Assembly: GCA_963802675.1 (NCBI GenBank)
Contig: CAWDJL010000003.1
Span: 265,158 to 329,157 of the forward strand
Direction of reading: 5' to 3'
Length of the DNA: 64,000 bases
DNA from: an uncultured Acidobacteriota bacterium
GTDB taxonomy: Bacteria; Acidobacteriota; Vicinamibacteria; Vicinamibacterales; UBA2999
In this document: positions 1 to 64,000 of the stretch, one piece after another
Position numbering within the stretch: position 1 is the first letter of the stretch
Layout: the number at the start of each line of letters is the position of its first letter
Notes under the pieces: generated by a model
The model's database searches: none
What the model was told of the DNA's origin: nothing
The model's input: only the letters and a program-made list of their open reading frames with translations
Position numbers and translations under genes: made by a program

Positions 1-1
1 C

Positions 2-202
2 AGCATCGCCGCGGCGCTGCGCACCCACGCCGAGACGTCACGTGTCAAGCGTCGTCAGCGCGCCGAGGAGCGGGCCGCGAAGATCGGCGTGAAGCTCGTC
101 TTTCCGCTGGTGTTCTTCTTGTTCCCGGCGTTTTACGTCGTCACGCTTGGCCCGGCGGTCATTCAGTTCGTCCGGGTGTTCTTTGGACAGGTGGTTCAGT
201 AA
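2..202 (+). CDS. TadC/GspF-family pilus assembly membrane protein, C-terminal fragment (5' end outside window)
   Basis: Frame is open from the window edge to TAA at 200-202. The tail [49 protein letters not shown] is a basic loop plus terminal TM helix, as in TadB/TadC C-termini. A TPR lipoprotein follows, as in tad loci. Confidence 0.45.
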
Positions 203-232
203 CGAATCTCGTTGAACGGAGAAGGGCGGATT

Positions 233-331
233 ATGGGCAGCACAATGAACATCGTTCTGTTGGCACTGGCCGGCGTTTTCCTGATCCTGTACTTGATGCG
301 GCGACGCGCGCGTCTCCGCGCCGACGACTAG
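233..331 (+). CDS. small single-TM protein (32 aa), hypothetical
   Basis: ATG 233 to TAG 329-331. MGSTMNIVLLALAGVFLILYLMRRRARLRADD is a hydrophobic helix followed by a basic tail. It is below the ORF-track length cutoff. Confidence 0.3.
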   Translation: MGSTMNIVLLALAGVFLILYLMRRRARLRADD

Positions 332-344
332 GCAGCGAGGATCA

Positions 345-1256
345 GTGCGACGGGCGCTCGCGCCGCTGCTTGGCGTACTCGCGCTGAGCGCCTGTGCGAG
401 CGGGGCGACCAGTACGTTGGCAGGAAAGTTGGTTCGACCTGGTCAGCCGGATGTTGACCTCGGCGGACCGGCAGTTGCTGACGAGCGGGCGACTCGGACC
501 GCCCCAGGATCGCGGTCGAGCTCGTTTGGGACCACCGTCGAGAGTACGGATCCGGGGCTTGCCGCAGCACTGTTGCTCGAGCTTGCCCTACCGACGGTCG
601 AGAGTCACCTGACGGTCGCGGGCGAGTACCAACGCCTGCGCATCTTCGACGTGGCGTACGACCGATTCAGGTTGGCGGCCAGGAAAGGCCCCCGGCGGGC
701 GGAGCCCCACGACGGCATGGCCCGGTTGTGGAGAGACTGGGGGTTTCTGGATCGCGCCCTCGGCTCGAGTTACCGGGCGGTTTACTTGAATCCGGAGTCC
801 GCGCCGGCGCACAACACGCTGGGGACGATTCTGGATGCGCTTGGAGAGTACGACGCCGCGCGTCGGTCTTACGAGCGTGCGCTCATGCTGGACCCCACCG
901 CCGCATGGGCCTCGAACAACCTGTGCTATCTCGAACTTCGGCAAGGGCATCTTGCCGAGGCGCAGTCACTCTGTGAGTGGAGCCTGCGCGTCGCGCCCGC
1001 GTTGTCGCCGGCCAGGAACAACCTGGCGCTGACCCACGCGGCTGCGGGTGATGTCGAGCAGGCGCGCCAGGAATTGATGGCGGCAGGCGATGGCGCGACG
1101 GAGTACTACAACGTCGGTGTCGTGCAGTTGGATGCCGGCCAGTATGAAGAGGCTATTCGATCGTTCGAGTCGGCGCTCAGGCTGCGGCCTGATTTTCCAG
1201 CCGCCAAGGCGCACGCCCACTTGGCGCGCGTACGGATGTTGAGAGGGAGCAACTGA
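345..1256 (+). CDS. TPR-repeat lipoprotein (TadD-like)
   Basis: GTG start. Lipoprotein signal MRRALAPLLGVLALSAC. Several TPR-like repeats (e.g. AHNTLGTILDALGEYDAARRSYERALMLDP, YYNVGVVQLDAGQYEEAIRSFESALRLRPDF). Lies next to the TadC fragment. Confidence 0.7.
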   Translation: MRRALAPLLGVLALSACASGATSTLAGKLVRPGQPDVDLGGPAVADERATRTAPGSRSSSFGTTVESTDPGLAAALLLELALPTVESHLTVAGEYQRLRIFDVAYDRFRLAARKGPRRAEPHDGMARLWRDWGFLDRALGSSYRAVYLNPESAPAHNTLGTILDALGEYDAARRSYERALMLDPTAAWASNNLCYLELRQGHLAEAQSLCEWSLRVAPALSPARNNLALTHAAAGDVEQARQELMAAGDGATEYYNVGVVQLDAGQYEEAIRSFESALRLRPDFPAAKAHAHLARVRMLRGSN

Positions 1257-1263
1257 AGACCAC

Positions 1264-2609
1264 ATGTCATCAGCAACAGAAATGCCGCCTGCGGCCCATT
1301 ACACCGAGTTCCCGATCGCGCCCAGGACGCTCGAGGAGTCCGGGCTCAGCCTCGACCTCATCCTCCAGCTCGCCCTCAAGACGCTGCACTTTGCCGGCGA
1401 GCTGACGGGCGCCGAGCTGTCGCAGCGTCTCGGCCTGAACTTCGCCGTCATCGAGCCGGTGCTGGAGCTGCTGATCCAACAGCGCCAGGTGGAGATTGCC
1501 GGCGGGACGATGGTGGGCCGGGCGTCGTACCGGTATCGCATCTCGGATGCGGGGCGTGCGCGGGCGGTGTTCTTCCTCGAATCGAATCACTATGTCGGGA
1601 TTGCGCCGGTGCCGTTCGACCAGTACCGCCGCTACATGCTGGGCGTGCGCAAGATCGCTGTCGCGACGCGACGCGACCCGGGAGAAGGTCCGCGAGGCGT
1701 TTCAGCACCTGGTGATCAGCCAGCACGTGCTCGATCAGCTCGGGCCCGCCATCAACGCCGGCCACTCGATGTTCGTCTACGGCCCTCCGGGTAACGGCAA
1801 AACCGTCATCGCGCAGGCCATTCGAAAGCTGCTCGAAGGCGAGCTCGCGATTCCTCACGCCATCGAAGTCGAGGGCGCGATCATTCGCCTGTACGATCCG
1901 GTCAGCCACGAGCCGCTCGACGTGGACGAAGAGCCTGAGGCGGATCAGAGCCTCGACCTCGGCCAGCGGCCCGACCGGCGCTGGATTCGCTGCAAGCGGC
2001 CGATGGTCATGGTCGGCGGCGAGTTGACGCTCGACGCGCTCGAGCTCAACTACAACCCGAGCACCAAGTTCTACCGCGCCCCGGTGCAGGCGATCGCCAA
2101 CGGCGGCGTGCTCGTCATCGACGACTTCGGGCGTCAGCAGTGCGCGCCGCGCGACTTGCTGAACCGCTGGATCGTGCCGCTCGAAAGCCGCGTCGACTTT
2201 CTCACGCTTGCAGTCGGGGCAGAAGTTCGAGCTGCCGTTCATGGTGCTGGTCGTGTTCGCGACCAACATCAAGCCGGCCGAGCTCGTGGACGAAGCGTTT
2301 TTGCGCCGCATTCACTACAAGGTGTTTGCCGAGAGCCCGACGGTGGCGGAGTTTACCCAGATCTTCGAAAACGTGTGCCGGGAGCGGAAACTCGATTTCG
2401 ACAAGAAGTTCGTCGAGCACCTGCTCCAGAGCTATTACAAGCCGCGGAAGATTGCGCTGCGCGGGTGTCAGCCGCGCGACCTGCTGACGCAGGTGCTGTC
2501 GCTGGCGGAGTATCGGGGGATGCCGCGCGCGATCACGCCGGAATTGCTCGACGCGGCATGCGCCAGCTATTTCGTGGACGAGCAGGAAAGCCCGGTTCTG
2601 TATTCGTAG
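1264..2609 (+). pseudogene. AAA-type ATPase with N-terminal winged-helix-like region; needs two +1 shifts (about 1665 and about 2207)
   Basis: Three ORF pieces join into one protein (1264 frame, 1496 frame, 2208 frame). Walker A is GPPGNGKT and Walker B is VLVIDDFGRQ. Then VDFLTL|QSGQKFELPFMVLVVFATNIKPAELVDEAFLRRIHYKVF continues in the third frame. Confidence 0.75.
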
Positions 2610-2873
2610 CGAGGCTCCGCCTCGCTACGAAACGTTGTTGGTTTTGCCCCGCTCCGCGGGGCGAGGAGCCTTGAAGGCCGTTGGAAGGGCTTGACTCAAA
2701 TGAACAGATGTCTCGGCCTTCAAGCCTCCTAAACAGTATGAACAGCGGCGTGCGCGTGAATCGCGGGGTACGACTGGCCTTAGCGGCCTTTATGGTGCTG
2801 GTGTGCCCCGACGTGTCGGCCAGCCAGGAACCGGTCACGAGTGTCAAACCGCTGACAGCAGCGTCGGCCTCCA

Positions 2874-4847
2874 ATGTCCAGGCGCCCGCGCCCGACCCGA
2901 CCGCTAGTACCCGAGGCGAAGCCAGAAAGGCCAGAAAAGAAAAACGGCAAGCACGGCGAGGCGCCCACCAAGCTGACGGCTCGAATCACCTCGCCGATGG
3001 GTCGCACCGGAGAGATCGCGACCGTCCGTATCGTCGCCCAGATCCGGCCGCTCCCTGACAGCGCGTTGTCCCCGGTTCAGTTCTTCGTGGACGGCAAGCT
3101 CCTCGCCACGGTCGAGGGTGGACCTCCGTACGCGACGGAATGGGTGGATGAGAACCCGTTCGTGCCGACCGAAATCACCGTGTCGGTCGGGGACAATCTC
3201 GGCAACACCGCCAGCGACACGATCGTTCTCAAAGGTTTCGAGGTCACCGATCTCACCGAGGTCAGTCGCGTCCTGCTCGACACCATCGTCCAGGACAAGG
3301 ACGGCAAGTTCGTTCGCAACCTCGCTCATCAGAACTTCACCGTGCTCGAGGATGGGGTGCCGCAGACGCTCGACCTCGCGGGGCAGGATCACTTGCCGGC
3401 GACGTTTGCGATGCTCGTGGACAGCAGCCAGAGCATGTCGCGTCGAATCGATTTCGTCCGCGAAGCCGCGAACCGATTGGTCGGCTACATGCGGCCGAAA
3501 GACCGGATGCTGATCGTCCCGTTCTCCAAGACGCTGCAGCCGATCACCGGTCCCACCGATGATCGCGACACGGTGCTCGATGCGATCGCGAAGATCGAGC
3601 CGCGCGGCGGAACGGCAATTCTCGACTCGCTGATCGAGCTGTCGCCGCATCTCGGCGGCCTCGAGGGCCGTCGCGCGATTGTCCTGATCACCGATGGCTA
3701 CGACGAGCACAGCGCCAGCAAGTTCGAGGATGCGCTCGCCGCGGTCAAGGATGTCGGCGCGACGGTCTACGTCGTCGGCATCGGCGGCGTCGCGGGGATT
3801 TCGCTCCAGGGCGAGCGCTTCTTCAGGCGCCTGGCGAAGGAAACCGGCGGTCGTGCGTTTTTGCCGAGTCGCGAGACCGAGCTGCAGATCGTTCACGACG
3901 TGCTGTCGTCGGACGTGCAGAACCGGTATTTGCTGTCCTACACGCCGCAGAACCAGGCCCTCGACGGCAAATGGCGCGAGATTACCGTGATGGCGGACAA
4001 TCCGGAGTACGCCATCCGCACCCGGAACGGGTACTTCGCGCCCAAGCCGCCGCCGATACGCGCCACGCTCGAGTTCACGATTACCGATGCCGAGGATGGT
4101 TTTCCGGAAGTCTCGGCCGAGGATCTGATCGTCGTCGAGAACGGCGTCGAGCAGAAGGTGGAGTCGTTCCAGGAAGCGGTTAACCCGGTCTCGATCATCC
4201 TGGCACTCGACGCCAGCGGCAGTATGCGGAAGGCCGCGCAGGCGGCGAAGGAGGCGGCGCTTCGTTTCGTCGATTCGTTACGTCCCGAGGACAAGATCGG
4301 GCTCGCGCTCTTTGCTGACTCGGCAGAGATCGTCGAAGACCTCGGCTCGTCCCGGACAGTCATTCGCGAAGCGATCGAGAAGTACGTCTCCAACGGTGGC
4401 ACGGCGCTGTACGACGCGCTGGCCGAATCGCTGGAACGGCTCAATCGGGTCGAGGGTCGCCGCGTGATCGTGATCGTCTCGGACGGGAAAGACGAGAACA
4501 ATCCGGGCACCGGTCCTGGAAGCCGATGGACGTACGAGCAGGTGCTCGCTTCTGCACGCGAGGTGGACGCCGCCATCTTCAGCATCGGCATGGGCTCCAA
4601 CCTGGATCGAGGCGTGCTCGAGACACTGGCCGCGACGTCGGGTGGGGAAGCCTATTTCCCGCAGGACGTGACCCAACTCGACACCGAGTACGCTCGTGTC
4701 ATGGAGACGATACGGCGTCGATGGATTATTACTTACTCATCAACCGATACATCTCGTAACGGCGAGTGGCGGACGGTGGAGATCAAGACGAAGGACCCCA
4801 ATACCGTGGTCCGAAGTCGCGGCGGCTATTTCGCGCCGCGGAAGTAA
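2874..4847 (+). CDS. secreted double von Willebrand factor A domain protein (VWFA-related acidobacterial-type family, TIGR03436-like)
   Basis: 657-aa ORF with two vWA modules, each with a DxSxS MIDAS motif (VDSSQSMS, LDASGSMR) and each followed by a WREI/WRTVEI ... YFAP motif. A signal peptide (MNSGVRVNRGVRLALAAFMVLVCPDVSA|SQEP, ATG 2738) lies upstream in another frame. The true gene is probably 2738-4847 with a +1 junction near 2900. Confidence 0.8.
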   Translation: MSRRPRPTRPLVPEAKPERPEKKNGKHGEAPTKLTARITSPMGRTGEIATVRIVAQIRPLPDSALSPVQFFVDGKLLATVEGGPPYATEWVDENPFVPTEITVSVGDNLGNTASDTIVLKGFEVTDLTEVSRVLLDTIVQDKDGKFVRNLAHQNFTVLEDGVPQTLDLAGQDHLPATFAMLVDSSQSMSRRIDFVREAANRLVGYMRPKDRMLIVPFSKTLQPITGPTDDRDTVLDAIAKIEPRGGTAILDSLIELSPHLGGLEGRRAIVLITDGYDEHSASKFEDALAAVKDVGATVYVVGIGGVAGISLQGERFFRRLAKETGGRAFLPSRETELQIVHDVLSSDVQNRYLLSYTPQNQALDGKWREITVMADNPEYAIRTRNGYFAPKPPPIRATLEFTITDAEDGFPEVSAEDLIVVENGVEQKVESFQEAVNPVSIILALDASGSMRKAAQAAKEAALRFVDSLRPEDKIGLALFADSAEIVEDLGSSRTVIREAIEKYVSNGGTALYDALAESLERLNRVEGRRVIVIVSDGKDENNPGTGPGSRWTYEQVLASAREVDAAIFSIGMGSNLDRGVLETLAATSGGEAYFPQDVTQLDTEYARVMETIRRRWIITYSSTDTSRNGEWRTVEIKTKDPNTVVRSRGGYFAPRK

Positions 4848-4853
4848 GCAACG

Positions 4854-5024
4854 ATGAATACCTCGGGGAAACCGCGCGAAGGGTGGATGACCGTGATACC
4901 GGTGTCGGTCTTCATCTTTTTCGTCGTTATTGCACTAGGAGGGCCAGACAACTTCTTTCGCACCATCGCCCTGTGGGGCGAGGACGTCATCAAGACGGTC
5001 GGCACCTGGATCAAGCACTTGTAA
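4854..5024 (+). CDS. small membrane protein (56 aa), hypothetical
   Basis: ATG 4854 to TAA 5022-5024. MNTSGKPREGWMTVIPVSVFIFFVVIALGGPDNFF... contains one TM helix. It fills the gap between the vWA and TonB_C genes. Confidence 0.35.
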   Translation: MNTSGKPREGWMTVIPVSVFIFFVVIALGGPDNFFRTIALWGEDVIKTVGTWIKHL

Positions 5025-5045
5025 CGGGCGCGAAAAGGCGATGCT

Positions 5046-6296
5046 ATGGGCGAGACGCTAACCCTCTCTGAGATCATCCACCGACGGGTCACCATCGAGT
5101 GGACCGAGGGTATTGCCGTCGTCCGCGGCGTGATCGAGCAATTGCTGGCCTCGCCGCGACAGGCCTCGAAGATACCGGAGCTTCACCAGGTACGCCTGAC
5201 CCGGTATGGAAGTGTCGAGATCGACGGCGGTTATTCGAGCGACGAACCCGTTCGACGCCTCGGGCAATTTCTGCAGGCGACGCTCGGCAATTCGGCGCCA
5301 CCGGTGCAGTTGCGGCTGGTCATTTCGCGCGCTACCGCACCCACGCCGGATTTCCGGACAATCCTCGAGTTCGACACGGCCTTGGAGTACTACGAGCGCC
5401 CCGATCGAGCCGGGTTGATCAAGACGCTGTTCGAACGCACCCAGGCGGCCCCGGCGGCGGCCACGCCTGGCGTGAACGCGACGCTGGACGCGCTGGCGCC
5501 GCTCCCATCGGTGGCGGAGAAGAAGGTCACGGCGGCCGTCCGCCGCAAGATCAATCCGCGAATCTTTCGCGTTGCGGCCGCCGCCTTGATTCTCGGCGTC
5601 GCGGCGGCCGTGGGATTGAGATATGCCCTGGCTGCTGGCGCCGTCGAAGTGGACTCGGGAGTGCCGCAGGCGGCTGCCGAAGTGGCGGTCAAGGCTTCCG
5701 AAACGGTGGGAGATGCGGTCGTGAAAGGAATCTCGGCGGTCACTGAACGGGTGGGGCTGGGCCGACTGGTGTCCCCGGATGCCGCGCCGTCACCGCCGCC
5801 CGGGTCGGTTCCGCCGCCACCCGACCCCACCAAGGCCGCACCTGCAGTCAGACGACCTGTCGCGCCGTTGAAGACGGCTGCGACGGTCGCTCAAGTTTTC
5901 GACCTCGAGCCACTGCCCATCGTCGAGAGCGCGGGTCCTAGTGCGACGGCATCATCATCCGCCGGTCAGCGAGGCAGCAGTTCGAACGGCTCGCTGGCTG
6001 GCGTCGATCCGCTCGCCGTGTATACCTCCGCGTCGGCTGATGTGATGCCGCCGGTGAGCCTGAACCTGCCGTTGACGCGGGAATTGCCGCCCCATCTTCG
6101 ACGGGAGGATCTCACGCGGATCGAGTTGCTGATTGCCATGGACGGCACCGTGGAGTGGGTGAGGTTGGTCGGACAGCCGCAGACCGTGCACGACACGATG
6201 TGGCTGAGCGCGGTCAAGGCGTGGCAGTTCCAGCCGGCGTTGAGAAACGGCATCCCTGTCCGGTATCGAAAGACGATCTGGATTGCGCCACGATAG
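5046..6296 (+). CDS. TonB C-terminal domain protein with cytoplasmic N-domain, single TM and Pro-rich spacer
   Basis: TM helix IFRVAAAALILGVAAAVGL. Pro-rich spacer SPPPGSVPPPPDPTKAAP. The C-terminus IELLIAMDGTVEWVRLVGQPQ...AVKAWQFQPALRNGIPVRYRKTIWI is typical of TonB_C. Confidence 0.7.
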   Translation: MGETLTLSEIIHRRVTIEWTEGIAVVRGVIEQLLASPRQASKIPELHQVRLTRYGSVEIDGGYSSDEPVRRLGQFLQATLGNSAPPVQLRLVISRATAPTPDFRTILEFDTALEYYERPDRAGLIKTLFERTQAAPAAATPGVNATLDALAPLPSVAEKKVTAAVRRKINPRIFRVAAAALILGVAAAVGLRYALAAGAVEVDSGVPQAAAEVAVKASETVGDAVVKGISAVTERVGLGRLVSPDAAPSPPPGSVPPPPDPTKAAPAVRRPVAPLKTAATVAQVFDLEPLPIVESAGPSATASSSAGQRGSSSNGSLAGVDPLAVYTSASADVMPPVSLNLPLTRELPPHLRREDLTRIELLIAMDGTVEWVRLVGQPQTVHDTMWLSAVKAWQFQPALRNGIPVRYRKTIWIAPR

Positions 6297-8593
6297 CAGC
6301 AGTTCCGAACAGACAGTCGATCTCAAGCCCGGCGGTACAATCGAGTCCAATCTCACTTTTGACTCGACCGAGCGTGTTGCTCGAGTCTCGCTGCTCGCCT
6401 CGACCGCACCTGCCTTATTTACCGCGACCATTTTCGTCAGTGCCTCGCTGCTGTTCCTGGTGCAGCCCATGTTCGCCAAGCTCACGCTGCCGCGGCTGGG
6501 CGGCAGCCCCGCGGTCTGGAACACATGCGTCCTGTTTTTCAAGCGACGCTTCTGCTGGGTTACCTCTATGCGCATTTGTCCACTCGCTGGCTCGGTATCA
6601 GACGACAGTCGGCCGTCCATGGAGCGTTGCTGCTGTTGCCTCTTCTCAGTCTGCCCATGAGTGCTGGGGAGGGACAGCCCTCGGCCTCGGAGAGTCCAGT
6701 GTGGTGGGTTCTGCGGACCATGACACTGCACGTTGGTCTGCCATTTTTCGTGGTCTCCACCACGGCGCCGTTGCTGCAGCGGTGGTTTGCGTCGCTGCCG
6801 ATTGCCTCCGCCCGCGATCCGTATTTCTTGTACGCGGCGAGCAATCTGGGCAGCATGCTCGCGCTGCTCGGTTATCCGTTCGTTCTCGAGCCGGCGATTG
6901 GGACGCGATCACAGACTGTCTGGTGGTCGGTGGGTTACGCGTTGCTGGCCGTGCTGATTGCGTGCTGTGCGTTCCTGACCCGCTCGTCGGCGAGCGATGC
7001 CCTCGCCGAGTCAGGGCAGACTGACGAGTCACGTCGAAGCGCCGACGATGTGGATGCGGCTCTCATGGCTGGTGCTGTCTTTCGTGCCATCGAGCCTGAT
7101 GCTTGGCGTCACGACGCACGTCTCCACCGACGTCGCACCCGTGCCGCTGCTGTGGGTGTTGCCACTGGCGATGTATCTCGGGACGTTCGTTTTGGCGTTC
7201 TCATCAAGGGAGTGGATCGCGCAACGGTGGCTCACCAGAGTGCTTCCCCTGCTCGTTTACTGGATGCATCCTCACGATCCTGATGAACGCGCGCTGCGTG
7301 GTGGCTGATCCCGCTCCACCTAGCACGTTCTTCGTGGCAACGTTGATGTGTCACGGTGAGTTTGGCGCGTCGACGCCCGCATCCACGCTACCTCACCGAC
7401 TTCTACATCTGGATGTCGCTGGGTGGCGTGCTGGGTGGCGTCTTCAACAGTCTGGTGGCGCCGCAGCTGTTCAACAGTGTCCTCGAGTATCCGCTGGTAC
7501 TCGCGGTCGCCGCATTGATTCGTCCGTCGCCGCAGTACCGCGGAGATGCTCGCGAATCGATCAGGCTTCCTCCTCGGCTTTCCCGGATTCGTCATCGCGT
7601 TGGTGCTTGCATTCTGGGCTTCGGGAGGGGCACCGAGCATCGGGATCGAGCCGTTGTTGTTTGCCTGTGCCAGTCTGCTGGCGATCGCCTTCATGTTCGC
7701 CAATCGCACGGCGCCGTTCGCGGTCATGGCGCTTCGGGTTCGTCGCCATGATCGTGTTGAGCGGGCCTGCTGGATCGGGTCGCGTGTTGTTCGCTGATCG
7801 CAGCTTCTTCGGCGTGCATCGCGTCCTCGAGTCAGCGGACGGGAGTTATCACCTTCTGCAGCACGGCAGCACGACGCACGGGCGTCAGGAAATGTCGGCG
7901 GTCGATGGCTGTGCGCCGACTGGCTATTACCATCCTGAGAACCCAATCGGCCAACTGTTTGCCAGGGTCAACAGGCCGTTCCAGCGGGTGGCGCTGATCG
8001 GTCTCGGTAGTGGGGGGCTGGCCTGTTACGCGACACCAGGTGCCCACTGGACCTTTTATGAAATCGATCCGCTCGTGGAGCACATTGCCCGCGATCCTCG
8101 CTATTTCACCTTCCTTCGCAACAGTCCGGGTGAGGTTGACGTGGTCCTCGGTGACGGACGCCTGATGCTTCAGCAGGCGCCGTCGGGGGTGCACGATCTG
8201 ATCATCCTGGACGCCTTCAGCTCCGATGGAATCCCGGCGCATCTCCTGACGCGGGAAGCCATGCAGCTCTATTTGTCCGCGCTGGTTCCGGATGGCGTTA
8301 TCGCCGTGCACATCTCGAATCGCTATCTTCATCTCGAGCCGCTCGTGGCCGCTTTGACAAGCGAGTTGGGTTTGTTTGCGATCGCGAACCGCGACGTGCA
8401 GATCGGCGAGGTTGCGCGTCAGAGAGGACGCCTGCCATCGCACTGGGTCCTCGCATCGAGAAATCGCCAGGCTCTCGACGAGTCTCGTGGGCTTGCCGGG
8501 TTGGCGAACGCTCGAGAGCAGCGCGAATGTTCGGCCATGGACCGACGATTACTCGAATATCCTCCAAGTTCTGACTCCGCGCTGAGGCGTTGA
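6283..8593 (+). pseudogene. fused polytopic membrane / spermidine-synthase-like (class I MTase fold) protein; about 6 frame junctions
   Basis: Pieces in all three frames join as QPMFAKLTLPRLGGSPAVWNTCVLFF|QATLLLGYLYAHL ... MCHGE|LARRRPHPRYLTDFYIWMSLGGVLGG ... RVALIGLGSGGLACY ... LIILDAFSSDGIPAHL. Junctions lie near 6541, 7030, 7255, 7362, 7555 and 7735. Confidence 0.7.
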
Positions 8594-9849
8594 GGCGTTC
8601 TATGGCTGGCAAGATCCGCGCACGGTTTCCGACTCGCTCGGACATTCGCGGTCATGCGACGGTACTGGGGATCTGCCTGGCGCTCACCTATGCACTGAAT
8701 GTCGCGACTCCGAGCTTGAAGGATCGCGCTGGACAGATCAAGGGAACCGACTTCGCCAACTTCTACGCGCTGGGATCTCTGGCTCTGACTGGCCAGCATC
8801 AGACGCTTTATGATCCCCCCGCCTTGCGTGATTATTCGGTGTCGCTCCTTCCGGAGCTCGCTGGCACCTACTACCTGCCCATCTACGGGCCCCAGGTGGC
8901 GTTGCTGTTCGCACCGTTCGCACTCCTGCCATACAGCCTTGCGTTGGGGCTCTGGATCGCGCTCACGGCCGCGATGTTCGGCGTGTGCTGCTGGTTGTTC
9001 TGGCGAGTCTGCCCGAGCCTTCGAAAGGACGCGGTGACCGTCGCCCTCGTTGCCGCAGCTTCGCCTGCCTTCTTCAATCTCGTGGCTCACGGCCAGAACT
9101 CGGCCCTCGCGCTGCTGTGTTTTACCGGCAATGTTCTTCGCCCTCCAGCATGAACGGCATTTTGTCGCGGGGCTGGCGCTCGGTTCGCTCATCTTCAAGC
9201 CGCAACTGGGCCTCGTGGCCGGATGCGTCTTTATCTTGAGCCGGGAGTGGCGGGTGGTTGGGGCGCGTTGGCAGGCGCGGCGATTCAACTGGGGCTCCCG
9301 TGGCTGTATTTCGGGAACGAGGTCATGGTGGCATACGCCGGCTGGCTGCAGGGTGTGGGTGAGATCAACGCGCTGTTATCGGTCAAGCTCCATCAGATGC
9401 ATTCACTCTACGCGTTGTTCAAGTTGGCGATGCCTTCGTTGTGGATCGCAACGCTCCTCTATGCCCTGCGCTGCCGCGATCTGCGTCGGGGCCGCTTGCC
9501 TTGTCTGGCGAGGTCCGCGCCGCTGCCGCTTCGCTATTCCTTCCTGCTGATGGCGACCGTGCTGGCGAGCCCTCATCTCTATGTCTATGACCTGGTCATT
9601 CTCGCTCCAGCATTCCTGATCATTGTCGACCATACGCTTGCTGGAGCCGAACGGATGTTCTCGAAGCCGATTCAACGAATGCTGTATTTTGCGTACGCGC
9701 TTCCGCTGGCAGGCGTGATCGCCCAGGTGACCCACGTGCAGCTCTCCGTGATCGCCATGACGGCACTCGCGATCATGCTGTTTCGTGCGATCAGGCCCCA
9801 GTTGTCGAGCGGAACCAATTTGGTCGGCGTGCCGCAGCCGATGCTATGA
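8590..9849 (+). pseudogene. GT87/DUF2029-like polytopic glycosyltransferase; 2-4 frame junctions
   Basis: N-terminus KGTDFANFYALGSLALTGQHQTLYDP plus many TM helices. The protein continues across frames (9050 and 9223 ORFs): FKPQLGLVAGCVFIL ... HLYVYDLVILAPAFLII. The start overlaps the upstream stop. Confidence 0.6.
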
Positions 9850-10559
9850 AGTCTTTGACGGTCAATCCCGAGCAGGAATCCTCCTGCGGACCAGCGCCGA
9901 CTCGCTGGGAATCTGCCTATCAAGCCTTCGAGACGCCCGAGGAAGAGCTGCGGAAGTTCGTCGGACGGCTGCGCAGCATTGGCGCCGACGGCTGGGACCG
10001 CCGCTCTCGTGTGATCGAGATCTGTTCCGGTCGGGGCTCTGGCCTTCGCGCGTGGTACGCGTTGGGCTTTGGCGACGTGATTGGCGTGGACTTGTCGCCA
10101 GCGCTCGTCGCCGCTCACACGGGGCCAGGGCGTTGCGTTCTAGGCGACGCGCGCCGGTTGCCGCTAGGCAGCGACTCGCGAGACGTAGCGATTGTCCAAG
10201 GGGGTTTGCATCACCTTGCGACACTCGATGACGTGGCCCTGGCCCTGGCCGAAATGAAGCGAGTCGTGGTTCCGGATGGACGTGTGGTGATCATCGAGCC
10301 CTGGTTGACGCCGTTTCTTCGCGCGGTGCATCTCTTGACGGAGCGGCAGTTGCTGCGCCGGCTGATCCCGAAAGTCGACGCCTTTGCGACGATGACCGAA
10401 GAAGAAAGCGAGACGTACTTCCGCTGGCTGAATGCACCTGATGAACTGCTCGAGCTGGTTAGGCGGCACGTAGCCCCGACGATCCTGCGGAAGCGCTGGG
10501 GCAAGTTGACCGTAGTAGGGTACTCCGCTGGTCTGAATGCGAAGCAACGCCGATACTGA
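9846..10559 (+). CDS. class I SAM-dependent methyltransferase
   Basis: Intact 237-aa ORF. Motif I is VIEICSGRGSGL. Then GDARRLPLGSDSRDVAIVQGGLHHL and VVPDGRVVIIEP. ATGA overlap with the upstream gene. Confidence 0.75.
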   Translation: MKSLTVNPEQESSCGPAPTRWESAYQAFETPEEELRKFVGRLRSIGADGWDRRSRVIEICSGRGSGLRAWYALGFGDVIGVDLSPALVAAHTGPGRCVLGDARRLPLGSDSRDVAIVQGGLHHLATLDDVALALAEMKRVVVPDGRVVIIEPWLTPFLRAVHLLTERQLLRRLIPKVDAFATMTEEESETYFRWLNAPDELLELVRRHVAPTILRKRWGKLTVVGYSAGLNAKQRRY

Positions 10560-10570
10560 GAGCAGCACCC

Positions 10571-11647
10571 ATGTCGAACACGGCCGTGGATTCCTGGCGG
10601 CATCCGCACCCGACTTCGATCGACACCCCTAAGGAACCGATCGAGGTTTCTGTGGTTATTCCCTGCCTCAACGAGGATGAAACGGTCGGCGTCTGTGTCG
10701 AGAAGGCCGTGCAAGCCCTGGCCCAGGCCAACCTTTCAGGCGAGGTCATCGTTGCGGACAACGGCAGCACGGATGGCTCGGTCGCGATTGCCACGGCACG
10801 CGGCGCCCGTGTGGTGCACGTCCCGCGCCCTGGTTATGGCAATGCTCTGATGGGCGGCATACGAGCCGCGCGCGGCCGTTTCATCGTGATGGGGGATGCC
10901 GACGACAGCTACGACTTCCGCGAGGTGCCTCGATTCGTGGCCGAACTACGTCACGGATATGACCTCGTCCAGGGTTGTCGCCTGCCAACCGGAGGGGGAA
11001 GCGTACTGCCCGGCGCGATGCCGTGGTCACACCGGTGGGTGGGTAACCCCGCGTTGACCAGGCTTGCGCGGGCGATGTTCCGCGCTCCAGTACACGATAT
11101 CTATTGCGGCATGCGGGGCTTCACACGGGAACTCTTCGATCGTCTGGATCTCCAGGCCACCGGCATGGAATTCGCGACCGAGATGATCATCAAGGCCAGC
11201 CTTTTCCGTCAGAAGATTCGCGAGGTGCCAATCACGCTTTCGCCGGATGGTCGTCGCACGCGGCGGCCGCATTTACGGACGTTGCGGGACGGGTGGCGCA
11301 CGCTGCGGTTTTTCCTCGTCTTCTCGCCGCGTTGGCTTTTCTGGTATAGCGGTTGGGCTTTGATGGCTCTCGGCCTGATTGGCTATGCCGTCGCCCTGCC
11401 CGGGGTCACGATTCGCGGCATCACGTTCGATGTCCACACGCTCGTCATTGCCAGCATGGCCCTCCAGTTTGGGTTTCAGTGTGTGGTGTTCGCCGTTCTC
11501 ACCACCACTTATGCGATCAAGCAACGCTTTCGGCCACCGAGCGCGCGAGTCGACCTGTTCTTTCGCATTTTCACTCTCGAACGTGGTGGCATCGCGGGTT
11601 GTGCAGCCATCCTGGCTGGCACGACTGCCGTTGCCGCTGCGGTATGA
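10571..11647 (+). CDS. family 2 glycosyltransferase (polyprenyl-phosphate sugar synthase-like, GtrB/ArnC/Ppm-like) with C-terminal TM region; reading frame continues past an in-frame TGA to 11800
   Basis: VSVVIPCLNEDETV ... ADNGSTDGS ... GDADDSYD (DxD) ... C-terminal TM helices. After TGA 11645-11647 the same frame reads SWYRAEFGALDYPTTMRIVVPGATLITLGTSAILNSFLCSMLGLDRRSAE* (TAG 11798-11800), which looks like the normal C-terminus of this family. Confidence 0.8.
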   Translation: MSNTAVDSWRHPHPTSIDTPKEPIEVSVVIPCLNEDETVGVCVEKAVQALAQANLSGEVIVADNGSTDGSVAIATARGARVVHVPRPGYGNALMGGIRAARGRFIVMGDADDSYDFREVPRFVAELRHGYDLVQGCRLPTGGGSVLPGAMPWSHRWVGNPALTRLARAMFRAPVHDIYCGMRGFTRELFDRLDLQATGMEFATEMIIKASLFRQKIREVPITLSPDGRRTRRPHLRTLRDGWRTLRFFLVFSPRWLFWYSGWALMALGLIGYAVALPGVTIRGITFDVHTLVIASMALQFGFQCVVFAVLTTTYAIKQRFRPPSARVDLFFRIFTLERGGIAGCAAILAGTTAVAAAV

Positions 11648-11834
11648 AGCTGGTATCGCGCGGAATTTGGCGCGCTCGACTATCCAACGACGATGCGCAT
11701 CGTCGTTCCAGGTGCGACGCTGATTACGTTGGGCACATCGGCGATACTCAACAGTTTCCTCTGCAGCATGTTGGGGCTGGATCGCCGTTCCGCCGAATAG
11801 GACACCTGACACGCGCGCCCGATAAAGAGCGCAT

Positions 11835-13334
11835 TCAGTTCTCCAAGCGCTCGCACGAGGGAAACGCAGGTGCTGTGGGCAGCGGCGGTAAGTCCGCGCG
11901 GACGGCGATGAAACTGGTCGCGGTGTCGTGATCGAGACGATAACCATTGGCCGCCAACCAGCTTCGGCGTTTCGTGAATTTAGCCGGGAGCCAGACGTAA
12001 TCGGGTCGTTCGGCAGCCAGCCACTCGTCGCCCCGGGCCAGGCCCGCTGCAACTGCCCTCTGGGTCTCCTGGGCGGCTTCCGAGTAGACAGTCTCCCTGC
12101 GACCATCCCACGAGACTTTCAATCGCGGCGAAAGATGCCAGATCGCATACTGGCCCCAATCGAACCACACCGCGAGGCGTCCAGTGCCATGGGTCGCATG
12201 CAACCGCGCGACTCCGGCCGGGTCCTGATCGCCGATTGGTACGCAGGAAAACGTCGCGCGCACCACCGGTACGACCAGTGACGCAATCACAAGGAGAGGA
12301 ACCAATACGACGCCTGCGGCGGCACGTGAGGGCGCTCGCCACTCCCACATGTGTCGAGGCCAACGGGCGGCGGCTGACTGGGGCGATCAACAGCAGGGTG
12401 ACCGGCACGGCGAGGTAGGCGATACGCGCGACCGTGGTCCCCGCGTACCACAGCATCAAGATCACGGCTGTGGCCGGCCACGAAGGCCAAAGTCGCCAAA
12501 CGAGCATCGCGCTGACCGTGCCCGCGAGCGGTAGCCATAGCTGCGGCACTTTCGTCCACAGTGGCTGCCATTCGACGATGTCGCGGCCCGGCCGTACGGT
12601 CTCGAGCAGAAATCGCCAGAGGTCGATGCCATACGGGTTGACCAGAGTCGCGAGAGCGGCGACGACTGGCATCAGTAGCCAAAGCCAAGGAACCGAACGC
12701 GACTCCCGCCACGACAGCACGGCCGCGACCGTCGCCCACAAGCCCGACGACGCCCATTCCAAGAATGACGCCGCCATGGAGATTGATCCAGGCCGTGAAA
12801 AGGAGGGCGATTGCTCCGAGCACTCTAACGTTGGGCGACCGTTGCAGCAGGCTCACCAGAATCAATAGGCAGAGCAGGGTCCATATTTGAGGCCGCGTCG
12901 TCCGAGTGACGGGTACGGCCCCGAAAGCCGCGATGACCATGGCGACAAAGGTCATGAGCGGATGCACCGGCCTCCACGCTCGCCACAGGAACGCGAATGC
13001 GCTGAAGACGACGCCAAGCTTGAGGAGCAGCATTCCCGACGAAGCCCGCGGTCTGGAACGCGGCCGCCATCAGGAGCTCGCTCAGCCATTCATGATTGAC
13101 CCACGGCACGTCCTGGGTGAACGAGTACGGATCGACGGCCGTCAGCTGGCGCTGAGCGAGGATGTCAAGGCCGAATCGCAGATGTCCCCAGAAATCCGGG
13201 TCGCCCGCGACGCCGGAGACCAGCAGCGCAACGACGAGCCAGGTCGCACCAGTCACCGCCCACGTGAGGTCAATGGACGCGCTATCGCTTTTGTCCGCCG
13301 AGCCAGGCCGGCGCAGCAGCTCTATTTGACGCAC
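11835..13334 (-). pseudogene. uncharacterised polytopic membrane protein, paralog A (candidate GT-C-like); three +1 junctions
   Basis: Four ORF pieces align end to end with paralog B: GDPDFWGHLRFGLDILAQRQLTAVDPYSFTQD ... WINLHGGVILG ... NPYGIDLWRFLLE ... GRLAVWFDWGQYAIWHLSPRLKVSWDGRRETVYSE ... SWLAANGYRLDHDT. Junctions near 13030, 12770 and 12350. Confidence 0.65.
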
Positions 13335-14903
13335 TGTCCCAGCGCCTCGGCTTGCGGAAGGATCGGCAGGTCGTTTCTCACAGCAATGTAGCTTTCGTCC
13401 GTATCATGATCCAGGCGATAGCCATTCGCAGCGAGCCACGACCGTCGTGCCGTAAAGGCTGCAGGAAGCCAGACGTACTCGGGCTTGACCTTTAGTAACC
13501 AATCGTCGCCCTCGGGGTATCCTCTGGCGACTGCGCTCTGCGTTTCAAGCGTTGCTTCGCTGTAGAGCGTTTCTCGTCGCCCGTCCACAGACACTTTGAG
13601 CCTGGGGGCAAGGTGCCACAGCGCATATTGACCCCAGTTGAACCAGACGACGAGCCTCCCTTCACCCTGCGTCGCGGCCAGACGTGCCGACCCCCTGCGC
13701 ATCCTGATCACCGATTCGAAGGCACTCAAACGGAGTGCGCACGGATGGCCAGACTGCCAGCGCGGTTGCCGCCAATGGAACCACCATCAGCCAGGCGGCG
13801 GCCCTGGATGGCGCACGCCAATGCCACCTGGATGCGGGCCATCGCGCCGCCGCAACGGGCGCGATGAGCATGACTGTCAGTGGAACGGCAAGGTACGCGA
13901 TACGCGCGACGAAGATACCGCCGCACCACAGCAGAAGGATCACAGACGTAGCCGGCCAGTCGGGCCACAGTCGAAAGGCCGTTACGACAACCAACAGGAC
14001 GACGAAGGGCAGCCACTCCTGCGGCCGTTGGCTCCACAGCGGCCACCATTCAACGATGGTGGGTCTTGGTCCGGCTGTTTCCCATAGGAATTGCCAAAGC
14101 CCCACGCCATACGGCGTGGCGACAGTCGCCACGCCAACAACGGCCGGCGTAATGACGCAGAGCCAAGGGACTCTGCCGGTCGAACGCCATTGCTGTATTC
14201 CCTGAACGCAGCACCACAAGCCCAGGACCGCGAGGCCAAGGATGAATCCACCATGCAAGTTGGCCCACGCGATGAAGATCGCCACCAGAACTGCAACACG
14301 CGGAGCCGTGAGCTCCCGTTGGAGAGTGGCCATCGTTAGCAGAAGCCCCAGGAGCGTCCACACCTGTGGCCTGGTCGCGCGAACGACCCACAGCGCACCC
14401 AATGCGCCAAGAATCAGAAACGCGCCCGCCACGATTGGATGAACCCCTCGCCATGCGCGCCAGATGACCCAGTAGGCGATGCCTACAACGGTGTTCTTCA
14501 GCAGGAGGACGGCGGGGATCCCGCCGACGGAATAGGCGAGGCCCAGGAGAACGGCGCCCAGCCATTCGTGGTAGACGATCGGTCGATCCTGCGTAAAAGA
14601 ATACGGATCGACGGTTGGAAGATCGCGGGCGGCGATGACATCGAGACCGAAGCGAATGTGCCCCCAGAGGTCAGGATCATTGGAGGCTCCGACCAGCAAG
14701 AGGATCAGGATCATCCACGTCATGACGGTGACGACCCATCGAAGATCCTGTTCTGCTACCTGCTGCGTTGCGGTGGGCGCAACGTTTGAACCGCGTACGG
14801 GGGCGTCGCCTGTCGACGCGCTCACCTCAGACAGCGACGCGGACACCTTGTTGGGATGCGGGAATGGCGGGTTTGGCCGGCTTGGTTCGCCAGATGAATC
14901 CAT
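13322..14903 (-). pseudogene. uncharacterised polytopic membrane protein, paralog B (candidate GT-C-like); one +1 junction near 13695
   Basis: 413-aa piece plus 135-aa piece: IGDQDAQGV|ARLAATQGEGRLVVWFNWGQYALWHLAPRLKVSVDGRRETLYSE. About 11 TM helices, then a soluble C-domain. The start is uncertain because the 5' 77 nt overlap the upstream gene. Confidence 0.65.
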
Positions 14904-15933
14904 CGACGATGAAATGATGCAGGTTGATGATCACGGTCATCATCAGCACGCTCTGCGAGAGCGTAAACCCGAGTGGGAGGTACGCCATCGGCACGACGAA
15001 GAAGAGGAATCCGGCGAGCACGAACGACATCACGTAGAAGCTGGTGATGTAGAACGCCGGTCGATGCAGCGCTCCCAGGGCCGGATTGTCCTTCGCCATT
15101 CGCTCCTTTGCGTGTAGTGCGACGACGATGACCATGTACTGAATGGAGTGGAGGATGGCCGACCACCAGAACGCGGCGAGATAGTCAACCGTCAACCACC
15201 AGATGCCGTTGGTCACCTGGAGCAGCGGCACGATCAGCGGAACGTTCTTCCCTCGCAGCCGATGAAGTTGCCAGAAGAGCAGAACCGGCAATCCGAAAGT
15301 GCCAACGCTGACGAGCGCAACGATCCCGCTATGAATGGTCGGAAGCAGGGGGATGCTGGCCAGCCGTTCCGGAGACACCAGCCAGGCGAGTCCGCGATCC
15401 GATGCCGTGAGGAGTGCGAAAACGAACGGCAGCAGACAGACCCACCAAATCAGGTTCTTGTCGCGCTGATCCAGCTTGGCGCCGGACCGCATGGCGTACA
15501 TCACGGCCACCCCGTAGGCCTGTGCGGCGTAGTGATACGGCGACCATGAGAGGTACAGGGCCATCAGGTTCTTCCCGAGCGTTTCCCAGTAGAGGCCCAT
15601 GCCTACGACCAGAAGGCAAATCACCGGGAATCCCCAGCTCAGAAAAGGAAACTCTTCCTTAGCCCCGGGCTTGGTATAGAGGCGCAGGGTCGACGCCGCG
15701 AAGTGAGCCCCGTTGATCAGGATGAACGTGTAGATCGAGATGCTCGGGTCCACCGAGGCAAGCCGCGGGTAGAAATAGACGGCGATGAAGATCGGAATCG
15801 TGATGCCGCCGCCGACCAGGAGGTAGTCGATCACCGGGTGCATGAACGTCTTGCCCACGAGTCCCTTGATCCCCCCAAAAGGGTCGGGCCGCGCCGGAAC
15901 CGGTATGGCGGTCGTTACATGCATGGCAGACAA
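14827..15933 (-). CDS. polytopic membrane protein of unknown function with conserved-looking His/Tyr motifs
   Basis: Intact 368-aa ORF with about 9-10 TM helices. Motifs: NGAHFAASTLRLY, WSPYHYAAQAYG, ILHSIQYMVIV, NLHHFIVDGFIWR. I do not recognise a family. Confidence 0.6.
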   Translation of the reverse strand: MSAMHVTTAIPVPARPDPFGGIKGLVGKTFMHPVIDYLLVGGGITIPIFIAVYFYPRLASVDPSISIYTFILINGAHFAASTLRLYTKPGAKEEFPFLSWGFPVICLLVVGMGLYWETLGKNLMALYLSWSPYHYAAQAYGVAVMYAMRSGAKLDQRDKNLIWWVCLLPFVFALLTASDRGLAWLVSPERLASIPLLPTIHSGIVALVSVGTFGLPVLLFWQLHRLRGKNVPLIVPLLQVTNGIWWLTVDYLAAFWWSAILHSIQYMVIVVALHAKERMAKDNPALGALHRPAFYITSFYVMSFVLAGFLFFVVPMAYLPLGFTLSQSVLMMTVIINLHHFIVDGFIWRTKPAKPAIPASQQGVRVAV

Positions 15934-16116
15934 CGGCTTTCTGTAATCCTGCGCAATTGCGCCTCACGTGCGGCAATCTTGTGAGGGCGGCCTGCTCTAA
16001 CCAGCCCGGAAACCCTTTGGGTCGGCGCTGCGAGGGCTCCGTCTACAAGGCCCGTACCGGCCGCAAGCCCCACAGCACGTATCGGCCCCAGGCGGCCGAC
16101 AGTTTAGCTGGACTAT

Positions 16117-17772
16117 ATGACCAGGTTTGCGAACAGCCCTTGCGAAAGGTGCCGATACATTAGGCCGCTGATGCTCTTCGGGTCTCGCCCGGCTACTCTG
16201 GGCTTCGCTGCCATCCTCGTCGCGCTGGCGGTGGCCTACGGAACGTTCTGGTTGCCCCGGCCGCCGGAATCTTCCACGACGACGGCGTCTATCTGGTCAC
16301 CGCAAAGGCTTTAGCCGAGGGCAGCGGTTATCGCATCGTCAGTTTGCCTTGGGAGCCGGCACAGACGAAGTATCCAGTCCTCTTTCCGTTTCTGCTCTCT
16401 CTCGTCTGGCGCGTGTTTCCCGTATTCCCTGAGAACTTGCCGTTTCTTCGCCTCGTCCCGCTAGGCTTTGCAGTCGTCTGGTTGGCGCTCTCGTGCCGGT
16501 TACTTCGTGCCGTGGGTGAGACCAGGGAACGTGCCATCCTGGGGCTGACCGTCGTGGCAGTCTCGCCGTGGGTGGTTTTTGTCTCGACCGCAACGCTCGC
16601 GGAGACAGTGTTTGCGACCCTGGTAGTAGCGGCCGTCCTGCTCCTGGTCCGTATCGATAGCGGCGATGTCCGGCGCCTTGCCCCACTGGGTGCCGGCGTG
16701 TTGATGGGTGCTGCGATGCTGACGCGCGCGGCAGGCGCCGCTGCCGCCCTCGCCGGTGTCCTGGTTCTGATCCTCCGCCGACGCTGGCGAGCCGCCGTTG
16801 AATACGCCTTTGGCATCCTGGTCATCTATCTGCCATGGTTGTTGTGGGTCGGCAGCCAGCCACCGCATCGTCGGCGATCGACACGTTCTATGAAGCGTCA
16901 ATCTACGGTAGCTACAACGTGATCACAGACTATTCGTGGGCGGACAAGCTGACAGTCGTCGGGCTCAATGCGATCGACCTCGCGTCGATTGGCCAGTTCT
17001 GGGGCCTCGCCAATGGCACTTGGGCAGGGATCGCCGTCGGGCTCGTCGGCACAACTCTGGTTCTGCGCGGTCTCTGGCGGGCTCGGACCAACCCGATCGC
17101 GGTGATTGTCGTTATCTATCTCGGTATGCTGCTGCTCTTTGTCTGGCCGCCGTTCCGCTACGTGGTGCCGATCATGCCGCTCCTGGTTTGGTTGGCCATC
17201 AAGGGGGCGGGAACACGAATGCGCAGTTGCCGAGGGATTGGCGTTGCTGCTCTTCGTGACTGGTAGTTTGGCACTTACTAACACGACGCTTGTGGTTCAT
17301 CGGAAGGGAGGGACCTGGTACAACGCCGGTGGCGTCGATGATTGGAACGAAATGCGGGCGCAGTACCGACTGGATCGCCCGCGAAACCCCGAGAGACTCG
17401 GTGATCGCAGGTGTGCATGACCCAACCTATTACCTGTTTACCGGACGAAAGGCGCTACGTCCGTTCAGTTTCAAGCCGATCCTGCTCTCTTACAACGTGC
17501 GTCGAAGCCCGGAGAATCCCTTTGGGACCGCCACCGATCTTCGAGATCGCCTCATGGCGATGAAGGCTGATTACCTCGTCCTCACTCCCCGTGACGGGGT
17601 GGAGCGATTGGCAAACGAATTACTCGCGCTCGCGCCCGGCAGTCTCTCGCCGGTGTTCGGGAATGACTCCTCTGGGCACTTGATCTACCGCGTGAATCGT
17701 GTGGTGCTGTCGAACCGCACGAGCGAGGAAATGGGGTTGTCCAAGCCGAGCACGGCGTCGATCCTCAATTGA
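16117..17772 (+). pseudogene. ArnT/PMT-like (GT39/GT83-type) polytopic glycosyltransferase; about 4 frame junctions
   Basis: Pieces join as FHDDGVYLVTAKALAEGSGYRIVSLPWEPAQTKYPVLFPFLLSL ... many TM helices ... C-terminal soluble part DPTYYLFTGRKALRPFS ... ADYLVLTPRD. Junctions near 16255, 16860, 17215 and 17365. The start may be ATG 16171. Confidence 0.6.
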
Positions 17773-19166
17773 GCTGGGTTTCCTGCCGCCGGTACAGCGT
17801 CCAGTCAATACCCACCAGCTCCGAGCTCGGGTAATACCGCCAGCGGATGTATAGGTTCCCCCGCCAATCGCGATAGTGCTCGCCGTCGCCGCGCCCCTCG
17901 CGGATGATGAAGTCGGCTCCGGCAGGCTCCGTCGCTTCGTAAAGCCGGATGCGCCCGCTTCCGAGCACATTGGCGTAGTGATTGACCATCAGCCGTGTCC
18001 GAAACTGCTCTCCCGGCTTGTGACCGGCAGAGCGCACCGTCACGGGCTCGCGCGGCGCGGCTTCCAGGATGTCTGCAAGCGCAGCTTGATACTGGCCCCT
18101 TCCGGTTGACGCGAATTTCGCGAGATGAACCGTGTTGCCGGTGCCGTAGAGCGCGAGTAGGCCGATGGCGAGCGCGCGAGATACGCCCTGGCGGCTGAGC
18201 AGAAATGCGAGCCACTGCGAGATCGGCAGCAGCGCCAGCGCCACCGGAATCAGCAAATAGCGCGGCATCAACACGCGTGGCTGGGTCACAACGATAAACA
18301 GTCCGGGCACGACGAAGCAGCACGCGACATACAGGAGCCATCGGTCATCCTGACGCGCCTTCAGCCATGAGACGGCTGCCACGAACACGGCAGCGCTTGA
18401 TGCCGCCGCGATCCAGACCGTCGGCGCGTCCATGGCTCCACCAACCATCAGCGAAAGCGTTTGCGTCGCCACTTCGAGGAGCCAGTAGGGCGGCCCGCCA
18501 CCAATCCTCATTCCGCGCAGGCTTACCAGGTAGAACACCCCGATCGCTATGCCGGGCACGACGAACGCGCGCAGCGTGATGCGCGTTGCTTTCCGGACCG
18601 AGCCGGTAATCCGTTCGGCGTGCGAGTCCGTCCACAGCAACATCCCGATGAATGCGAGGAGGAAGCTCGCGTGCGCCATCATGGCCAGCACGCTGGACAC
18701 CCAGAAGCCGGCAGCATCCGACGAGCGCTGGGTGTCGCAGTAGCGCAGCAGCCACCAGAGGGCCAGCAGGGTCAGGCAGACGGCCGGGGCGTACCCGCGC
18801 GCCTCCGACGAGTAGTACGCCAGCGGGAACGACCAGGCAAAGACGAGCGCCGTCAGCCCGCCGTTCAATGGCCCGTCGCGTGCGCCAATCCGCCAGGCGA
18901 TGACCACGCTCGCGAGACCCGACACGAACGCGAGGAGACGGTACAAGGCCACATGCTGGCCCGATCCGAGCAGGAAAAGCCACAGCGCCGTTGAGATGGT
19001 GGTTGTTATCGATCCGCAGCGTGAGGAAGATGTCGGTCCATGACTTCAGGGCGAGCACGTCATTGAGCGACCAGACTTCATCGACCCAGAAGTCGGTGAA
19101 CAGACCTGGCAATCGGACGCCAACGGCCAGCAGTCCGACGATGGCAACGACGAGCGCAGACTTCAT
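17765..19166 (-). pseudogene. ArnT/PMT-like polytopic glycosyltransferase; one +1 junction near 18990
   Basis: N-terminal piece MKSALVVAIVGLLAVGVRLPGLFTDFWVDEVWSL...DNNHHLN continues in the 395-aa ORF frame (LWLFLLGSGQHVALYRLLAFVSG...). The C-terminal soluble domain ends ...WRYYPSSELVGIDWTLYRR. Its 3' end overlaps the convergent gene by 8 nt. Confidence 0.6.
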
Positions 19167-19193
19167 GTCGTGGTCGTTTCGGGCAGAGCACGA

Positions 19194-20255
19194 TCAGGAT
19201 GAACGCGACACATGCCTCGAGATGTAGGCGGTCCAAACTCGAAATGACGGCAGGGGTCCACGCCTTAGCACCATCCACAAGCAGGGTAGGTAGCAGCAGA
19301 TGGTGATTACCTGACCGCGCTGGTGGTAGCCTTCCAATACAGAGCTGTCAGGCCATCCTCCCGAGATGAATGGCGTAAGAAACAAGCCCAGGGCGAGTAT
19401 CAATCCCTCAGCCCACGTCTTCGGAATCAAGAACAGTGGCAAGGCTTCGTAGGGGCCAGGGTTGATGGGCAGGCAGCTCATCGCGAGCAGTAATCGCCCC
19501 TCACTCGTGCGCCATCGCCATGCCGCCAGCAACAGCAGCGGGCCGCCCCAGCGCATGACCGGCGGCACCAACTGTGCGGTATCGGCCATTGTTGGCAGCC
19601 AGTGCGTGACCCAAGTCGGCCACACCAGAAACGAAACCGTGATCAAGAGCAGCCCCGAGACGGCAGACTTCCACGAGGGATAGGCGAACCACAGCGCGGC
19701 CCCCATCGTCGGCTTGCATACGAGCAGGAAACCAAGCCATGGCAGGAAGACCGCTCCGATCAGCGCAGGTGTCCACTGCACCGCCAAGATGACCCACAGA
19801 ATCCCGAACGAGGGAATCGCAAGCAGTGCCGGTGACCACACGCTCGTGCGCGTCAGTGCCCAGGTCATCAGCCCCACGCCCAACCCAACGAATAGAGGAT
19901 CGGCCACGCGGATCGGGAGTAGCGCGAACGGAGCCGCCGCGATCAACGCGGTGAATGGGTAGAGCAATTGATTGGGGTAATCGTGGGGGCGGCCGGGTCC
20001 GACGAACGTGTAGGGATCAAGGCCGTTAGCAAACGCGCGCATCCCCGCCCAAACGATCGAGAAGTCGGAGGGCCAGCGCAGCGGTGCACTACGGTGCCAG
20101 AAACAGAGTGCAGCGGCCACGCAGGCGACGCCGAGTGTGAGGGCGACGCGTTGTGCGCGGTGGTTCATGTAGCTATCGCCCGCTCGATCCGACGACTTCG
20201 GGTCAGCATGGATGGGGTCCATTTTGTCGGTGCCATGCAGGGTATCGGCGCTCAT
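19194..20255 (-). CDS. GT87/DUF2029-like polytopic membrane protein
   Basis: Intact 353-aa ORF. SDFSIVWAGMRAFANGLDPYTF ... LLYPFTALIAAAPFALLP ... CKPTMGAALWFAY. Paralog of 20427-21426. Confidence 0.6.
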   Translation of the reverse strand: MSADTLHGTDKMDPIHADPKSSDRAGDSYMNHRAQRVALTLGVACVAAALCFWHRSAPLRWPSDFSIVWAGMRAFANGLDPYTFVGPGRPHDYPNQLLYPFTALIAAAPFALLPIRVADPLFVGLGVGLMTWALTRTSVWSPALLAIPSFGILWVILAVQWTPALIGAVFLPWLGFLLVCKPTMGAALWFAYPSWKSAVSGLLLITVSFLVWPTWVTHWLPTMADTAQLVPPVMRWGGPLLLLAAWRWRTSEGRLLLAMSCLPINPGPYEALPLFLIPKTWAEGLILALGLFLTPFISGGWPDSSVLEGYHQRGQVITICCYLPCLWMVLRRGPLPSFRVWTAYISRHVSRSS

Positions 20256-20426
20256 GGAGCCGTGTGTGAGCGGTAGGCTCTAGGAAGAGCTGAAGGCTGA
20301 CGTCTCAGGCGCCGATCCCCTGTGGTGCTGGCTCTGGCTGCAAGACCTCCACTTCGTCAACTCTCGAGCCCAATGGACTCTCATGAGCGACAAAACCACG
20401 GCAGATTAGACGGCAGCGTTCATCCG

Positions 20427-21426
20427 TCAGAGCCGTTCCCGCTGTTCGCGTCGTGTCATCACCATCCACAGACAGGGTAAGTACAACAGCAATACGATCC
20501 ATTGACCCATTGCCTCCCGTTCCGCCAAGTATTGAGCTCGGTTGCTCCATCCGAGCATCGGCCCGGTTGCCCACGGCACGATCAAACCCACGGCCGCGGA
20601 GCTCAAGAGGAGTAGCAACGCGTGCTCGAATCGTCGAGGAATCAGGAACAACGGCAGGGTTTCGTAATGAAAGTGCGTCTGCGGAACGCAGGCAAGTGCC
20701 ACGAGCAGCCGAGCATCCCATCGACGCCAGTGGAGAAGAGCCAGAAGGATCGACAGGACCACCCCAAAACATGACTGGCGGTTTGAAATGCACTCCTTCT
20801 GATAGCAGCCCGAGCCATCTCTCGGGCCAGGTCGGAAGAAGGGCGATTGAGAGAACTAACAGAACGACGCTGCCGACGAGCGCCCGCTTGGACGGGAATG
20901 CCAGCCACAGCGCCGCGCCAATTGTTGGCTTGCAGGCAAGGACAAAGCCCCAGACGGGAAGGAGCGCGCCACCAATCATCAGGCCCGGCCACTGTGAGAG
21001 TCTAACTGTGGTGATGAACGCCGGAGCGAGCAAGGCGAACCAGGCATAGCGAAACTCCGCTCGCGACGTGATCGCCCAAAGAAATATCGCTGTTCCCATG
21101 CCGACAAACCACGCGTCGGGAAACGGCAAGAAAGAAAAGGGAAGTGCCAATACCACGGCGGTGAAGGGATAAAAGACAGGAAAGGGGCCGGCCCTTACCG
21201 AATAGGGATCGCCGCCGCGCCACCAGACTTCCGCGGCCTGGTTGAGCTGGGCGAAATCGGAATTCGTGTCTAGGTGACTCAGGGCGGCGACCACGGCCGC
21301 GAGAAGGCTCACCCCGATCACGATCCCGAGTCGTCCGCGGCTCCAGGTGTCCGCTAATTGCGCCGGCCGCGCGGGCAGGAGGTGGCGCCACGCGCCAACT
21401 GACGAATCGCGAGGCGAACTGGTCAC
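20427..21426 (-). pseudogene. GT87/DUF2029-like polytopic membrane protein, paralog; one +1 junction near 20765
   Basis: SDFAQLNQAAEVWWRGGDPYSV ... VFYPFTAVVLALPFSFLP ... CKPTIGAALWLAF ... FWGGPV|LSILLALLHWRRWDARLLVALACVP ... continues in the 20427-20762 frame. Collinear with 19194-20255. Confidence 0.6.
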
Positions 21427-21544
21427 CGGCTAATCGCTGCGGCAGTTATCGGCCATGGACGCCAGCCAGTTTAGGCGCATTCTAGGGAGAAGAGCTGAAG
21501 GTGGAGCGCTCAGACACCGATAACGGTGCTGCAAGGGGGGCATC

Positions 21545-22380
21545 TTGGATCGCGTCGGCAAGTCAGTCATCGCTGTGTTTCTAGCAACCGTCGCTGCGGT
21601 GGCCGCGAGCAACCTGCTCGAGGGCGCGCTCCGTCGCCGACGTGATGCGGGCCAGCGATCCTCGAGTCCGGCAACGCCTCTTCGATCTCCTCCAGCCGGT
21701 TTCGCTCGCTAACTGCAAGCTCGAGCGGTTTGGCGAAACCAATGACGGCGGCTACCTGATGTGCGCGAACCTGTTGTCCGAGCTGCAGGGGGCCTACTCG
21801 TACGGAATCTCGGGCTACGACAAGTGGGGCTGCGACACCGCGACGACAGCCGGCGTCCGGCTGCATCAGTACCGACTGCTTCGACTCGCGGCAACCGGCT
21901 TGTCCCACCGGTGACACCGTGTTCCACGCCGAGTGCGTGGCAGGTGTCACGAAGACCGAAGACGGGCGGCCATTCGACACCATCATGAACCACCTGCAGA
22001 GGAATGGCGACTCGGGCAAGCGTATCGCCATGAAGATGGACGTCGAGGGCGCCGAATGGGAATCGCTGCTGGCCGCGCCCGACGCGGTGCTCGAGAGTAT
22101 CGACCAGCTCGCCATCGAGTTCCACTTCGTCCACGAAGAGCGCTTCGTCGAGGTGGTCGAACGCCTGAAGCGTTTCTTTCACGTCGCTCACCTGCACTTC
22201 AACAACGTGAGCTGTCTCGGCGGTATCGAGCCGTTTCCGACGTGGGCCAACGAGGTGCTGTTCGTCAGCAAGCGGATTGGGAAAGTCGACGCGGAGCGCC
22301 GGGTCACACTGCCTCACCCGCTCGATGCCCTCAACAACCCACGTCTTCCCGATTGCACCGCTGCAACGCCACCACCGTGA
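21545..22380 (+). pseudogene. FkbM-type methyltransferase with N-terminal TM anchor; two +1 junctions (about 21640 and 21873)
   Basis: TTG 21545 gives the TM helix SVIAVFLATVAAVAASNLL. Then LLQPVSLANCKLERFGETNDGGYLMC ... AYSYGISGYDKWGC ... VRLHQY|DCFDSRQPACPTGDTVFHAECV ... KMDVEGAEWESLL ... LAIEFHF. The stop overlaps the next start (GTGA). Confidence 0.65.
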
Positions 22381-24028
22381 GTAGGCTGCCACCTTCAGTG
22401 GCCGACATTCGCAAACCGGACGTGCACCCTGGCGCGCCTCCGGCGGAAACCCTCGCCGCTGGCCCAGGGAGCTCGCGAACTGAAGCCCTCAGCATCCTGA
22501 CCGCGGCAGTCGTCGGTGCGCTGTGCGCCTACGCGATGCGCAAAGTCGACCCCGACCTGTACGGTTACCTTGCCTACGGCCGCCTGTTCGTGGAGCAGGG
22601 CCGGATAGCGGTCGAGGATCCGTTTGCCTACACGTCGACTGGCTCGACATGGGTCGCGTTCGAGTGGCTCGCCCAGCTGACGCTGTGGATTGCGTACGAC
22701 ACTGCCGGCCCGCTGGGTCTCATCGGGCTCAAGTGTCTCCTCGGAGGAATCGCGGTCTACTTCGTGTACGACGCGGTGCGCGTCGCGTCCGGCCGCGATT
22801 TCCACTGGCTGCCGGTGTTCGGCTTCGTGACAGCGAATTTCTCGCGCTATTTTATCTTCCGGCCGCAACTCTTCACCTTCGCGTTCTTCGCGCTGTTCGT
22901 CGCGGTGTTGCTTCGTCATCTAATGCGCCGGCGGACGTCACTCTGGGTCCTGCCCAGTCGTCATGCTGGTATGGGCGAACAGTCATGGAGGGTTTCTCGC
23001 CGGCCTCGGCGCAATCGGTCTGTTCGTTGCGTTGCGAATCGGCGAGAACGCTTCGGGTGGGGCGCGCGGGCCGGACCCTGTTGAAGGGAACCAGGGCGTT
23101 GTGGCTGACGCTCGGCGTCTGCACGGCCATCACCCTGCTGAATCCGCGCGGCGTGGACCTGTGGCGCTACGTGCTCACCGAACTGACGCACTCGACGAAT
23201 CGCCAGTACATCGGCGAATGGGGTCCGGCGCATAGCAGCGGCGACATGTGGTCGTTCGCCGCGTCGATCGTGACGTGCCTGTGCCTGGCGCTCGGGGGGT
23301 GGATCTCGCAATGGCGGCGGCCGCCATCACCCGGCCCCGTACCGGGCCACTTCGTGCTCAGTGCCGTCCCGCTGGCGGTGATGGCCTTCCTGTCGGTGCG
23401 ACACACGCCGATCCTGGCCATCTGGAGTGCTCCGGTGCTGGCGCTGACCGCTGCTCAGGTGCGCGGCTCGCGGTCGGGGGCCAGTCGTGTGCTGTCGATG
23501 GGGCTGCTGTGCGCCGCGCTGACGTCGGTGCTCATTACGATGATCTTCGTGGTGCAGAATCCGCGTCCGGCGATCGCCGCGTCAGGCAACGTGCTCGGCC
23601 CTCTGCACCCGTGCCAGGCCGTGGGCTTCATGCGCGAACAGAGGCTCACCGGCAATGTCTACGTTCCTCTGCCGTGGGGCTCCTACGTCACCTGGCATCT
23701 CTATCCGGCCGTGCGTGTGTCGATGGACGGCCGCAACATCTCGCTTTTCCCCCGCGACATGGTGCGCGAGAGCCTCGAATACTACACGTCGAGCCACCCA
23801 GACCTCGAGGCGCCGCTCCGCTACGATACGGACTTTCTCCTCGTGCGCTCGAACTTCTCGGGGCTGGATGCGCTCGAGGCGGACACGCGATGGACCGCGA
23901 TCCATCGCGACAGCGACGCCGTGTTGTTCAAGCGCGTCGATGGACGCGACCGCCTGCCCGCCGCGAGCTCCGAGAGAGCAGCCGCAGAGAGCACGCCGCG
24001 CGAGGCGTGTCCCGCATTCCTGCAATAG
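22377..24028 (+). pseudogene. uncharacterised polytopic membrane protein, paralog C of the 11835/13322 family; two +1 junctions (about 22960 and 23040)
   Basis: DPDLYGYLAYGRLFVEQGRIAVEDPFAYTSTGSTWVAFEWL ... VWANSHGGFLAG ... NPRGVDLWRYVLTE ... GNVYVPLPWGSYVTWHLYPAVRVSMDGRNISLF ... Same architecture as paralogs A and B. Confidence 0.6.
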
Positions 24029-24071
24029 CTGCTGGCTTTCTGGGTAGCTGTGAGTTGGCTGACGCTGGACT

Positions 24072-24872
24072 CTATCGCCTTGATGCCCTCCGACTTGTCG
24101 GCGATTCAAAGTAGAGGTTGTTGGGGTCCATTCGTAGGTACTTTCCGACGACGATGTATTGGTGATCGGCGAAGTAGTCGATGATGGCTTGTCGGACGTC
24201 AGGATGTGATTCGATACACACGAACGCTGGTTGGAATCGGTCGATGTCGAATCCCTTGAGCGCCTTGGGTTCGGAGAGTTCGATGTCCATCGACATGAAG
24301 TCGAGCTTATCGACTCCTGCCTGTTCGAGCGCCACCGTGAGCGTCGTGGTCGGCACGGTTCGAGCAACCCCCGGGGTCCCTTCGCGAACGGTGAACTCGC
24401 GATTGCTCGACGCCACCAGGCTGTTGCTCGGTGGCACGAACAGCGAGACGGTCGTATCGGGCGCATCGGAGGCAAACATCGCGACGAACTTGGTGCGCGG
24501 TCGATTGAGTCGGTAACCTTCGGCGAACTCACTGAGTGCTTCGACTGCGACTCCAGACCATCCCAACTGCCTTTCGAGGTAATAGGTGTTGCTCTCGTTG
24601 ATGTGGTGGTTGGCGCCGACGTCGAGGAAAACGCCATCGCGACGGTCCTGGAAGAAGTCTCTGATGACCCATTCCTCGACGTGACGGGAGTAGTGCTGTG
24701 GCCCGTACTTCTGCTGGATGGGGCGCAACTCATGCAGCGCCGCGAACCCGAAGTAGGTGGCGCTCCGGAGTTCCCGCTGGCCGCTATCGTACGTGAGCCT
24801 CCATGTGACGACGGCGCTGAAGATAGCCACCAGAGCGTAGGGAATGACCCAGTCACGAGGCTTGTTGCGCAT
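24072..24872 (-). CDS. FkbM family methyltransferase with N-terminal TM anchor
   Basis: Start chosen at ATG 24872 (MRNKPRDWVIPYALVAIFSAVVTW) to avoid overlap with the upstream gene. VFLDVGANHHINESNTYYLERQLGWSGVAVEA ... LDFMSMDIELSEPKAL ... FVCIESH. Confidence 0.7.
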   Translation of the reverse strand: MRNKPRDWVIPYALVAIFSAVVTWRLTYDSGQRELRSATYFGFAALHELRPIQQKYGPQHYSRHVEEWVIRDFFQDRRDGVFLDVGANHHINESNTYYLERQLGWSGVAVEALSEFAEGYRLNRPRTKFVAMFASDAPDTTVSLFVPPSNSLVASSNREFTVREGTPGVARTVPTTTLTVALEQAGVDKLDFMSMDIELSEPKALKGFDIDRFQPAFVCIESHPDVRQAIIDYFADHQYIVVGKYLRMDPNNLYFESPTSRRASRR

Positions 24873-24958
24873 AGGGTTCGTTCGCTTCCAGAACCGGCCC
24901 GTACAGATCTCGGTCGGACCAACGCCGGACGTTAGAGACGAGCCCGTCGAGCCTTTGC

Positions 24959-25345
24959 TTAACTGGCTCGTAGAACGACTTGATCGCCGACGTGTGTCTC
25001 GTTGCCGAGTGCGCCGGCCGCAAGCTCGATGGTCGCGAACGCGCGCCACGACACGGCGATACGACGCCGCGGGACGGCGTGACAGACCTTGAGAACGGTG
25101 CCGTCACGCGCGACGAAAACCAGATCGATCGCAAACCGCATCCCAAACGTGTGGACCGCGTTGCAGGGCGCGATGATCAACGCGAACCCCTCGGGCATGC
25201 GGTCGTGCTTCAGCAGGCCAGTTCGCCGGCTCGCGGAATCGACTGCGGCGGTCGGGTTCGAGGCGATCACCTGGCCCGTTCGCGTGTTCACCAGCGTGTG
25301 AGGCGCGACCGGAAGCTTCAGGAGCGGTGTCAGGAACGACGCCAT
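24959..25345 (-). CDS. DUF192 domain protein
   Basis: Intact 128-aa ORF. RRTGLLKHDRMPEGFALIIAPCNAVHTFGMRFAIDLVFVARDGTVLKV ... ATIELAAG matches my memory of the DUF192 (COG1430) pattern. Confidence 0.65.
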   Translation of the reverse strand: MASFLTPLLKLPVAPHTLVNTRTGQVIASNPTAAVDSASRRTGLLKHDRMPEGFALIIAPCNAVHTFGMRFAIDLVFVARDGTVLKVCHAVPRRRIAVSWRAFATIELAAGALGNETHVGDQVVLRAS

Positions 25346-25481
25346 CGGTTCTACGTCATCTCTATCTAGGACGCGATCGAGGGAATGGCTGCTGAGCCAC
25401 GTGTTTCGTGTTCACATGCACAGCTCGCCCTCCTACCTTGCGGTCAGGAACGATCTCCCCAGGCTCGAGCCGGGCGATGGC

Positions 25482-27363
25482 TCATTCAGTCCGAGCTGTC
25501 CGGGTGGCTGAATCGTCAACGGGAGCAGGCGTGCGTTTGCGCCCGCCGAGCAGGGCGCGAACCCAATCGGCGATTGCAGCCAAGCCGTAGCCTATGCTGA
25601 GCGCCCACATCGGCCAAGTCAGCAGTCCCCAATATTGATTGAAACTCTGCCCGGTCGTCATAAAAAGGCCGATATAGGTCGCGGCGGACCATCGCATCAA
25701 GACAGGTGACGAAGAGCTTAGGATGCTGGCGACGATCGCGACCAGTGCCAATGCCGCCCACTGGGGCGATGCCAGCTGAGACACTAAATGCCACCGTACG
25801 GCAGCGGTGAGAAAAGTCAGACCAGCAAACTGTGTCCATGGTCGCGTATGACTTAGGTCAGTCGGCAATCGGTACTCCCAGACGTTCGTGAGATGCATCC
25901 CGTAGTAAAGCCCGTACAACGCCCCTCCCAAAAGCCAGGCCATCACTTCCCGTCTTCTTCCGCCGACCCCCGCCAGCGTCGCACAGACCAGGCAGTAGGG
26001 ACCGGCAAGCTCACGGACGAACAGCGCGAGTAGGCCAAAACAGATTCCCAGCGATGGCCATCGGCTCAAATAGGCGCAAATCGACAGGCCGATGAGGGCT
26101 CCCGCCCACGCTTCGCCCAGGACGATTGCCGCAGCGAACGGTGCTGTGAATACGGCACCGCATTGCATGAACATCGCAGTGAGAAACGCAACTGGTGGCA
26201 GCTGTTCGCGCGCGAGTATCACAAAAGTCAGTGTGCAGAGTGCGAGAGCGATACCGATCCACAGCATGACCACTGCGCGTTCAGACAAAACTGACAGGGA
26301 AGACATCAAGAGCGGAGTCCGCCAGTTGAACGGGTGGGACAGCGGATAGCCGTAACGGCGCAGAACGTCCCCATAGGTCTCGTAATATGAGGCCCCACTC
26401 CTCATCTCGGTGACGATGGTTTGAAAGACCGCGACGTCGCCAGGCCCAGGCAGCGGAGCAGCAGAGGTGGTGGAAGAATCAGCCGTCAACGCGACCGGTC
26501 TCGAGCCTTGTGGTTCTGGGGCTTGTCGGTGCGGCCCCGCCGTCTGGCAGTCAGGCGCCTTGGGATTGTTCGGCGCATCCACCGCCGCCGGGCCGGCGGA
26601 GCGGCTCGCCGGGAGCGAGTCGTGGCCAGCCGCTTGTTCACGAACAGGACTTCGTACGCCCACGCGGGAAACGGGTCGAGACCCGGCCGGCAACTGTAGT
26701 TGTTGAAATGGAGATGCGCCACATGAAACCAGCGCTTCAACCGCCGCACGACCTCGACGAACTGAGGCTTGTCGACATAGTGCATCTCGATGGCGAGCTG
26801 ATCGATGCGATTGAGCGTCTCGTCTGACGCGTGCAGAAGGCTGTCCCATTCGGCGCCCTCGATGTCCATCTTGACGACGAGCCGCTTGCGGGCGTCGCCG
26901 TTCTTGGCGAACTGACCCTCCATCGAGTCGAAGATCCGACCGGACTCGGTAAAGGACTTGGCGGCGACGCATTCGGGGTGAAACTCGGTGTCCCCGCTGG
27001 GGCATGGCTTCGGCAGGCGGGGATCGAAACAGTCGGTACTGATGTGCCCGGACCTTGAGCTGCGTTGACACCTCGCATCCCCAGCCGTCATAACCCGAGA
27101 TGCCGTAGGAATACGCCGACTGCACGTCCCCCAGCAGGTTGCCGCACAGGATATAGCCACCGTCGTTCTCCTCACCGAATCGCTCGAGCTCACAGTTCGC
27201 GAGCGCGACGGGCTGGAGCAGCTGTGAACAACATCTCGCGGACCTGGCGAGGCTCCGAGGGAATAGGGTCTTCAACCGTGGTCGTGAGCCGCAGCCCGAT
27301 CACGGCGGCAGCCGCCGCCCCGAGGATCGCGGAGAGAGTCCCGGCTCGTCCCAGATCCGTCAC
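25482..27363 (-). pseudogene. FkbM-type methyltransferase (paralog of 21545-22380) running without a stop into a polytopic membrane domain; three frame junctions
   Basis: GTG 27363 gives MTDLGRAGTLSAILGAAAAAVIGL...EPRQVREMLF|QLLQPVALANCELERFGEENDGGYILC...VRAHQY|DCFDPRLPKPCPSGDTEFHPECV...KMDIEGAEWDSLL...EVLFVNKRL|GHDSLP...VDAPNNPKAPDCQTAG. The frame then stays open through about 340 aa of TM-rich sequence (FNWRTPLLMSSLSV ... WGLLTWPMWALSIGYGL) to 25482. Junctions near 27245, 27035 and 26630. Confidence 0.6.
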
Positions 27364-27403
27364 AAGCGTATTCCCAATCTCATTGCGAAGTTATGATCTC
27401 CCA

Positions 27404-28814
27404 ATGCGCCGTCACGTGCTGCCCTTGATTTGGTTGCTGCTCTCATCGTCTCTGGCTGCCGGGCCCAACGAGTGGCCCCAATTCCGCGGTCCCTGGCGGG
27501 GCCGGTGTCGCCGACGAGTCCAGGCTGCCGCAGCACTGGTCGGTCACCGACAACGTCGCCTGGGTCGTGGACCTGCCCGGCCGCGGCTGGTCTTCACCCA
27601 TCGTCTGGCGCGATCGCGTGTTTGTCACGACCGCCGTCAGTCCAGGGTCCTTCAAGGCGCCCTCGACCGGAATTTTCGGAAACGATTACGTCGCCGAGCT
27701 CGCCAAGCAGGGATTGCCTGAAGAGGAGGTCGTCAAGCGTGTCGTGGCACGTGACATCGAGCTGACCACCGAGACCGGCGCCATCCGCTACATGGTTCTC
27801 GCCCTCGATGCGAAGACCGGGAAGGTCGTGTGGGAGCGCGAAGCGCATCGCGGGCAGCCGTTCGGCGGACGCCATCGCAAGAACACCTACGCGTCCGAGA
27901 CGCCGGCGACCGACGGCGAGCGACTCTATGCCTCGTTCGGAGGCAACGTGGGGGTGTTTTGCTACGCGCTCGACGGGAAGCTGCTGTGGAAGCACAGTTG
28001 GGCGCCGCAGCCGATCTATCTGGACTTCGGCACCGCCTCGTCGCCCGTCGTTCACGAGGGTCGCGTCTATCAGCTTCACGACAACGATGGTCAGTCGTTC
28101 CTCGCGGCGCTCGACGCGAAGACCGGCAAGGAGTTGTGGAACGTCCAGCGGACGGACGCTGCGGGCGGGATGCGTTCGGGTTGGGCGACGCCGTTCATTT
28201 GGAAGGAGGCAGGTCGAACCGAGATCGTCACCATCGGCCGCGGCTTCGTGATCAGCTACGACACCGCCGGTCGCGAGCTGTGGCGCTTGAAGGGCATGAC
28301 GCAGGCGACGCCGAGCCCTGTCGCGGGCGACGGCCTGCTCTACGTCGGATCTGGATCGCAGGGCGAAGCCAATCGACCGCTGATTGCCGTGCGCCCCGGT
28401 GCCAGCGGCGACATCTCACTGACCAAGGACCAGACGTCGAACGACTTTGTCGTGTGGGCGCAGCCGCGCTTTTCCGGCTACACGCCGTCACCGCTGGTCT
28501 ACCGCGGACGCGTTTACGCGGTGAACGACAACGGAATCCTGCAGGTCGCCGATGCCAAGACGGGCGTCGAGATCTACAAGGCGCGGATGGGCGGCGGCGG
28601 CCACACGTTCTCGAGCTCGCCGCTCGCCAGCCAGGGGCTGATCTACTTCATGAGTGAAGACGGCGAGGCGTTCGTCTTGCGCGCCGGCGACAAGTACGAC
28701 GAGATCACCAAGAACAGCCTCGGCGAGATGAGCCTCGCGACGCCGGCCGCCGATGCCGACAGCCTGTACGTGCGGACGCAGAGCAAGCTCTATCGGATTC
28801 GAGCGAAGGGGTAG
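27404..28814 (+). pseudogene. PQQ-like beta-propeller repeat protein, secreted; one +1 junction near 27494
   Basis: Signal peptide MRRHVLPLIWLLLSSSLAAGPNEWPQFRGP in one frame. GGAGVADESRLPQHWSVTDNVAWVVDLPGRGWSSPIVWRDRVFVTTA plus the 415-aa ORF in the next frame. Repeated propeller blades (GKVVWE, GKLLWK, GKELWN, GRELWR). Confidence 0.7.
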
Positions 28815-28836
28815 AGAGGGCCGCCTTGATCCTTAT

Positions 28837-29046
28837 GGCAGTTGCGTTGCCGCTGCCGCGAATCCGGGTTCCGGTGCCCGGTCCGCGCTGCGATGGCCGC
28901 TGCGGGCCGCGTGACGCGAGCCCCACCGCGCGACCAGAGGTGCGGTCGGGGACCCCTGCTCGCGGAATTCCCACCGCCTTCTCGCGCGGTCGGATCCGCG
29001 CGCGGGCACCTCCACACGGCTTCGCCACAGCGGCAACGCAACTGCC
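28837..29046. repeat. 210-bp element closed by a perfect 19-bp inverted repeat
   Basis: GGCAGTTGCGTTGCCGCTG at 28837-28855 and its exact reverse complement CAGCGGCAACGCAACTGCC at 29028-29046. The interior is itself partly palindromic. It lies 22 nt after the stop of the PQQ-like gene. Confidence 0.7.
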
Positions 29047-29154
29047 TTCCGGACTGGGCGTGTTTACAGTTGTCCGACAGGAAGACACGGAAGCCGGTTT
29101 GTTTGGTGTGCCGCGAAGAACACGTGCGGGTTGCGATACTTCAACGTGTGACCT

Positions 29155-29318
29155 GTTTGCGGAGCGAACCGTGTGGAGCCCGCCGTCACGATCACGAAAA
29201 ACGTCGCGCAGGCGAGTGACAGCGCGTGGGGATGGGGGCCCCCACGCGGCGTTCCACGCGACGATACGCCGGAGCGACGTTTTTCCGGCGTGCGGAACCC
29301 GGTTCGTGGAGCAAATGG
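29155..29318 (+). repeat. 164-bp repeat, copy 1 (inverted partner at 32881-33044)
   Basis: About 88 percent identical by hand alignment to the reverse complement of 32881-33044. Contains hairpins CGCGTGGGG..CCCCACGCG and CGCCGGA..TCCGGCG. Confidence 0.8.
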
Positions 29319-29328
29319 GTCACATCGA

Positions 29329-29631
29329 ATGTCAGAGCAATCCGCAGAAGCACTGCTGCTCACGATTCGCGTGATTCCTCGCGCGAAACGATCGGGCATC
29401 GATGGCATGCGCGGCGATGCCATCCTCGTCCGTCTGCAGGCACCACCAGCCGACGGCGCGGCCAATGAGGAGCTCATTGACGTTCTCGCCGCCGCCCTGG
29501 CCGTACCCAGGCGCGCTGTGACGATCGTCTCAGGCGAACGATCACGTCAGAAACGTGTGAGAGTGACCGGAGTCGATGCCGTGACTGCGCAAGCGCGCTT
29601 GGCGAAAGCGCAGCCTAAGATGAATCCGTGA
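29329..29631 (+). CDS. DUF167 (YggU-like) protein
   Basis: ATG 29329. LLLTIRVIPRAKRSGIDGMRGDAILVRLQAPPADGAANEELIDVLAAALAVPRRAVTIVSGERSRQKRVRV is the typical YggU pattern. The upstream part of the tracked ORF is a translated repeat. Confidence 0.7.
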   Translation: MSEQSAEALLLTIRVIPRAKRSGIDGMRGDAILVRLQAPPADGAANEELIDVLAAALAVPRRAVTIVSGERSRQKRVRVTGVDAVTAQARLAKAQPKMNP

Positions 29632-30029
29632 GCCTTCGCTGGCCCGTACGTCTTCTACTCATCGGCGGTTTACTCATCACCGCCTGCGACTCGTCTGTAG
29701 CCCCACCGCCCCAGACGGTTGCGGCGGCGAGGCCGCTCGGCACCTGGGAGGGCAGTGGCAATCGCACCATTGGCATCAACAGCGATTCGGGCCGATTCCG
29801 CGTGAAGTGGGAGACGCGAGAAGGCGCCTCGCCGGGCGGGAGCTTTCGGCTGACGGTCCACAGCGCCGTCAGTGGCCGCCCGATTCAGGTCATTGCCGAC
29901 CACCAGGGCGCGGGTGGCGCGACCGTCGACTTTGCCGACGACCCCCGCCCCTACAACCTGATGATCGACTCAGCCGGCGTGCAGTGGTCGTTTTCCGTGG
30001 AAGAAATTGTCGCTGGGCGGCTTCGCTGA
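29628..30029 (+). CDS. lipoprotein, hypothetical
   Basis: GTGA overlap with the upstream gene. Lipobox LLITAC. 133 aa with no recognised domain. Confidence 0.55.
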   Translation: MSLRWPVRLLLIGGLLITACDSSVAPPPQTVAAARPLGTWEGSGNRTIGINSDSGRFRVKWETREGASPGGSFRLTVHSAVSGRPIQVIADHQGAGGATVDFADDPRPYNLMIDSAGVQWSFSVEEIVAGRLR

Positions 30030-30030
30030 C

Positions 30031-30187
30031 GGTCCACGGTCCACGGTCTACGGTCCACGGCACGTAGGCTGCCTCAGTCCCTTCGGACAAGCTAGTCAGC
30101 AACTGCCAATGGCAACTGAGCGAGAACCTCCGTGCCGGAGACCGTAGCGAGCCGGCGACCGGCAGACCGTGGACTGTCGAGACCGGG
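30031..30187. repeat. heptamer-word palindrome (TCCACGG/TCTACGG units)
   Basis: GGTCCACGGTCCACGGTCTACGGTCCACGG at 30031-30060. Inverted units (CCGTAG.., CCGTGGAC) at 30130-30187. Starts 2 nt after the lipoprotein stop. Confidence 0.7.
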
Positions 30188-30208
30188 ACGGAGTATTCTT
30201 TACAGATA

Positions 30209-30865
30209 TTGAACGCCGTGAATTATCGACTGAACGTGCTTGTCCTCATCCTCCTGTCCGCGGCATGCCGGAGCGCGCAGGGCGGCTCTGGACCGCAGAT
30301 CATTCAGCCCGGCGCGCCCGGGCAGGAGAGCCGCGAGGTCTCGGCCGCCAAGACCGCGACCGAGTCCCAGCTTTCCCACACCGACGCGGACGTCAAGTTC
30401 ATGCAGGGCATGATTGGCCACCACGCGCAGGCGATTGAGATGTCGGCCCTCGTTCCGACGCGGACCGCGCGGGACGAAATGCGGCTCCTCGCCAAGCGCA
30501 TCGACGTTTCGCAGGCGGATGAGATCAAGATGATGCAGGAGTGGCTGCAGCGGCGCGCTCAGAGGCTGCCCGACCCGCACGCGCACCACCAGCCAGGCGC
30601 GACGCTGATGCCCGGCATGCTGTCGCAGGAAGAGATGAGCCGTCTCGGCGCGGCCAAGGGTGACGAATTCGATCGCCTGTTCTTGCAGGGCATGATCAAG
30701 CACCACGCGGGCGCACTGACGATGGTGCACGAGTTGTTTGCGAGTCCGGGAGCGGGGCAGGAATCGGAGATTTTTGCGTTCGCATCCGACGTCGACGCCG
30801 ACCAGCGGATGGAAATCGATCGGATGGGCGCCATGCTCGCGACCATCAAGGAGCTTCAGCAATGA
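30209..30865 (+). CDS. DUF305 family lipoprotein (four-helix, His/Met-rich)
   Basis: Signal/lipobox LVLILLSAAC. Duplicated DUF305 motifs DVKFMQGMIGHHAQAIEMS and DRLFLQGMIKHHAGALTMV. Confidence 0.75.
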   Translation: MNAVNYRLNVLVLILLSAACRSAQGGSGPQIIQPGAPGQESREVSAAKTATESQLSHTDADVKFMQGMIGHHAQAIEMSALVPTRTARDEMRLLAKRIDVSQADEIKMMQEWLQRRAQRLPDPHAHHQPGATLMPGMLSQEEMSRLGAAKGDEFDRLFLQGMIKHHAGALTMVHELFASPGAGQESEIFAFASDVDADQRMEIDRMGAMLATIKELQQ

Positions 30866-30874
30866 GATCGGTGA

Positions 30875-32818
30875 GTGATCAGATTCCTCGCGCTGGCCGC
30901 CGTGGCTGGCGTGCTGGCCGTGGAAGGTGCCGCGCAGGGTCCGTCGGCTTCGACGACGGATCCGCGGGTGGGACTCAAGCCCGGCTTCCGTGATGCGGGC
31001 GTGGCGGCGCGCAACATGGAGCTGGTGGCGAGCATGCCCAAGCCCGACGGATTCTTCGATCCGAAATCCCCCGAAGGCATCGGAAGCGCGCCGGAGCCTC
31101 CGCCGGCAGCGGCGGGCACTCCGGCGCCGGAAACGCCGAGCACGCCCCCCCAAACGACACAGTCACCTGCGCCTACGACCACGCCGGCCGCAAATGCAAC
31201 ACCAGGCGGTCCCGGAGGCCCCCCAGGAGGAGGCGGTGGCGGTGGTGGTGGCAGCGGACTGAACTTTGCCAACTCCGACCTCGCGTTCTCGGGCAATCAC
31301 CTCTTCATGGGCAACTTCAACGGGTTCAATGCCTATGACGTCGAGAACACGCGACGACCGCGACTGCTGGCGTCGATCGTCTGCCCGGGCGGTCAGGGCG
31401 ATGTGTCAGTGCACGGCAACCTCTTGTTCATGTCGGTCGAGCAGACTCGTGGTCGCGTGGACTGCGGCGTCGAGGGTGTTTCGTTGGCGGTGAGTGCGGA
31501 GCGCTTCCGCGGGGTTCGTATCTTCGACATCACCGACATCCGCAAGCCAAAGCAGGTGGCAGCGGTGCAGACCTGCCGTGGGTCGCACACGCACACGCTG
31601 GTGACATCCCCCAACGACAAAGAGAACATCTACGTGTACGGCTCGGGCACCGGCATGGTTCGATCGGGCGAAGAGCTCGAGGGATGCTCGGGCGGCAAAC
31701 CCGAAGAGGACAAGAACACCGCGCTCTTCAGCATCGACGTGATCAAGGTTCCCCTCGCCGCACCTGAAAAGGCCGCCATCGTCGCGCGCCCGCGTATCTT
31801 CGCCGATGAGAAGACCGGCGCCCTCGCGGGTTTGTGGGCCGGTGGCGATCACGGGCCAGGCACGCAGCGCACATCGATGACGAACCAGTGTCATGACATC
31901 ACGGTGATGCCCGAGGCGGGCCTGGCGGCAGGCGCGTGCTCGGGCAACGGCATCCTGCTGGACATTTCCGATCCGGTGAAGCCGGTGCGGCTCGATGCGG
32001 CCAGCGACAAGAACTTCGCCTACTGGCACTCGGCCACGTTCAACAACGACGGCACCAAGATCGTCTTCACCGACGAATGGGGAGGCGGGACGCGTCCGCG
32101 CTGCCGCGCCAGCGATCTGCAGACCTGGGGCGCCGACGCCATCTTCGACATCGTCGACAAGAAGCTGCGGTTCGGCAGCTACTTCAAGATGCCCGCGGCG
32201 CAGACCGACACCGAGAATTGCGTCGCCCACAATGGCTCGATCATCCCGGTGCCGGGGCGCGACATCATGGTTCAGGGCTGGTATCAGGGTGGACTGTCGG
32301 TGTTCGACTTCACCGATTCGGCCAACCCCGTGGAAATCGCGTTCTTCGATCGCGGTCCGATCAGCGCTACGCGGCTCATCACGGGCGGGTTCTGGTCGAC
32401 CTATTGGTACAACGGTCACATTTACGGCGCCGAGATCGCACGCGGTGTGGACATCTTCCGCCTGACGCCAAGCGAATACCTGTCGCAGAACGAGATTGAC
32501 GCGGCGACGCAGGTGCGCATGACCGTGTTCAACGCGCAGCAGCAGCCCCGGGTGACTCACCCGGCAACGTTTGTCGTCGCGCGCGCATATCTTGATCAGT
32601 TGTCGCGCAGCAAGGCGCTGCAGCCCGAGCGCGTGGCGGCGATCAAGAGCGCCATCGATCGCGGCGACCGGCGGTCGCCAGGACGCGCGGATCTCGATCA
32701 GCTCGACACGCTGGCGGGGCAGCTCGAGAAGGACGCGAGCGCGGCGACGGGCCGCGACGCGACGCGCATGGGTGCGCTGGCCTCGACGATCAAGGAGCGG
32801 GTCTCGCGGCTTCGATAG
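30875..32818 (+). CDS. LVIVD-repeat beta-propeller surface protein, paralog 1
   Basis: GTG start. Signal MIRFLALAAVAGVLAVEGAAQG. Pro/Gly low-complexity linker including GGPGGPPGGGGGGGGGSG. Propeller core GNHLFMGNFNGFNAYDV ... GNLLFMSVEQ ... CHDITV ... WSTYWYNGHIYGAEIARGVDIF. Confidence 0.75.
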   Translation: MIRFLALAAVAGVLAVEGAAQGPSASTTDPRVGLKPGFRDAGVAARNMELVASMPKPDGFFDPKSPEGIGSAPEPPPAAAGTPAPETPSTPPQTTQSPAPTTTPAANATPGGPGGPPGGGGGGGGGSGLNFANSDLAFSGNHLFMGNFNGFNAYDVENTRRPRLLASIVCPGGQGDVSVHGNLLFMSVEQTRGRVDCGVEGVSLAVSAERFRGVRIFDITDIRKPKQVAAVQTCRGSHTHTLVTSPNDKENIYVYGSGTGMVRSGEELEGCSGGKPEEDKNTALFSIDVIKVPLAAPEKAAIVARPRIFADEKTGALAGLWAGGDHGPGTQRTSMTNQCHDITVMPEAGLAAGACSGNGILLDISDPVKPVRLDAASDKNFAYWHSATFNNDGTKIVFTDEWGGGTRPRCRASDLQTWGADAIFDIVDKKLRFGSYFKMPAAQTDTENCVAHNGSIIPVPGRDIMVQGWYQGGLSVFDFTDSANPVEIAFFDRGPISATRLITGGFWSTYWYNGHIYGAEIARGVDIFRLTPSEYLSQNEIDAATQVRMTVFNAQQQPRVTHPATFVVARAYLDQLSRSKALQPERVAAIKSAIDRGDRRSPGRADLDQLDTLAGQLEKDASAATGRDATRMGALASTIKERVSRLR

Positions 32819-32880
32819 ACGTCCGAATTGGAGACTAGCGTCGATGATCGGAGCTCACGCGCCTGTCGGGGTCGAAACCG

Positions 32881-33044
32881 CCATTTGCTCCGCCAACCGG
32901 GTTCCGCACGCCGGAAAAGCGCAGCTCCGGCGTAACGTTGGGTGGAACGCGGCTTGGGGGCCCCCAACCCCAAGCCCTGTCACTCGCCTGCGCAGCGCTT
33001 TTCGTGATCGTGACGGCGTGCTCCACACGGTTGACTCCGCAAAC
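32881..33044 (-). repeat. 164-bp repeat, copy 2 (inverted partner of 29155-29318)
   Basis: Its reverse complement aligns over the full length with 29155-29318. The hairpin arms are GGCTTGGGG..CCCCAAGCC, i.e. two compensatory base-pair changes relative to copy 1. Confidence 0.8.
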
Positions 33045-33096
33045 GGCGGCTTCGACCAAGATGTGCGCGTGCGTGATCTGAGTTAGTGTCTTGTAG

Positions 33097-33236
33097 GGTT
33101 TCATAACCTCGCTTGCGGGTGGCCGCGGACGGGGCGCCCCGCACGCCCGGAGGAGCCTCAGTCGTGACAGGTGCTTTTGGCTCCGAGGACGTGTGGGGCT
33201 GGCCGCGGACAGGACCCGCCTGGAGGTTATGAAAGC
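33097..33236 (+). repeat. structured element closed by the 12-bp inverted repeat TTTCATAACCTC/GAGGTTATGAAA, directly upstream of LVIVD paralog 2
   Basis: Closing stem at 33099-33110 and 33223-33234. Internal direct repeat GGCCGCGGAC occurs twice. Internal hairpin GGAGCC..GGCTCC. RBS GAAGGAG follows at 33258-33264. Confidence 0.5.
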
Positions 33237-33267
33237 GTGGTGATCGGAGCGATCTGAAGGAGCTCTT

Positions 33268-35161
33268 ATGCGAAACGCAGCAACTGGATTTCTGACTGCC
33301 GCGGTCCTGGCCTCGATGGTGATCGCCGTCGACACGCAGGAGCGTGCCGGCAATGCGGCGACGAGTGATCCGCGGGTCGGCCTCAAGGGCGGCCTTCGTG
33401 ATGCGGGCGTGGCGGCGCGCAACATGGAACTGCTGGCGAACCTGCCCAAGCCCGACGGCTTCTTCGATCCCACGGCCCCGGCTGGTGCGGTGAGCGCGCC
33501 CGAGCCGCCGCCTGCGGCCGCGGGCGCACCGTCAGGCCCCACCGCCAATCGGCCGGAGGGCGCTGCCGGTAACGCCACGCCGCCTGCACCGCCGCGAGGT
33601 GGAGGTTTCACGAACTCCGATCTCGCCTTCCGCGGAACCAATGTCGTCGTGGGGAACTATCACGGCTTCAACACCTACGACATCGAGAACGCGCGCAAGC
33701 CGCGGCTGCTCGCCTCGGTCGTCTGCCCCGGAGGTCAGGGCGACGTGTCGATCTACGGCAACCTCCTGTTCATGTCGGTCGAGCAGACGCGCGGGCGCAT
33801 CGACTGCGGCGTGCAGGGTGTGACCGCGCCGGTGAGCGCTGAACGGTTCCGAGGCATTCGCATCTTCGACATCACCGACTTGAAGAAGCCGCGACAAGTG
33901 GCGGCGGTGCAGACTTGCCGTGGGTCACACACTCACACGCTGGTTCCGGACAAGAACGACAAGGCGAATCTGTATGTCTACGGTTCGGGCACGAGCTCGG
34001 TGCGAGCGGGTGAAGAGCTCGAAGGATGCTCTGGACGTGATCCGAAAGAGGATCCCAACACCTCGCTCTTCAGCATCGACGTGATCAAAGTGCCGCTCGC
34101 CAATCCCGAGAAAGCGGCGATCGTGAATCGCCCGCGCATCTTCGCGGATCCGAAATCGGGTGCCATTTCGGGCTTGTGGCAGGGCGGCGATCACGGGCCA
34201 GGAACGCAGAGCTCGCGGATGACCAATCAGTGTCATGACATCACGGTCCTTCACCGAGATCGGGCTGGCCGCCGGTGCGTGCGCGGGCAACGGCATCCTG
34301 CTCGACATCTCCGACCCCGTGAACCCTGCTCGCCTCGACCATGTCACCGACAAGAACTTCGCGTACTGGCATTCGGCGACGTTCAACAACGATGGCACCA
34401 AGATCCTCTTCACCGACGAGTGGGGCGGCGGCGGCCGTCCCCGTTGCCGCGCCACCGACCTGCCGACCTGGGGCGCGGACGCAATCTTCGACATCGTCGA
34501 CAAGAAACTGCGCTTCGGCGGCTACTACAAGATGCCGGCCGCACAGACCGAGCAGGAAAACTGCGTCGCGCACAACGGGTCGCTGATTCCGGTGCCGGGC
34601 CGGGACATCATGGTGCAGGCGTGGTATCAGGGCGGCGTGTCGGTGTTCGACTTCACCGATTCCGCCAACGCGCACGAGATTGCGTTCTTCGACCGCGGGC
34701 CCGTCTCGGACAAGGAGCTCGTGTCCGGCGGTTACTGGTCGACCTACTGGTACAACGGGAACATCTACGGCGCCGAGATCGCGCGCGGCCTCGACGTCTT
34801 CCGATTGACGCCGAGCGAGCACCTGACGCAAAACGAGATCGACGCCGCCACGCTGGTTCGCTTCGAGGAGTTCAACTCGCAGCAGCAGCCGCGCGTCACG
34901 TGGCCGGCGACGTTTGTCGTCGCGCGCGCGTATCTCGATCAGCTGACCCGGAGCAAGGCGCTGCAGGCGGATCGAGTGACGGCGATCAAGAGTGCCATCG
35001 ACCGTGCCGACCGGCGGTCTCCCGCTCGCGGCGATCTCGACGCGCTCGATACGCTCGCGTCGCAGCTCGACAAGGAGGCTGGTGCGGCCACGGGCCGCGA
35101 CGCCATGCGCATGCGATCGCTGGCGTCGACGCTAAAGGAGCGGGTCGCTCGGCTTCGATAG
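33268..35161 (+). pseudogene. LVIVD-repeat beta-propeller surface protein, paralog 2; one +1 junction near 34252
   Basis: Collinear with 30875-32818 throughout. MTNQCHDITV|..EIGLAAGACAGNGILLDISDPVNPARL continues in the 34235 ORF frame and ends ...LKERVARLR* like paralog 1. Confidence 0.75.
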
Positions 35162-35179
35162 CGTGGGCTGACGACTACA

Positions 35180-35298
35180 GGCCTCAGAGACTCAGAAACA
35201 CAGAGAAGCTAGAACTAAACCAACACGAAGGACACGAAGCACACGAAGAACCCTAACCACTTACTCTCTTCGTGCCCTTCGTGTTCTTCGTGTTGCAT
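35180..35298 (+). repeat. composite element: GGCCTCAGAGACTCAGA word plus CACGAAG-unit hairpin (left bracket of the MBL gene); probable bidirectional terminator
   Basis: Hairpin arms at 35222-35250 (AACACGAAGGACACGAAGCACACGAAGAA) and 35267-35296 are complementary at about 26 of 29 positions. It lies between convergent genes. Confidence 0.7.
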
Positions 35299-35307
35299 TT
35301 CTTATGG

Positions 35308-36195
35308 CTACCTCGCACGCAGATAGGTTCCAGGCGCCGTTTCAGTCACCTGGCCGCGTGCGATGAGCCGTTCAAGATGGAGCTCCGCGGATCGCCTCTC
35401 CACGCCATCGACAAACAGCAACGTGACGTGCGGCCGGTAGACGAACCGGTGGGCGACGATGTCGTCGAGCGTGCGGGGCTGGTCGAGAAAATCGAGGAGC
35501 GCCTGCTCGCGGCGAGGGATGACGGCCTCGTACTCGGTCAGCAGCGCAAGGAACTCCTGACGCCCCTCTACGACTCCGCGATGGTGAAAGGTGACGAACC
35601 AGCGGGCGTCGAGGTCGCGGCACTTGCGCAGCGTCTGTTCGAAATCGTCCAGGCTCGACCACGCATCGCCGTAGTACGGGCCAAACCCGGTCAGGTCGAT
35701 GTCCGCCAAATACATCACGCCATGAGGCTCGATCAGAATCCCGGAGTGCCCGCGAGTATGTCCTGGGAGATGAACCACGTGGAGTGTCGTGCGCCCCAGA
35801 TCGAAGGTATCCCCGTCGCCATACGCCGTGGCATCGGGGCGCGGCGTGTAGTGGAAGCTCTCGAGCACCTCGTCCCTCCACTCGGCTTCAATGGAAGGCG
35901 GCAGGCCGTAAATCCGCATCAGCCCATCGATTGAGTCGAGCCCCAGCTTGTCGGCCTCGGGTACGACGATCGACGCGTCCGGATAGCGAAAAACACCTGC
36001 CAGATGATCCTCATGGCAGTGGCTGAGCAAGATCGAATCGGCTGCCGGCACCTCCATCGCGCCCGCCAGACTCAGCGACGGATCGATGATCATCGTGCTG
36101 TCGCGGCCTTGCACGATGACGGAATTGCCGTGCGGGTACCGTCCGCCGCTCGTCCCGCGCAACACGCGCACAGCGTCTAACGACAACAGGTCCAC
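35308..36195 (-). CDS. MBL-fold metallo-hydrolase
   Basis: Intact 295-aa ORF. HxHxDH motif LLSHCHEDHLAG, later LPGHTRGH. The GTG start lies inside the first heptamer repeat unit, so the start is uncertain. Confidence 0.75.
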   Translation of the reverse strand: MDLLSLDAVRVLRGTSGGRYPHGNSVIVQGRDSTMIIDPSLSLAGAMEVPAADSILLSHCHEDHLAGVFRYPDASIVVPEADKLGLDSIDGLMRIYGLPPSIEAEWRDEVLESFHYTPRPDATAYGDGDTFDLGRTTLHVVHLPGHTRGHSGILIEPHGVMYLADIDLTGFGPYYGDAWSSLDDFEQTLRKCRDLDARWFVTFHHRGVVEGRQEFLALLTEYEAVIPRREQALLDFLDQPRTLDDIVAHRFVYRPHVTLLFVDGVERRSAELHLERLIARGQVTETAPGTYLRAR

Positions 36196-36389
36196 GGTCT
36201 ACGGTCCAAGGTCTACGGTCCACAGTCTACGGTCCACGGTCTACGGTAGCCACGAAGGGCACGAAGACACGAAGAAACACGAAGCCAGTTTGGATCTGAT
36301 CCGAATAACCTTCGTGGTCCTTCGTGCCCTTCGTGGCTACGAACCGTTGTTGCGTGAGTCTCTGTCAAGAACTCTGAGTCTCTGAGGCC
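36189..36389. repeat. heptamer array (TCYACGG x8) plus CACGAAG-unit hairpin plus CTGAGTCTCTGAGGCC word (right bracket of the MBL gene)
   Basis: 36189-36248 is the tandem 7-mer array. Hairpin arms are 36249-36284 and 36310-36337. 36350-36389 ends with the reverse complement of the 35180 word. Confidence 0.75.
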
Positions 36390-36395
36390 CGTACG

Positions 36396-37403
36396 TCACA
36401 GGAGGCTCGCGGCGTGCGCGAAGAGCGCGGGCACGCCGCCAGTGTGGAGAAATACGACGGTGGTCCCGGCATCGACCTCGCCCCGCCTCACGTGATCGAT
36501 GAGGCCGGCCATGGCCTTGGCGGTATAGACCGGGTCGAGGAGTATCCCCTCGGTGGACGCGAGCAGTCGAATCGCTTCGAGACATTCCGGAGTGGCGATC
36601 CCGTAGCCGGCCCCGATGTAGCGCTGGTCGGTGACCAGATCATCTTCGGTCACCCGCGTGGTGACACCGGCGATCGTGGCGGCTTCGTTGGCGATCCGAA
36701 GCGCGCGTGGCTTTTTGAACGACTCGCCGCCGCTCACCGCGACACCGCACACGGCAAAGGGCGCCGCGTGAATCTTCGCGCCCAGGGTCAGTCCCGCCTG
36801 CGTTCCGCGCGACCCGCTGGCGTAATAAAGCCGCGTGGGGTGCTCGCCCGTCGACGTAAGCTGTTCGACCAACTCGAGCGTGCCCGTGACGTACCCGAAC
36901 ACGCCGATGGCGCTCGAGCCACCCACCGGGATGAAGTAGGGACGCTGCCCGCGTGAGCGCAGCTCCTGCAGGACCTCTGCGACCTTGGCTTCTTCGACGT
37001 CGCTCGTCGCCAGCAGCGGATCGGCTGGTGGCGGAATGTAGTGGATGGTCGCGCCAAACAGTCGATCCAGGAGCAGGTTGCCTTGCACGGCTGGACGGTC
37101 GCCGTCGGCCGTCAGGATCAACACGACGTCGAGCCCGGCCGCGCGCGCGGCCGCCGCCGTCATGCGCGCGTGATTCGATTGAACGGCGCCGGTCGTGACG
37201 ACGACAGTCGCGCCCTGGTTGAGTGCATCAGCGATCAGGAATTCGAGCTTGCGAGCTTTGTTGCCGCCGAGCGCGAGACCGGTGAGGTCGTCGCGCTTGA
37301 TCAGAATCCGGGGACAGTTGGCGCCCAACGCTGCTCGCAGTCGATCGGCCGGCTGCAGGGGAGTGGGAAGGGTCGCAAGAGAAATGCGAGCGGGAAGGCG
37401 CAC
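36396..37403 (-). CDS. dcyD: D-cysteine desulfhydrase / ACC deaminase family PLP enzyme
   Basis: Intact 335-aa ORF. KRDDLTGLALGGNKARKLEFLIADALNQGATVVVTTGAVQSNHARMTAAAA is the family signature. The specific symbol is tentative. Confidence 0.75.
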   Translation of the reverse strand: MRLPARISLATLPTPLQPADRLRAALGANCPRILIKRDDLTGLALGGNKARKLEFLIADALNQGATVVVTTGAVQSNHARMTAAAARAAGLDVVLILTADGDRPAVQGNLLLDRLFGATIHYIPPPADPLLATSDVEEAKVAEVLQELRSRGQRPYFIPVGGSSAIGVFGYVTGTLELVEQLTSTGEHPTRLYYASGSRGTQAGLTLGAKIHAAPFAVCGVAVSGGESFKKPRALRIANEAATIAGVTTRVTEDDLVTDQRYIGAGYGIATPECLEAIRLLASTEGILLDPVYTAKAMAGLIDHVRRGEVDAGTTVVFLHTGGVPALFAHAASLL

Positions 37404-37410
37404 CGGGGCA

Positions 37411-37633
37411 GTTTACTAGGACTGTTTACAGCAGTAGGACTCGCTCGCCTTCGGCTCGCTTCGTGGGACTCGCGCCTTCGGCGCTCGTGGGGGCGCGGGC
37501 CGTCCGGCCCGCGCCTGTGAATTCTGATGAGCAATCTGAAGCGGCGGCCGACCGGCCGCCGCCCCCACGAGCGGAGCGAGTCCCACGAGGCGCGCAGCGC
37601 CGAGCCCTACGAGCGCCCGAAGGGCGCGAGTCC
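37411..37633. repeat. 223-bp imperfect palindrome, family with 44866-45108
   Basis: Left arm GTTTACAGCAGTAGGACTCGCTCGCC...CTCGTGGGGGCG. Right arm CGCCCCCACGAG...GAGTCCCACGAGGCGCGCAGCGCCGAGCCCTAC. Shares these words with the 44866 element. Confidence 0.7.
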
Positions 37634-37638
37634 GTTCT

Positions 37639-38283
37639 TCACCCTTTGTCAGGGCACGGCGCGTTGCTATAACCGGATCGGAAGGCGCTCACGGTGCCGG
37701 CCTCCGGATCGAAGCGGTGACGCCACACGCAGGCCGTGTCGTTGGCCAGCAGGTGAATCGAGATCGATGGCGTCTCGGACACCGTCTCGACGTAGTGAAT
37801 GTCACCGTCGGGCGGCAGCAGCGTGTAGAACTCGCCGCGCTCGATGATGTGTTGACGCTCGATCGCCAGCGCCGCGCGTCCTTCCTCGTGCCCGTCATCG
37901 AGCCGCCGATAGATGGTCTCGTCCTGACGTCCCCGATAGAGGCCGACCAGCCCCCAGGCGAGATGGTCGTGCACCGGCGTCCGCTTCCCGGGTGGAATGA
38001 CCAAGGAGAACAGGCAGAGCGAGCCGTCTTCGGCGCGATAAAGCGCGTACTGACCGATCCCACCGCCCATCCCGCTCTTGGCATCCGGGACCGAATACTC
38101 CTCCGGAAGCCAGCCGTCGGCGGCGAGCAGACGCGCAAACGGCTCGCGTAAGCGCTCAACCCGTGCCCGAACGTCGGAAACCCGACGCGACAGGCGCTCG
38201 GTCTCGGCGATCAGGTCGCGCACTTCGGGGACGTCGACGATGAATCCGAAGTGATGGGAGGATGGGTGGGACAAATCGCACAC
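37639..38283 (-). CDS. cupin-fold metal-dependent enzyme (cysteine-dioxygenase-like, COG5553-type)
   Basis: PPGKRTPVHDHLAWGLVGLYRGRQDE ... GDIHYVETVSETPSISIHL fits a cupin metal site. Start set at GTG 38283 behind GGAG. ATG 38364 or the ORF-track start 38451 are alternatives. Confidence 0.6.
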   Translation of the reverse strand: MCDLSHPSSHHFGFIVDVPEVRDLIAETERLSRRVSDVRARVERLREPFARLLAADGWLPEEYSVPDAKSGMGGGIGQYALYRAEDGSLCLFSLVIPPGKRTPVHDHLAWGLVGLYRGRQDETIYRRLDDGHEEGRAALAIERQHIIERGEFYTLLPPDGDIHYVETVSETPSISIHLLANDTACVWRHRFDPEAGTVSAFRSGYSNAPCPDKG

Positions 38284-38440
38284 GATGCTCGCTCCGACTC
38301 TTTGAAACACGGCTACCCGCAACCGGCGTTGTCGTGTACCGTTGTGCGGCTCGACGCGCTGCATTACTGTTGATATTGACAAGCGTCCGTGATGAGCAGG
38401 ACCGAGCCGACCGGCCACCGAGCCACCGATCCCACGCTGA

Positions 38441-39337
38441 TCACTGATCACTGATCTTGGGCTTGAACGGCGTCGGTCCGGGCGGCGGCGTCCGCGGTGA
38501 GCCCGACTTCACCCACGCGTCGTATCGCATCCGCAGCGTCTTCACCGGATTCGCGCTCTCGCCTGGCTTGGTGTTGTCGTCCGTCACACTGAGATAGGCG
38601 AAGTACTTGCCGTCGTTGTGCGTGACGCCAACTTCGTCCGTCTTGTCGGCAATGGCAATGTAGGCGACGTGAGCGGTCCGGTTGTCGCACGGCAGGTGTT
38701 CGAGCGGGTTGTTCCCGCAGTTGCACCGATGGTCGCCGCCGCTCGCGTCCGCGGCTTCCATCGCCGCCATGACTCGGTCCGCCAGCGTGCCGGTCGCGCG
38801 GGTAAACGCCAGGGCCGCCAGGTGCATCACCTGATCGCCGAGCAGCGTGTTGCCCTGCACCTGATAGTAGATGTCGGGGCCGACGCGACCGCCGAAATAC
38901 AGCGACGAGACCGAGTTGCCGCTGCCACTAAACCCGACGCGATTGTTCTGCGCGGTGATCGTGCCGCCGTTCGGGATGGACAGGATGCCAAACTGACGCC
39001 GCTCGATGCTTGCATCCTTCTTGAGCAGCGCCAGAATGTCAGCCGGCGGCGTGCCTTTGCGGATCTCGTTGTAGACCAGCATCTGATTCTCACGCGTGTT
39101 GTCCACGCCGGCCTGACAGGCCGCCACGCCGACGCCAGGGACGATGACCGCCTGAACGTCCATGAGGTCACGAGCGCCGTTGGGTTCGCGCTTCGGGAAG
39201 CCGGCCTGGCGCACACACGTCGCCGACGCGATGATCACCTGACCTGTCCGTGCATCGATCGCAATGACTGACCAGGTCGCATACGCGGTCGAGTGGCCGG
39301 CAAAGAACAACAGCAGCGCAAGACCAATTCTCCTCAC
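38441..39337 (-). CDS. DUF1028 (Ntn-hydrolase-like) secreted protein
   Basis: GTG 39337 lies 6 nt after GAAGGAG. Signal VRRIGLALLLFFAGHSTAYA|TWSVIAIDARTGQVIIASATC (N-terminal Thr after cleavage). The upstream 97 codons of the tracked ORF translate repeats. The last codons lie in a CACTGAT heptamer array. Confidence 0.7.
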   Translation of the reverse strand: MRRIGLALLLFFAGHSTAYATWSVIAIDARTGQVIIASATCVRQAGFPKREPNGARDLMDVQAVIVPGVGVAACQAGVDNTRENQMLVYNEIRKGTPPADILALLKKDASIERRQFGILSIPNGGTITAQNNRVGFSGSGNSVSSLYFGGRVGPDIYYQVQGNTLLGDQVMHLAALAFTRATGTLADRVMAAMEAADASGGDHRCNCGNNPLEHLPCDNRTAHVAYIAIADKTDEVGVTHNDGKYFAYLSVTDDNTKPGESANPVKTLRMRYDAWVKSGSPRTPPPGPTPFKPKISDQ

Positions 39338-39380
39338 TGAAGTCTCCTTCGACGGGAAGTCTACCAGCACATCGGCTACC

Positions 39381-39445
39381 GGCCACGGTCCACGGCCCAC
39401 GGTCACGGCCCACGGAGCACTGACCACTGACCACTGATCACTGAC
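39381..39445. repeat. heptamer arrays CCACGGY x5 and CACTGAY x4
   Basis: GGCCACGGTCCACGGCCCACGGTCACGGCCCACGG then CACTGACCACTGACCACTGATCACTGAC. The same CACTGAT word recurs at 38437-38456 on the other side of the DUF1028 gene. Confidence 0.7.
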
Positions 39446-39487
39446 TTCTGGCATTGGCGTTGCTTTCAGCACCGCAGGAGTACTGTT

Positions 39488-40018
39488 ATGCCTGAGGCGG
39501 CTACACTCGAACGCGCACGTAGAGCCAAGCGAACCGGCAAAGCGCCATCCACTCAGGCGGGCGAGTTCGTTCGCGAAGAAATTCATCACGTGCGCGAAGG
39601 AAAACACGGCGCACGGTCGGCCAAACAAGCGATTGCCATCGGCCTGTCGAAAGCGCGGCGGGCCGGCGTCAAGCTTCCGAGTCCGCCGGCGAGCGCCAAG
39701 AAATCGACCAGGCGGAGTGCCGCAGCTGCGGCACGGGCGGCCAAACGTGGGAAGAAGCCGTCACTCAAGCGTTCGCGAGCGTCACTTCGAAAGCTGAAGC
39801 GTGAGGGTCGCTCCGCCGCCTCCTCATTAGCACTTTCACGGCAAGCACGCGCGAGTGCTCGTCGTCGGTCCGCCGCGGCTCGCAAGGCGGCAGCCCGCCG
39901 CGCGGTGAGGACCAAAGGCGCGAGTCGTCGCCGGCAGCCGCGAAACGCGCGGCCAAGTACGCGGCGAGCGGGGCATGCTCTGGGTCGTCGCTTGACGCGC
40001 AGCCGTCTAGCGTTCTAG
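39488..40018 (+). CDS. basic Lys/Arg/Ala-rich protein, N-terminus DUF6496-like
   Basis: RBS GGAG upstream. ERARRAKRTGKAPSTQAGEFVREEIHHVREGKHGARSAKQAIAIGLSKARRAGVKLP matches my memory of DUF6496. The rest is histone-H1-like low complexity. Confidence 0.55.
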   Translation: MPEAATLERARRAKRTGKAPSTQAGEFVREEIHHVREGKHGARSAKQAIAIGLSKARRAGVKLPSPPASAKKSTRRSAAAAARAAKRGKKPSLKRSRASLRKLKREGRSAASSLALSRQARASARRRSAAARKAAARRAVRTKGASRRRQPRNARPSTRRAGHALGRRLTRSRLAF

Positions 40019-40033
40019 AGAGGGTTCAACACC

Positions 40034-41078
40034 TTGCGAATCGCACAGATCGCACCGCTCAGCGAGAGCGTGCCCCCCCAGCTTTACGGCGGCACCGAGC
40101 GGGTCGTGGCATTCCTCACGGACGAACTGGTTCGTCAGGGACATTCCGTCACGCTCTTTGCCAGTGGCGACTCCCGAACGTCAGCGAAGCTCGTCCCGAT
40201 CTGCCCGACCGCGCAACGCCTTGCCGGCTGTCGCGATTACCTCGCCGGTCTCGTCTTGCAAATCGAAGAAGTCGCGCAGCGCGCGCAAGAGTTCGACGTC
40301 CTGCACTTTCACATCGCCCAACTGCATTTCTCGATGGCCCGCCGGCTCCGGACGCCGCACGTCACGACGTTGCACGGCCGATTGGACATGCCGGAGCTGG
40401 TGCCGCTCTACCGGGAGTTTTCGGATGTCCCGGTCGTCTCGATTTCTGACGCGCAACGAATTCCGCTGCCCGATGCGGCCTGGCTTGGCACCGTGTATCA
40501 CGGCCTCCCGCGCGAGCTGTTACGGTTCCATCCGGAAGCGGGGCAGTATCTGGCGTTTCTGGGGCGAATCTCGCCAGAAAAGCGAGTGGATCGTGCCATC
40601 GCCATCGCCACCGCGTGCGGCTGGCCCTTGAAAATCGCGGCCAAGATCGATCCCGCTGATCGGGATTACTTCGAGCAACACATCCGATCGCTGCTCGATC
40701 ACCCGCTTGGTCGAGTTCATTGGCGAGATCGGCGAATCGCAGAAGAGCGAGTTTCTTGGTCGAGCGAAAGCTCTGCTCTTTCCGATCGATTGGCCCGAGC
40801 CGTTCGGGCTCGTGTTGATCGAAGCGCTCGCGTGTGGTACTCCGATCGTCGCGTTTCCCGGCGGGTCGGTGCCGGAGATTCTGGAGGACGGCGTGACTGG
40901 ATTCATCGTTCAGGATCTCGATGAAGCCGTCGCAGCCACTCGCGAGATTGAGCGGCTCGACCGCGCCGCGTGTCGCTCATCGTTCGAACGAAGATTCACG
41001 GCGTCCCGCATGGCGTCCGATTACGTGCGACTCTATGAGCAGCTCATCGGAAAAGCTGACACAGACCTTGTCGCCTGA
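40034..41078 (+). pseudogene. family 4 glycosyltransferase (GT4); one +1 junction near 40706
   Basis: TTG start. MRIAQIAPLSESVPPQLYGGTERVVAFLTDELVRQGHSVTLFASG ... FLGRISPEKRVD ... LDHPL|VEFIGEIGESQKSEFLGRAKALLFPIDWPEPFGLVLIEALACGTPIVAF. Confidence 0.75.
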
Positions 41079-41091
41079 TCGGGAGCCCCTG

Positions 41092-43256
41092 ATGGCAGAA
41101 ACAGTTCGCCTCGACGAACAGTTCTACATCGTCGCCGAAGCCGAGCGTTCGACCACGCCGCTTCGCGTGCTGAAGCACGGCGACAGCTTCGCCGTCTTCG
41201 ACACGCATGGTGACATCACGCCAGAAACCTCGACCGAGCAGGGGCTGTATCACAGCGGCACGCGTTTCCTCTCACGGCTCGAGCTCCTGCTGGGTCGGCG
41301 CCGCCCGTTGCTCCTCAATTCGATGATCAGCGAGGACAACGTGGTGTTCACGGGCAATCTCACGAACCCCGATATCCTGCGCGACGGCCACATCATCGTG
41401 TCTCGCGGGGAAATCCACATCCTGCGCTCGCGTGTGCTGTGGAATGGCGGCTACGGCGAACGCATTCGAATCTCCAATCATTCGCTCCACCCGATCGAGG
41501 TGCCCCTCACGATTCATTTCGACGCTGATTACGCCGACGTGTTCGAAGCGCGCGGGTCGAGCCGGCCCAGGCGGGGCCGCCGCCTGCCGGACCGTCGCGG
41601 TGCGGAGTACGTCCTCGGCTACATCGGCCTCGATGGCGTCGAGCGGCGGACGATTGTCCGCTGGAGCCAGCAGCCGGACCGGCTGGAGGAAGGGTCGGCG
41701 AAGTTTCTGGTGACGCTCAATCGGCATGCGGGAGCAGACGTGGAATTGAGCGTTGGCTGCGAGATCGACGGCACGCCCGCGGTCACGTATCACTTCGGCG
41801 ATGCCGTGGCACAGTCCAAGCAGCGAGTGGCTGACTCCGAAGTTCAGGAGTGCGTCGTTTCGAGCTCGAACGAGGCCTTCAACCGGTGGCTGCGCCGGTC
41901 GTCGGCCGACCTGCGCATGATGACGACCGAGACGCCGTACGGTCCCTATCCGTACGCCGGAATTCCGTGGTTCAGCACGCCGTTCGGTCGTGACGGTCTC
42001 ATCACCGCGCTCGAGTTGCTTCCGCTGGCGCCTTCGGTCGCGCGCGGCGTGCTCACGTTTCTCGCGGACACGCAGGCCACGTCCCGATCGGATCAGCAGG
42101 ACGCCCAACCCGGAAAGATTCTGCACGAAATGCGGAGTGGCGAGATGGCCGCGCTCCGAGAGGTGCCGTTTGGTCGCTACTATGGCAGCGCCGACGCCAC
42201 GCCGCTCTTCGTCATGCTGGCACACGCGTACTTCGAGCGAACGGGGGACGCCGGTTTCATCGACGCGTTGTGGCCGCACCTGCTGGCTGCACTCGATTGG
42301 ATTACCGACAACGCCAATCGGCACCGCGATGGCTTCGTCACCTACGAACGACGAAGTGAGACGGGGTTGGTTCATCAAGGGTGGAAGGACTCGGTACGAT
42401 GCCGTCTTCCATAGCAGTGCCTCACTTGCCGAGCCGCCCATTGCGATGTGCGAGATTCAAGGATATTGCTACGCGGCCTGGAAGGGCGCCGCGCAACTCG
42501 CCACCGCTCGCGGCGATCACAAGGTGGCCGCTCGGTGGGACGCGAAGGCGGAACGGCTGCGGGCCAATTTCGATCGTGCCTTTTGGTGTGACGAGATCGG
42601 CACCTATGCGCTGGCGCTCGATGGCGAGAACCGTCCGTGCGAGGTGCGCACGTCCAACCCTGGCCATGCCCTGTTTGCTGGAATCGCTTCGCCGGAGCGT
42701 GCCGCACCGCGTTGCCGAGACGCTGCTTTCGGACACGTCCTTCGCGGGGTGGGGTATCCGAACTGTTGCGGCCGGCGAAGCGCGCTACAACCCCATGTCG
42801 TACCACAACGGATCGATTTGGCCGCACGACAACGCGGTGATCGCCTCAGGGCTGGCGCGCTACGGCTTTCGTGAGGCGGCTTGTCGGATCTTGAACGGCA
42901 TGCTCGACCTCAGTGCCGCCGTCGATCTCAACCGGTTGCCGGAGTTGATCTGCGGATTTCATCGGCGAGAAACCGAGTTCCCGACACTGTATCCGGTGGC
43001 GTGCGCACCACAATCGTGGGCGGCTGGGGCGGTCTTCATGATGCTCGCGGCCTGCCTTGGTCTTCGGATTGACGCCGCGGCGCGGCGCATCACGTTGACG
43101 CGCGCGCTGCTGCCCGAGTCGGTCGAGTGGCTGCGCCTCACGAACCTCTCGATCGGCGATGCGTCGGTCAATCTCCTTCTCAGTCGGCATCCCTTCGATG
43201 TCGGCATCACGGTTCTTCGTCGAGACGGGGATGTGGAGATCGTGGGGGTGAAGTAG
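41092..43256 (+). pseudogene. amylo-alpha-1,6-glucosidase / glycogen debranching enzyme-like (GDE_C) protein; two +1 junctions (about 42394 and 42706)
   Basis: ATG 41092. GIPWFSTPFGRDGLITALE ... HQGWKDS|(Y/V)DAVFHSSASLAEPPIAMCEIQGYCY ... SPERAA|RVAETLLSDTSFAGWGIRTVAAGEARYNPMSYHNGSIWPHDN ... ACAPQSWAAGA. Confidence 0.75.
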
Positions 43257-43619
43257 GGCCGCTTCGCGGAAGGCCGGCCTTCGGCCGGAGGGCCGCTCAC
43301 TGCGTTCGCGGAGGGCCGCTTTGCGGAAGGCCACTGAGTGGAAGGGCCGCTTCGCGGAGAGGGGAGCCAGAGATTAATCCGGGCCGCAGGCCCGGCCATC
43401 TTGCGAGCAACGCGAGCAGCCATCCGCCCGAAGGGCGGCCCTCCGGCCGCAGGCCGGCCGTCCGTGAACGAAGTGAGCGGCCCTTCCGCGAAGCGGCCCT
43501 CTCCGGCCGGAGGCGGCCCTATGCGAGCGCAGCGAGCAGCCGTCCGCGAAGCGGCCTTCCGGCCGAAGGCCGGCCTTTCCGCGAACGAAGTGAGCGGCCG
43601 TCCGCGCGGAGCGCGGCCG
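43257..43619. repeat. about 360-bp cluster of GC-rich mini-hairpins arranged as a large palindrome
   Basis: Words GGGCCGCTTCGCGGAAGG and CCTTCCGCGAAGCGGCCC in both orientations. Mini-hairpins CCGGCCTTCGGCCGG, CCGGGCCGCAGGCCCGG, CCGCCCGAAGGGCGG, CCGGCCGAAGGCCGG, CCGCGCGGAGCGCGG. It fills the whole spacer between convergent genes. Confidence 0.7.
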
Positions 43620-43980
43620 TCAGGCGGCACGCCCGCCAATGAGCCCGAACGGAATGCCTTGCGGATCCTGAACGATGGCCATTACGTCGCCCTCCGGCAA
43701 TGTCTGTGGAGGAATGATCGTACGTGCCCCGAGCTGTTCTGCGCGCTCGCAGGTACTCTGCGACCGACGACACGCGGATGAAGAGCTGCACGAAGTTGTG
43801 ACCGTCGGCGGGCGAGGGCCAGATGCCACCTTGAATGCCATCGGTCGATCCGGTATCGACGACGCGATAGCCGAGGGGGTTGTCGCTGTTGACTCGCCAG
43901 CCAAACAGGCTGGTGTAGAAGGCCGACGCCGCTTCAGGATCCTTCGCCAGTATCTGCCACTGCATCACCGCGCATGACAT
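43620..43980 (-). pseudogene. VOC (glyoxalase/bleomycin-resistance fold) protein; one +1 junction near 43760
   Basis: MQWQILAKDPEAASAFYTSLFGWRVNSD...GGIWPSPADGHNFVQLFIRVSSV then CERAEQLGARTIIPPQTLPEGDVMAIVQDPQGIPFGLIG in the 43620-43904 frame. Confidence 0.65.
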
Positions 43981-44777
43981 GTTGAGTCCGTCCTTTCACG
44001 TTTGATCGTTGTCACCGGAAACACCGCGCATTCGATCTGATACACGTCATCTACCGGCCCCTCTTGAAGCAGCTCCGCGAGCTGCTGGCGGAATCGAGCC
44101 ATCAGTTCGAACGCGCGGGGTAAGACGGCACTGTTGACGGCCATCGTGATCGACGTGTGGTCGCGCACACTCATCGGCGTGCTTCGGATGGCCGATGCCG
44201 AGAGCCGCCGATTCTGCTGCTGCTGTTCCTCGAGAAGCTCCGGGCGCAGTGTGTCGATGCTGATGCGTGCTTCACCCGATCGATCCACCCAGCGAGTGGT
44301 CGTTTCCATGTCGAGCAGGTCCAGTCGGATCAGTCGTTGCAGGGCGACATTGACCTCGTCCACGCTGATGTCGAGCACTCGGGCCATCCAGCGGGAGTCG
44401 GGACGGAAGCTCTCCAGCCGGGTCAGCTCGAGAATGGCGAAGTGGTACCACTCCGCCACGAGCGACATCGTGTCGGGGGTCAAATACCACACGCCGTGCA
44501 TCGCATCGTCGTCACGGGCGGCGCGCGCGACGTATCCCGTGATTGCCTCTGACGTGATCCCGAGCATCGCCCCGATCGACTCGATGGTGCGCGCCGCGAT
44601 CGGTCGCCGCCCCCGCAGCCACTGAGACAGCGTGGAATGGTCGACGTTCAGGTGCATCGCGAATGCGCGGAGCGAGTAATTGGGATTGCGGCCACAACGC
44701 CGTGCGAGCTCGGATTGAAGCAGCAGCCGAAAGCTGGTCTCTGCCGTCGGCGCGGAGCCCGTAACCATGGATTTCAC
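43965..44777 (-). CDS. TIGR02147/DUF4423-like HTH protein
   Basis: Intact 270-aa ORF. RNPNYSLRAFAMHLNVDHSTLSQWLRGRRPIAARTIESIGAMLG followed by WYHFAILELTRLESF resembles the TIGR02147 architecture (from memory). Confidence 0.5.
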   Translation of the reverse strand: MKSMVTGSAPTAETSFRLLLQSELARRCGRNPNYSLRAFAMHLNVDHSTLSQWLRGRRPIAARTIESIGAMLGITSEAITGYVARAARDDDAMHGVWYLTPDTMSLVAEWYHFAILELTRLESFRPDSRWMARVLDISVDEVNVALQRLIRLDLLDMETTTRWVDRSGEARISIDTLRPELLEEQQQQNRRLSASAIRSTPMSVRDHTSITMAVNSAVLPRAFELMARFRQQLAELLQEGPVDDVYQIECAVFPVTTIKRERTDSTCHAR

Positions 44778-44865
44778 GGGCTGATGCTAGTGCATTACGG
44801 CGTGCACCTCGCATGCGCGACCAGACAAAGCGGGGCGAAGCGCGTGCCCCACGTGCCGCTGCGCG

Positions 44866-45108
44866 GCCCAGAAGGACCGCTTTCGCAGCGGTGGGACTGC
44901 TTACGCCGCAGTAGGACCGCTCGCTCACGCTCGCGGTGGGGGCCTCGCCGTTCGGCTCGGCTATGACTCCATTTGGACGAATTGCTCGAACTTCAGCTAG
45001 CCGATGACCGTTGGGATGAGGCGAGCCGAACGGCGAGCCTCCCACGAGGCGCGAAGCGCCGAGTCCTACTGCTGTGAACAGTCCTACTGCTGTGAACAGT
45101 CCTGCTAC
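44866..45108. repeat. 243-bp imperfect palindrome, same family as 37411-37633, ending in an 18-mer tandem repeat
   Basis: Arms GGCCTCGCCGTTCGGCTCG (44941-44959) and CGAGCCGAACGGCGAGCC (45022-45039). CCTCCCACGAGGCGCGAAGCGCCGAGTCCTAC resembles the 37580 word. AGTCCTACTGCTGTGAAC occurs 2.5 times and is the inverse of GTTTACAGCAGTAGGACT at 37421. Confidence 0.7.
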
Positions 45109-45256
45109 CGTGAGCAATCGTCGGCAGCAGCGTGCAATGGCGGAAATCCAGCTGTGCTACACTGTCGACTCCCTCCCGGGGTCCCCAGCCCTCGCAACCA
45201 TAGATTCACCGCTCGACGTGTGTCTGTGCTCGTCGTGTCGCCAGAGGACGGTACTC

Positions 45257-46288
45257 ATGAAGTCGATAAAAACAGTCGGCCTCGCGTCATTAATGTTTGC
45301 CCTTCTGCTCGGCCCGCAGCCGGCGGTCGCGCAGGCGCCCTATCAACCGTACCTGAACGTCACGGCCGTCGGATTCAGAGTGACGATTGAATGGACGCCT
45401 ATTGCGGGGGCGTGGGGCTACAACATCCAGGTTGGCACGGCACCGGGCGCCGCCAACATTGGTTCGATCAACATACCCAATATGAACCCGCGCATCGTCG
45501 TCGATGCGCCGCCGGGAGTGTACTTTCTTCGAATCCGTGCCTTTGCAGGGGCGATCTACGGACCATTCTCGAATGAAGCCGTCATCGCCGTTGGCGGCAG
45601 TTGTGAGCTGCCGCCAGCGCCAGCGGTCTCGTCTGTCGTGTCCGGCTCGAATGTGACGATTAGTTGGGGCGCGGTGCCGAACGTGCTCGGATACCGCGTG
45701 GAGGCCGGCCGATCTCCGGGCGCCGTTGAGCTCGTGCAGAACCTCCTTCCGAACGTGACATCGGTTACGCAGAGCGTGCCAGTCAGCGGGACGTTCTATG
45801 CCCGTGTTCTGGCGGGCAATGCCTGTGGCATCTCGACCGGCAACGAAGTGGCGTTCACGATTGGCGGCGGGAGCGGTCCCCGCACTCCAGATCCGCCCCC
45901 AGGTGGCCGCTTGCCCATGCCGGGGTACGGGCCAGCCGTGGCCCAGGCGGTGGCTGCCGCGTTTCCTGGCGATCTGCAGAGGTCATGCGTGGAAGCTGGT
46001 GGCAACAACATCTGGCTCTTCCGACTCGTTCACGCGTTACGACAGCACGACAGCCGCTGGGGACTCAACTGGAAGCGCCAGGTCTTCGGCGACATGTCGC
46101 AAGACATCGTGACCTACAACTACGGCGCCGGACCGGACGAAGACAGTCGCAATGTTTACGGCATCGATGTCATCGTCGGGCACTGTGGCCCGCGGCCGGG
46201 TTGGAACTGGCACGACGTGACAAATCCGAATGGTGCGGGCGCGCGATGGACGCTGCTGCCGTACTTGGCCGCCGGGTTCCCCCCTTAG
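45257..46288 (+). CDS. secreted protein with two FN3-like modules and an uncharacterised C-terminal domain
   Basis: ATG 45257 behind GAGGA. Signal MKSIKTVGLASLMFALLLGPQPAVAQA. Two modules contain W(T/G)..(A/V)..(A/L)(W/-)GY..(V/A)G..PGA (FRVTIEWTPIAGAWGYNIQVG, NVTISWGAVPNVLGYRVEAG). The upstream part of the tracked ORF translates the repeat. Confidence 0.6.
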   Translation: MKSIKTVGLASLMFALLLGPQPAVAQAPYQPYLNVTAVGFRVTIEWTPIAGAWGYNIQVGTAPGAANIGSINIPNMNPRIVVDAPPGVYFLRIRAFAGAIYGPFSNEAVIAVGGSCELPPAPAVSSVVSGSNVTISWGAVPNVLGYRVEAGRSPGAVELVQNLLPNVTSVTQSVPVSGTFYARVLAGNACGISTGNEVAFTIGGGSGPRTPDPPPGGRLPMPGYGPAVAQAVAAAFPGDLQRSCVEAGGNNIWLFRLVHALRQHDSRWGLNWKRQVFGDMSQDIVTYNYGAGPDEDSRNVYGIDVIVGHCGPRPGWNWHDVTNPNGAGARWTLLPYLAAGFPP

Positions 46289-46290
46289 AC

Positions 46291-46416
46291 AGTTACAAGT
46301 TACAAGTTACAAGTTCAAAGTTTCAGGGTTCCAAGGGTTCCAAAAACCTTGGAACCCTGGAACCTTGGAACCCCGGAACTTTGGAACCTTGGAACCCTGG
46401 AACTCTGGAACCCTGG
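46291..46416. repeat. AGTTACA heptamer array, hairpin, and GGAACCYT octamer array (left bracket of the padR operon)
   Basis: AGTTACA x3 plus variants at 46291-46325. GGTTCCAAGGGTTCC / GGAACCCTGGAACC pairing around AAAAA. GGAACCYT x8 at 46351-46416. Sits between convergent genes and abuts the stop at 46418. Confidence 0.75.
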
Positions 46417-46417
46417 A

Positions 46418-47485
46418 TCAAGCGGGAATCGCCGCGTGCCGTCCGCGCGACATCCAGCGAAGCAACTCACCAAGCGAACGAACCAGGCCGGCAACCGCCA
46501 CGACGCCGAAAATCGCTGAGAACGTGTAGTTGACGAACTCCTCGAGCGAAATTGCGCGGCCCGCGAACGAGCCGAGTATCCGCGAACCCGCGTTCGCCTC
46601 GTCACGCCACACAATCCACTCGTGATTGGAGGAGGCCGCAAGATAGATGAAGGCGACTCCAGTCACGAGCCAGGCGACGCTTTGGACTCGGTTGAACCGT
46701 GTATCGGCGGGTCGCACGAGTCGTATGAAGTGGTGGCTCAGTGCAAGTAGCTGCGCAACGACGAGGACGGGGTAGAGGCGCTGCATCGCAGGCCCCCATG
46801 CGACATCGGTCGCGCCGGGTCCGAACAGAAGCGTCGGGAACTTCAAGCCGAGCAGCCACCAGACGCTGACGGCAGCCGCAACGATGAATCCCGAGATCGT
46901 CGGTTCGCGCTTTCGGCGTACCACGACGGACCGCGAAACCTGCCCGACAGCTCTTGGCACAGCGCCGAGCGCATGATCAATCCTCTCGCTCACATGGCGG
47001 ACTGGAGCCGACGGAGAGCGAGGCGTCCAGTTTTCAAGCGCTCGTGAACGAGTCAGCCAGAGCTCGGCAACCGAAGCGAGCAGCGTGATCCAGCCCAGCG
47101 CCTTCAGCACGCTCGAAATCATGCGCTCACCGATCAGTTGCAGCTGCGCTGGTGACGAGCCTTCCGCGACGAGCACGACCGCGCCGATTACGTGCGAGAG
47201 CACTATCAGGCCCACCACCACTTTGAGCAGCAGCCAGTAGTACGGGAACAGGATGGGCCCTACCAGGTAACGTTGTGGCCGGTAGCGCGAGGCCGTCAGC
47301 AGTGGATGACCAAACTGGCGGAGAAGCGCTTCCTGCTCGGACGCATTCAGCGCGCGTCCAAGCGCTGCTTCCTTCTCAGCGACCTGCGACTGAACCTCTT
47401 CCGAAAGCTCGCGGACGATGTCCTCGCGTTGGTCTCTTGGCAGGAAAAGCCTCAGCGTTCGAAAGTAGTTGTCGAAGAGATCCAT
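46418..47485 (-). CDS. membrane protein co-transcribed with padR (permease-prefix/DUF1700-like N-terminus)
   Basis: Intact 355-aa ORF. MDLFDNYFRTLRLFLPRDQREDIVRELSEEVQSQVAEKE is the usual N-terminus of PadR-partner membrane proteins. Several TM helices follow. Confidence 0.6.
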   Translation of the reverse strand: MDLFDNYFRTLRLFLPRDQREDIVRELSEEVQSQVAEKEAALGRALNASEQEALLRQFGHPLLTASRYRPQRYLVGPILFPYYWLLLKVVVGLIVLSHVIGAVVLVAEGSSPAQLQLIGERMISSVLKALGWITLLASVAELWLTRSRALENWTPRSPSAPVRHVSERIDHALGAVPRAVGQVSRSVVVRRKREPTISGFIVAAAVSVWWLLGLKFPTLLFGPGATDVAWGPAMQRLYPVLVVAQLLALSHHFIRLVRPADTRFNRVQSVAWLVTGVAFIYLAASSNHEWIVWRDEANAGSRILGSFAGRAISLEEFVNYTFSAIFGVVAVAGLVRSLGELLRWMSRGRHAAIPA

Positions 47486-47495
47486 GACAGATGCC

Positions 47496-47840
47496 TCAGG
47501 CGACTGACCGCGAGCCGCTCACGATTCGGTTGACCGCGGAGTTGATTTGCTGCCACTCGACAAGGAGCTCCTTTAGCACGCCCTTGCCCATCGGAGACAA
47601 TCGATAAAAGCGCTTGTTGCGTTTGTCTTCTTCGCGCCACTCGCTGACGAGCAGGCCTTGCGCCTCGAGCCGTCGCAGCAGCGGGTAGAGCGTGCCTTCG
47701 TCGATGTTCAGGCCCCGCTCCGCGAGCTCGTTCTTCAGCGTGTAGCCGTAGTGCTCGACACGAAGCTGGGCGAGCACGGCCATCACCAGGCACCCGCGGC
47801 GGAGCTCGAGGCGCAGCGCGTCGAACTGATCAGAACCCAT
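47496..47840 (-). CDS. padR: PadR family transcriptional regulator
   Basis: Intact 114-aa ORF. YGYTLKNELAERGLNIDEGTLYPLLRRLEAQGLLVSEWREEDKRNKRFYRLSPMG is the PadR winged-helix signature. Confidence 0.85.
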   Translation of the reverse strand: MGSDQFDALRLELRRGCLVMAVLAQLRVEHYGYTLKNELAERGLNIDEGTLYPLLRRLEAQGLLVSEWREEDKRNKRFYRLSPMGKGVLKELLVEWQQINSAVNRIVSGSRSVA

Positions 47841-47888
47841 TGCGGCCTTGCTGGTGGACTGTCATGGCCGCTCGATAACCCATACGAC

Positions 47889-47935
47889 ACATAGTGTGTA
47901 GAACATACTATGTTGTATACAGTAATCACTGTCAA
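47889..47935 (-). promoter_or_regulatory. putative padR promoter with overlapping palindromic operator
   Basis: On the minus strand: TTGACA (47930-47935), a 17-nt spacer, then CATAGT (47907-47912). Inverted repeat ACATAGT-N11-ACTATGT (47889-47913) contains the ATGT/ACAT half-sites typical of PadR operators. It is the only AT-rich patch in this spacer. Confidence 0.4.
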
Positions 47936-47957
47936 GACGTTTTTCCAGAGTCGCCTT

Positions 47958-48002
47958 GGAACCCTGGAACCCTGGAACCTTGGAACCCTGGAACCTTGGA
48001 CC
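47958..48002. repeat. GGAACCYT octamer array (right bracket of the padR operon)
   Basis: GGAACCCTGGAACCCTGGAACCTTGGAACCCTGGAACCTTGGACC, same word and same orientation as 46351-46416. Confidence 0.75.
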
Positions 48003-48017
48003 GGAAGATAATCAGTA

Positions 48018-48990
48018 ATGGTGGGCTCGCAATCGCGCAAGCTTAACCGCCGCACCTTTGTCGCCGGCGGCGTGGTCGCTGGTGTTGGCACGACGGCATT
48101 CGTCGGGTTGTCTTCGTCGTGGCCCGCTCGCTTTCTGCGCGACCGACTCAGCGAGTTTGGCCGCGAGGTTCCATTCGCGCCGCACAAGCCGACACCGGCG
48201 TCGTGGGACGACAACGCCATCACAATCGCCTGGCTTGGGCACGCGACCGTCCTGATCAACCTTTATGGGGTCCGGATTATCACCGATCCGCTGCTGTTCC
48301 CCCGAATTGGCATCGACATGGGCGTTGGCAGCTTCGGGCCCTTGCGACTAGTGAACTGTGCGCTCATGCCCGACGAGCTCCCGGAGCTGGATCTCGTGCT
48401 CGTGTCGCATGCGCACTTCGATCATCTCGACACCCCCTCACTCGCCGCGGTACGAGGCCGACCTTCAGCGGTGATGGCGAAGGCGACATCTGATCTGTTG
48501 CCACGGAGTTACTACTCCTCGGTGCAAGAGCTCGGCTGGAACGAGTCCGCTACGGTGAGCACACCGCGCGGTGAGGTACACGTTCGCTCGATCGAAGTGA
48601 ACCACTGGGGCGCACGGCTGCAGCGCGACACCTATCGCGGCTACACTGGGCTTCGTGCTCGAGCGGGAGGGACGGAAGCTCTTGATCGGTGGCGACACCG
48701 CCGACACGCCGCTCTTCCGCGGTCATCGTCCGCATGGTCCGTTCGAGGCCGCCATCATGCCGATTGGCGCGTACAACCCATGGATTCGCTATCACTGCAC
48801 GCCGGAGCAGGCGGTTGCGATGGCGGATGCGGCCGGTGCGCGACTATTCGTCCCGGTGCATCATCAGTCGTTTCGGTTGAGCCGAGAACCCGTCACCGAG
48901 CCCATCGAACGAGCGCAGCGTGCGCTGGCGGCCGAGCGCGGCCGCTTGGCGCTGCGTGAGATCGGCGAGACGCTGGTCATATCGCGATGA
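48018..48990 (+). pseudogene. MBL-fold hydrolase with Tat-like signal; one +1 junction near 48648
   Basis: RRTFVAGGVVAGVG signal. WLGHATVLINLYGVRIITDP ... DLVLVSHAHFDHLD ... RGYTG|FVLEREGRKLLIGGDTADTP ... FVPVHHQSF in the 48655 frame. Confidence 0.7.
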
Positions 48991-49484
48991 TCCCAGGAGA
49001 GTCTGCTATGGCGCTGCGCGAAGCGGTGGTCCGGCTGATCGAGTGGGAGGAAGCGCACGTCGGCTTCGACAAGGCGGTAGACGGCCTCACCCCACCGCAG
49101 CGCGGGGCGCGCGCGCCCGGTTTCGAGCACAGTCCCTGGCAGCTCGTCGAACACCTGAGACTCGCCCAAAAGGACATTCTCGACTTTTGCCTGAATCCAG
49201 CCTACGTGCACGAGCTCACGTGGCCCGACGACTACTGGCCGGCAGATCCGGCACCGTCCTCACCAAGCGCGTGGGACGACAGCATCGCCGGTTTTCACGC
49301 CGATCGCGAGCGACTCAAGGCGATGATCCGCAACGACGAGATCGACCTCTTCGCCCTCGTGCCCACGGGCAAGAAAAACCAGACCTACCTGCGCGCCTGC
49401 TTGCTGGTGGCGGATCACAATGCCTATCACGTCGGCCAACTGGTGGCGGTACGCAAGGCGATCGGGATCTGGCCGTCTGCGTGA
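48987..49484 (+). CDS. DinB family protein
   Basis: Intact 165-aa ORF with ATGA overlap to the upstream gene. SPWQLVEHLRLAQKDILDF ... LLVADHNAYHVGQLVAVRKA. Confidence 0.7.
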   Translation: MIPGESAMALREAVVRLIEWEEAHVGFDKAVDGLTPPQRGARAPGFEHSPWQLVEHLRLAQKDILDFCLNPAYVHELTWPDDYWPADPAPSSPSAWDDSIAGFHADRERLKAMIRNDEIDLFALVPTGKKNQTYLRACLLVADHNAYHVGQLVAVRKAIGIWPSA

Positions 49485-49498
49485 CCCGTCACCTCTCC

Positions 49499-49715
49499 GC
49501 CGTGGCTTCCGGCTAAAGAGCCTGTGAATTTATCCTCTCGTGGCTTCCGCCTTCAGGCGGAAGTTGGGCGCGGGCATTGAGTCTTCCGGCTGAAGCCGGA
49601 AGCCACGCGAACGATCGATTTATTCACAAGCTTTTTAGCCGGAAGATCAGCCGCCCGCTGCAGTCTTCCGCCTAAAGGCGGAAGCCACGGCAAGTAGTGA
49701 GAAGCCACGGCAAGT
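49499..49715. repeat. GGAAGCCACG-family hairpin cluster, locus 1
   Basis: CGTGGCTTCCGCCTTCAGGCGGAAG, CTTCCGGCTGAAGCCGGAAGCCACG, CTTCCGCCTAAAGGCGGAAGCCACG. The outer words CCTGTGAATTTAT and ATTTATTCACAAG are inverted. Sits between convergent genes. Confidence 0.75.
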
Positions 49716-49738
49716 AATAAACCGGCCAAACAGTGATG

Positions 49739-52700
49739 CTACTTTGGCCTGATCGCTTCCTTTTTGTTCCTCTCCAGCATCCGGTTGAACGCCGCCAACT
49801 CCGTCGCCAGCGTGCGATCGAGCCGATCCGTGTGACCCTTCAGTTCCGCCACCAGCTCGGCGAAGATCGTCTCGACGTTACCGGTCGGCCGCCCCTCGCC
49901 GGTGACCGCGACCCGCAGCAGTGAGGCGAGCCGATTATTGGTCTTGATGGGGAAGTTCAGCGGATCTTGTCCGCTCTGGTTTCGGACCTGGTAGACGTCC
50001 TCTTCGACCACCGACAGCGATTGCGCGAGCTTGGCGCCGGCCTCCTGCACTTCCTTGGGCGCATCCTTCGTCCGTGCAGCGATGTCGCTCTTGATGCGTC
50101 GGATGTTGATCACGGCGAGGTTGGCTTCGTTGACCTTGTCTCGAATTCGACTGGCGAGATCCCACTGATACTGCAGATCGGCATCGCTGATGGGGCGCAG
50201 CGGATGTTTGGCGATCGAGAACGATTGTGTCTGTGTCGCGCCGTCCATCGTCAATCGCACGGAGTACGAGCCCGGCAGGACCATTGGACCGTTCTGTGTC
50301 GCACCCCAGAGAATCATGCCGGGGAAGGACACGACCGGCGTCGAGTTGAGGTCCCACGAGTAGCGATTCATCCCAGCCGCCATGGGCGCTCCTTGCGGCC
50401 CGCCGAAACCGCCACCACCACCGCCGCCGGGCGCCGGCGCTGGTTTGTCACCCGGCTTGGGCGGAGGCTGCCCATTGACGGTGCGCATCACTTGCCCCTT
50501 GGCGTCGAGAAACTCGATGGTCAGGGTCTTCGGTTGCGTCTTGAGGTAGTAGCTGATCCCCGCCCGGTCGAGCCCGCGGATGACATCAGCCGGTTTGAGG
50601 AGCACCACCTCACCTGCTTGTGCCACTCCGAGCTGGCGCAGCGCCGCGATGTCGTCCATGACGTAGAAGCTGCGCCCGTGCGTGCCAATCGCCAACGCGT
50701 TCTTCTCGACGACGAGATCCGTCACGGGTGTGTCCGGCAATCCGTTCTTGAGCGGTTGCCACCGTTCGCCATCGTCGAACGAGATGTAGACGCCGTGCTG
50801 CGTGCCGGCGTACAGCAGCCCGCGCCGCGCCGGATCCTCCCTGACCGTGTGGACGTAATCATCCGCGGCAATGCCGTTGACGATCTTCATCCAAGTGTTT
50901 CCATAATCGCGCGTGCGGAAGATGTGTGGTGACCGATCGCCGAGCAGCATCTTCTTGACTGCCAGGTACGCAGTCCCGTTGTCGAAAGAGGAACCGTCGA
51001 TCTGGCTGACGCGACCGAACTCCGGCATGTCGGCCGGCGTCACGTTTGTCCAGGTCTTGCCGTGATCGCGCGTCACGTGTATGAGGCCATCGTCTGAACC
51101 CGCCCACAGCACGTTGATGTCCTTCTTGCCGGGCGCCAGCGAGAACACCGTTCCGTAGATCTCCGGGCTATTCATGTCGTGCGTGATTGGACCACCGGAC
51201 TCCTGGAACGTCTTTGGATCGTGACGACTCAAGTCGCCGCTGATCGCCTCCCACGTATCGCCGCCGTTTGTGGTCCGCCAGACGCGTTGCGAACTGGTGT
51301 AGAGAACCTTGGGGTCAACTGGCGAGAAGATAATCGGATACGTCCACTGCCAACGTTCTTTGACGTCCTTGGACGGCTCGCCCGAGAAGAATCGTGGATA
51401 CGCCCCGACTTCCTTGAGCTCGCCCGTTCGCAGGTTATAGCGCGTGAGAAAGGTCCCGTTGTTGGAGCCGGCAAAGAACACATCGGGATCGGTGCGGTCT
51501 GGCGCGATGTACCCCGGCTCGCCGCCGCCGACCGGATACGGCGCGGCCGGAGGTGCGCCGCCGAAACCGCCGCCACCCGCGTTCGTATTGCTCGGCACAC
51601 ACAAGGTGCTGTTGTCCTGCTGGGCGCCGCACACGTGGAAGGGCAAATGTGCGGTCGTCACGACGTGATACCACTGAGCGGTGGGAAAGTCCTGGTCGCT
51701 CCACGTCCGCTGCGCCGAGCTGATGTTGTAGCTGACGGCGCCGCCGCCGTCATTCCCCACGACGATGTGATCGGAGTCGTCGGGATCGACCCAGAGATCG
51801 TGATGGTCGCCGTGAGTGCCCTGACCGACCTGTGCGATCGTCTTGCCGGCATCCGTGGATCGAAACAGCGCCGTGTTGAGCATATAGACCGTGTCCTTGT
51901 TGCGCGGGTCGCCGTGAACGTGCGTGTAGTAGAACGCGCGCTGGCGTACATTGCGGGACTCGTTCATCAGCCGCCACGTCGCTCCCGCATCGTCGGACAC
52001 ATAAAGGCCGCCCTTTTCGTTTTCGACCAGGGCGTAGACGCGATTCGAATCCGCCTTGGTCAACGCGACGCCAATGCGCCCGACCACACCCTGAGGAAGT
52101 CCCTGGTTGCGCGTGATCTCGGTCCAGGTATCGCCGCCGTCCGTGCTCTTGTACAAGCCGCTGCCCGGACCACCGCTCGACATCTGGTATTCGATGCGAT
52201 ACGCCTCCCACAGAGCCGCGAAGATCACATTGGGATTGTTCTCGTCGATCGCGAGGTCTACCGCACCAGTCCGCGGATCGCGGAACAACGTCTGGCGCCA
52301 CGTCTTGCCGCCGTCGGTGCTCTTGAAGACACCGCGCTCGTCGCTGGGTCCGTGGTACTGACCGAACGCTGCAACGTAGACGATGTCGGGATTGGTGGGA
52401 TGGATGCGTACTCGCGAGATGGCGTCGACATTGGCGAAGCCGACCTTGGCCCACGTCTTGCCCGCGTCGCTGGATTTGTAGACGCCGTCGCCGGGCATGA
52501 TGTTGCCGCGGATGCACGACTCGCCCATCCCGATGTACACGATGTCGGGGTTGGACTCCGAAACCGCTACCGCGCCGACTGACGAGCTTGAAATCTGGCC
52601 ATCGGTGACCGGCACCCAGCTGTTACCGGCATCCACCGTCTTCCAGAGTCCGCCGCCGACGGCGCCAAAGTATGCGTCGCGCGGGCGGCCCTTCACGCCT

Positions 52701-52894
52701 GCCACGGCGATCGATCGACCGCCGCGATTGGGCCCGATGTTGCGCCACCGATAGGCGCTGAGCAACGCCTCGTCCAGCGGAGGTGTCTGCGCGTCGAGGG
52801 TCGATAGCGCGGTCGGGTGTGAGCCCAGACCTGCGAGCGCGAGCACCGCTATGGTGCACGCCGCGAGAAGATGGCGTCTGATGTTGGGAATCAT
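49739..52894 (-). CDS. BNR/Asp-box repeat, sortilin (VPS10)-like glycosyl-hydrolase-like secreted protein
   Basis: Start at ATG 52894 behind GGAGG. Signal MIPNIRRHLLAACTIAVLALAGL. Many Asp-box-like units (SxDxGxTW: SSDAGKTW, STDGGKTW, STDGGDTW, SDDAGATW, STDAGKTI, TNGGDTW, TRDHGKTW, TRDYGNTW). 1051 aa, intact. Confidence 0.8.
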   Translation of the reverse strand: MIPNIRRHLLAACTIAVLALAGLGSHPTALSTLDAQTPPLDEALLSAYRWRNIGPNRGGRSIAVAGVKGRPRDAYFGAVGGGLWKTVDAGNSWVPVTDGQISSSSVGAVAVSESNPDIVYIGMGESCIRGNIMPGDGVYKSSDAGKTWAKVGFANVDAISRVRIHPTNPDIVYVAAFGQYHGPSDERGVFKSTDGGKTWRQTLFRDPRTGAVDLAIDENNPNVIFAALWEAYRIEYQMSSGGPGSGLYKSTDGGDTWTEITRNQGLPQGVVGRIGVALTKADSNRVYALVENEKGGLYVSDDAGATWRLMNESRNVRQRAFYYTHVHGDPRNKDTVYMLNTALFRSTDAGKTIAQVGQGTHGDHHDLWVDPDDSDHIVVGNDGGGAVSYNISSAQRTWSDQDFPTAQWYHVVTTAHLPFHVCGAQQDNSTLCVPSNTNAGGGGFGGAPPAAPYPVGGGEPGYIAPDRTDPDVFFAGSNNGTFLTRYNLRTGELKEVGAYPRFFSGEPSKDVKERWQWTYPIIFSPVDPKVLYTSSQRVWRTTNGGDTWEAISGDLSRHDPKTFQESGGPITHDMNSPEIYGTVFSLAPGKKDINVLWAGSDDGLIHVTRDHGKTWTNVTPADMPEFGRVSQIDGSSFDNGTAYLAVKKMLLGDRSPHIFRTRDYGNTWMKIVNGIAADDYVHTVREDPARRGLLYAGTQHGVYISFDDGERWQPLKNGLPDTPVTDLVVEKNALAIGTHGRSFYVMDDIAALRQLGVAQAGEVVLLKPADVIRGLDRAGISYYLKTQPKTLTIEFLDAKGQVMRTVNGQPPPKPGDKPAPAPGGGGGGGFGGPQGAPMAAGMNRYSWDLNSTPVVSFPGMILWGATQNGPMVLPGSYSVRLTMDGATQTQSFSIAKHPLRPISDADLQYQWDLASRIRDKVNEANLAVINIRRIKSDIAARTKDAPKEVQEAGAKLAQSLSVVEEDVYQVRNQSGQDPLNFPIKTNNRLASLLRVAVTGEGRPTGNVETIFAELVAELKGHTDRLDRTLATELAAFNRMLERNKKEAIRPK

Positions 52895-53868
52895 CGGGCC
52901 TCCGTGCAACGAAGCAGCGAGTCTAGCAAATAGAGGTACCGGTTCTTGTGCTCTACCGCGAATGGCGTAATGCCGACGCGGCCCACTCGGCTTGCACCGC
53001 CCGCTTCGCGCCGTGGTAAACGGCCTCTCCGCGGTCGTCCTGTCGCCCCGCCCGGCGCTTCGGGCCCCTCGAACGCCTGTGAACAATCGCTTGGGTGACC
53101 GGGTTGTTCGTGCAGTCGTGGCGAATCACCAGCGCCGGCCGACTCCGCTGCCAGGCCGTTTACCTGCACGCTGATCACGGCGCTCAGAGTGCGCTGCCAT
53201 CCGAGTGGTCCGCATCGGCTGCGCATTCCGCGCGCGCCGGTGCTTCACGGATGGGCCAATGTGAGCTTCCGCCTGCTCCGCGATAGCCCATCACCAAGCG
53301 TGAGTGACCGAAACGGGTGGTTCGAGTCGCGCGGACCTCTGAGCGGCGTGCGCGCGATCCGGAAAGGGCCGCGCCGCGATCGCGCGGCGACGGCCCCGAT
53401 TCGCCACAATGGATCGGTTCACCCGTACATCCAAACGATTCGGGTACAGCGGGCGGATCACCACTGCCGTCGCCGGCGTCGATAGTCGTCCAGCGGCGCG
53501 GCTCCTTTCCCACGCCGCGAAGCGGGGCCCCCGCCGCGCGTTTTGTGCGCGGTGGGGTGAGAAGCGGGACGTGCGACCCGAACCGCCCGTTTCGGCAACT
53601 ATCGCCACCTCACACCCTCAATCGGATCTCATCCAGCGGCTTCTTTGTGATTGTCGGCACCTCCGCATCAGCCGCCGGAGGCCCACCGCGCGCAGCGCGG
53701 CCCGCCCACGTAGTGGCCTTCCGCCCGAGAGCGGCCTATACTGGTGTCGCGCGAGGGGCGCATCCAGTCCGCGGAAAGGGCCGTGCCCACCCACAGTCGT
53801 TCGACCACACGAACCTTCTTTCAAGCCTGACAGTGCGGACTCCAGGCGTGTGATGAAAGGAGATTCGT

Positions 53869-55195
53869 ATGTATCCCAATCCGCAAGACGCGCTCCCTCT
53901 TCCGTCACGCCCCAACGGTCGAGCAGTACAAGAAACTCGCCAAAGAGCTGGTGAAGGCGTGCAAGTCGAATGATGCGACTGCCCTTCGCAGCTGGGCCAC
54001 ACAGTGGATTCATGCGCTGGCGGCGTTGCACAAGGAACCGGGCGCGTTACGGGACGAACGTGAGGTTACGGCGCGGGCCGACCAGGTCGAGCGGTTTGCC
54101 CGAAAGAAGCTGACCGGGGGTGCGGGCTCGAGATGCGCACTGACCGATGCGCAGTTCGTAATTGCCCGTGCTCACGGCTTCCCGAGTTGGCCGATCTTCG
54201 TGGAGCACATCGACTCGCTGGCACGCGCCAGTTCGCCGACCTCCACCTTCGAAGCCGCCGCCCACGCCATCGTCTCGGGCGACATCTCGACGGTCGGGCG
54301 TCTGCTGCAAGAGCAGCCGGAATTGATCCGGGCGCGGTCCACACGCGAGCACAGGGCCACGCTCCTGCATTACGTTTCGGCCAACGGGGTTGAGAACTAC
54401 CGTCAGGTGTCGCCAAAGAACATCGCGGAGATCACCGAGCGGTTGCTCGCGGCCGGCGCCGAGGTCGACGCCGAGGCAAACGTCTATGGAGGCGGCTGCA
54501 CGACGCTCGGTCTCGTCGCCACGAGCGCACCGCCATTCATCGCCGGCGTGCAGCAGGACGTCATGGACGTGTTGCTCGAGCATGGCGCGAGCCTGGATCG
54601 CATTGGAGCCGCCGGCAACCGGCAGTCACTGGTTCGCGGCTGCCTGGCGAATGGCCAGCCCGCAGCGGCCGCGTACCTTGCGAGCCGCGGCGCTCCGGTC
54701 GACCTCCCGGACGCGGCGGGCCTGGGGCGTCTCGACCTCGTGAAGGAGCTAATCGATCAGGATGGTGGGCTCGCGGAAGATCGGACGATCGCGAGAATGA
54801 AGGATTCCTTCTCGTTGGCCTGTGCGTACGGTCGATCGGAGGTCATCGATTTTCTTCTCAACCGCGGTTTCGACGTGGACGAGGAGCTCAAGGGCCATGG
54901 ACAAGGGCACACCGGTCTTCATGTCGCCGCGTACCATGGACATGTCGACGCCGTTCGGACGCTGCTGCGCCACGGCGCACGCGTCGATGTGATCGACAAG
55001 ACCTGGGGCACGCCGCCGCTCGTCTGGGCGCTGACCGGTTGGAGCGGCAGGCCCACGACCGAGGCGCGCTACTACGACGTCGTGGCTCAGCTCGTGGCAG
55101 CGGGCGCGACGGTGAAGCCTGAACTGCTCGAATGGGACAGGGTGCGTGAGGATCCGAGAATGCACGCGGCACTCGGGATCGACGCTACGCAGTAA
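53869..55195 (+). pseudogene. ankyrin-repeat protein; one +1 junction near 53917
   Basis: AAGGAG then ATG 53869 gives MYPNPQDALPLPSRPN, then the next frame gives VEQYKKLAKELVKACKSND and the 414-aa ORF. ANK repeats e.g. GHTGLHVAAYHGHVDAVRTLLRHGARVDV. Confidence 0.7.
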
Positions 55196-55255
55196 CTCGA
55201 GCAGTTCCCCTGCCCAGCCTCCGCTAGAAGTCGAGCACGCGCGCCTTGACCTTTC

Positions 55256-56649
55256 TCACTGGGCCCCAACGTCGTAATACAAAGGAGCGTCGGGCACGTC
55301 TCCCTGGATGAGCCGCTCGCCTTCGAGCTCAGGGTGCGCGTCGTAACGCTCCACGGTCAATCGATACACCTGGCCCTCGGGGCGACGTGATTCCTTCAGC
55401 ACCCGCGAATCGCGTATCCCCCAGTGGGCCACGTTGATCTGCGTGCCGGGTTGGTTGCCTTCGACCACATTGACGATCTCATAAGTGCTGACAACCAGCG
55501 CATGGCGGTAGGGCGCGATCGACTCGGGCGTGGGGACCTGGCCCGCCGATACCAGACGCGCGTCGACCACCATTCGCGCCATCGACTTGCTGTCGCCCGT
55601 CGCGGCGGGACCCAAGCGACCGCTGGCATGCTGCGGATGTGTACCTTGCTCGCGGTCGATCCACACGTCCGGATAGGCGTCGCCGCCGGCATTGCTCGTA
55701 ACACGCGCCCACGCTTCGATCTCCGTGAAGTCGTCGCGAAATCGCCCCAGCCAGATCTCGGCCTGCTTGCCGCCACTGCGGACCTGGTTTGCGCCGCCCT
55801 GGTCGTATGGTCCGGACATGACCATGAACCGCGGATGCCGCGCCCACCGCGGGTGATAGACCTCCGGGTTGGCGAAGCCGGGCGCGCGGTTGATCGGCAC
55901 GGTCCAGCGACGATCGCGGTTGAGGTCGACCATTCGTAGGTTGCGATGCGCACCGTCGAAATACCACAACAGCGGGGCGCCCACGTCGTTCAGCGCCGTC
56001 CAGCAGCCTTCACCGATCTGCCGCCACGACCCGGTCGTGAGGTCGGCCACGCCCGCCGCCGGCCAAGGAAACAGACCGCCGGCGATCGATCCGTCAGGCG
56101 AGACCTGGAAGGTGTCGAACGACACCACGCCACCGATTCCAGACCAGCTCTCGTCGCGAGGGTTCGTCGAGACGAACCCGTGTCACCGTGCCGACGCCGA
56201 ACTCGCGGATCTCTGATCCGAGGTACGACCCACTCGCCACCGTCGCGCGGATCCTCCCAGACGCCGAGCGCGATGCCGCGGTCGAAGCGGCGCTGGCCAT
56301 TGCCATCGAAGCCCACGACGAACACGGAGGGATCGCCAAGCTCTGGGTGCGTCGAATACACCACGCGATCGCCGCGTGGGGTCAACAGCGGCTTCACATA
56401 GCTCCCCTTCTCAGCCAGGATCGCGCGCTCCCCGCGCCCATCGTCGCTATCGAATCCCATCAACGTCAGCTGATTGCCCATCGCGTAGGGATCGCTGCCG
56501 TCACCCTGGACCCAGACGACGCGTGTGTGCGCGCTGGTGAGGCCATGCACCTCAGCGGCGGCGCCCTCGCGTGGCGGCGCCGAACGGCAGGAGGCCAATG
56601 TCGGAAGAAAGACGCACAGCGCGAGTAAGGAGAAGAGCTTTGAGACCAC
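55256..56649 (-). pseudogene. lipoprotein, beta-propeller-like, hypothetical; two +1 junctions (about 56225 and 56135)
   Basis: Lipobox LPTLASC. LLTPRGDRVVYST ... GGEWV|YLGSEIREFGVGTVTRVRL ... |VSFDTFQVSPDGSIAGGLFPWPAAG ... 290-aa tail. No family recognised. Confidence 0.5.
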
Positions 56650-56744
56650 GTGAGTCGATCGTAATACGAGTCGGCGAGGACGCGGTCGCAGCGGCAGGCG
56701 CTTACGGTCGCGGTTCGGAACGGCGTTTGCTTTCGGCCGATGAC

Positions 56745-57008
56745 ATGGGCATCACACGCCAAGCGGTGCAATACGGGCAGCGCCGGATCATGCGCAAGTT
56801 GCTCCGTTCGGTACCATTTCTTGGTGGATTGGTCGCCGTTGCAACGGTGACCCGAGCGGTTCGCCGGAAGGGTCTGTTCGGTGGAACGCTCGATACCGCG
56901 CTCGACGTCATCCCGTTCGTGAGTGGCGCCAAAAACGTTCTGGAGATCGTCCGCGGCCGCGACTTCATCGCTGACCGACAGCGCCCAGCGCGCCAAACTT
57001 CCGCCTGA
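56745..57008 (+). CDS. small hypothetical protein with one TM helix (weak call)
   Basis: MGITRQAVQYGQRRIMRKLLRSVPFLGGLVAVATV... Third-position GC is lower than in neighbouring genes. Its stop codon is the loop of a CTTCCGCC-TGAA-GGCGGAAG hairpin. Confidence 0.25.
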   Translation: MGITRQAVQYGQRRIMRKLLRSVPFLGGLVAVATVTRAVRRKGLFGGTLDTALDVIPFVSGAKNVLEIVRGRDFIADRQRPARQTSA

Positions 57009-57068
57009 AGGCGGAAGCCACGCGATATTCTTTAGGTATTCGTGGCTTCCGGCTTTAGCCGGAAGATT
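56998..57068. repeat. GGAAGCCACG-family hairpin pair, locus 2
   Basis: CTTCCGCCTGAAGGCGGAAGCCACG ... CGTGGCTTCCGGCTTTAGCCGGAAG. Confidence 0.75.
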
Positions 57069-57125
57069 GAACCGCGATACCGATCCAGCTGATACACGGC
57101 GAGCGTCTTCGCACGGACAGCTCGC

Positions 57126-58430
57126 TCACGTGACCGCCGCGCGAACGCTGAACTGCGGTTGGCGCCACTCACCACGTTGAAGGACGTGCGCGAGGCGATC
57201 AACGGCATCCCACACGTCCGCGAAGCGGGTGTACAACGGCGCGAAGCCGAACCGCAGGATGTCGGGCGCTCGAAAGTCGCCGATCACGCCACGTGCGATG
57301 AGCGCTTGCATGATGGCGTAACCATCACTCGGATGCGCGAGGCTGACCTGGCTGCCGCGGGCGTTGCTTTCGCGCGGCGTCACGACTGAAAGGCCGTCTC
57401 CGGCGCAGCGCGATTCCACCAGGTCGATGAACAGCCCCGTCAGGCGTAGCGATTTTTCGCGGAGCGCGGACAGTCCCCCGCACGTTTCCGCGGCCAGCAC
57501 GACGTCAACGCCGCATTCCAGGGCCGCAAGCGACAGAATCGGTGGGGTGCCGCAAACGAACCGCGCGATGCCTGGCGCGGGGTGATAGTCGGTTGAAAAG
57601 TCGAACGGTGCGGCATGCCCCAGCCAGCCTGAGAGCGGCTGCCGCCATCCGTCACGGTCCATGCGCTCCGTGAGCCGGGGGTGGACCCACAGGAATGCGG
57701 GCGCGCCCGGACCGCCGTTGAGATATCTGTACCCGCAGCCAACAGCGAAGTCAGCCGCGTCCTCGTCCGCTCCCCGACCACGCAGATTGACCGGAACCGC
57801 ACCGACGGAGTGCGAGAGATCCCAGACCATCAAGGCGCCGACCCTATGGGCCGCGCGCGTGATCGCCCTGAGATCATTCATACGGCCGGTGCGATAGTTC
57901 ACGTGCGTCAGCATCACGACGGCCGCCGTCTCGTCGATCTGCGTGAGCAGGTCATCACTGTCGATGAGACGCAGTGAAAAACCCCGCTCGCGGGCAAGGG
58001 TATCTGCGATGTAGAGATCGCTCGGAAAGTTGGTGCGCTCCGAAACAATGCAGCGCCGTGTTGGCTCGTCTGCCTTTACGAGCGCCACGGCTGCGCTCAG
58101 CACCTTGTATAGGTTGGCCGAGGTCGAGTCGGCGACCACCACCTCGCCAGGGCCGGCGCCGACCAGCCGCGCAATCTTGTCGCCAACACGATGCGCGAGC
58201 GTGATCCAGCCCGCGGTGTTCCAGCTGCGAATCAGCCCGCGACCCCACTCGTCGGAGGCAACCTGCGCGAGCCGCGCTGGTGTGACTCGGGGCAGCGGAC
58301 CGAGCGAGTTGCCATCGAGGTAGACAAGGCCGGACGCATCGGCTTGGTCAAGAGCAAAGTGGTCGCGCAACGACCTGAGTGGATCGGCCCCATCGAGCGC
58401 CAGGCAGTCCTCGCGTGTGATCATGCGCAA
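57126..58430 (-). CDS. kynU: kynureninase
   Basis: Intact 434-aa ORF. VYLDGNSLGPLP ... SWNTAGWITL ... VVADSTSANLYKVL ... VWDLSHSVGAVPVNL ... YRYLNGGPGAPAFLWV is the kynureninase PLP-enzyme pattern. Confidence 0.85.
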   Translation of the reverse strand: MRMITREDCLALDGADPLRSLRDHFALDQADASGLVYLDGNSLGPLPRVTPARLAQVASDEWGRGLIRSWNTAGWITLAHRVGDKIARLVGAGPGEVVVADSTSANLYKVLSAAVALVKADEPTRRCIVSERTNFPSDLYIADTLARERGFSLRLIDSDDLLTQIDETAAVVMLTHVNYRTGRMNDLRAITRAAHRVGALMVWDLSHSVGAVPVNLRGRGADEDAADFAVGCGYRYLNGGPGAPAFLWVHPRLTERMDRDGWRQPLSGWLGHAAPFDFSTDYHPAPGIARFVCGTPPILSLAALECGVDVVLAAETCGGLSALREKSLRLTGLFIDLVESRCAGDGLSVVTPRESNARGSQVSLAHPSDGYAIMQALIARGVIGDFRAPDILRFGFAPLYTRFADVWDAVDRLAHVLQRGEWRQPQFSVRAAVT

Positions 58431-58546
58431 CCGCTTCGTGACGATACCTCACAACGCCTCCCCTCGGCCTTGACCCTCCCGACTCGCTTCGAGGGGCGCT
58501 GAAGCCTGTAGACCGCGAGCCGTTCTCGTTCTATCCTCTGGCAGCC

Positions 58547-61191
58547 GTGATCGGCAGCACGCTGCTTCACTACCGAATCCTTCATACGCTTGGCGCAGGA
58601 GGAATGGGGGAGGTGTATGCCGCAGAAGATACCCGGCTCAATCGCCGCATCGCTATTAAGCTGCTGCCACCCGATACGGCAGCAGACCCGGAACGCCTCG
58701 AACGCTTCCGCCGCGAAGCGCAAGCCGTCGCCGCCCTGAATCATCCAAACGTCGTCACGATCTATTCGGTCGAGGAGGCGAACGGATTTCACTTCCTGAC
58801 GATGGAGATCGTCGAGGGGAAGACGCTGGTCGATTACATCAGGGCTGGCGGCGTGGCGTGGTCAGACTTTTACAAGTGGACGATTCCGCTGGTTGATGCC
58901 ATCAGCGCGGCGCATCAACGTGGCGTCATTCACCGCGACATCAAGCCCGCGAACATCATGATTGGCAGCGTCGGGCGTTTGAAAGTCCTCGACTTTGGCA
59001 TCGCGAAGTTGAAGCACTCCGGCACGGAGAGGGGTGCGGGGCTGGAGACGACGGCTCGTATGACAGCGCCGCAGGCGGTATTTGGCACAACGGCCTACAT
59101 GTCGCCGGAGCAGGCAGAGGGGAAGCTTGTTGATGCGCGCTCGGGCATTGCTCTGGCGTCGTGTTGGACGAAATGGTGGCCGGCGCCCGCCCCTTCACGG
59201 GTGACACGAGCATGTCTCTCCGTCTTCGATCATCAAGGATCTGGCTGTCGCTGACCGGGGTGCGTTCTGATGCGCCGGCAGACCTCGATTGAATCCTGCG
59301 ACGGTGTCTGGCCAAAGATACTGACCGTCGTTACCAGACGGCGATCGATCTGCGCAACGACCTCGAGGACTTGCAGCAGCAGCGCTTCGCCTCGCAGACC
59401 GCCGCCGAGAACGCGATATCAATCGTTACGGGTCGGCGTCGACACTGGTTGGTCGGTGTGGCGCTGATGGGGGCAATGGCGGGCATCGCTGCGTTCCTGA
59501 TCTGGCGGCAACCGGCGCCGCCCGCGCCGTCGAGCACCTTGCGGGCGACATTCAGTCAACTGACGCACAACCCCGGCATTGAGTGGTTTCCCAGCCTCTC
59601 TCAGACGGGCGCTGGGTGGTGTACGCGGCGATGGCGCCGGGAATCGAGACATTTACCTTCAGAGCGTGAGTGGTCAGACACCGATCAATCTGACAAGAGA
59701 TTCAACCGACGACGACGATCAGCCGGCGTTCTCGCCGGATGGCGAGCGAATTGCGTTTCGATCGACGCGCGAAGGCGGCGGCTTGTTCGTGATGGATGCA
59801 ATGGCGAAGCGGTCCGACGACTCACCAAGATCGGGTTCAACCCAGCGTGGTCCCGAGACGGAAAGCAGATCGCTTTCACGACGATTCTTAATGAGCTCAG
59901 GCCGCAGAACACGGAAGGCGTAAGTGAGCTGTGGGTTGTTGGCGTTGATGGTGGCGAGCCCCGGCGGCTGTAATAATCGGACGTCGGTTTGCCCAATTGG
60001 TCTCCCCGCGGTCAGCGCATTGCATTTGGCGTTCGCCGCGGTGGCGCACGTGCGTCGGATGGACATTGTGACGATTCCAGTTGAGGGCGGGGCTGAGCAG
60101 GCGGTGACCCTTGACGCCCATCTCGACTGGAACCCCGTGTGGGCGCCAGACGGTCGTCACTTGTACTTTGTGAGCGATTGCGGCGGCAGCACGAATATCT
60201 GGCGCGTGCCGATGGACGAAGCGTCAGGCCAGACGCTTGGAGATCCCGAGCCAATCACATCACCGGCACCGTTCGCCACACATTTGACGATCTGGGCTGA
60301 GGGAACCCGATCGCGTACAGCTCGGTACGAGACACAAGACATCCAGAAGATGGAGTCGACCCGGCGACGGGTGACCCGGTGTCGCAGCCATTGGCGGTGA
60401 CGACCGGATTACGGTTCTGGGCCAACCCGTACCTGTCCCCCGATGGTCAGGCCGTGGTGGCCGACTGGAAGTCAATCCGGAAGGCGATCATACATCGTCA
60501 GGACAGATGGTTCGGGTGCGCTTCGTCAACTGACGTCGGATCCCGCGATCGATCGCGTCCCGCGCTGGTCACCCGATGGCGCCTGGATTGCCGCGTTCTC
60601 CGATCGGATGGGTCACTGCAGATCTGGAAGATTCGGACCGGACGGTAGCGATCTCCGAGCAGATGACGAACGTCAAGGGTAGCGGCGTCGTGGCCTGGTC
60701 ACCCGATAGCCGCACGACTCGCGGTGACATTGTCACGCCGCATTGGCGCAGACGCGCCCGAGGGCGGGAGCGCTATGAAATCGACGTCCGAGCGGCCGAT
60801 GACGGACCAGGTCGATCGATCGTCTGCCATCAGAATCCAGCACGGATCGACGATTTGTGCCGAATGCATGGTCGCTCAGACGGCCGTGGATCACAGGGCA
60901 GTCCTGGTACGACGTTCCGGGCGTCTCGTTTACTCAGTGCAGGCGACGGACGTATGAACGGCTGTCCACCGTTGGCGAATGGCCGTGTGGTTGGCGGACA
61001 GCCGTCGTGTGCTGTACGTCTCGCGTGGGCGCGAGTTTCACGTCCTCGATACGCAGACCCGCACCACGAAGCAGATCTTTTCGGTCCTCCGCGACACGCT
61101 CGGCCCGCCGCGTGTTACACGCGACGGGCGGCACATATTCTTTTCACGCCGCATCACCGAATCGGACGTGTGGATGGTCAATCTCCAATAA
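58547..61191 (+). pseudogene. Ser/Thr protein kinase fused to TM helix and TolB-like WD40 beta-propeller; at least 10 frame junctions plus an in-frame TGA
   Basis: Kinase core GAGGMGEVY...AIKLL...HRDIKPANIM...VLDFGIAK...TTAYMSPEQ. Then GVVLDEMVAGARPFTG, PADLD[TGA 59290-59292]ILRRCLAKDTDRRYQTAIDL, TM HWLVGVALMGAMAGIAAFLIW. Propeller pieces are scattered over all frames (FSPDGERIAFRS, NPAWSRDGKQIAFTT, WAPDGRHLYFVSD, PRWSPDGAWIA, VAWSPDSR). Ends FFSRRITESDVWMVNLQ*. Confidence 0.7.
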
Positions 61192-61216
61192 TGAATCGGT
61201 AGCACTGTTCAGACTA

Positions 61217-61330
61217 GCGGCTAAAGCCGGAAGCCACGAATCCCAACAATATCGCGTGGCTTCCGCCCTCACACTGAAGCCTGGAGCCACGCCCCAAACA
61301 ATATCGGCGGCTTCCGCCTTCAGGCGGAAG
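61217..61330. repeat. GGAAGCCACG-family hairpin cluster, locus 3
   Basis: GCGGCTAAAGCCGGAAGCCACG ... CGTGGCTTCCGCC ... GGAGCCACG ... CGGCTTCCGCCTTCAGGCGGAAG. The spacer words CAACAATATCG and AAACAATATCGG are repeated. Confidence 0.75.
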
Positions 61331-61497
61331 TTCAATCTGCATCGGCCCTTTTCCGGCGGCGCCCACGGCCCGATTGAAGAGCCCGAAAAATTTCAGATAA
61401 ACGCTATGAGCAAGCTCATCAATTGTGTACATCCGCGCGCCTTTCATCGTGCGATCGGCGTAAGTCGTGGCAACCGTCACGGACCAAAGGAGCAAGG

Positions 61498-62403
61498 ATG
61501 CATAGAAGATTTGAACGATCGATCGTGCTGGCAGCTGTAGTGGCGGCCATTGGCTTCCCGTCGGGTGTTGTAGTCAGCGTCCGGGCACAAGGTGGTCAGC
61601 AGGCACCTCCGCCAGCCCGGACCCTGGTCACGACGACGATGGTCAAGCCAGACATGGTTACAGCCTATTCGGAGCTGATTCAAAAGGAGGCGATTCCCGC
61701 GTATAAGAAAGCGGGGATTCCCTTTCGATGGACCTTCGCCAACGGCCCGGTCGGCCCAGGCGCTACTTTCGTCAGCGCTCAGCCGATTCGAAACTATGCC
61801 GACTTCGATCAGGGCCCCGTGTTGCGAGCTGCAATGGGCCCCGATAACTACACCAAGTACCTGGCGAGGCTGAGGCCGATGATCGTCAGCACGCATGGCG
61901 TGATTCAGACCCTCGTGGCGAACGCGAGCATACAGAGTTTCTCGGGCAAGCCGCCGGCTTGGGTCATCGTCGCGACGACGCAGCTGTTGCCAGGCAGAGG
62001 TGCGGAATATGCGAGCATTACGACCAACGAATTCCTGCCGGCCTTCAAGAAGGCGGGAGTCACCGACTCTTGGATGTTCGCTGCCAACTTTGGAGCGCCT
62101 GTTGCGCAGCGGACGACCGTGACTCCGATCGCCGGTTGGGCCGAGTTGGACCAGCCCAATCCGCTCATTCGCGCGCTTGGCGCCGAGGCGGCACAGAAGC
62201 TCAATCAAAAGCGCGCTGCGCTGACGACCAGCACCGAATCGGTGGTCATGCGTTATGTGCCGGAGCTCAGTTACGGCGCGCCGACCCGTCCTGCCGGCAC
62301 GCTGCACAGTAAACACGACGAATCGAAAGGGGGGTCGATGGATCGGCCCCACCTTTCAACCCCTGAACGCCAGCCATCGGAAGGGGGATACCGCGGCGAC
62401 TAG
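61498..62403 (+). CDS. secreted hypothetical protein with an internal two-fold repeat
   Basis: AAGGAG then ATG 61498. Signal MHRRFERSIVLAAVVAAIGFPSGVVVSVRAQG. Two similar halves (AYSELIQKEAIPAYKKAGIPFRWTF and YASITTNEFLPAFKKAGVTDSWMF). No family recognised. Confidence 0.55.
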   Translation: MHRRFERSIVLAAVVAAIGFPSGVVVSVRAQGGQQAPPPARTLVTTTMVKPDMVTAYSELIQKEAIPAYKKAGIPFRWTFANGPVGPGATFVSAQPIRNYADFDQGPVLRAAMGPDNYTKYLARLRPMIVSTHGVIQTLVANASIQSFSGKPPAWVIVATTQLLPGRGAEYASITTNEFLPAFKKAGVTDSWMFAANFGAPVAQRTTVTPIAGWAELDQPNPLIRALGAEAAQKLNQKRAALTTSTESVVMRYVPELSYGAPTRPAGTLHSKHDESKGGSMDRPHLSTPERQPSEGGYRGD

Positions 62404-62882
62404 CGGCCCGCGGACTGCGCCATCTGTTTGAAGAATGCCTCTGCGCGTTGCTTGGTTTCCTCCGGTGTCAGGTCTTCTTTGCGCGTCGCAATCCACCACG
62501 TATAGCCGGCCGGATCGGTGACGGCGCCCGCCCGGTCGCCCCAGAACTGGTCGTCAATCGGCATCTGCACCTTTGCGCCGGCGCCCACCGCGCGATTGAA
62601 GAGCACGTCGCTGTTCTCGACATACATCCACAACGAGGTCGGCGATCCGCCGAAGGCTTGTGGCCCTTTGAAGCCCATCATGACGTCGTTGACCATGATT
62701 CGCGAGTTGCCGATCGTGAGCTCGGCGTGCATGATCTTGCCGTCGGGGCCGATGCTTCGGCTCACTTCCTCGGCGCCGAGCGCCTTCTTGTACCAATCAA
62801 TCGTCTTGGCGGCATCGTCCAACGTCAACTGCGGTGTGATGGTGTGAAATCCCTCTGGAACGGGGCGTGCTGCTTTGGCCAT
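62400..62882 (-). CDS. VOC family protein (PhnB/glyoxalase-like)
   Basis: Intact 160-aa ORF. TITPQLTLDDAAKTIDWYKKALGAEE ... IMHAELTIGNSRIMVND ... DQFWGDRAGAVTDPAGYTWWIAT. Confidence 0.75.
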   Translation of the reverse strand: MAKAARPVPEGFHTITPQLTLDDAAKTIDWYKKALGAEEVSRSIGPDGKIMHAELTIGNSRIMVNDVMMGFKGPQAFGGSPTSLWMYVENSDVLFNRAVGAGAKVQMPIDDQFWGDRAGAVTDPAGYTWWIATRKEDLTPEETKQRAEAFFKQMAQSAGR

Positions 62883-63133
62883 GGAACCTCCCGCGTCGCG
62901 GCGTCAACAAGTCGCGACGGACTTCTCTCTACTCAAGCTTGCACTATGGTTCGAATCGAATCTGCCCGCAAGCTGATCGGTCGCAACACTCGCACCAACT
63001 TCATATAGAGGCACGCGCTGGGGTACTATGCCCGCCTGCGGACCGGGTCGACGGGTGGAGAGCTGGCGACGTAGCTCTCGGCTGAAGCCCGGCGCAGATT
63101 CAACTAGGCCAGTCGACGGACTGTCGTTTTGAT

Positions 63134-64000
63134 ATGGCTCGGCGGGCTCGTCCCCGTGCGCTCTTTACCATCGCGCTGGTAGCACTCGCGCCGGTACTTG
63201 TCTGCCCGACTGCCTCGGCCCAGCCGCGATCGGTCCGAACGGCCCTCGCCGTGCACTGGAGCTCCGAGGACTATCCCAGCAATCCGGTGGTGGATGGCGC
63301 GATTCGGCAGGTGCTCCTCTCGCACGACGAGGCCCCGGTCGACTACTTCTCGGAATACCTGGAGTCCGATCGCTTTCCCGACGCAAGCGCCACCCTCGCG
63401 TTCCGCGACTACCTTCAGCGGAAATACCAGGGACGCCGAATCGACGTGGTGCTGGCCATCACCGATCCGGCGCTGCAGTTCGTGCTGGACTATCGGGATC
63501 AGTTGTTTCCGGGCGTCCCGGTCGTCGCATCCGCGAGCTCCACGCTCGGCGAGCATCTCGCGGCCGCCGGGGTGACGGGGACCGCGTGGCGGGCCGCCGA
63601 CGTCGAGACCATCGAGCTCGCGCTGAGCCTGCACCCGTCGACCCAACGGGTGTTCGTCGTGGCCCAGGAGCTGACCCCCGGATACCTCGAGGGCGTGCAG
63701 GCCGCGCTGGCGAAATCGGCGGAGGGCGTCGAGCTCAGGTTCATCACCGAGCGGTCGGTGCCGGGGCTGATCGCCGCCGTCCGGGCGGTCCCGGCGGGCA
63801 GTCTGATTCACTTCATCCGGTACTCGCAGCAGGATTCCGGGAATGTGATGTTTCCAAACGAAGTCGTGCGTATGGTGGCCGAGGCCTCGCCGGTCCCGGT
63901 GTATGTCTCGACCGACTCGCACGTCGGCACCGGCGTTGTCGGCGGCGTGGTGCGGCGGGCAGCCGGCATCGGAACCCGCATCGGGGAGATCGCGCTCCAG
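63134..64000 (+). CDS. periplasmic ABC-substrate-binding-like sensor domain, N-terminal part of a larger (probably signalling) protein; 3' end outside window
   Basis: ATG 63134 is open to the window end and is absent from the ORF track because it has no stop. Signal MARRARPRALFTIALVALAPVLVCPTASAQ. RIDVVLAITDPALQFVLDY ... VFVVAQE ... SLIHFIRY ... PVPVYV. The 272-aa minus-strand ORF here is its shadow. Confidence 0.55.
   Translation, partial: MARRARPRALFTIALVALAPVLVCPTASAQPRSVRTALAVHWSSEDYPSNPVVDGAIRQVLLSHDEAPVDYFSEYLESDRFPDASATLAFRDYLQRKYQGRRIDVVLAITDPALQFVLDYRDQLFPGVPVVASASSTLGEHLAAAGVTGTAWRAADVETIELALSLHPSTQRVFVVAQELTPGYLEGVQAALAKSAEGVELRFITERSVPGLIAAVRAVPAGSLIHFIRYSQQDSGNVMFPNEVVRMVAEASPVPVYVSTDSHVGTGVVGGVVRRAAGIGTRIGEIALQ

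Follow-up and report, generated by a model that had tools for sequence, protein, structure and literature searches.

The frame junctions scattered through the window (the whole 64-kb stretch of DNA analysed here) are very probably errors in the deposited consensus sequence, and sequence comparison points to a technical cause rather than to gene decay or recoding. In total, 50 frame junctions were placed in about 20 genes that are otherwise well conserved, together with two in-frame TGA codons, giving an indel to nonsense ratio of 50:2 across the window. An earlier note on this DNA had claimed at least 24 loci; about 20 were validated, and the junctions themselves turned out to be more numerous than it had supposed (50, the kinase gene included). 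A noisy read set would have yielded a consensus in which single bases were wrongly added and, less often, lost, with the errors gathered in patches of poor coverage, poor polishing or difficult alignment; the genes themselves would work normally in this Vicinamibacterales-like soil acidobacterium, where they are probably intact and the lesions without biological importance. Among the three explanations offered by the note (consensus errors, an unusual mutational process and recoding), the first is supported, and the orthologue, selection and motif evidence disfavours the other two. The practical meaning lies in the quality of the data: roughly one third of the window genes are open to mis-annotation as pseudogenes or split ORFs, and pseudogene counts, pangenome or selection analyses built on this assembly would be distorted.

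Number, direction and spread of the junctions

Candidate junctions were obtained with a codon-usage HMM (Viterbi pass) and stitched translations, and were tested against orthologous DNA, by frameshift-aware alignment to homologous proteins that are intact, against Pfam domains spanning the junctions, and by three-frame inspection. Outside the kinase gene, 34 lesions were found, 29 of them +1 (a surplus base) and 5 of them −1 (binomial p=3.9e-5), which bears out the +1 bias claimed earlier as 34:6. The kinase gene, credited before with "at least 10" lesions, contains 16 (6 +1 and 10 −1) and one in-frame TGA, and it differs in direction from the rest (Fisher p=0.002); the surplus-base bias, proposed as one-directional, holds outside the kinase gene and fails in the kinase patch.

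The uneven spread of the lesions is statistically significant, with a variance/mean of the lesion counts of 4.0 in 1–2 kb bins (p<1e-12) and still of 2.9 with the kinase left out (p=6e-7); spacings shorter than 60 nt were observed 10 times versus 2.25 expected. The island at 6.3–27.4 kb, described earlier as carrying about one lesion per kb, contains 27 lesions, or about 1.3 per kb. Some candidates were discarded. The HMM frame changes at 6288, 8575, 9846, 10557, 24974 and 48981 are ordinary gene boundaries, the HMM segments 7032–7220, 13726–13841, 19186–19289 and 56650–57128 are artefacts of the simple codon model, and 1243–1269 (TPR/AAA) and 41049–41130 (GT1/GDE) were kept as gene boundaries, though fused genes occur in some relatives. 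The junction reported near 53917 was not confirmed, and the gene may simply begin at GTG 53951.

Homopolymer extension does not account for most insertions: 5 of the 12 nucleotide-resolved ones duplicate the neighbouring base, near the rough chance estimate of about 47%. In nanopore drafts, gene-fragmenting indels are deletion-biased and located mainly in homopolymers (PMC12007338), and more than 70% of the PacBio consensus errors in the ARAMIS study lie in homopolymers, mostly as G/C deletions in most organisms tested, including high-GC bacteria (PMC8574707). Neither the homopolymer association (12 resolved insertions) nor the deletion bias (29:5 outside the kinase) of these error types was seen among the window lesions. 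The lesions resemble nanopore draft errors in that one-base indels split genes intact in relatives, substitutions are few and k-mer contexts may partly recur (PMC12007338), and PacBio errors in that coding regions are hit, sometimes with several indels per gene, with a non-random genome distribution (PMC8574707); however, they differ from the former in the dominance, outside the kinase gene, of insertions without a homopolymer link, and from the latter in showing an insertion-dominant pattern in place of homopolymer G/C deletions. Because of this difference from the patterns in both sources, homopolymer-focused polishing and QC heuristics would miss such an insertion-biased, patchy and partly context-specific profile. 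The atypical profile is also a counterpoint to the reading of the lesions as consensus errors, and it speaks for genuine, very recent pseudogenisation, where an indel-prone, insertion-biased burst truly damaged the genes of this strain, an alternative that is nonetheless unlikely in view of the substitution data given below.

Damaged genes and intact controls

The AAA-ATPase-like gene (1264–2609, plus strand) has two +1 lesions, at about 1639–1660 and at 2204–2213, on which at least eight homologues (P0241–P0249, 40–65% identity) concur in frameshift-aware alignment; a 1388-aa chimeric query gave 14 matches, informative for the AAA gene only. The fused MFS/spermidine synthase gene (6283–8585, plus strand) contains nine one-base lesions, all window-specific with respect to three orthologous contigs: −1 at 6539–6544 and 7320–7326, and +1 at 7026–7038, 7260–7264, 7295–7298, 7355–7361, 7560–7563, 7735–7741 and 8477–8483. 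Alignment with proteins P0001–P0005 gives the same events as the DNA comparison; the stitched protein spans 100% of the intact homologues of 700–777 aa (best 84%), and the frame-corrected protein reaches 86% to P0001. The earlier description of this gene as multiply broken is correct, and its count of about six lesions was too low. An 8-nt tandem duplication (GAGGCGTT twice, 8585–8600), located between the stop of this gene and the start of the next, is window-specific and absent from L161, L081, L162 and L163. The GT87-family gene that follows (8590–9849, plus strand) has +1 at 9125, −1 at 9258, +1 at 9464 and −1 at 9515, window-specific versus L081, L162 and L163; its orthologue in L081 is a single intact ORF, and the second pair (9464/9515) leaves the ORF unbroken. 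The methyltransferase gene (9846–10559, plus strand) has a +1 at 10518, near the C-terminus, which is a window-specific insertion relative to three orthologues. The GT2 glycosyltransferase gene (10571–11791, plus strand) has an in-frame TGA (11645–11647) and no indel, and comparison with L163 (82% aa) and with five further homologues indicates same-frame conservation for 48 codons past the TGA. Three +1 lesions, at about 12375–12378, 12729–12748 and 13040, were placed in the gene of membrane protein P (11838–13367, minus strand), from L163 DNA and protein and with its paralogue Q as a guide.

The gene of protein Q (13325–14903, minus strand) has one +1 near 13700; the ORF 14903–13662 stops where P continues, and the C-terminal part has to be read from the next frame. 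A third P/Q-like membrane protein (22356–24028, plus strand) has two +1 lesions near 22940 and 23085, placed by three-frame reading against P/Q motifs; this double +1 was read by the HMM as one net −1. The GT87/PMT_2-like membrane protein (16242–17772, plus strand), which had no close homologue to compare with, contains −1 near 16835, +1 near 17211 and +1 at 17361–17395, on the basis of the codon model, a Pfam GT87 match across the first junction, three-frame reading and, for the last site, the 12-mer CAGTACCGACTG on which it lies. The codon model and three-frame reading, without a homologue, place a +1 near 19004 in the gene of another membrane protein (17765–19190, minus strand). Comparison of two FkbM-like paralogues places a +1 inside 21864–21878 (CATCAGTACCGACTG) in copy 1 (21633–22392, plus strand) and another inside 27030–27044 in copy 2 (26621–27224, minus strand), within a 15-mer identical in both copies; a Methylocystis FkbM-like homologue is contiguous across the copy 1 junction, and an intact HQYDCFD-coding sequence was not found in the fetched loci. 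In the gene of a PQQ-repeat-like secreted protein (27389–28814, plus strand), the +1 at 27491–27497 separates the signal peptide from the body, as indicated by two homologues (L060 and L046 ORFs) and three-frame reading. LVIVD paralog 2 (33268–35161, plus strand) has a single +1 at about 34252, found by alignment to paralog 1 (77% identity); the GT1 glycosyltransferase (40034–41078, plus strand) has a +1 at 40700–40706, supported by five homologues (P0351, P0387, P0389, P0397 and P0315); and the glycogen-debranching-like (GDE) gene (41089–43256, plus strand) has +1 lesions at 42394–42397 and 42704–42707, on which nine homologues concur, with a Pfam GDE_N_bis match. The MBL-fold hydrolase gene (48018–48990, plus strand) has a +1 near 48646, and its Pfam Lactamase_B_2 match (aa 96–282) crosses the junction at aa 209. 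In the gene of a secreted protein of no assigned family (55256–56649, minus strand), the codon model and three-frame reading suggest a candidate net −1 or two +1 lesions near 56177–56230.

Some genes of the window are clean. The vWA-domain gene (2874–4847, plus strand; Pfam VWA) matches its L161 orthologue at 91% aa identity along 647 aa, free of frameshifts and stops, the gene at 5046–6296 (plus strand), which has no Pfam family or assigned function, has 80–81% aa identity to L161 and L162 over its full length with no frameshift, and LVIVD paralog 1 (30875–32818, plus strand) aligns across 855 aa with an L044 homologue (61% identity) without a frameshift. The vWA gene and LVIVD paralog 1, both listed as intact before, are therefore free of shifts and stops against homologues, and kynureninase, from the same list, reads through as an open frame and matches Pfam KYNU_C and Aminotran_5. 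The fourth gene of that list, BNR, was not confirmed as intact: it is an open ORF of 1115 aa with Pfam matches, and comparison with a single 44%-identical homologue indicates possible shifts near 53152, 52926 and 50413.

Orthologues and selective constraint

The window at 2.9–13 kb is covered by three orthologous short-read contigs, independent of one another and each from a different sample; being only 72–82% identical to it at the nucleotide level, they show that a lesion is lineage-specific, and not that the strain's actual DNA lacks it. Each of the 16 window-specific 1-nt indels at 6.5–12.8 kb was compared with one to three mutually agreeing contigs, and these concur in length at 16/16; as would be expected of technical errors, none of the 16 is present in the independent orthologous sequence. 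No frame-breaking indels were found among the orthologous contigs themselves in the same interval. Over the aligned 10 kb, the window departs from the contigs in length in just two further ways, by in-frame 3-nt differences and by the intergenic 8-nt duplication. For every other gene tested there are intact homologues, the orthologues proposed earlier as a check are intact at each testable site, and the frame-corrected tested genes (MFS/SpdS, kinase, GDE, GT1, LVIVD paralog 2, P and AAA) can be aligned with intact homologues from one end to the other.

The damaged genes appear to be under normal constraint. The window-specific codon changes, synonymous to non-synonymous, number 16:3 in the MFS/spermidine synthase gene, 17:3 in the GT87 gene and 5:1 in the methyltransferase gene, similar to or below those on the orthologues' own branches, and window-unique substitutions at ortholog-invariant sites amount to 0.021 and 0.054 in damaged genes versus 0.059 in a clean neighbour. 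Relaxed selection (dN/dS towards 1 or loss of conserved residues) was not seen in the tested damaged genes or the kinase. Indels unaccompanied by substitutions or relaxed constraint are what technical errors would leave, and, since the substitutions are mostly synonymous and show no excess over clean neighbours, no neutral decay seems to have run beside the nine indels of one gene. The compensated pairs 7295/7323 and 9464/9515, 28–51 nt apart, break no ORF, which shows a process blind to the reading frame.

Genuine pseudogenisation would also account for lineage-specific lesions and for the two in-frame TGA codons, and pseudogenes of reductive evolution resemble the window genes in having several frameshifts per gene and lineage-specific lesions. 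In real pseudogenes, nonsense mutations are about as numerous as frameshifts and selection is relaxed, and bacterial substitutions are roughly tenfold commoner than indels. Neutral decay yielding 9 or 16 indels should also bring many random substitutions, but the gene with nine indels has just the three non-synonymous window-specific changes and no substitution excess. A mixed spectrum of nonsense codons, multi-base or 3n deletions and truncations was not found among the 50 one-base indels and two TGA codons, and the window thus shows neither comparable nonsense numbers nor relaxed selection. Indels in real bacterial pseudogenes are spread in size, with deletions biased towards multiples of 3 nt (PMC6054270), whereas the 16 ortholog-checked lesions are all exactly 1 nt long. 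The conserved residues kept in the kinase and the identical 12-mers at three sites, unexpected under random mutation, argue against pseudogenisation as well.

The kinase gene and the sequence contexts

The gene of the Ser/Thr kinase with a TolB-like propeller (58547–61191, plus strand) has its 16 lesions within 59150–60986, and 16 intact homologues (P0121–P0136, 61–64% identity) concur on them. The −1 lesions are at 59150, 59221, 59602, 59625, 59798, about 60311–60356, 60463, 60489, 60608 and 60986, the +1 lesions at 59247, about 60050, 60637, 60656, 60708 and 60811, and the in-frame TGA, a CGA-to-TGA-type stop, at 59290. The frame-corrected protein has 67.5% to P0121 over 896 aa. The kinase patch, with its other direction ratio and nonsense codon, may have a separate cause. 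Its membership of a large paralogous family and its deletion bias, reported for natural decay (PMC2817411, PMC6054270), fit pseudogenisation; the direction ratio (6:10 versus 29:5), the stop and the density of 8.7 lesions per kb fit a mixed origin, where most lesions of the window are technical and the kinase is a truly decaying paralogue. The search for a kinase orthologue gave nothing above 64% identity, in contrast to the neighbouring genes, which agrees with the latter possibility. A genome-collection scan gave relatives of at most 49% identity among the matches listed. A mixed origin is nevertheless very unlikely, given that, of the 261 highly conserved residues in the damaged part, 241 are still present (92%), with most misses adjoining junctions, that the kinase lesions are all 1-nt events, that the lesion-free first 600 nt resemble a patch boundary and not gene-wide decay, and that the kinase context CCGACTG recurs at a +1 site elsewhere.

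The 12-mer CAGTACCGACTG lies at +1 junctions in all three of its window occurrences, namely in the two FkbM-like paralogues on opposite strands and in the unrelated GT87/PMT_2-like gene. CCGACTG is found at junctions in 5/16 occurrences and TGGTTG in 5/24; the family-wise p of k-mer recurrence is 0.015 for k=6, 0.085 for k=7 and 0.31 for k=5, and most sites share nothing. A first k-mer scan around the sites gave nothing significant, and the scans of the window sites revealed no motif common to most junctions, so the shared motif sought since the earlier note is limited to a minority of sites with identical contexts. The recurring contexts suggest partly systematic error and not recoding.

Recoding, that is, expression with the junctions bridged by transcriptional slippage or programmed ribosomal frameshifting, would agree with the strong +1 bias outside the kinase and with the confinement of the 12-mer to +1 junctions, paralogues on opposite strands included, but it is hardly credible. 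In known programmed +1 frameshifting (of the prfB type, and pervasive in Euplotes), the shift site is conserved and kept in orthologues, and a gene usually has just one. The window sites are similar in that one surplus base must be skipped for a full protein, but they are heterogeneous, with −1 events interspersed, and at each testable site the orthologues and homologues keep the frame, with no conserved shift site. The lack of a motif common to most sites and the occurrence of both shift directions within single genes, with up to 9–16 shifts each, disfavour recoding. Long A/T runs, needed for rescue by slippage, were absent from the junction contexts listed, UAC-C is not known to permit +1 re-pairing of tRNA-Tyr, and the compensated pairs would be senseless as signals. 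It is highly improbable that the surplus bases are real, either as a sequence-directed +1 event (e.g., CAGTAC-C-GACTG as a programmed +1 frameshift or site-specific insertion) or as a patch-confined, insertion-biased, indel-only hypermutation burst; if read-supported, they would represent either recoding or an indel-only mutational process, in a form new to science.

Other contexts were dismissed. GATC enrichment at junctions vanished against the true GATC density (497 copies), ACCG and ACTGG are family-wise non-significant as recurrent contexts at k=4–5, and a simple 7-mer rule behind the 12-mer effect does not hold, GTACGAC being present 13 times unaltered. The site read as CAGTAC-C-GACTG is common to both FkbM-like paralogues and a glycosyltransferase unrelated to them.

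Distribution of the frame junctions

Frame junctions were located by a codon-usage Viterbi pass over six frames and a non-coding state. This returned dozens of same-strand frame switches with no in-frame stops within the segments; stitching the translations over these switches gave continuous proteins. Validation drew on a purpose-written frameshift-aware protein-to-DNA aligner; for the gene with the best coverage, it agreed with the comparison of nucleotide sequences. The fused MFS/spermidine synthase gene (6283-8585) contains seven +1 junctions (one surplus base) and two -1 junctions (one missing base), as indicated by orthologous DNA and protein alignment; orthologous DNA also indicates two +1 and two -1 junctions in the GT87 gene and one +1 in the methyltransferase, and frameshift-aware alignment two +1 in the AAA-ATPase-like gene. 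The paralogous minus-strand membrane proteins P (11838-13367) and Q (13325-14903) have three and one +1 junctions, respectively, the GT87/PMT-like gene (16242-17772) one -1 and two +1, the gene at 17765-19190 one +1, and the gene at 22356-24028 two +1. A single +1 was found in each of two FkbM-like paralogues, the PQQ-like protein, LVIVD paralog 2, GT1 and the MBL-fold hydrolase, where a Pfam domain spans the junction; GDE has two. The plus-strand Ser/Thr kinase gene (58547-61191) has six +1 and ten -1 junctions and an in-frame TGA (59290-59292), with 16 intact homologues in agreement. Another in-frame TGA (11645-11647) truncates the GT2 gene. Homologues have Leu (GT2) and Arg (kinase) at these codons, conservation persists in frame downstream of both, and no other substitution-type lesions were found.

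Outside the kinase, 29 +1 junctions stand against five -1 (p=3.9e-5); the kinase ratio of 6:10 differs from the rest (Fisher p=0.002). Clustering is strong, with a variance/mean ratio of ~4 and 10 gaps shorter than 60 nt (2.25 expected). Comparison with homologues showed no lesions in the vWA gene, the 5046-6296 gene or LVIVD1. The frame junctions, +1 bias and patchiness described in the earlier note are thus borne out. The kinase and MFS/spermidine synthase genes hold more junctions than it claimed, several frame changes are ordinary gene boundaries, and its junction at 53917 needs no lesion. The BNR gene, which it regarded as intact, is an open ORF and only putatively intact: one weak homologue (44% identity) hints at lesions near 53152, 52926 and 50413.

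Comparison with orthologous contigs and the case for decay

A metagenome scan and protein search found four short-read contigs, drawn from three separate samples: L161 and L081 (JGI 3300006845), L162 (SRR29483053) and L163 (ERZ27257135), syntenic with window positions 2928-12982 at 72-82% nucleotide identity. In the joint alignment, all frame-breaking length differences are private to the window, and its private one-base changes comprise 12 insertions and four deletions. At each of these sites the orthologues (three at 14 sites, L163 alone at two) lack the change and are mutually consistent. No one-base change lies in 2928-6538, and 15 lie in 6539-10518. In two pairs, 7295/7323 and 9464/9515, the second change undoes the first after 28-51 nt and the ORF stays open; their sole effect is to scramble a short stretch of protein whose orthologous counterparts are hydrophobic and conserved.

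The order vWA, small ORF, 419-aa protein, MFS/spermidine synthase, GT87, methyltransferase, GT2, methyltransferase (window 2.9-13 kb) is kept in L161-L163, which come from soil or rhizosphere metagenomes; the 6.3-27.4 kb island, in its first part at least, is therefore a conserved cluster rather than one peculiar to the strain. A window-specific 8-nt tandem duplication (GAGGCGTT twice, 8585-8600) lies between the MFS/spermidine synthase stop and the GT87 start, within the patch where lesions are densest; it may have arisen as a further artefact of the consensus or reflect genuine intergenic change.

Old pseudogenes would be expected to show relaxed selection on the window lineage; none was found in a frame-corrected codon alignment with the orthologues. 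Among window-specific codon changes, the ratio of synonymous to non-synonymous is 16:3 in the nine-indel gene, 17:3 for GT87 and 5:1 for the methyltransferase, a balance no worse than on the orthologues' own branches. At sites invariant in three orthologues, window-unique substitutions amount to 0.021 and 0.054 per site in damaged genes and 0.059 in a clean neighbouring gene. In bacteria, substitutions are about an order of magnitude commoner than indels, so nine or 16 neutral indels in one gene, unaccompanied by many random substitutions, are not credible as ordinary decay. The lesions consist of 50 one-base indels, two nonsense codons and no multi-base frame-breaking deletions, a spectrum also unlike that described for real bacterial pseudogenes (PMC6054270). 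A real mutational burst producing only indels is considered improbable.

The kinase patch stands apart, with a higher density (8.7 lesions per kb) and a bias opposite to the rest of the window. This suggests a separate patch history; a real pseudogene is less likely, and a mixed origin, with the kinase lesions alone being real, appears more improbable than a burst. In the damaged part, 261 positions show conservation of at least 90% across 20 homologues; 241 of them are kept, and the lost positions mostly adjoin junctions, where placement is uncertain.

Recurring contexts and the probable source of the lesions

Recoding is the least probable explanation and very unlikely. Programmed frameshifting and transcriptional slippage are argued against by orthologues and homologues that are in frame at all testable sites, by the need for up to nine or 16 shifts in both directions within single genes, and by the junction sites themselves, among which neither a k-mer common to most nor long A/T tracts were found.

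A minority of sites do share exact contexts. Both FkbM-like paralogues (opposite strands, 62-72% protein identity) need a +1 within the identical 15-mer CATCAGTACCGACTG. The 12-mer CAGTACCGACTG has exactly three copies, 17361-17372, 21867-21878 and 27030-27041 (minus strand), each at a +1 junction; the copy at 17361-17372 lies outside the FkbM-like pair, in an unrelated gene. CAGTACCGACTG reads Q-Y-[C]-D-C/W and holds an inverted repeat, CAGT...ACTG. CCGACTG is at junctions in 5/16 occurrences and TGGTTG in 5/24; the permutation test gave family-wise p-values of 0.015 for 6-mers, 0.085 for 7-mers and 0.31 for 5-mers. GTACGAC occurs unaltered 13 times, so a context effect needs more than a 7-mer. 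The recurrence, the sole feature keeping a biological reading alive, is read as partly systematic, context-dependent calling error; linking such error to DNA modification is speculation.

Technical consensus indel errors are the best explanation of the frame junctions, and very probably the correct one. The window is insertion-biased and without a homopolymer link, in contrast to nanopore drafts as described in PMC12007338, which are deletion-biased and homopolymer-linked, and to PacBio consensus errors, mostly G/C homopolymer deletions in most organisms tested, high-GC bacteria included (PMC8574707). Five of 12 resolved insertions duplicate a neighbouring base, close to the ~47% that a rough estimate gives for chance. 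Candidate sources would be patches built of few noisy reads, hybrid-assembly segments that bridge gaps and escaped polishing, or strains collapsed into a single consensus that keeps both alternative alleles. The lesions are of low interest unless they are read-supported.

Gene content of the window

The window has a G+C content of ~63%, and no tRNA or Rfam families were found within it; its closest relatives among the matches listed are MAGs labelled Vicinamibacterales/Acidobacteriota. GATC occurs 497 times in the whole window (~215 expected from base composition). Its genes include vWA, BNR/sortilin-like and LVIVD-like genes, GT87-like membrane glycosyltransferases and the Ser/Thr kinase fused to a TolB-like propeller. 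Paralogue sets comprise three P/Q-like membrane proteins (11838-14903 and 22356-24028) and two FkbM-like proteins on opposite strands (21633-22392; 26621-27224) in the island, and two tandem LVIVD-like proteins (30875-35161). The genes richest in lesions are mostly members of multi-copy families, where reads could be more difficult to place or polish.

The codon model finds no coding sequence in 20256-21632, 25406-26620, 28809-29711 and 52850-53872 (0.9-1.4 kb each), stretches that could be real spacers or genes damaged past recognition. Long ORFs run through some of them, in frames that are unlikely to be used (e.g., 25482-27275, minus strand). The TPR and AAA genes (345-2609) form one fused protein in some relatives (P0241), as do GT1 and GDE (40034-43256; P0255, P0256 and P0315); in the window, a stop and a +1 shift of frame lie between the two genes of each pair, and these boundaries could be sites of further hidden lesions.

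Follow-up and report, generated by a model that had tools for sequence, protein, structure and literature searches.

The surplus C that shifts the reading frame at the same codon of two methyltransferase-like paralogs is very probably a Nanopore consensus insertion tied to a specific k-mer (CAGTAC^GAYTG), i.e. an assembly artefact in an error-rich contig, and in the cell each of the two genes almost certainly forms one uninterrupted ORF of about 277-283 aa. The window, the whole 64,000-nt stretch of DNA from an uncultured Acidobacteriota bacterium that was analysed, contains the following features relevant to the problem:

17361..17372, + strand: third copy of the 12-mer CAGTACCGACTG, at a +1 break of a gene unrelated to the paralogs (membrane glycosyltransferase-like, about 16100-17767, +)
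21545..22380, + strand: paralog A, an FkbM-like methyltransferase-family protein with a TM anchor, about 277 aa once repaired
21620, + strand: 1-nt insertion of copy A that copy B does not share, CTGCTC[G]AGG, located after the TM anchor and before the catalytic core; absent from the loci L002, L028 and L085
21864..21878, + strand: 15-mer CATCAGTACCGACTG; of the C's at 21872 and 21873 one is surplus
26530..27363 (3' end approximate), - strand: paralog B, ortholog of L002 19112-19963 (283 aa)
~26600, ~26620 and ~27224, - strand: 1-nt insertions of copy B that copy A does not share, all three absent from L002
27030..27044, - strand: reverse complement of the 15-mer, with the surplus base at 27035-27036

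Reading frames of the two paralogs

In the assembly paralog A is spread over three frames, broken by 1-nt insertions at ~21620 and 21873; the gaps were read from alignments to L002, L028 and L085. An intact homolog, P0001, used as the tblastn query, gave three HSPs in collinear order (frames 2, 3 and 1; 76-93 % identity), and the break at the junction fell exactly between its residues 109 (Y) and 110 (D). Paralog B, 95 % identical to L002 over their alignment, is split by 1-nt insertions placed by the alignment gaps at about 27224, 27035, 26620 and 26600; it was also examined by three-frame translation and with tblastn. The cores of the two paralogs share 69.6 % identity over 595 bp, in agreement with the roughly 70 % estimated by eye in a preceding sequence-only reading. 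The A/B mismatches fall on codon position 3 in 30 of 56 cases 5' of the junction when counted in the upstream frame, and in 60 of 120 cases 3' of it when counted in the +1 frame, and on either side of the junction the translation is 89-93 % identical to intact orthologs by tblastn. The frame switch in both copies is a genuine feature of the assembled sequence; the one surplus C described in the two paralogs by the sequence-only reading was confirmed by this shift of position-3 mismatches and by the tblastn break. That reading had missed the unshared frameshifts at 21620 in copy A and at 27224, 26620 and 26600 in copy B. No third methyltransferase paralog was detected in the window by tblastn.

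At the junction CAT CAG TAC encodes HQY and GAC TG. encodes DC. Each strand of the window carries the 15-mer CATCAGTACCGACTG exactly once. It is an exact match between the copies, as had been claimed, but not an exceptional one, since it is one of three A/B identity runs of at least 15 nt (19, 15 and 15 nt), each of which lies on an invariant protein motif.

The label 'FkbM-type' given to the paralogs has only sub-threshold matches behind it. The C-terminal third of the proteins matches the FkbM family (PF05050, TIGR01444) weakly, with 17.5 and 16.9 bits to the Pfam FkbM domain (PF05050) against a cut-off of 22.7 and of 15.6 bits to NCBIfam TIGR01444 against a cut-off of 37.7, so that all scores remain below the curated cut-offs, and the FkbM match is confined to the C-terminal portion of the domain. 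A few homologs (P0007, P0021 and P0104) carry a precomputed PF05050 annotation, whereas most members of the paralogs' family are without Pfam annotation, and the proteins differ from the FkbM family by a TM anchor of their own at the N-terminus and by numerous invariant cysteines.

The junction in orthologs and in other genomes

The search for homologs returned 2,903 sequences, and the best 120 of them were single-frame proteins of about full length, spanning 92-100 % of the repaired query. The HQYDCF motif was invariant and encoded in one frame in 14 of 14 aligned homologs; the usual codons for it in the family are CAT/CAC CAG TAC GAC/GAT TG. L001 and the three paralogs of the syntenic locus L002 read CATCAGTAC-GACTG without the surplus C. 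The junction of the orthologs L001, L002 and L085 is CATCAGTACGACTG, and L085 is 96 % identical to the window. L001, taken from Logan (SRR29483049), was aligned with L028, a locus from a Nanopore MAG of the Microflora Danica (MFD) project, over 1,586 bp with 99.05 % identity and 14 mismatches, and the sole gap in this alignment was the surplus C, the result expected of a Nanopore consensus error when independent assemblies are compared. The surplus base is therefore not conserved in orthologs, as it should be at a programmed +1 site. The ortholog alignment, proposed in the sequence-only reading as a check, thus argues against recoding.

The pattern CAYCARTAYCGAYTGYTTYGA was used to scan one genome per GTDB species and gave 35 matches, 7 of them in the context of the methyltransferase family. 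All seven family carriers were MAGs of the 'MFD*.bin' series whose contigs bear contig_N names; six belonged to Acidobacteriota and one to Verrucomicrobiae, and in five of the seven loci the surplus C was the only frame break of the gene. The same pattern had 47 matches in the JGI metagenome collection, none in the methyltransferase family, many intact members of which originate from JGI. The restriction of the family carriers to Nanopore-only assemblies (7/7, with 0/47 in JGI) is the distribution expected of a Nanopore consensus error. The MFD MAGs were assembled from Nanopore reads only, with Guppy SUP base-calling, Flye, one round of Medaka and no short-read polishing; their authors, who looked for errors associated with Nanopore sequencing, reported that coding density was lower in MAGs of low coverage (PMC12313526). 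The closest relatives of the window are MFD Nanopore MAGs, and from these relatives and from the error profile we infer a Nanopore origin for the window as well. L002 and L085, which have neighbouring ERZ accessions (ERZ25039555 and ERZ25039591) and Flye-style contig names, also look like assemblies of the MFD project.

Context of the insertion and the other frameshifts of the window

The third 12-mer, CAGTACCGACTG, lies at a break that separates ...EMRAQY from DWIARETPRD... in the glycosyltransferase-like gene; the coding-frame Viterbi path switched at 17366/17367, and the repaired protein aligned without gaps to its L002 paralog (...MSDQIDWINANAPRD...). The error thus recurs in unrelated sequence, as expected of one tied to a k-mer. 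The un-inserted 11-mer has zero occurrences in the window. The junction k-mer is correctly written in L002 (three times), in L085 and in the second paralogs within L028 and L037, so the error is not deterministic. The shorter k-mers AGTACGAC and GTACGACT are present un-inserted in the window, therefore a context of about 9-11 nt must be assumed. Together with the MFD-only carriers and the absence of the base from orthologs, the recurrence at 17361 supports the k-mer-specific systematic base-calling error that the sequence-only reading had listed among its options.

A general error linked to GTAC was considered and rejected: there are 145 GTAC sites in the window and breaks only at the three CAGTACCGACTG sites. 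GTACC is found at a density of 1.14 per kb in the window versus 0.67 in L002, and most GTACC sites of the window are far from any frame change. The shorter motif CAGTAC^G was flagged by local codon log-odds, a test with a resolution of only about +/-30 nt, at 1621 and 7533 (CAGTACCG), and both candidates were discarded. At 7533 homology to the 656-aa protein of L002 favours a break near 7562, by a tblastn HSP boundary (7562/7564) and a blastn gap, and at 1621 the downstream +1 reading is unlike protein. We know of no Nanopore adapter sequence that matches the k-mer convincingly.

About 27 or more frameshift-like frame changes, roughly 30 in all, are present in the window. In 7.2 kb of well-aligned conserved coding DNA 14 insertions (13 of 1 nt and one of 2 nt) were counted against a single deletion, nearly all outside homopolymers, and the insertion rate in this cluster is about 2 per kb. 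Natural bacterial indel spectra do not typically consist almost purely of non-homopolymer insertions. The window's other insertions were compared with L002, L028 and L085 and, wherever its alignment is clear, with L020, and none of them recurred there; L020 lacks the insertion at ~27224 and is aligned with too many gaps across 26600-26626 for the other two to be assessed. No common motif was seen by eye at the remaining insertion sites.

A Nanopore-only consensus would often render the true CAGTAC-GAYTG as CAGTACCGAYTG, and accurate reads at 17367, 21873 and 27035 would then give CAGTACGACTG. The invariance of HQYDCF together with its usual codons would put the same error-prone k-mer in every paralog, and both copies would break at one nucleotide because these codons present it in identical form. 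The base was presumably added at the base-calling or consensus step, and one possibility is a recurrent read-level insertion that survived at low coverage. DNA modification near GTAC may contribute to the error. It is unlikely that the insertion hot spot is caused by a modification at or adjoining the GTAC core of CAGTACGAYTG; if such a modification were common to soil Acidobacteriota and Verrucomicrobiota, the error would be the footprint of a widespread epigenetic mark rather than a pure software artefact.

Alternative explanations

Programmed +1 ribosomal frameshifting at CAG-TAC-C-GAC, with the ribosome skipping the C and both paralogs made at full length, was an option of the sequence-only reading and the one to which its title leaned. 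The two paralogs, both under purifying selection, do break at one nucleotide, an identical 12-mer stands at the third +1 break in another gene and the surplus-C form is found in seven other MAGs, but the probability of this explanation is practically negligible, as close orthologs, one of them 99 % identical, are without the C and keep HQYDCF in a single frame. All carriers found come from one Nanopore-only project and belong to two phyla, the JGI matches are outside the family, and the other unshared, motif-less frameshifts of these genes would each need recoding too. At +1 sites of the prfB and Ty types the tRNA in the P site has to pair again in the +1 frame (as on CUU-U), and at the junction tRNA-Tyr on the P-site codon UAC cannot do so on the +1 codon ACC. 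The 20 nt 5' of the junction are dissimilar between the copies and contain no GGAGG-like element, the copies have no Shine-Dalgarno-like element in common there, and the zero-frame A-site codon CGA, which accounts for 9.5 per 1000 codons of the trusted ORFs, is not rare.

A real mutation, in which the copies would be pseudogenes sharing a lesion spread by gene conversion or arising at a mutational hot spot, is very improbable. Several frame breaks per copy are what decaying genes should show, but codon periodicity persists in the substitutions and the high amino-acid identity around the junction has been retained. Gene conversion of an old lesion, also put forward in the sequence-only reading, is not supported: the identical tract measures only 15 nt, and its flanks match, in each copy, that copy's own ortholog in L002, L020 or L028, so that no conversion tract is seen. 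The mutation would moreover need an independent origin in eight or more genomes from two phyla, all of them Nanopore MAGs, and the excess of mostly non-homopolymer insertions over deletions also speaks against it. That two independent random consensus errors struck one base by chance is very unlikely, even in a contig so rich in insertions. The positional coincidence was estimated by us at p of about 0.01 from the single-base insertions of the two copies (2 and 4, in sequences of about 850 bp), before the third 12-mer (17361) or the seven other MAGs are counted, which bears out the earlier argument that random indels or errors would not hit the same nucleotide twice; the failure of the window's other insertions to recur in the related loci points the same way.

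Relation to known systems and significance

The Nanopore consensus error resembles the systematic errors of Oxford Nanopore R10.4.1 long-read-only bacterial assemblies, where an extra base tied to a k-mer splits ORFs, and like them the surplus C recurs across unrelated genomes of one pipeline and is absent from independent near-identical assemblies. The papers found on such errors treat mainly methylation-related and substitution errors, whereas here a single base is inserted in the non-homopolymer context CAGTAC^GAYTG. Homopolymer indels are the other classic type of Nanopore error. No description of the k-mer CAGTAC^GAYTG was found in the papers on Nanopore systematic errors. The paralogs share with the +1 frameshifting of prfB (RF2) one surplus nucleotide between two conserved frames that jointly encode a full-length conserved protein. 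They differ from it in that they lack a slippery codon in the P site, an in-frame stop or a demonstrably rare codon in the A site, and a Shine-Dalgarno stimulator upstream, and above all in that their extra base is not conserved in orthologs.

The biology of the locus is ordinary because the surplus C is most likely a consensus error, and the practical value of the finding is that of a data-quality warning, with no biological significance. A k-mer error of this kind breaks the members of a conserved gene family at one codon, each into two ORFs, and so mimics conserved recoding. In scans of long-read-only MAGs for frameshifts, pseudogenes or 'split genes' a technology control is needed before identical breaks in paralogs or orthologs are read biologically, and the extra C at CAGTAC^GAYTG affects several public MAGs, Nanopore-only ones, which GTDB uses as species representatives.

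The reading frame in the two methyltransferase paralogs

As stated in the sequence-only reading, the 15-mer CATCAGTACCGACTG occurs once on each strand of the window: at 21864-21878 on (+), and in reverse-complement form at 27030-27044. It lies in two paralogs, copy A (21545-22380, +) and copy B (27363 to about 26530, -), whose cores were 69.6 % identical over 595 bp, in line with the claimed DNA identity of about 70 %. The frame truly switches at the 15-mer in both copies, as mismatch periodicity and homolog alignment agree: 5' of it 30 of the 56 A/B mismatches were at third codon positions as read in the upstream frame, and 3' of it 60 of 120 were at third codon positions as read in the +1 frame; an intact homolog aligned to copy A in collinear pieces with the break exactly at Y109/D110. 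Exact A/B runs of at least 15 nt number three including the 15-mer, each over an invariant motif (HQYDC, DQLAIE, EGAEW). For the label FkbM-type, the Pfam and NCBIfam matches are sub-threshold and confined to the C-terminal part.

The repaired protein, with one C taken out, was used as the query and had 2,903 homologs, of which the 120 best were about 240-415 aa long (mostly 265-290 aa) and covered 92-100 % of the query with identity up to 93 %. When 14 homologs were aligned with the two repaired copies, HQYDCF was invariant and in one frame throughout. The N-terminal TM anchor of the 14 homologs runs unbroken into the core, which revealed an additional break in copy A. Alignments to relatives placed the unshared breaks as follows:

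21620, + strand, frame break in copy A only
about 27224, - strand, frame break in copy B only
about 26620, - strand, frame break in copy B only
about 26600, - strand, frame break in copy B only

The family, with more than 2,900 members, carries Pfam annotation on almost none of them; the 16 aligned sequences share an N-terminal TM anchor, six invariant and two nearly invariant cysteines.

The surplus C in orthologs and other genomes

Orthologs lacking the surplus C (21873 in copy A, 27035-27036 in copy B) had been named beforehand as evidence against programmed recoding, and such orthologs were found. L001, a Logan contig, encodes a protein 93 % identical to repaired copy A; L002, a 1.3-Mb ENA contig syntenic with window positions 3-28 kb, carries three intact paralogs. 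All four genes read CATCAGTAC-GACTG.

A pattern scan for CAYCARTAYCGAYTGYTTYGA in one genome per GTDB species gave 35 loci. Of these, 28 match by chance, in unrelated surroundings that look non-coding. The other seven, in family context (..GYD.WGC....HQY / DCFD..P.C...FH.EC) all come from 'MFD*.bin' MAGs of the Microflora Danica project with Flye-style contig names. These GTDB species representatives (L005, L010, L020, L028, L030, L032 and L037; six Acidobacteriota, one Verrucomicrobiae) all read CAGTACCGA[C/T]TG, and in 5/7 the surplus C is the sole frame break of the gene. The long-read MAGs of that project are Nanopore-only (Guppy super-accurate mode, Flye, one Medaka round), short reads served for coverage binning only, and its authors reported indications that low-coverage MAGs contain Nanopore-associated errors (PMC12313526). 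The JGI metagenome collection, the source of many intact family homologs, gave 47 loci with the same pattern and no family member among them.

The most direct evidence for an artefact is the comparison of L001 with L028: at 99.05 % identity, the 1,586 aligned bp hold 14 mismatches and a single gap, the surplus C. The C at 21873/27035 is common to the window, L028 and L020, and the window's other insertions were found in none of L002, L028 and L085 (ENA ERZ25039591 contig_82073), nor in L020 where the alignment was clear. We infer a Nanopore origin of the window from its error profile and its closest relatives, among them L020 (92-97 % identical).

A third copy of the k-mer

Two random errors on the same base of paralogs A and B were, as claimed, unlikely (p about 0.01), so a dependence on the k-mer was searched for. 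The 12-mer CAGTACCGACTG has a third copy at 17361-17372 (+), within a gene unrelated to the methyltransferases:

about 16100-17767, + strand, membrane glycosyltransferase-like (GT87/PMT-like) gene

The codon-usage Viterbi path changes frame exactly at this 12-mer, a +1 break, and skipping one base gives ...EMRAQY/DWIARETPRD..., aligned gap-free to the intact L002 paralog (...MSDQIDWINANAPRD...). The break therefore tracks the k-mer and not the gene family. The un-inserted 11-mer has no occurrence in the whole window. This gene has at least three more frame changes, near 16240, 16860 and 17210.

The error is not deterministic: L002 has the k-mer correct three times, and L085 and the second paralogs in L028 and L037 also have it right. 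L085, which shares 96 % identity with the window, is correct at the HQY/DCFD site and has its own 1-nt insertions in the same gene, different from the window's:

1246, 1-nt insertion in L085
1368, 1-nt insertion in L085
1439, 1-nt insertion in L085

Owing to these three, the identical 153-aa C-terminal fragment is called as a 'protein' in L085. L002 and L085 may come from the same project as the carriers, judging by their neighbouring ERZ accessions and contig_N names; if so, the error probably depends on coverage besides the k-mer.

Frameshifts across the window

Compared with L002 over 7.2 kb of well-conserved coding stretches (87-95 % identity), the window carries 14 insertions, all of 1 nt except for one of 2 nt, against a single deletion, the majority outside homopolymers. 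At least five frame changes interrupt the window's counterpart of a 656-aa L002 protein. Along the codon-usage Viterbi path the frame changes 39 times within a strand, and for about 27 of these changes no nearby stop codon offers an explanation. Frameshift-like breaks amount to roughly 30 in 64 kb, and those with a reference are almost all single-base, non-homopolymer insertions. Examples, and three intact ORFs (3.3, 1.9 and 2.0 kb) that show the uneven distribution of errors, are:

6600-8580, breaks
12377, 12743 and 13039, breaks
18984, break
22957, break
23075, break
34240, break
40700-42700, breaks
48645, break
49739-53086, intact ORF, 1115 aa
30875-32818, intact ORF, 647 aa
2856-4844, intact ORF

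As a guess, local coverage or strain heterogeneity may lie behind this unevenness.

Secreted proteins of about 650 aa are encoded by a tandem paralog pair (30875-32818 and 33268-35161, +), the second copy having a frameshift near 34240 (...TNQCHDITV / ...GLAAGACAGNGILLDISDP). A glycosyltransferase plus amylo-alpha-1,6-glucosidase-like (glycogen-debranching-like) region at 40034-43256 (+) runs through four successive frames, changing near 40700, 41050, 42345 and 42700; insertions of the type described above have probably disrupted one or two genes here.

Origin of the surplus C

The surplus C is very probably a k-mer-specific consensus insertion in an error-rich, Nanopore-only contig, in which CAGTAC^GAYTG would be rendered as CAGTACCGAYTG; both paralogs would be struck at one base because the invariant HQYDC motif imposes the identical k-mer on them. 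This reading, one of three proposed earlier, is favoured by the third 12-mer, the restriction of family carriers to MFD MAGs and the L001-L028 gap. Programmed +1 frameshifting, which would make the shared break functional in both paralogs, was rejected: the surplus base is not kept in orthologs, all carriers found belong to one sequencing project yet two phyla, and the same genes hold further, unshared breaks. Moreover, tRNA-Tyr cannot shift its pairing from UAC to ACC, CGA at 9.5 per 1000 is no rare codon, and upstream there is no Shine-Dalgarno-like element common to both copies. None of the three defining features of programmed frameshifts that were checked was found, which places the case outside that class.

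Gene conversion of an old lesion would also give two copies the same base, but the identical tract is only 15 nt long and the flanks match each copy's own ortholog. Real pseudogenisation is contradicted by the intact coding signal, and a real lesion would need independent origin in at least eight genomes; both were rejected. Pure coincidence of two errors was rejected on the recurrences of the insertion. The k-mer-specific insertion fits a known class, the systematic errors of Nanopore-only bacterial assemblies that depend on sequence or modification (cf. PMC12313526), and no account of this particular k-mer was found. A DNA modification near GTAC may contribute; GTAC sites generally are unaffected. 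The surplus C is not a real genomic feature, and its sole significance is a caution on long-read-only MAGs in public reference sets, which can hold identical paralog/ortholog frame breaks resembling conserved recoding.

Gene neighbourhood

The methyltransferase paralogs lie in a cluster (window 16100-27400; L002 8400-20000) that also contains a DUF192 gene, several polytopic membrane proteins that are paralogs of one another (precomputed Pfam annotation in L002 makes them GT87/PMT-like) and the following:

24072-25049, - strand, canonical-looking FkbM gene

Window 16100-27400 has the appearance of an Acidobacteriota cluster for modifying cell-envelope glycans.

Follow-up and report, generated by a model that had tools for sequence, protein, structure and literature searches.

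The genome of an uncultured soil Acidobacteriota contained a repeat-bearing stretch of 33 kb, located at 28.8-61.5 kb of the 64,000-nt window (the whole stretch of DNA analysed here), in which matching copies of several repeats lay on both sides of genes. These repeats evolve fast, differing even between closely related genomes. They are a variant of known bacterial intergenic repeats and not a new gene-cassette system; as to how they arose, we lean towards intergenic repeats of the STRR/LSSR/REP type that change by slippage, keep their palindromes and are copied locally.

Structured spacers

Among the 17 spacers of at least 100 nt between 28.8 and 61.5 kb, 13 were structured, with z-scores of -3.4 to -10.6 against shuffles; before 28.8 kb none of 14 spacers was structured (all z > -1.7), and the boundary was sharp. 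Individual hairpins had dG of -50 to -85 kcal/mol and z of -3.5 to -8.8 against dinucleotide shuffles. Three kinds of element were recognised (Table 1): hairpins and arrays of 7-18-nt tandem words, REP/BIME-like palindromes, and a multi-stem palindrome of ~170 nt. The original prediction had described nearly every spacer above 100 bp as a palindrome with arms of 7-9-nt tandem words; strong structure was indeed general (13 of 17), but only four to five spacers had that architecture. The remaining spacers were occupied by palindrome-free arrays, REP-like palindromes, a GC-rich repeat with a 58-nt period, or the 164-nt element, itself free of tandem words. The sequences and shared families named in that prediction were all found at their coordinates, including the TCYACGG family (30029, 36189 and 39383), the GGAAGCCACG family (49.5, 57.0 and 61.2 kb) and the 37411/44866 pair.

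Table 1. Repeat elements of the 28.8-61.5 kb region (dG in kcal/mol).
Position	Strand	Element	Remarks
28830-29053		Long-range imperfect palindrome, 51-nt arms, 122-nt loop	Arms 80% complementary; directly 3' of stop codon of BamB-like gene; whole spacer (28815-29328) z -7.1
29155-29318	+	164-nt multi-stem palindrome, copy 1, type A	Ends 11 nt before yggU start codon
30029-30190		Heptamer-arm hairpin, left (GGTCYAC)n, right (GRGACCG)n	dG -74.2, z -4.7; between lipoprotein stop and DUF305 promoter-like site
32881-33044	-	164-nt element, copy 2, type B, inverted	Downstream of LVIVD1
35180-35298		CTCAGAG words, then hairpin with (CACGAAGNN)3 and (NNCTTCGTG)3 arms (MBL left flank)	dG -49.8, z -4.9; between convergent LVIVD2 and MBL
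36189-36247		(GGTCCACGGTCTAC)4 array	Abuts MBL start codon on its upstream side
36249-36389		CACGAAG-word hairpin, then reverse complement of GGCCTCAGAGACTCAGA (MBL right flank)	dG -69.3, z -7.0; begins 6 nt past PALP stop codon
37411-37633		Composite: TAGGACTGTTYACAGCAG words, GC-rich hairpin (37482-37573), 24-nt CCCACGAG-type repeats	Spacer z -7.5; partner 44866-45110
38401-38456	+	(ACCGAGCC)3.6 and (CACTGAT)3 arrays, no palindrome	Overlap DUF1028 stop codon; spacer z +1.4
39383-39445	+	(CCACGGY)5 grading into (CACTGAY)4, no palindrome	Divergent DUF1028/DUF6496 spacer; z 0.1
43263-43606		GC-rich palindromic repeats, GCGGAAGGCCGC-type words, periods 15, 19 and 58	Spacer z -9.4; left breakpoint of segment missing in L001
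44866-45110		Composite: 20-nt and 18-nt tandem words (AGTCCTACTGCTGTGAAC x2.3), hairpin	Right breakpoint of segment missing in L001
46291-46322	+	(AGTTACA)3.6 array, orphan arm	In L001, left arm of complete hairpin preceding extra 2-kb gene
46325-46417		Unequal-arm hairpin, (AGGGTTCCA)2 against (GGAACCYT)9	dG -52.9, z -3.5; between convergent genes
47954-48000	+	(GGAACCYT)5.5 array	Divergent padR/MBL2 spacer, 18 nt before MBL2 ATG, upstream of padR promoter-like site
49503-49710		Nested REP/BIME-like palindromes, CTTCCGSC-N4-GSCGGAAG-CCACG units, and 20-nt tandem repeat	dG -85.4, z -8.8; between convergent genes
56989-57087		Inverted dimer of the same REP-like unit	dG -54.3, z -5.3
61205-61330		Three more REP-like units of the same family	Downstream of kinase/PD40 gene

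The structure was concentrated at gene ends: 11 of 12 spacers containing a gene 3' end were structured versus two of six divergent ones (Fisher test ~0.02), a placement compatible with the terminator or insulator role suggested earlier. No U-tracts were found at the window hairpins, and canonical terminators were not enriched in the window (8 found versus 13.4 expected). Because the first 28.8 kb contains 14 hairpin-free spacers, the hairpins cannot be the general terminators of this genome. They sit almost only at gene ends and have no U-tract, and they probably act in RNA as 3'-end structures; candidate roles would be termination that depends on a factor or needs no U-tract, a shield against 3' exonucleases, or processing of the 20-35-bp stems by an RNase III-type enzyme.

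The repeats are real and not assembly artefacts, because independent short-read contigs and two related long-read genomes, L001 and L002, carry the elements at orthologous sites. It is very improbable that the tracts are artefacts, or that the genes are integron-like cassettes bounded by attC-type sites; both are contradicted by the evidence. Imperfect palindromes of differing sequence do separate gene-sized units, and the window does contain frameshifts typical of long-read assemblies. However, the genes lie in both orientations and include multi-gene units, the stems are long and near-perfect, unlike attC, no RYYYAAC/GTTRRRY cores were seen on reading the elements, and the arrays were reproduced in three short-read contigs from other samples as well as in both long-read genomes. 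A scan of 60 ORFs in the window revealed no transposase, RAYT or integrase gene, as had been noted.

Matching copies around genes

Four brackets of matching copies had been described. The first pair, around yggU to LVIVD1, was recovered with 164-nt arms that are 88% complementary; it is not a bracket of tandem words as had been thought, and represents a different kind of element. Across five copies, 11 of its 60 predicted pairs showed compensatory changes. It has imperfect terminal inverted repeats, was missing at both sites in L002, and was present in three copies in L001, one of them extra.

Around the MBL gene, GGCCTCAGAGACTCAGA with a CACGAAG-word hairpin was confirmed on the left and its inverse on the right; GGCCTCAGAGACTCAGA at 35180 and a perfect 17-nt complement at 36373 enclose the gene, and each flank alone folds into a complete hairpin. 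In L001, the closest relative, both flanks carried one new 13-nt word family. The L001 left flank aligned with the reverse complement of the right one over ~150 nt at ~80% identity (score 141), while each scored 11-27 against its window and L002 orthologues (shuffled maximum 25); the window flanks align over the non-repetitive GGCCTCAGAGACTCAGA segment. The MBL gene itself was ~94% identical despite the flank replacement. The two flanks are coupled. The pair can equally be read as a single 3'-end module that recurs after LVIVD2 and after PALP.

The other two brackets were also found, both in direct orientation: CACTGAY heptamers around DUF1028 (38437-38456 and 39410-39445) and GGAACCYT octamers around the padR operon (46345-46417 and 47954-48000). 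GGAACCYT arrays also stood on both sides of padR-HAAS in the three independent short-read contigs from other samples.

Strict adjacency of matching spacers in the window (two adjacent pairs) did not exceed chance (P 0.2-0.4), but the distances between matching spacers were shorter than in permutations (P 0.004-0.03). The earlier claim that copies pair around single coding units, taken as a statistically distinct organising principle, is not supported in the window. Second CACGAAG arrays in independent metagenome loci decayed with distance, from 0.66 per 10 kb within 3 kb to 0.11 beyond 3 kb. Array pairs of the same locus shared words in 12 of 102 cases at 0.25-5 kb apart and in 7 of 135 at more than 5 kb, versus 48 of 5456 pairs between different genomes.

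These figures bear on whether the matches between neighbouring spacers are coincidences of a limited word vocabulary in a repeat-rich genome. The non-significant adjacency, the words still shared beyond 5 kb, and CCGGNNG-type heptamers occurring in five L001 spacers would fit such an account. We consider it improbable, as the MBL-flank alignments exceed shared words, the proximity is significant, second copies decay with distance, and word sharing between genomes is rare.

Gene-content change in relatives

A check against relatives showed that gene content changes at the elements. Positions 43298-44854 were missing from L001, and the breakpoints fall in arrays. An extra 2-kb gene in L001 was enclosed by two word hairpins, and its junction showed AAGTTCC microhomology; similarity between locus L081 and the window stopped precisely where the padR-side array ends distally. 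The elements do act as indel breakpoints between close relatives.

Orthologous arrays had changed in place and were not gained or lost as units. The heptamer hairpin at 30029-30190 kept its architecture in the window, L001 and L002 with differing unit counts, and the GGAACCYT arms comprised 2+9 units in the window, 6+12 in L081 and 5+10 in L001. The 18-mer TAGGACTGTTCACAGCAG had become TGGGACTGGTCACAGCAG in every copy of the L001 array, and words drift along arrays, for example from CCACGGY to CACTGAY in the window. The distant partners at 37417 and 45062 showed no joint change in L001.

CACGAAG arrays in other genomes and GxxExxY genes

The words had been considered private; they are not, as arrays of CACGAAG, of GGTCYAC and of GGAACCYT turn up again in metagenome and phage contigs unrelated to the window. 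For CACGAAG the count was at least 120 metagenome stretches and at least 120 viral ones, with GC of 0.41-0.70 in the loci examined; GGTCYAC and GGAACCYT arrays occurred in 21 and 11 stretches of unrelated contigs, respectively. In 39 of 42 metagenome loci with both neighbours called, a gene 3' end faced the CACGAAG element, usually 3-90 nt from the stop codon, and the flanking genes were mutually unrelated (139 Pfam families in 119 ORFs). CACGAAG hairpins of unrelated genomes had a fixed polarity of 69:2 (35:2 plus 34:0), and their TTNAC lead-in was conserved: position -2 was A in 84% and position -1 was C in 86%. Slippage and drift alone leave this polarity and lead-in unexplained, and together the two suggest that at least one word belongs to a family that is mobile or bound by a factor.

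Genes for GxxExxY proteins (TIGR04256/PF13366, PD-(D/E)XK) were located in CACGAAG hairpin loops at L107, L111 and L148, with a remnant at L152. Among loci fetched by protein identity, the GxxExxY gene was flanked by CACGAAG/CTTCGTG words in all eight inspected, always between unrelated host genes; the eight came from five different queries, and three of them (L506, L508 and L509) are nearly the same locus. In five of the eight (L500, L501, L503, L504 and L505), CACGAAG stood just before the start codon and CTTCGTG after the stop. A GxxExxY gene of 45% identity lay within arrays of other words. The GxxExxY genes inside CACGAAG hairpins thus hint at a selfish-element origin, and they offer one lead to the spreading mechanism that the original prediction left unnamed; but the window has no such gene.

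We might then speculate that the hairpins derive from small selfish elements as non-autonomous, MITE-like copies, and that a nuclease or transposase whose gene lies elsewhere in the genome mobilises them in trans; for CACGAAG the enzyme would be the GxxExxY protein in the loop of full-length copies, and matching flanks would result from insertion into nearby spacers, by local hopping or by break repair from a nearby copy. The wide spread of CACGAAG, its polarity and lead-in and the GxxExxY loci are in favour, the gene in other-word arrays would fit different words per lineage, and the 164-nt element also counts in favour, being missing at both L002 sites, with an extra L001 copy and imperfect terminal inverted repeats. 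We nevertheless rate this as rather unlikely: no GxxExxY, transposase or RAYT gene was found in the window, L001 or L002, the window CACGAAG hairpins are without the TTNAC lead-in, orthologous arrays evolve in place and do not come and go as whole units, a look for target-site duplications identified none, and no demonstration of GxxExxY element mobility was found in the literature searched.

The same loci could suggest that the brackets work in RNA, with complementary arms pairing across a gene and looping the cistron, like rRNA-flanking processing stems, for RNase III processing, mRNA stabilisation or translational control. GxxExxY and small phage genes fit closely between CACGAAG words on the 5' side and CTTCGTG words on the 3' side; of the two arms, the purine-rich one is always 5' and contains a GAAGGAGG-like ribosome-binding sequence; in L029 a PALP gene lies between (CACGAAGA)3 and (CTTCGTGG)4; and the two complementary GGCCTCAGAGACTCAGA segments surround MBL. 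Yet the DUF1028 and padR brackets, in direct orientation, cannot pair, each MBL flank is already a complete hairpin, the L002 left flank is without the outer CTCAGAG arm, the padR-side array precedes the predicted padR promoter, and for loops above 600 nt converging arms were not enriched over the opposite order. We regard this as unlikely.

Proposed origin of the repeats

In the explanation towards which we lean, 28.8-61.5 kb would have been colonised by several non-coding structured repeat families of the three kinds, the tandem words having units of 7-9, 13 and 18 nt and the REP/BIME-like elements being short palindromes in inverted dimers. Replication slippage would alter unit number, and a variant unit could take over an array; copy-number differences and whole-array word changes between strains were observed. 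A palindrome-preserving process, possibly selection on structure or template-switch correction, would keep the arms complementary, as the compensatory changes suggest. Short-range copying or gene conversion would then act between neighbouring spacers, consistent with MBL flanks that change together and with second copies that decay with distance. Matching brackets would be by-products of palindrome preservation, local copying and gene gain or loss inside arrays, not a dedicated cassette system. At the DNA level, the elements provide the microhomology and homology through which strains lose or replace genes.

Comparison with known systems

Integron cassettes and their attC sites also have imperfect palindromes of variable sequence between gene-sized units, but in the window genes lie on both strands, an integrase and conserved core sites are lacking, and the stems are near-perfect. 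Intrinsic terminators and 3'-end stabilisers share the GC-rich stems 3-90 nt past stop codons, often between convergent genes. The window stems, unlike terminators, have no U-tract, are far longer than typical ones at 20-35 bp or more, and do not occur in half of the window. Processing stems flank rRNAs, and hairpin-shaped intervening sequences of 23S rRNA have a small ORF in the loop. Similarly, a gene lies between complementary arms here and GxxExxY genes occupy loops at related loci; unlike those systems, each window flank forms a hairpin by itself, and two brackets out of four consist of direct repeats.

The 164-nt element resembles MITEs as a structured palindrome with imperfect terminal inverted repeats and variable presence (window and L001 but not L002, with the extra L001 copy). 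It differs in that no target-site duplication or parent transposon was identified and in that its stems carry compensatory changes like those of structured RNAs or maintained cruciforms.

The likeness to REP/BIME and STRR heptamers noted in the original prediction was upheld. REPs are located mainly downstream of genes (PMC3733652), and so are the window units, which have 8-bp stems, 4-nt loops, a CCA-like tail, and head-to-head and tail-to-tail dimers. Unlike REPs (PMC3733652) they carry no GTAG or CGTC tag, there is no RAYT in the window, only seven REP-like copies were seen, and the tandem-word hairpins are much longer and made of repeated units.

The closest counterparts of the tandem words are long simple sequence repeats with 5-11-nt units, such as the cyanobacterial STRR heptamers, GGGAATC in Xanthomonas and TAACTGA in Beggiatoaceae (PMC4692102; PMC4679880; for such repeats see also Mrazek et al. 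2007, as cited in PMC4679880). Heptamer-rich intergenic tandem repeats vary in length and sequence between close species and have inverted arrangements in convergent spacers (PMC4692102), and identical heptamer repeats are common to distant lineages (PMC4679880). The window differs in having at least eight word families in 33 kb versus one to three genome-wide words, in its many long near-perfect hairpins with unequal arms, in the uncultured Acidobacteriota host, and in the limitation of the elements to one part of the window. In common with those repeats, the window repeats are intergenic, head-to-tail and mostly of 7-9 nt, unit number and sequence vary between close relatives at one intergenic site, convergent spacers hold some of them as inverted pairs while others abut a start codon on its upstream side, and one word can turn up in distant lineages.

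Tandem-word arrays and hairpins of the intergenic spacers

The original coordinates hold. TRF recovered tandem arrays at 30029, 35223, 36189, 38437, 39383, 46291, 46345 and 47957, whose periods are 7, 8, 9 or 10 nt and whose copy numbers range from 2.9 to 9.1, and all spacers were also read directly. A repeat finder returned the 164-nt inverted pair, the TCYACGG family, the GGAACCYT arrays, the GGAAGCCACG family and the 37417/45060 pair, and as an observation the original prediction is largely right. Every array sits in a spacer between Pfam-supported ORFs, one of them overlapping the DUF1028 stop codon. The gene map of the window rests on Pfam matches.

Genes mapped in the repeat-bearing part of the window and at its border
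Gene	Position	Strand	Basis
BamB-like	27567-28814	+	Pfam
yggU	29329-29631	+	Pfam
lipoprotein	29628-30029	+	Pfam
DUF305	30209-30865	+	Pfam
LVIVD1	30875-32818	+	Pfam
LVIVD2	33268-35161	+	Pfam
MBL	35308-36195	-	Pfam
PALP	36396-37403	-	Pfam
hypothetical	37639-38310	-	gene map
DUF1028	38441 to ~39335	-	Pfam
DUF6496	39488-40018	+	Pfam
GT4/GDE	40034-43256	+	Pfam
DUF4423	43965-44777	-	Pfam
hypothetical	45137-46288	+	gene map
HAAS	46418-47485	-	Pfam
PadR	47496-47840	-	Pfam
MBL2	48018-48959	+	Pfam
DinB	48987-49484	+	Pfam
sortilin/BNR	49739-53086	-	Pfam
ankyrin	53951-55195	+	Pfam
kynureninase	57126-58430	-	Pfam
kinase/PD40	58547-61202	+	Pfam

Compared with dinucleotide shuffles, six of ten folded spacer segments gave z scores of -4.7 to -8.8; their stems are nearly perfect and 20-35 bp long. 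When every spacer was folded and compared with mononucleotide shuffles, z was -3.4 or lower in 13 of the 17 spacers of at least 100 nt at 28.8-61.5 kb and ranged from -1.65 to +0.84 in the 14 spacers of 1-28.8 kb, so that the regional boundary at 28.8 kb is sharp. Neither short-period arrays nor unusual folding was found in these 14 spacers. The first 28.8 kb contain TPR, VWA, glycosyltransferase and methyltransferase genes, together with numerous ORFs that have no Pfam match. A 274-nt inverted repeat in this hairpin-free part (22002-22275 and 26630-26903, 73% complementary, 4.4 kb apart) probably consists of two paralogous gene segments that have diverged.

The spacers had been described as filled by palindromes with tandem-word arms. 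This held for four spacers with 7-9-nt words (30029-30190, 35222-35295, 36249-36340 and 46325-46417), whereas the remaining elements were heterogeneous. One palindrome is built of 18-20-nt words (44866-45110), and 43263-43606 is a GC-rich palindromic repeat with a 58-nt period. Three arrays have no palindrome (38401-38456, 39383-39445 and 47954-48000), two of them in divergent spacers. The element bracketing yggU to LVIVD1 is a multi-stem palindrome of about 170 nt without tandem words. At 49.5, 57.0 and 61.2 kb we found REP/BIME-like elements with 8-bp stems, 4-nt loops and a CCACG tail in inverted dimers; seven CTTCCGSC-N4-GSCGGAAG units form the dimers I3, I4, I7 and I15.

The window GC is 0.59-0.68. 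Rfam gave no hits in the entire window at gathering thresholds, and in E-value mode at 28.8-61.6 kb its only matches were spurious ones of miRNA precursors to the GGAACC hairpin. The window yielded neither tRNA nor tmRNA, and its 60 scanned ORFs contained no transposase, RAYT or integrase, in agreement with the original reading.

Related genomes and reality of the repeats

Species-representative genomes were scanned with the PALP protein, and two syntenic long-read MAGs of uncultured Acidobacteriota were obtained, here L001 (CAWJEM01, MFD04850.bin.1.250) and L002. The best match, L001, has 96% amino-acid identity with the window and 93-96% nucleotide identity in its genes; L002 has 86% and about 80%. 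Exact-protein look-ups with MBL and the GDE fragment gave no match, probably owing to wrong start codons or a frameshifted gene. Frameshifts split several window genes (34252; 40900-42420; 59250-60580): the LVIVD2 match switches frame near 34252, GT4/GDE forms three ORFs in the window and one 785-aa ORF in L001, and the kinase/PD40 gene is broken into four ORFs. Either the long reads contain indel errors here or the genes are pseudogenes.

An assembly artefact as the source of the arrays was ruled out, since arrays recur in independent short-read contigs and L001 and L002 hold elements in the orthologous spacers. The exact PadR protein was found on three short-read contigs from other samples, with GGAACCYT arrays at the same two places and different unit numbers. 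Two short-read contigs terminate within the GGAACCYT array (L082:1-40 and L083:1-40), so such arrays break short-read assemblies; they are of practical concern for this and because they can mislead gene calling.

Coupled evolution of neighbouring copies

The comparison of the three genomes is the strongest evidence for coupling of neighbouring copies. The two flanks of the MBL gene are related to each other in the window, L001 and L002. In the window they have GGCCTCAGAGACTCAGA and the CACGAAG hairpin in common, and in L002 CACGAAG words stand at both flanks. In L001 both flanks carry 13-nt GGTTCTT/AAGAACC words and align with each other, inverted, over about 150 nt with a score of 141; with the orthologous flanks of the window and L002 the score is 11-27, which is the shuffle level (maximum 25). 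The MBL gene is about 94% identical between the window and L001 despite these changed flanks. Since the innermost window unit with the loop start (CACGAAGAACCCT) resembles the L001 13-mer (CGTGAAGAACCTC) at 9 of 13 positions, it is plausible that the new unit was born in place and then homogenised.

All copies of the 18-mer array at 45062-45103 are altered in L001, while its distant partner at 37417 is unaltered. In all three genomes the 30029-30190 hairpin is found at its place, built in the same heptamer architecture from differing numbers of units. In L001 the regions downstream of LVIVD1 and LVIVD2, array plus element, are homogenised, which is ordinary paralogue conversion; in the window these genes are tandem paralogues with about 76-83% nucleotide identity. 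Within 10 kb of L001, five spacers also contain heptamer arrays of the CCGGNNG type, on one strand (8116-8168, 9122-9143, 12637-12685, 15031-15075 and 18812-18839). At least three of them stand directly after stop codons where the window has no array, through either recent local spread or parallel drift.

For the 164-nt element, a consensus of five copies, two from the window and three from L001 (18605-18771, 14811-14996 and 12395-12537), contains 60 pairs, 11 of which show compensatory double changes, so the fold is maintained. L002 lacks the element at both sites, and a third copy is present in L001. Between the window and L001 two variants have been swapped between both positions, and the L001 copy downstream of LVIVD1 is reversed, with a remnant of the other variant beside it; recombination between inverted copies or re-insertion would account for this. 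By reading, the ends of the element match inverted at 14 of 21 positions. About 60 nt past the end of copy 3 in L001 there is a fragment, GCTCCACACGGTTGTCTCCGCAAACGG, that is complementary to the start of this copy. No target-site duplication was identified at the element.

Gene content also differs among the related genomes at the repeats. Window 43298-44854 (a small gene and DUF4423) is missing in L001 with the junction inside repeats, the 44778-45136 spacer holds an additional gene in L002 (L002:2511-3202), and the short-read contig L081 is similar to the window exactly as far as the distal end of the padR-side array. Breakpoints coinciding with repeats are expected here, because nearly all spacers carry them. 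Only one case points to the array itself as substrate. In L001 (739-2846) an extra 2-kb gene lies between a complete AGTTACA hairpin and a GGTTCC hairpin, and at the corresponding window site (46322/46345) only the left AGTTACA arm is retained, fused to the GGTTCC array. The 7-nt AAGTTCC is present in both L001 arrays around the gene, and with the single arm in the window this fits a microhomology-mediated deletion.

Taken together, the locus and its two relatives show conserved position with sequence turnover, compensatory changes that keep the arms complementary, flanks of one gene evolving together, and gain and loss breakpoints inside arrays. Because these four features occur in one place, the locus is a tractable case for repeat spread and its effects on transcripts and genome plasticity, in hosts that are abundant uncultured soil bacteria. 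As the most likely explanation we lean, without great confidence, towards local evolution of 3'-end hairpin repeats driven by slippage and recombination.

Position at gene ends and possible RNA role

Structured spacers were 11 of the 12 with at least one gene 3' end and 2 of the 6 divergent ones (one-sided Fisher ~0.02). A terminator scan gave 8 terminator-like sites against 13.4 expected, none coinciding with the hairpin elements. All hairpins are without a U-tract, the tails read at hairpins are not T-rich, and canonical promoters are not enriched either. With no U-tract and no enrichment of canonical terminators, a 3'-end RNA role of the hairpins, whether as terminators, as guards against exonucleases or as long stems for RNase III-type processing, is plausible, though it would have to be non-canonical. 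They are not the general terminators of the organism, because 28.8 kb has none. RNA pairing of the two flanks was ruled out as a general explanation, since the repeats around DUF1028 and the padR operon are direct.

At 30190-30226, GGAGTATYCTTTACAGATA directly follows a heptamer hairpin and contains a promoter-like TTTACA-16-AATTAT; L001 and L002 have conserved the 19-nt sequence itself. The arrangement suggests a putative terminator or insulator followed by a promoter for DUF305. A sigma-70-like padR promoter was predicted at 47880-47935 (TTGACA-17-CATAGT, 10 of 12 matches). It is adjoined by a short palindrome, catagtgtgtagaacatactatg, between padR and the GGAACCYT array, possibly a PadR operator.

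Words outside the window and their local clustering

The claims of private words and of pairing around coding units are only partly right. The words are not private, for the same ones form arrays in unrelated metagenome and viral contigs. Three CACGAAG words spaced by 1-3 nt occur in at least 120 metagenome stretches, with GC of 0.41-0.70 in the loci examined, and CACGAAG arrays in at least 120 stretches of the viral collection. In the latter, CACGAAG at period 8 gave 32 stretches and the reversed control word GAAGCAC 7, so the word is enriched, not unique; a second control word, CAGCAAG, is uninformative because its 9-nt period also captures coding repeats. GGAACCYT arrays were found in 11 and GGTCYAC arrays in 21 viral stretches. 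In many unrelated contigs several different word arrays are adjacent and the words drift along the array, and therefore the phenomenon is widespread in environmental bacteria and phages. Among 80 genome loci, L001 is dense (16 arrays in 21 kb), and word arrays also occur in other Acidobacteriota, one Gemmatimonadaceae locus and Chloroflexota loci.

Matching copies in the window are nearer to each other than in permutations: spacers sharing many 9- or 10-mers have a mean index separation of 2.9-4.2 vs 6.7 permuted (P 0.004-0.03). Strict adjacency, seen in two pairs, is not significant (P 0.2-0.4). Recurring 7-mer words are common to 12 of 102 array pairs 0.25-5 kb apart, to 7 of 135 pairs more than 5 kb apart in one locus, and to 48 of 5456 pairs from different genomes, and second CACGAAG arrays in metagenome loci number 0.66 per 10 kb within 3 kb vs 0.11 beyond. 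With this proximity and decay, and adjacency not significant, locality is supported but one bracket per gene is no distinct rule.

On a contig from a distant Acidobacteria (gp6), L029, an orthologous PALP gene lies between (CACGAAGA)3 and (CTTCGTGG)4 (4867-4890 and 6033-6065), and these are the words adjoining PALP in the window.

CACGAAG hairpins and GxxExxY genes

Outside the window, CACGAAG hairpins stand just after stop codons beside unrelated genes. In 35 of 37 metagenome and 34 of 34 viral hairpins it is the CACGAAG arm that leads (overall polarity 69:2), the period is 9 > 8 > 10 nt, and the lead-in is T T [C/A] A C, where position -2 is A in 84% and position -1 is C in 86%. A cis-regulatory element of one gene family was ruled out, as 119 flanking ORFs represent 139 Pfam families.

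Three hairpins of metagenome loci hold a gene of about 123 aa in the loop (L107:5699-6184, L111:1201-1638 and L148:3843-4259), and a fourth loop holds a remnant of this gene. The product is a GxxExxY protein (TIGR04256/PF13366, PD-(D/E)XK nuclease superfamily, E ~1e-43). The family, with at least 8000 homologues, was then sampled by protein instead of by word. With five different protein queries, all eight inspected loci (among L500-L509, gene at 501-872) were flanked by CACGAAG/CTTCGTG words, three of them (L506, L508 and L509) being near-copies of one locus. In L500, L501, L503, L504 and L505, (CACGAAGNN)2-3 stands just upstream of the start codon, and downstream of the stop there is a (CTTCGTGNN)2-3 arm, directly or behind a further CACGAAG arm; in the three near-copies one CACGAAG hairpin ends before the gene and a complete one lies after it. 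Unrelated host genes adjoin all eight units on both sides. The 5' arm reaches up to the start codon and provides a GAAGGAGG-like ribosome-binding sequence. Among the homologues, one with 53% identity has CACRAAG arms and one with 45% identity lies within arrays of other words.

Small phage genes are enclosed by CACGAAG/CTTCGTG arms likewise. One tailed-phage contig has the unit behind each of five successive genes and, next to it, CAGAGGG-word arrays, the same CACGAAG and CAGAG association as in the element around the window MBL gene. Tailed-phage and other viral contigs (L279:963-9557, minus strand; also L268, L232, L257, L264 and L280) carry TTGAAC-(CACGAAGGN)3 behind successive genes, followed by GC-rich hairpins and arrays of CAGAGGG, AACGGCG, GACAGGG and GATAGCT, all on the coding strand. 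Our literature search found no report of the GxxExxY-repeat association, and for the word CACGAAG only unrelated primer and shRNA matches.

The window hairpins at 35222-35295 and 36249-36340 agree with this family in word, period (8-10 nt) and polarity, with the CACGAAG arm on the 5' side. The TTNAC lead-in is absent, ACCAA and GTAGC preceding the first word, and tblastn found no GxxExxY/PDDEXK_3 gene in the window, L001 or L002. With word, period and polarity matching but lead-in and gene absent, membership of the window hairpins in the GxxExxY-associated family is plausible, unproven.

These data bear on the main rival to local slippage and recombination, a selfish-element origin, which now has a named candidate enzyme in GxxExxY and which we nevertheless consider rather unlikely. 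We know of no accepted function or spreading mechanism for intergenic heptamer-type repeats, known since STRR. GxxExxY offers a testable candidate mobilising enzyme, its genes being wrapped elsewhere by a word family common to phages and many other bacteria. A more specific reading, quite improbable in our judgement, is that the tandem-word hairpins are gene-less shells of widespread, undescribed small selfish elements, whose full-length forms would carry the nuclease gene in the loop, with words differing by lineage and the word-built 5' arm doubling as ribosome-binding region; breaks made by the nuclease at hairpins and repaired from a nearby copy would spread the shells to adjacent spacers. 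If this were true, genes would become bracketed by co-evolving repeats, which would drive gene loss, replacement and inversion.

Comparison with known repeat systems

Intergenic tandem repeats with units of 5-11 nt, mainly heptamers, occur in cyanobacteria (STRR), Xanthomonas, Burkholderia and Beggiatoaceae; polymerase slippage was proposed as their source, close species differ in the length and sequence of these repeats at the same sites, convergent spacers now and then hold inverted pairs, one word may occur in distant lineages, and they are without established function (PMC4679880, PMC4692102). The window arrays share with this LSSR/STRR type the 5-11-nt head-to-tail unit in at least three copies, the intergenic location, and polymorphism of unit number and sequence at the same site between relatives. 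The strict STRR, however, comprise one to three genome-wide heptamers in heterocystous cyanobacteria, whereas the window has at least eight word families in 33 kb and its closest genomes are uncultured Acidobacteriota.

REPs are found chiefly downstream of genes and are arranged as inverted dimers (PMC3733652). The 20-40-nt extragenic imperfect palindrome in inverted dimers of REP/BIME is found in the CTTCCGSC family only; its units have AGT/AAA before the stem and CCACG after it instead of the GTAG or CGTC tag, and the associated RAYT was not among the 60 window ORFs scanned. The 164-nt element shares presence/absence polymorphism with MITEs. The hairpins share with intrinsic terminators the position just downstream of a gene, but not the U-tract. 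Integron cassettes with attC sites were ruled out, with no integrase, mixed gene orientations and no RYYYAAC...GTTRRRY cores seen on reading. Compared with the known intergenic repeats, this case differs in that many word families are packed in one region, mostly as long hairpins with unequal arms, and that neighbouring copies are demonstrably coupled.

Follow-up and report, generated by a model that had tools for sequence, protein, structure and literature searches.

The window analysed here, a stretch of 64 kb from an uncultured Acidobacteriota bacterium, carries four genes on the + strand (29329..32818) that lie between two inverted copies of a repeat and are given as context only, being outside the element itself. 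The first encodes a DUF167/YggU protein (29329-29631), the second a 133-aa protein of no family (29628-30029), the third a DUF305/CopM-like protein (30209-30865), and the fourth a 647-aa LVIVD-like or choice-of-anchor-B-like protein (30875-32818); the yggU and DUF305 labels assigned in an earlier note on this DNA hold, but Pfam does not call the 647-aa protein LVIVD, as that note had it. An inverted-repeat search of the window returned arms at 29155-29318 and 32881-33044 (164 nt, 88% complementary, 3562 nt between them), and blastn confirmed the full-length match proposed earlier, 29155-29318 (+) against 32881-33044 (-), at 88.4% over 164 nt with 19 mismatches (E = 7e-57, and therefore far beyond chance). 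Uninterrupted identity between the arms includes runs of 20 and 24 bp, the latter being the longest (blastn).

The borders of the element differ from those of the similarity: the outer stem extends to 29141-29328 and 32872-33055, and its ends (TGTGACC/GGTCACA in copy A, TCGAAGCCGCC/GGCGGTTTCGA in copy B) differ in sequence while both pair fully. Judged by alignment and outer-stem pairing, copy A (subtype alpha) is a full element of 188 nt at 29141..29328 on the + strand, the arm 29155-29318 constituting its well-conserved interior and its 3' border falling one base before the yggU ATG (29329), and copy B (subtype beta) is a full element of 184 nt at 32872..33055 on the - strand, situated between two LVIVD-like paralogues and antisense to both. 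The two subtypes are ~84% identical, and covariance model R1 scores copy A at 214 bits on the + strand versus 45.5 on the - strand and copy B at 218.5 bits on the - strand versus 56 on the + strand. A divergent third relative, termed fam2, adjoins copy A at 28827..29057 on the - strand and was delineated from a second inverted-repeat pair (I2), core motifs, alignment, and a covariance model hit (R1, 35.3 bits, E = 1e-5). It has the same architecture and core loop (CCGUGUGGAG ... CGGAACCCGG) as copies A and B, the core motifs recurring exactly at 29010 and 28864 (- strand), and outer and apical modules that differ from theirs (alignment and fold of five fam2 copies). Together these make three copies in the window, all within 4.3 kb.

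Alignments of 7 and of 16 copies give one long end-to-end hairpin (RNAalifold), which the single-sequence minimum free energies reproduce: copy A folds into a long hairpin at -100.5 kcal/mol (z = -4.9; complementary strand -88.3) and copy B at -114.7 kcal/mol (z = -6.5; complementary strand -100.5), the element strand being 12-14 kcal/mol more stable than a complement that still folds into a long hairpin. Inward from an outer stem of ~18 bp, which covaries freely, the fold comprises an internal loop (GGAG/GGAG), the helix CAAACCG/CGGUUUG, a second internal loop (UGUGGA/GGAAC), the helix GCACGCCG/CGGCGUGC, an 11-nt bulge on the 5' side (UCACGAUCACG), the helix GAAAAACGNNGC/GCNNCGUUUUUC, a small loop (GCA/GGA), a short helix, and a variable apical hairpin. 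The three purine-rich internal loops and the bulge are largely invariant (GTAG stands in place of GGAG only in L016 and in one arm of L020_A), the bulge tolerates a whole extra hairpin inserted, and the termini, NCGAYG...CRTCGN, covary between copies. The 5' core motif CCGTGTGGAG (29169..29178, + strand, in copy A), comprising the end of helix P2 and the internal loop UGUGGA, does not vary in any of the 16 copies; the 3' core motif CGGAACCCGG (29293..29302, + strand) forms the opposite side of this loop and lies within the 22-mer TTCCGGCGTGCGGAACCCGGTT, which is identical in all seven copies of the first alignment, A1. Such strongly invariant loops and modular, variable hairpins resemble a functional RNA more than a typical selfish repeat, a feature that speaks against a mobile-repeat reading.

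Compensatory changes had been described earlier in a central hairpin, which is the apical hairpin of the fold (CGCGTGGGG-ATGGGGGC-CCCCACGCG in copy A, 29223..29248 on the + strand; GGCTTGGGG-TTGGGGGC-CCCCAAGCC in copy B, 32951..32976 on the - strand), and both pairs were found in alignment A5, as CG -> GC at columns 103/162 and GC -> UA at columns 107/159 between copies A and B; this hairpin (helix 6) of copy A shows covariation relative to copy B and to further copies. The second stem reported there, CGCCGGA...TCCGGCG, exists, but it is better regarded as part of long-range helices than as a separate stem with a variable loop: the supposed loop is one strand of a long-range helix (GAAAAACGNNGC/GCNNCGUUUUUC) whose covariation with the 5' arm is seen in almost all copies. 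Across the 16-copy alignment, 95.8% of cells are paired over 59 pairs, 24 of which show double (compensatory) changes in 76 cells, a cell count that overstates the number of independent events because common descent links many of the 16 copies (six alpha copies are 91-99% identical). None of 500 shuffles reached any measure (pairing or double changes), and slid controls gave 36-43% paired cells and 2-10 pairs with double changes. Wobbles are biased toward the element's own strand (G·U in 44 cells of 16 columns versus A·C in 9 cells of 6 columns), a bias that persists in copies antisense to host genes (12 G·U versus 2 A·C), and one G·U pair position is conserved in 15 of 16 copies. The earlier proposal of selection on a folded single strand is thus upheld by the double changes, the pairing, and the strand-biased wobbles; the fold is under selection, and the selected strand is the element's own.

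Copies A and B are members of a previously uncatalogued dispersed intergenic repeat family of soil Acidobacteriota. The search for further copies and the covariance model that had been suggested beforehand yielded 16 full copies, in which the compensatory pattern holds (24/59 pairs), from ~12 genomic contexts in an Acidobacteriota MAG, related assemblies, and soil metagenomes. These include an unrelated context within the MAG (L006) and the metagenome contigs L011, L013, L015, and L016/L019, whereas L012/L014, L017, and L018 carry truncated copies. Covariance model R1 scores the copies at 100-235 bits forward versus 25-76 bits in reverse, and the element, 184-263 nt long, is non-coding, no reading frame being conserved across indels among the copies. 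All copies are intergenic, mostly at gene 3' ends or between co-directional genes, in mixed orientation relative to the flanking genes (~11 sense, ~8 antisense), and the neighboring genes are mutually unrelated (MFS transporters, a sigma-54 regulator, a MacB-type permease, an AMP-binding enzyme, and an enoyl-CoA hydratase), with no conserved synteny found across the contexts compared. In exact-word searches, a 20-mer common to 4 of the 7 first-aligned copies matched a single true copy among 185,579 species genomes, and the 22-mer TTCCGGCGTGCGGAACCCGGTT matched 9 metagenome contigs and no more. The apparent copy number is accordingly low (three in 64 kb, few exact-word matches), which also weighs against a mobile repeat.

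The same intergenic sites in relatives differ in the number, subtype, and orientation of repeats. At sites A/B, for example, the repeats are arranged +/- in the window and L023, +/+ in L022, and -/+ in L021. Copy A shares 90-91% identity with copies from other sites and other assemblies but only 75-77% with those occupying its own site in L020, L021, and L022; the coding flanks are 94-96% identical among the relatives compared. Related flanks of copies, where there are any, are complementary and extend the stem; they are not direct repeats. Because no target-site duplications were found in the flanks of the 16 copies and no clean pair of filled and empty sites among the loci compared, we infer transposition rather than observe it.

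Two different copies, those of L026 and L028, are each interrupted by an IS110-family element at exactly the same position of the conserved core (CC^GTGTGGAG, equivalent to the 5' core motif of copy A), and the two insertions are independent. The non-coding region of this IS holds sequences matching both target flanks; when it was compared with all loci by blastn, only itself and L026 matched, and its ends are unrelated to the repeat. Given that REPs are known targets of the IS110 family (PMC1525189, PMC11208160, PMC12288879), the repeat appears, by analogy, to behave like a REP in this respect. No RAYT/HUH gene, DDE transposase, recombinase, or reverse transcriptase was found in the ~36 scanned of 50 predicted window ORFs, and the gene tables of L020-L027 list no mobilizing gene beyond an unrelated rve integrase (L024) and the IS110-family insertion within a copy; the RAYT search covered ~250 kb from several genomes. 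The lack of a mobilizing gene in the scanned ORFs and in the relatives' gene tables likewise stands against a mobile-repeat reading.

The explanation favored here, to which we assign a probability of roughly 60%, is that the element belongs to a new family of structured, dispersed, non-autonomous mobile repeats resembling REPINs, ERIC, and bcr1, the resemblance in behavior being one that we infer by analogy. The element would be copied, or converted between copies, via a single-stranded hairpin intermediate (DNA or RNA), with the invariant purine-rich loops read by a factor encoded elsewhere; the hairpin would persist because propagation is confined to copies able to fold. Hairpin-preserving compensatory changes in dispersed repeats have been documented for both REPINs (PMC3116915) and bcr1 (PMC3184786).

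Alternatively, the copies may constitute a family of stand-alone structured sRNA genes, each encoding a ~190-260-nt hairpin RNA from its own promoter and spreading as paralogs by duplication, with the GGA-containing invariant loops and the bulge binding a protein (as a sponge, a scaffold, or a 6S/Y-RNA-like decoy). Loops and a bulge that do not vary, helices that covary freely, and hairpins of variable length inserted at tolerated points are the classic pattern of a functional RNA, and the G·U conserved in 15 of 16 copies, the wobble bias that tracks the element's own strand regardless of host-gene direction, and the low apparent copy number also fit. This reading is nonetheless rather unlikely: orientation and subtype switch at one site in very close relatives, and truncated copies occur, both of which are common in repeats but out of the ordinary for an sRNA gene; synteny is not conserved; and the flanks just beyond the outer stem share nothing between copies. 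Neither a promoter of the sigma-70-like consensus (the sole one tested) nor an intrinsic terminator adjoins copy A or B. At the gathering threshold, Rfam 15 gave no matches in the whole window, and at E up to 10 matches were at chance level only, the best on the element being Atu_C8 (21 bits versus a gathering threshold of 50); known RNA families with curated models in Rfam 15, including 6S, Y RNA, and Acido-1, were accordingly set aside.

A cis-acting role in host transcripts, in which the fold is selected in place and the long hairpin stabilizes, terminates, or directs the processing of neighboring mRNAs, as proposed for REP and ERIC, is doubtful. The intergenic positions, mostly at gene 3' ends or between co-directional genes, and the capacity of either strand to fold into a long hairpin are in keeping with it, and such effects have been reported for ERIC and REP (PMC3184786). 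The mixed orientation of the copies (~11 sense, 8 antisense) is not; moreover, the better-folding strand must often be absent from host mRNA because antisense copies keep the wobble bias on the element's own strand (12 G·U versus 2 A·C), and no U-tract follows the hairpin in copy A or B.

The earlier note had also suggested that the inverted pair could mediate inversion of the intervening 3.5-kb block (yggU to LVIVD); such a pair would act as a switch or a composite cassette. The inverted orientation of copies A and B and their identical runs of 20 and 24 bases might seem to invite this proposal, which is now very improbable. In the six related assemblies compared (L020-L024, L027), the BamB-like gene, yggU, the 133-aa gene, DUF305, and LVIVD-like genes 1 and 2 lie in this order on one strand (in L023 and L024, calls for yggU and the 133-aa gene are missing, and the other genes keep their order and strand), so the cassette is never inverted. 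Nor is the inverted arrangement of the repeats conserved, since L022 has direct copies and L021 the opposite inverted arrangement. At site A, the intergenic block of ~500 bp (fam2 and the copy A family, fam1) does have an order and orientation opposite to those of the window in L021 and L026, but identity between the elements compared there is no higher than 70-75% and their intervening spacer yielded no alignment, so this difference is not a recent simple flip. Homologous recombination requires minimal processing segments, and arms of 88% identity with identical runs of at most 24 bp make a poor substrate; no invertase or recombinase was found nearby in the ~36 of 50 window ORFs scanned. An invertible segment is therefore not supported, given the single cassette orientation in these assemblies, the unconserved boundary repeats, and the lack of a recombinase in the ORFs scanned; the inverted arrangement around the four genes is incidental, the repeat being a dispersed one with several interchangeable arrangements, of which this is one. 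Finally, a neutrally decaying local duplication without selection on structure, which would accord with sites B and C in relatives, where the repeat was clearly copied with the LVIVD-like gene as one segment, is barely conceivable given copies in ~12 unrelated contexts, and is refuted by covariation above every control and by outer stems of copies A and B that diverge in sequence and yet pair fully.

Among known systems, the bridge and seek RNAs of IS110/IS1111 elements (PMC11208160, PMC11187229) resemble the element in being structured, non-coding sequences of ~150-250 nt that contain internal loops, and L026 and L028 show a physical association between it and an IS110-family element. The element is, however, the target that this IS interrupts, its loops are invariant rather than programmable, its single unbroken hairpin contrasts with their two loop domains, and the neighborhood of most copies lacks a recombinase gene, whereas a bridge or seek RNA is encoded inside the IS beside the DEDD recombinase and has variable guide loops; a bridge or seek RNA was rejected on these grounds. 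With MITEs the element has in common a non-coding sequence under ~400 bp, a long hairpin, and a distribution not conserved between close strains; MITEs, by contrast, are defined by conserved terminal inverted repeats together with target-site duplications, and their ends are usually those of a parent IS, whereas the termini here covary, no duplication is seen, and the sole IS observed has unrelated ends.

The bcr1 repeat of the Bacillus cereus group (~155 bp; reviewed in PMC3184786) is likewise a dispersed intergenic repeat whose distribution is not conserved between close strains. It differs in its 5-bp flanking direct repeats, which the element does not have, and in its two-stem, cruciform-like fold as opposed to a single end-to-end hairpin, and there is no sequence similarity between the two. 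ERIC also occurs in long forms, with insertions at fixed internal points. Like ERIC/IRU, Correia, and RUP, the element falls in the 100-400 bp class of imperfect palindromes that occur in either orientation and form a long hairpin, and those MITEs are located in transcribed intergenic regions (PMC3184786).

REPINs, which are REP doublets that form hairpins and are mobilized by RAYT transposases in Pseudomonas and Enterobacteria (PMC3116915), are ~70-110 nt long, so that the element, at 184-263 nt, is two to three times longer, and it has a low apparent copy number compared with tens to hundreds per genome. It does not divide into two short inverted REP units, no repeated 20-40-nt palindromic unit being visible in its arms; inspection by eye revealed no conserved GTAG or CGTC tag of the kind usual in REP units (PMC3733652), and no RAYT (a Y1 HUH transposase, present in REPIN systems as a single-copy gene with the repeats on either side) was found in the ~36 scanned window ORFs or the gene tables of L020-L027; what is conserved is the internal loops (GGAG/GGAG, UGUGGA/GGAAC) and the 11-nt bulge rather than the ends of the arms. 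The criterion applied to REPs and REPINs is a long single-stranded hairpin whose arms are kept by compensatory changes (PMC3116915), and the element resembles them as an intergenic, non-coding, imperfect palindrome that forms one long ssDNA or RNA hairpin, with conserved blocks and a stem maintained by compensatory changes. It also resembles them in occurring in either orientation, in clusters, and with truncated remnants, and in being a target of the IS110 family, for which REPs are preferred targets (PMC1525189, PMC12288879).

The inverted repeat described in the earlier note is real: a repeat search returned arms at 29155-29318 and 32881-33044 (164 nt, 88% complementary), which blastn aligns at 88.4% identity (19 mismatches; E = 7e-57). 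The hairpins quoted there are likewise present, CGCGTGGGG...CCCCACGCG at 29223-29248 and GGCTTGGGG...CCCCAAGCC at 32976-32951 on the minus strand. Each arm by itself is an imperfect palindrome according to blastn self-matches, and alignment of copies carries the element past the borders first drawn; the true element spans 29141-29328 on the plus strand (copy A, subtype alpha; 188 nt) and 32872-33055 on the minus strand (copy B, subtype beta; 184 nt). The sequence of the outermost 10-14 nt varies among copies and the pairing is always kept, as TGTGACC/GGTCACA in copy A, TCGAAGCCGCC/GGCGGTTTCGA in copy B and TCGATGTAGCCC/GGGCTGCATCGA in the copy at L006, an Acidobacteriota MAG locus. Within the 64-kb window, blastn, nhmmer and a covariance model found no further copies of the subfamily of copies A and B.

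From 7 copies, and again from 16, RNAalifold predicts a single end-to-end hairpin. The outermost helix, P1 (~18 bp), is followed inward by a GGAG/GGAG internal loop, P2 (CAAACCG/CGGUUUG), a UGUGGA/GGAAC internal loop, P3 (GCACGCCG/CGGCGUGC), an 11-nt 5' bulge (UCACGAUCACG), P4 (GAAAAACGNNGC/GCNNCGUUUUUC), a GCA/GGA loop and P5; innermost stands an apical hairpin, then ~18 unpaired nt on the 3' side. The earlier proposal that selection has acted on a folded structure is supported and extended by the 16-copy alignment, from which the extra hairpins in five copies' bulges were excised to align the core: its 59 pairs are 95.8% paired, 24 of them (76 cells) carry double-sided changes, and none of 500 shuffles attains any of five measures. 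When partners are shifted by 1-3 columns, pairing falls to 36-43% and 2-10 double-change pairs remain. Because several copies are close relatives (six alpha copies are 91-99% identical), the cell counts overstate independent events, and the count of distinct pair types per column, with 53 further types, is the sturdier figure. Folded alone, copies A and B give the same structure (-100.5 kcal/mol, z = -4.9, and -114.7 kcal/mol, z = -6.5, respectively). A second stem proposed along with the hairpins, CGCCGGA...TCCGGCG, is a possible local alternative to the supported fold and does not belong to it; the 'variable loop' within it forms P4's 3' strand and, in almost every copy, covaries with the 5' arm, and in the four copies in which a P3 C-G pair has become G-C, P3 is compensated and the local CGCCGGA/TCCGGCG closing pair is broken. 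A small conserved ORF was set aside: several frames are open, yet single-base indels shift them, and substitutions follow the base pairs.

Counted along the strand as aligned (window plus for copy A, minus for copy B), G·U pairs occupy 44 cells in 16 columns versus 9 cells in 6 columns for A·C, with one particular G·U occurring in 15/16 copies. The element strand of copies A and B folds 12-14 kcal/mol more stably than its complement, and the covariance model scores 100-235 bits forward versus 25-76 bits reverse. The own-strand bias persists in copies antisense to their neighbours (12 G·U vs 2 A·C); as the wobble bias is thus independent of host-gene direction, the selected object is a single-stranded form, RNA or DNA, of the element's own strand.

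Copies elsewhere were recovered by two routes. A collection scan yielded a full copy at L006, in surroundings without synteny to the window, and full or truncated copies on seven distinct metagenome contigs. By exact-sequence look-up, three window proteins share 90%-identity clusters with proteins of other assemblies; the contigs fetched accordingly carry the gene cluster around the repeat at six loci (L020-L024 and L027), only its upstream part in L026 and an unrelated locus in L025, and many additional repeat copies lie on the relatives' contigs. Of ten genome matches to the 20-mer CGCCGTCACGATCACGAAAA, nine were chance matches 20-37 nt long; Rfam, at gathering and permissive thresholds, returned nothing credible for the repeat; joined six-frame translations of the element, searched for spurious ORF calls, had no match in a 5.8-billion-protein set; the repeat was not matched in viral contigs, plasmids or phages; and the literature on core motifs and Acidobacteria repeats was not found to describe the family. 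In 6/9 metagenome carriers (L011, L014, L015, L017, L018 and L019) the contig stops no more than ~200 nt from the repeat, an indication that short-read assembly is broken by the repeat or its hairpin.

Close upstream of copy A, at 28827-29057 (minus strand), sits a relative of greater divergence, fam2, whose arms are the second inverted pair of the repeat search. It has in common with fam1, the family of copies A and B, the exact core CCGTGTGGAG ... CGGAACCCGG and a like architecture (outer stem, core loop, P3, 5' bulge, P4), differs from it in the outer and apical modules, and is picked up by the fam1 covariance model at 35 bits. The core pair occurs three times in the window, all inside 28.8-33.1 kb; fam2 orthologues and paralogues are found in L020, L021, L023, L024 and L027.

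All copies are intergenic, with functionally unrelated adjoining genes and mixed orientation towards them (~11 sense, 8 antisense). No sigma-70-like promoter (that consensus alone being scored) or intrinsic terminator stands beside copies A and B. In 16 copies the flanks directly outside P1 have nothing in common and hold no direct repeats; target-site duplications were sought and are absent. The BamB-like gene, yggU, the 133-aa gene, DUF305 and the two LVIVD-like genes follow in the same order on one strand in six assemblies (in L023 and L024, yggU and the 133-aa gene are uncalled and the remaining genes keep order and strand), and coding flanks are 94-96% identical. Site A, from the BamB-like gene to yggU, holds fam2(-) and fam1(+) in the window, L023 and L027; fam1(-) and fam2(+) in L021; fam1(-), then an IS110-family insertion, in L026; a partial fam1(+) and fam2(+) in L024; and a heptad array with fam1(+) in L020 and L022. 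Site B, between the LVIVD-like paralogues, holds fam1(-) in the window and L023, fam1(+) plus a 3' half copy in L021 and L022, and fam2(+) plus a half copy in L020, and at site C, past the second paralogue, a composite block with fam1(+) is present in L022 and L023 and absent from the window and L020. Copy A is 90-91% identical to other assemblies' site-B and site-C copies and to the copy on contig L015, versus 75-77% to the site-A copies of L020, L021 and L022, and the subtypes are shuffled across sites among relatives. The repeat behaves as a mobile or actively recombining repeat, unlike a fixed gene. The intergenic regions of the compared relatives differ by entire composite blocks, so that no clean insertion event or empty-versus-filled site could be reconstructed; sites B and C are duplicated along with the LVIVD-like gene, and the repeat family marks intergenic rearrangement hot spots in these MAGs.

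The same comparison bears on the suggestion, drawn from the facing arms, that the pair could invert the 3.5-kb four-gene cassette between them. The cassette has the same orientation in six relatives; depending on the relative, copies at the two sites are direct, inverted or inverted the other way round; the ~36 window ORFs scanned, of 50 predicted, yielded no recombinase domain; and the longest identical run common to both arms is 24 bases. Inversion is not supported, and the pair is no dedicated device; a rare RecA-mediated event is conceivable. Other candidates were rejected more briefly: a riboswitch or leader (downstream gene and orientation inconsistent), 6S RNA (no Rfam match, no two-sided central bubble, several copies, variable orientation), an integron attC (sequence conserved across genomes, neither array nor integrase), a retron msr/msd (no copy with a reverse transcriptase beside it) and a diversity-generating retroelement TR/VR pair (differences not adenine-specific, reverse transcriptase absent).

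Several observations concern the neighbouring genes. The LVIVD-like genes (30875-32818 and 33268-35256) are tandem paralogues with 76-83% nucleotide identity; Pfam calls an LVIVD domain on neither, and NCBIfam yields just a weak 'choice-of-anchor B' match. The second shifts frame between 33912 and 34254, with its true C-terminus in the frame ending near 35160; the protein is 630 aa long in relatives, so the frame change marks either a pseudogene or an indel error of long-read sequencing. A 34-nt stretch at the 3' ends of the DUF305 and first LVIVD-like genes (30821-30854 and 32765-32798; 76% identity) gives the two proteins C-terminal tails that resemble each other (...RMGAMLATIKEL and ...RMGALASTIKER) and also the tail of the second paralogue. 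Short-period (7-9 nt) tandem arrays stand at many gene ends in the window (30029-30060, 35223-35294, 36189-36247, 39383-39445, 46291-46417 and 47954-48000); at 35223-35294, in the convergent spacer past the second paralogue, two CACGAAG-type arrays are opposed as a hairpin, and in L020, L022 and L023 the stop codon and the repeat copies are separated by (GGTTGCC)n or (AGTTACC)n arrays. A glycoside-hydrolase-like ORF and a DUF4423/HTH gene flank a tandem array of 58-nt period (43382-43606; 3.8 copies, 75% matches), and arrays of shorter period occur close to it at 43308-43464.

Variation within the element takes the form of added or lengthened hairpins. An extra hairpin of ~43 nt lies within the bulge of the site-A copies of L020 and L023 and the site-C copies of L022 and L023 (approximately L020 9456-9498, L023 8285-8327 and 14408-14450, and L022 15624-15666); its sequence is CCCCAACGCGC...GCGCGTTGGGG, a repeated (C)CGCCG bounds it in the site-A copies of L020 and L023, and it may be a smaller palindromic unit inserting into a larger one. 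The bulge of the L021 site-B copy holds a shorter insert (13 nt), and the L020 and L021 site-A copies have a longer apical hairpin.

The core is itself the site of an insertion. A repeat copy in L026 is 98% identical to that of L021 as far as ...GCTCCACAC; there homology ends, and a gene encoding DEDD_Tnp_IS110 and Transposase_20 domains follows. A related IS with a transposase 87% identical to that of L026 lies on L028, a contig from a different sample, and shows both junctions (TGCTCCACAC, the IS, then GGTTTTCTCCACGAACGGGCTGCATCGAC); the two IS110/IS1111-family insertions (L026 5152-6449; L028 11-1603) occupy the same core point in different copies (element strand AACC^GTGTGGAG). Within the 3' non-coding region of the IS are found the right flank as its reverse complement (GGAGAAAACC), two left-flank segments (TCCACAC and TGCTCCA) and the end of the IS itself (ATAGAACG); such flank-matching segments are the pattern expected for bridge/seek-RNA guides (PMC11208160, PMC11187229). 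Because it matches both target flanks and its own end, this region is a candidate bridge/seek RNA aimed at the repeat core, the putative target of its segments GGAGAAAACC, TCCACAC and TGCUCCA being CTCCACAC followed by GGTTTTCTCC. REPs are known homing targets of IS110-family elements (PMC1525189, PMC12288879), and the repeat therefore fills here the role held by REPs elsewhere.

Unusual in the repeat are its length, invariant purine-rich internal loops, modular insertions and low apparent copy number; because of these a true RNA or protein-binding function is conceivable, if improbable. Similarly doubtful is a new class, a structured single-stranded replicator or domesticated RNA beyond a generic selfish palindrome. 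Were this so, the tandem-GA-type loops (GGAG/GGAG, UGUGGA/GGAAC and GCA/GGA) and the 11-nt bulge would form a platform binding a putative protein, the variable hairpins would be modules accommodated at permissive sites, as happens in genuine functional RNAs, and the core would have been so stable evolutionarily that an RNA-guided IS110-family element tuned its guides to it. The repeat would then be a large structured non-coding Acidobacteriota element, with two sub-families and one core, missing from Rfam; if the loops bind a dedicated protein or act as RNA, it would be a new non-coding element class.

For a dispersed repeat, the family's covariation signal is unusually clean, and its defined invariant loop set points to a specific recognition partner; with it, the conspicuous inverted pair is explained and no gene switch need be invoked. 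Its copies may also cause contigs to break, and it would provide a natural case of an IS110-family (bridge/seek-RNA) element directed at a repeat's core. REP, REPIN, ERIC, bcr1 and Correia repeats have been characterised mostly in Proteobacteria, Firmicutes and a few other groups, and structured dispersed repeats of soil Acidobacteriota were not found described in the literature searched. REPIN, ERIC and bcr1 are intergenic palindromic repeats whose hairpin is kept through compensatory change (PMC3116915, PMC3184786). Unlike REPINs, the present repeat is without REP units, and no RAYT was seen in the window ORFs scanned or the relatives' gene tables; unlike ERIC/bcr1-type repeats, it is without target-site duplication, fixed terminal repeats or a parent IS, and Rfam holds no model for it. 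It is best filed as a structured dispersed intergenic repeat which, though without the defining features of REPIN, ERIC or bcr1, works as they do, as an intergenic palindrome with a hairpin preserved by compensation.
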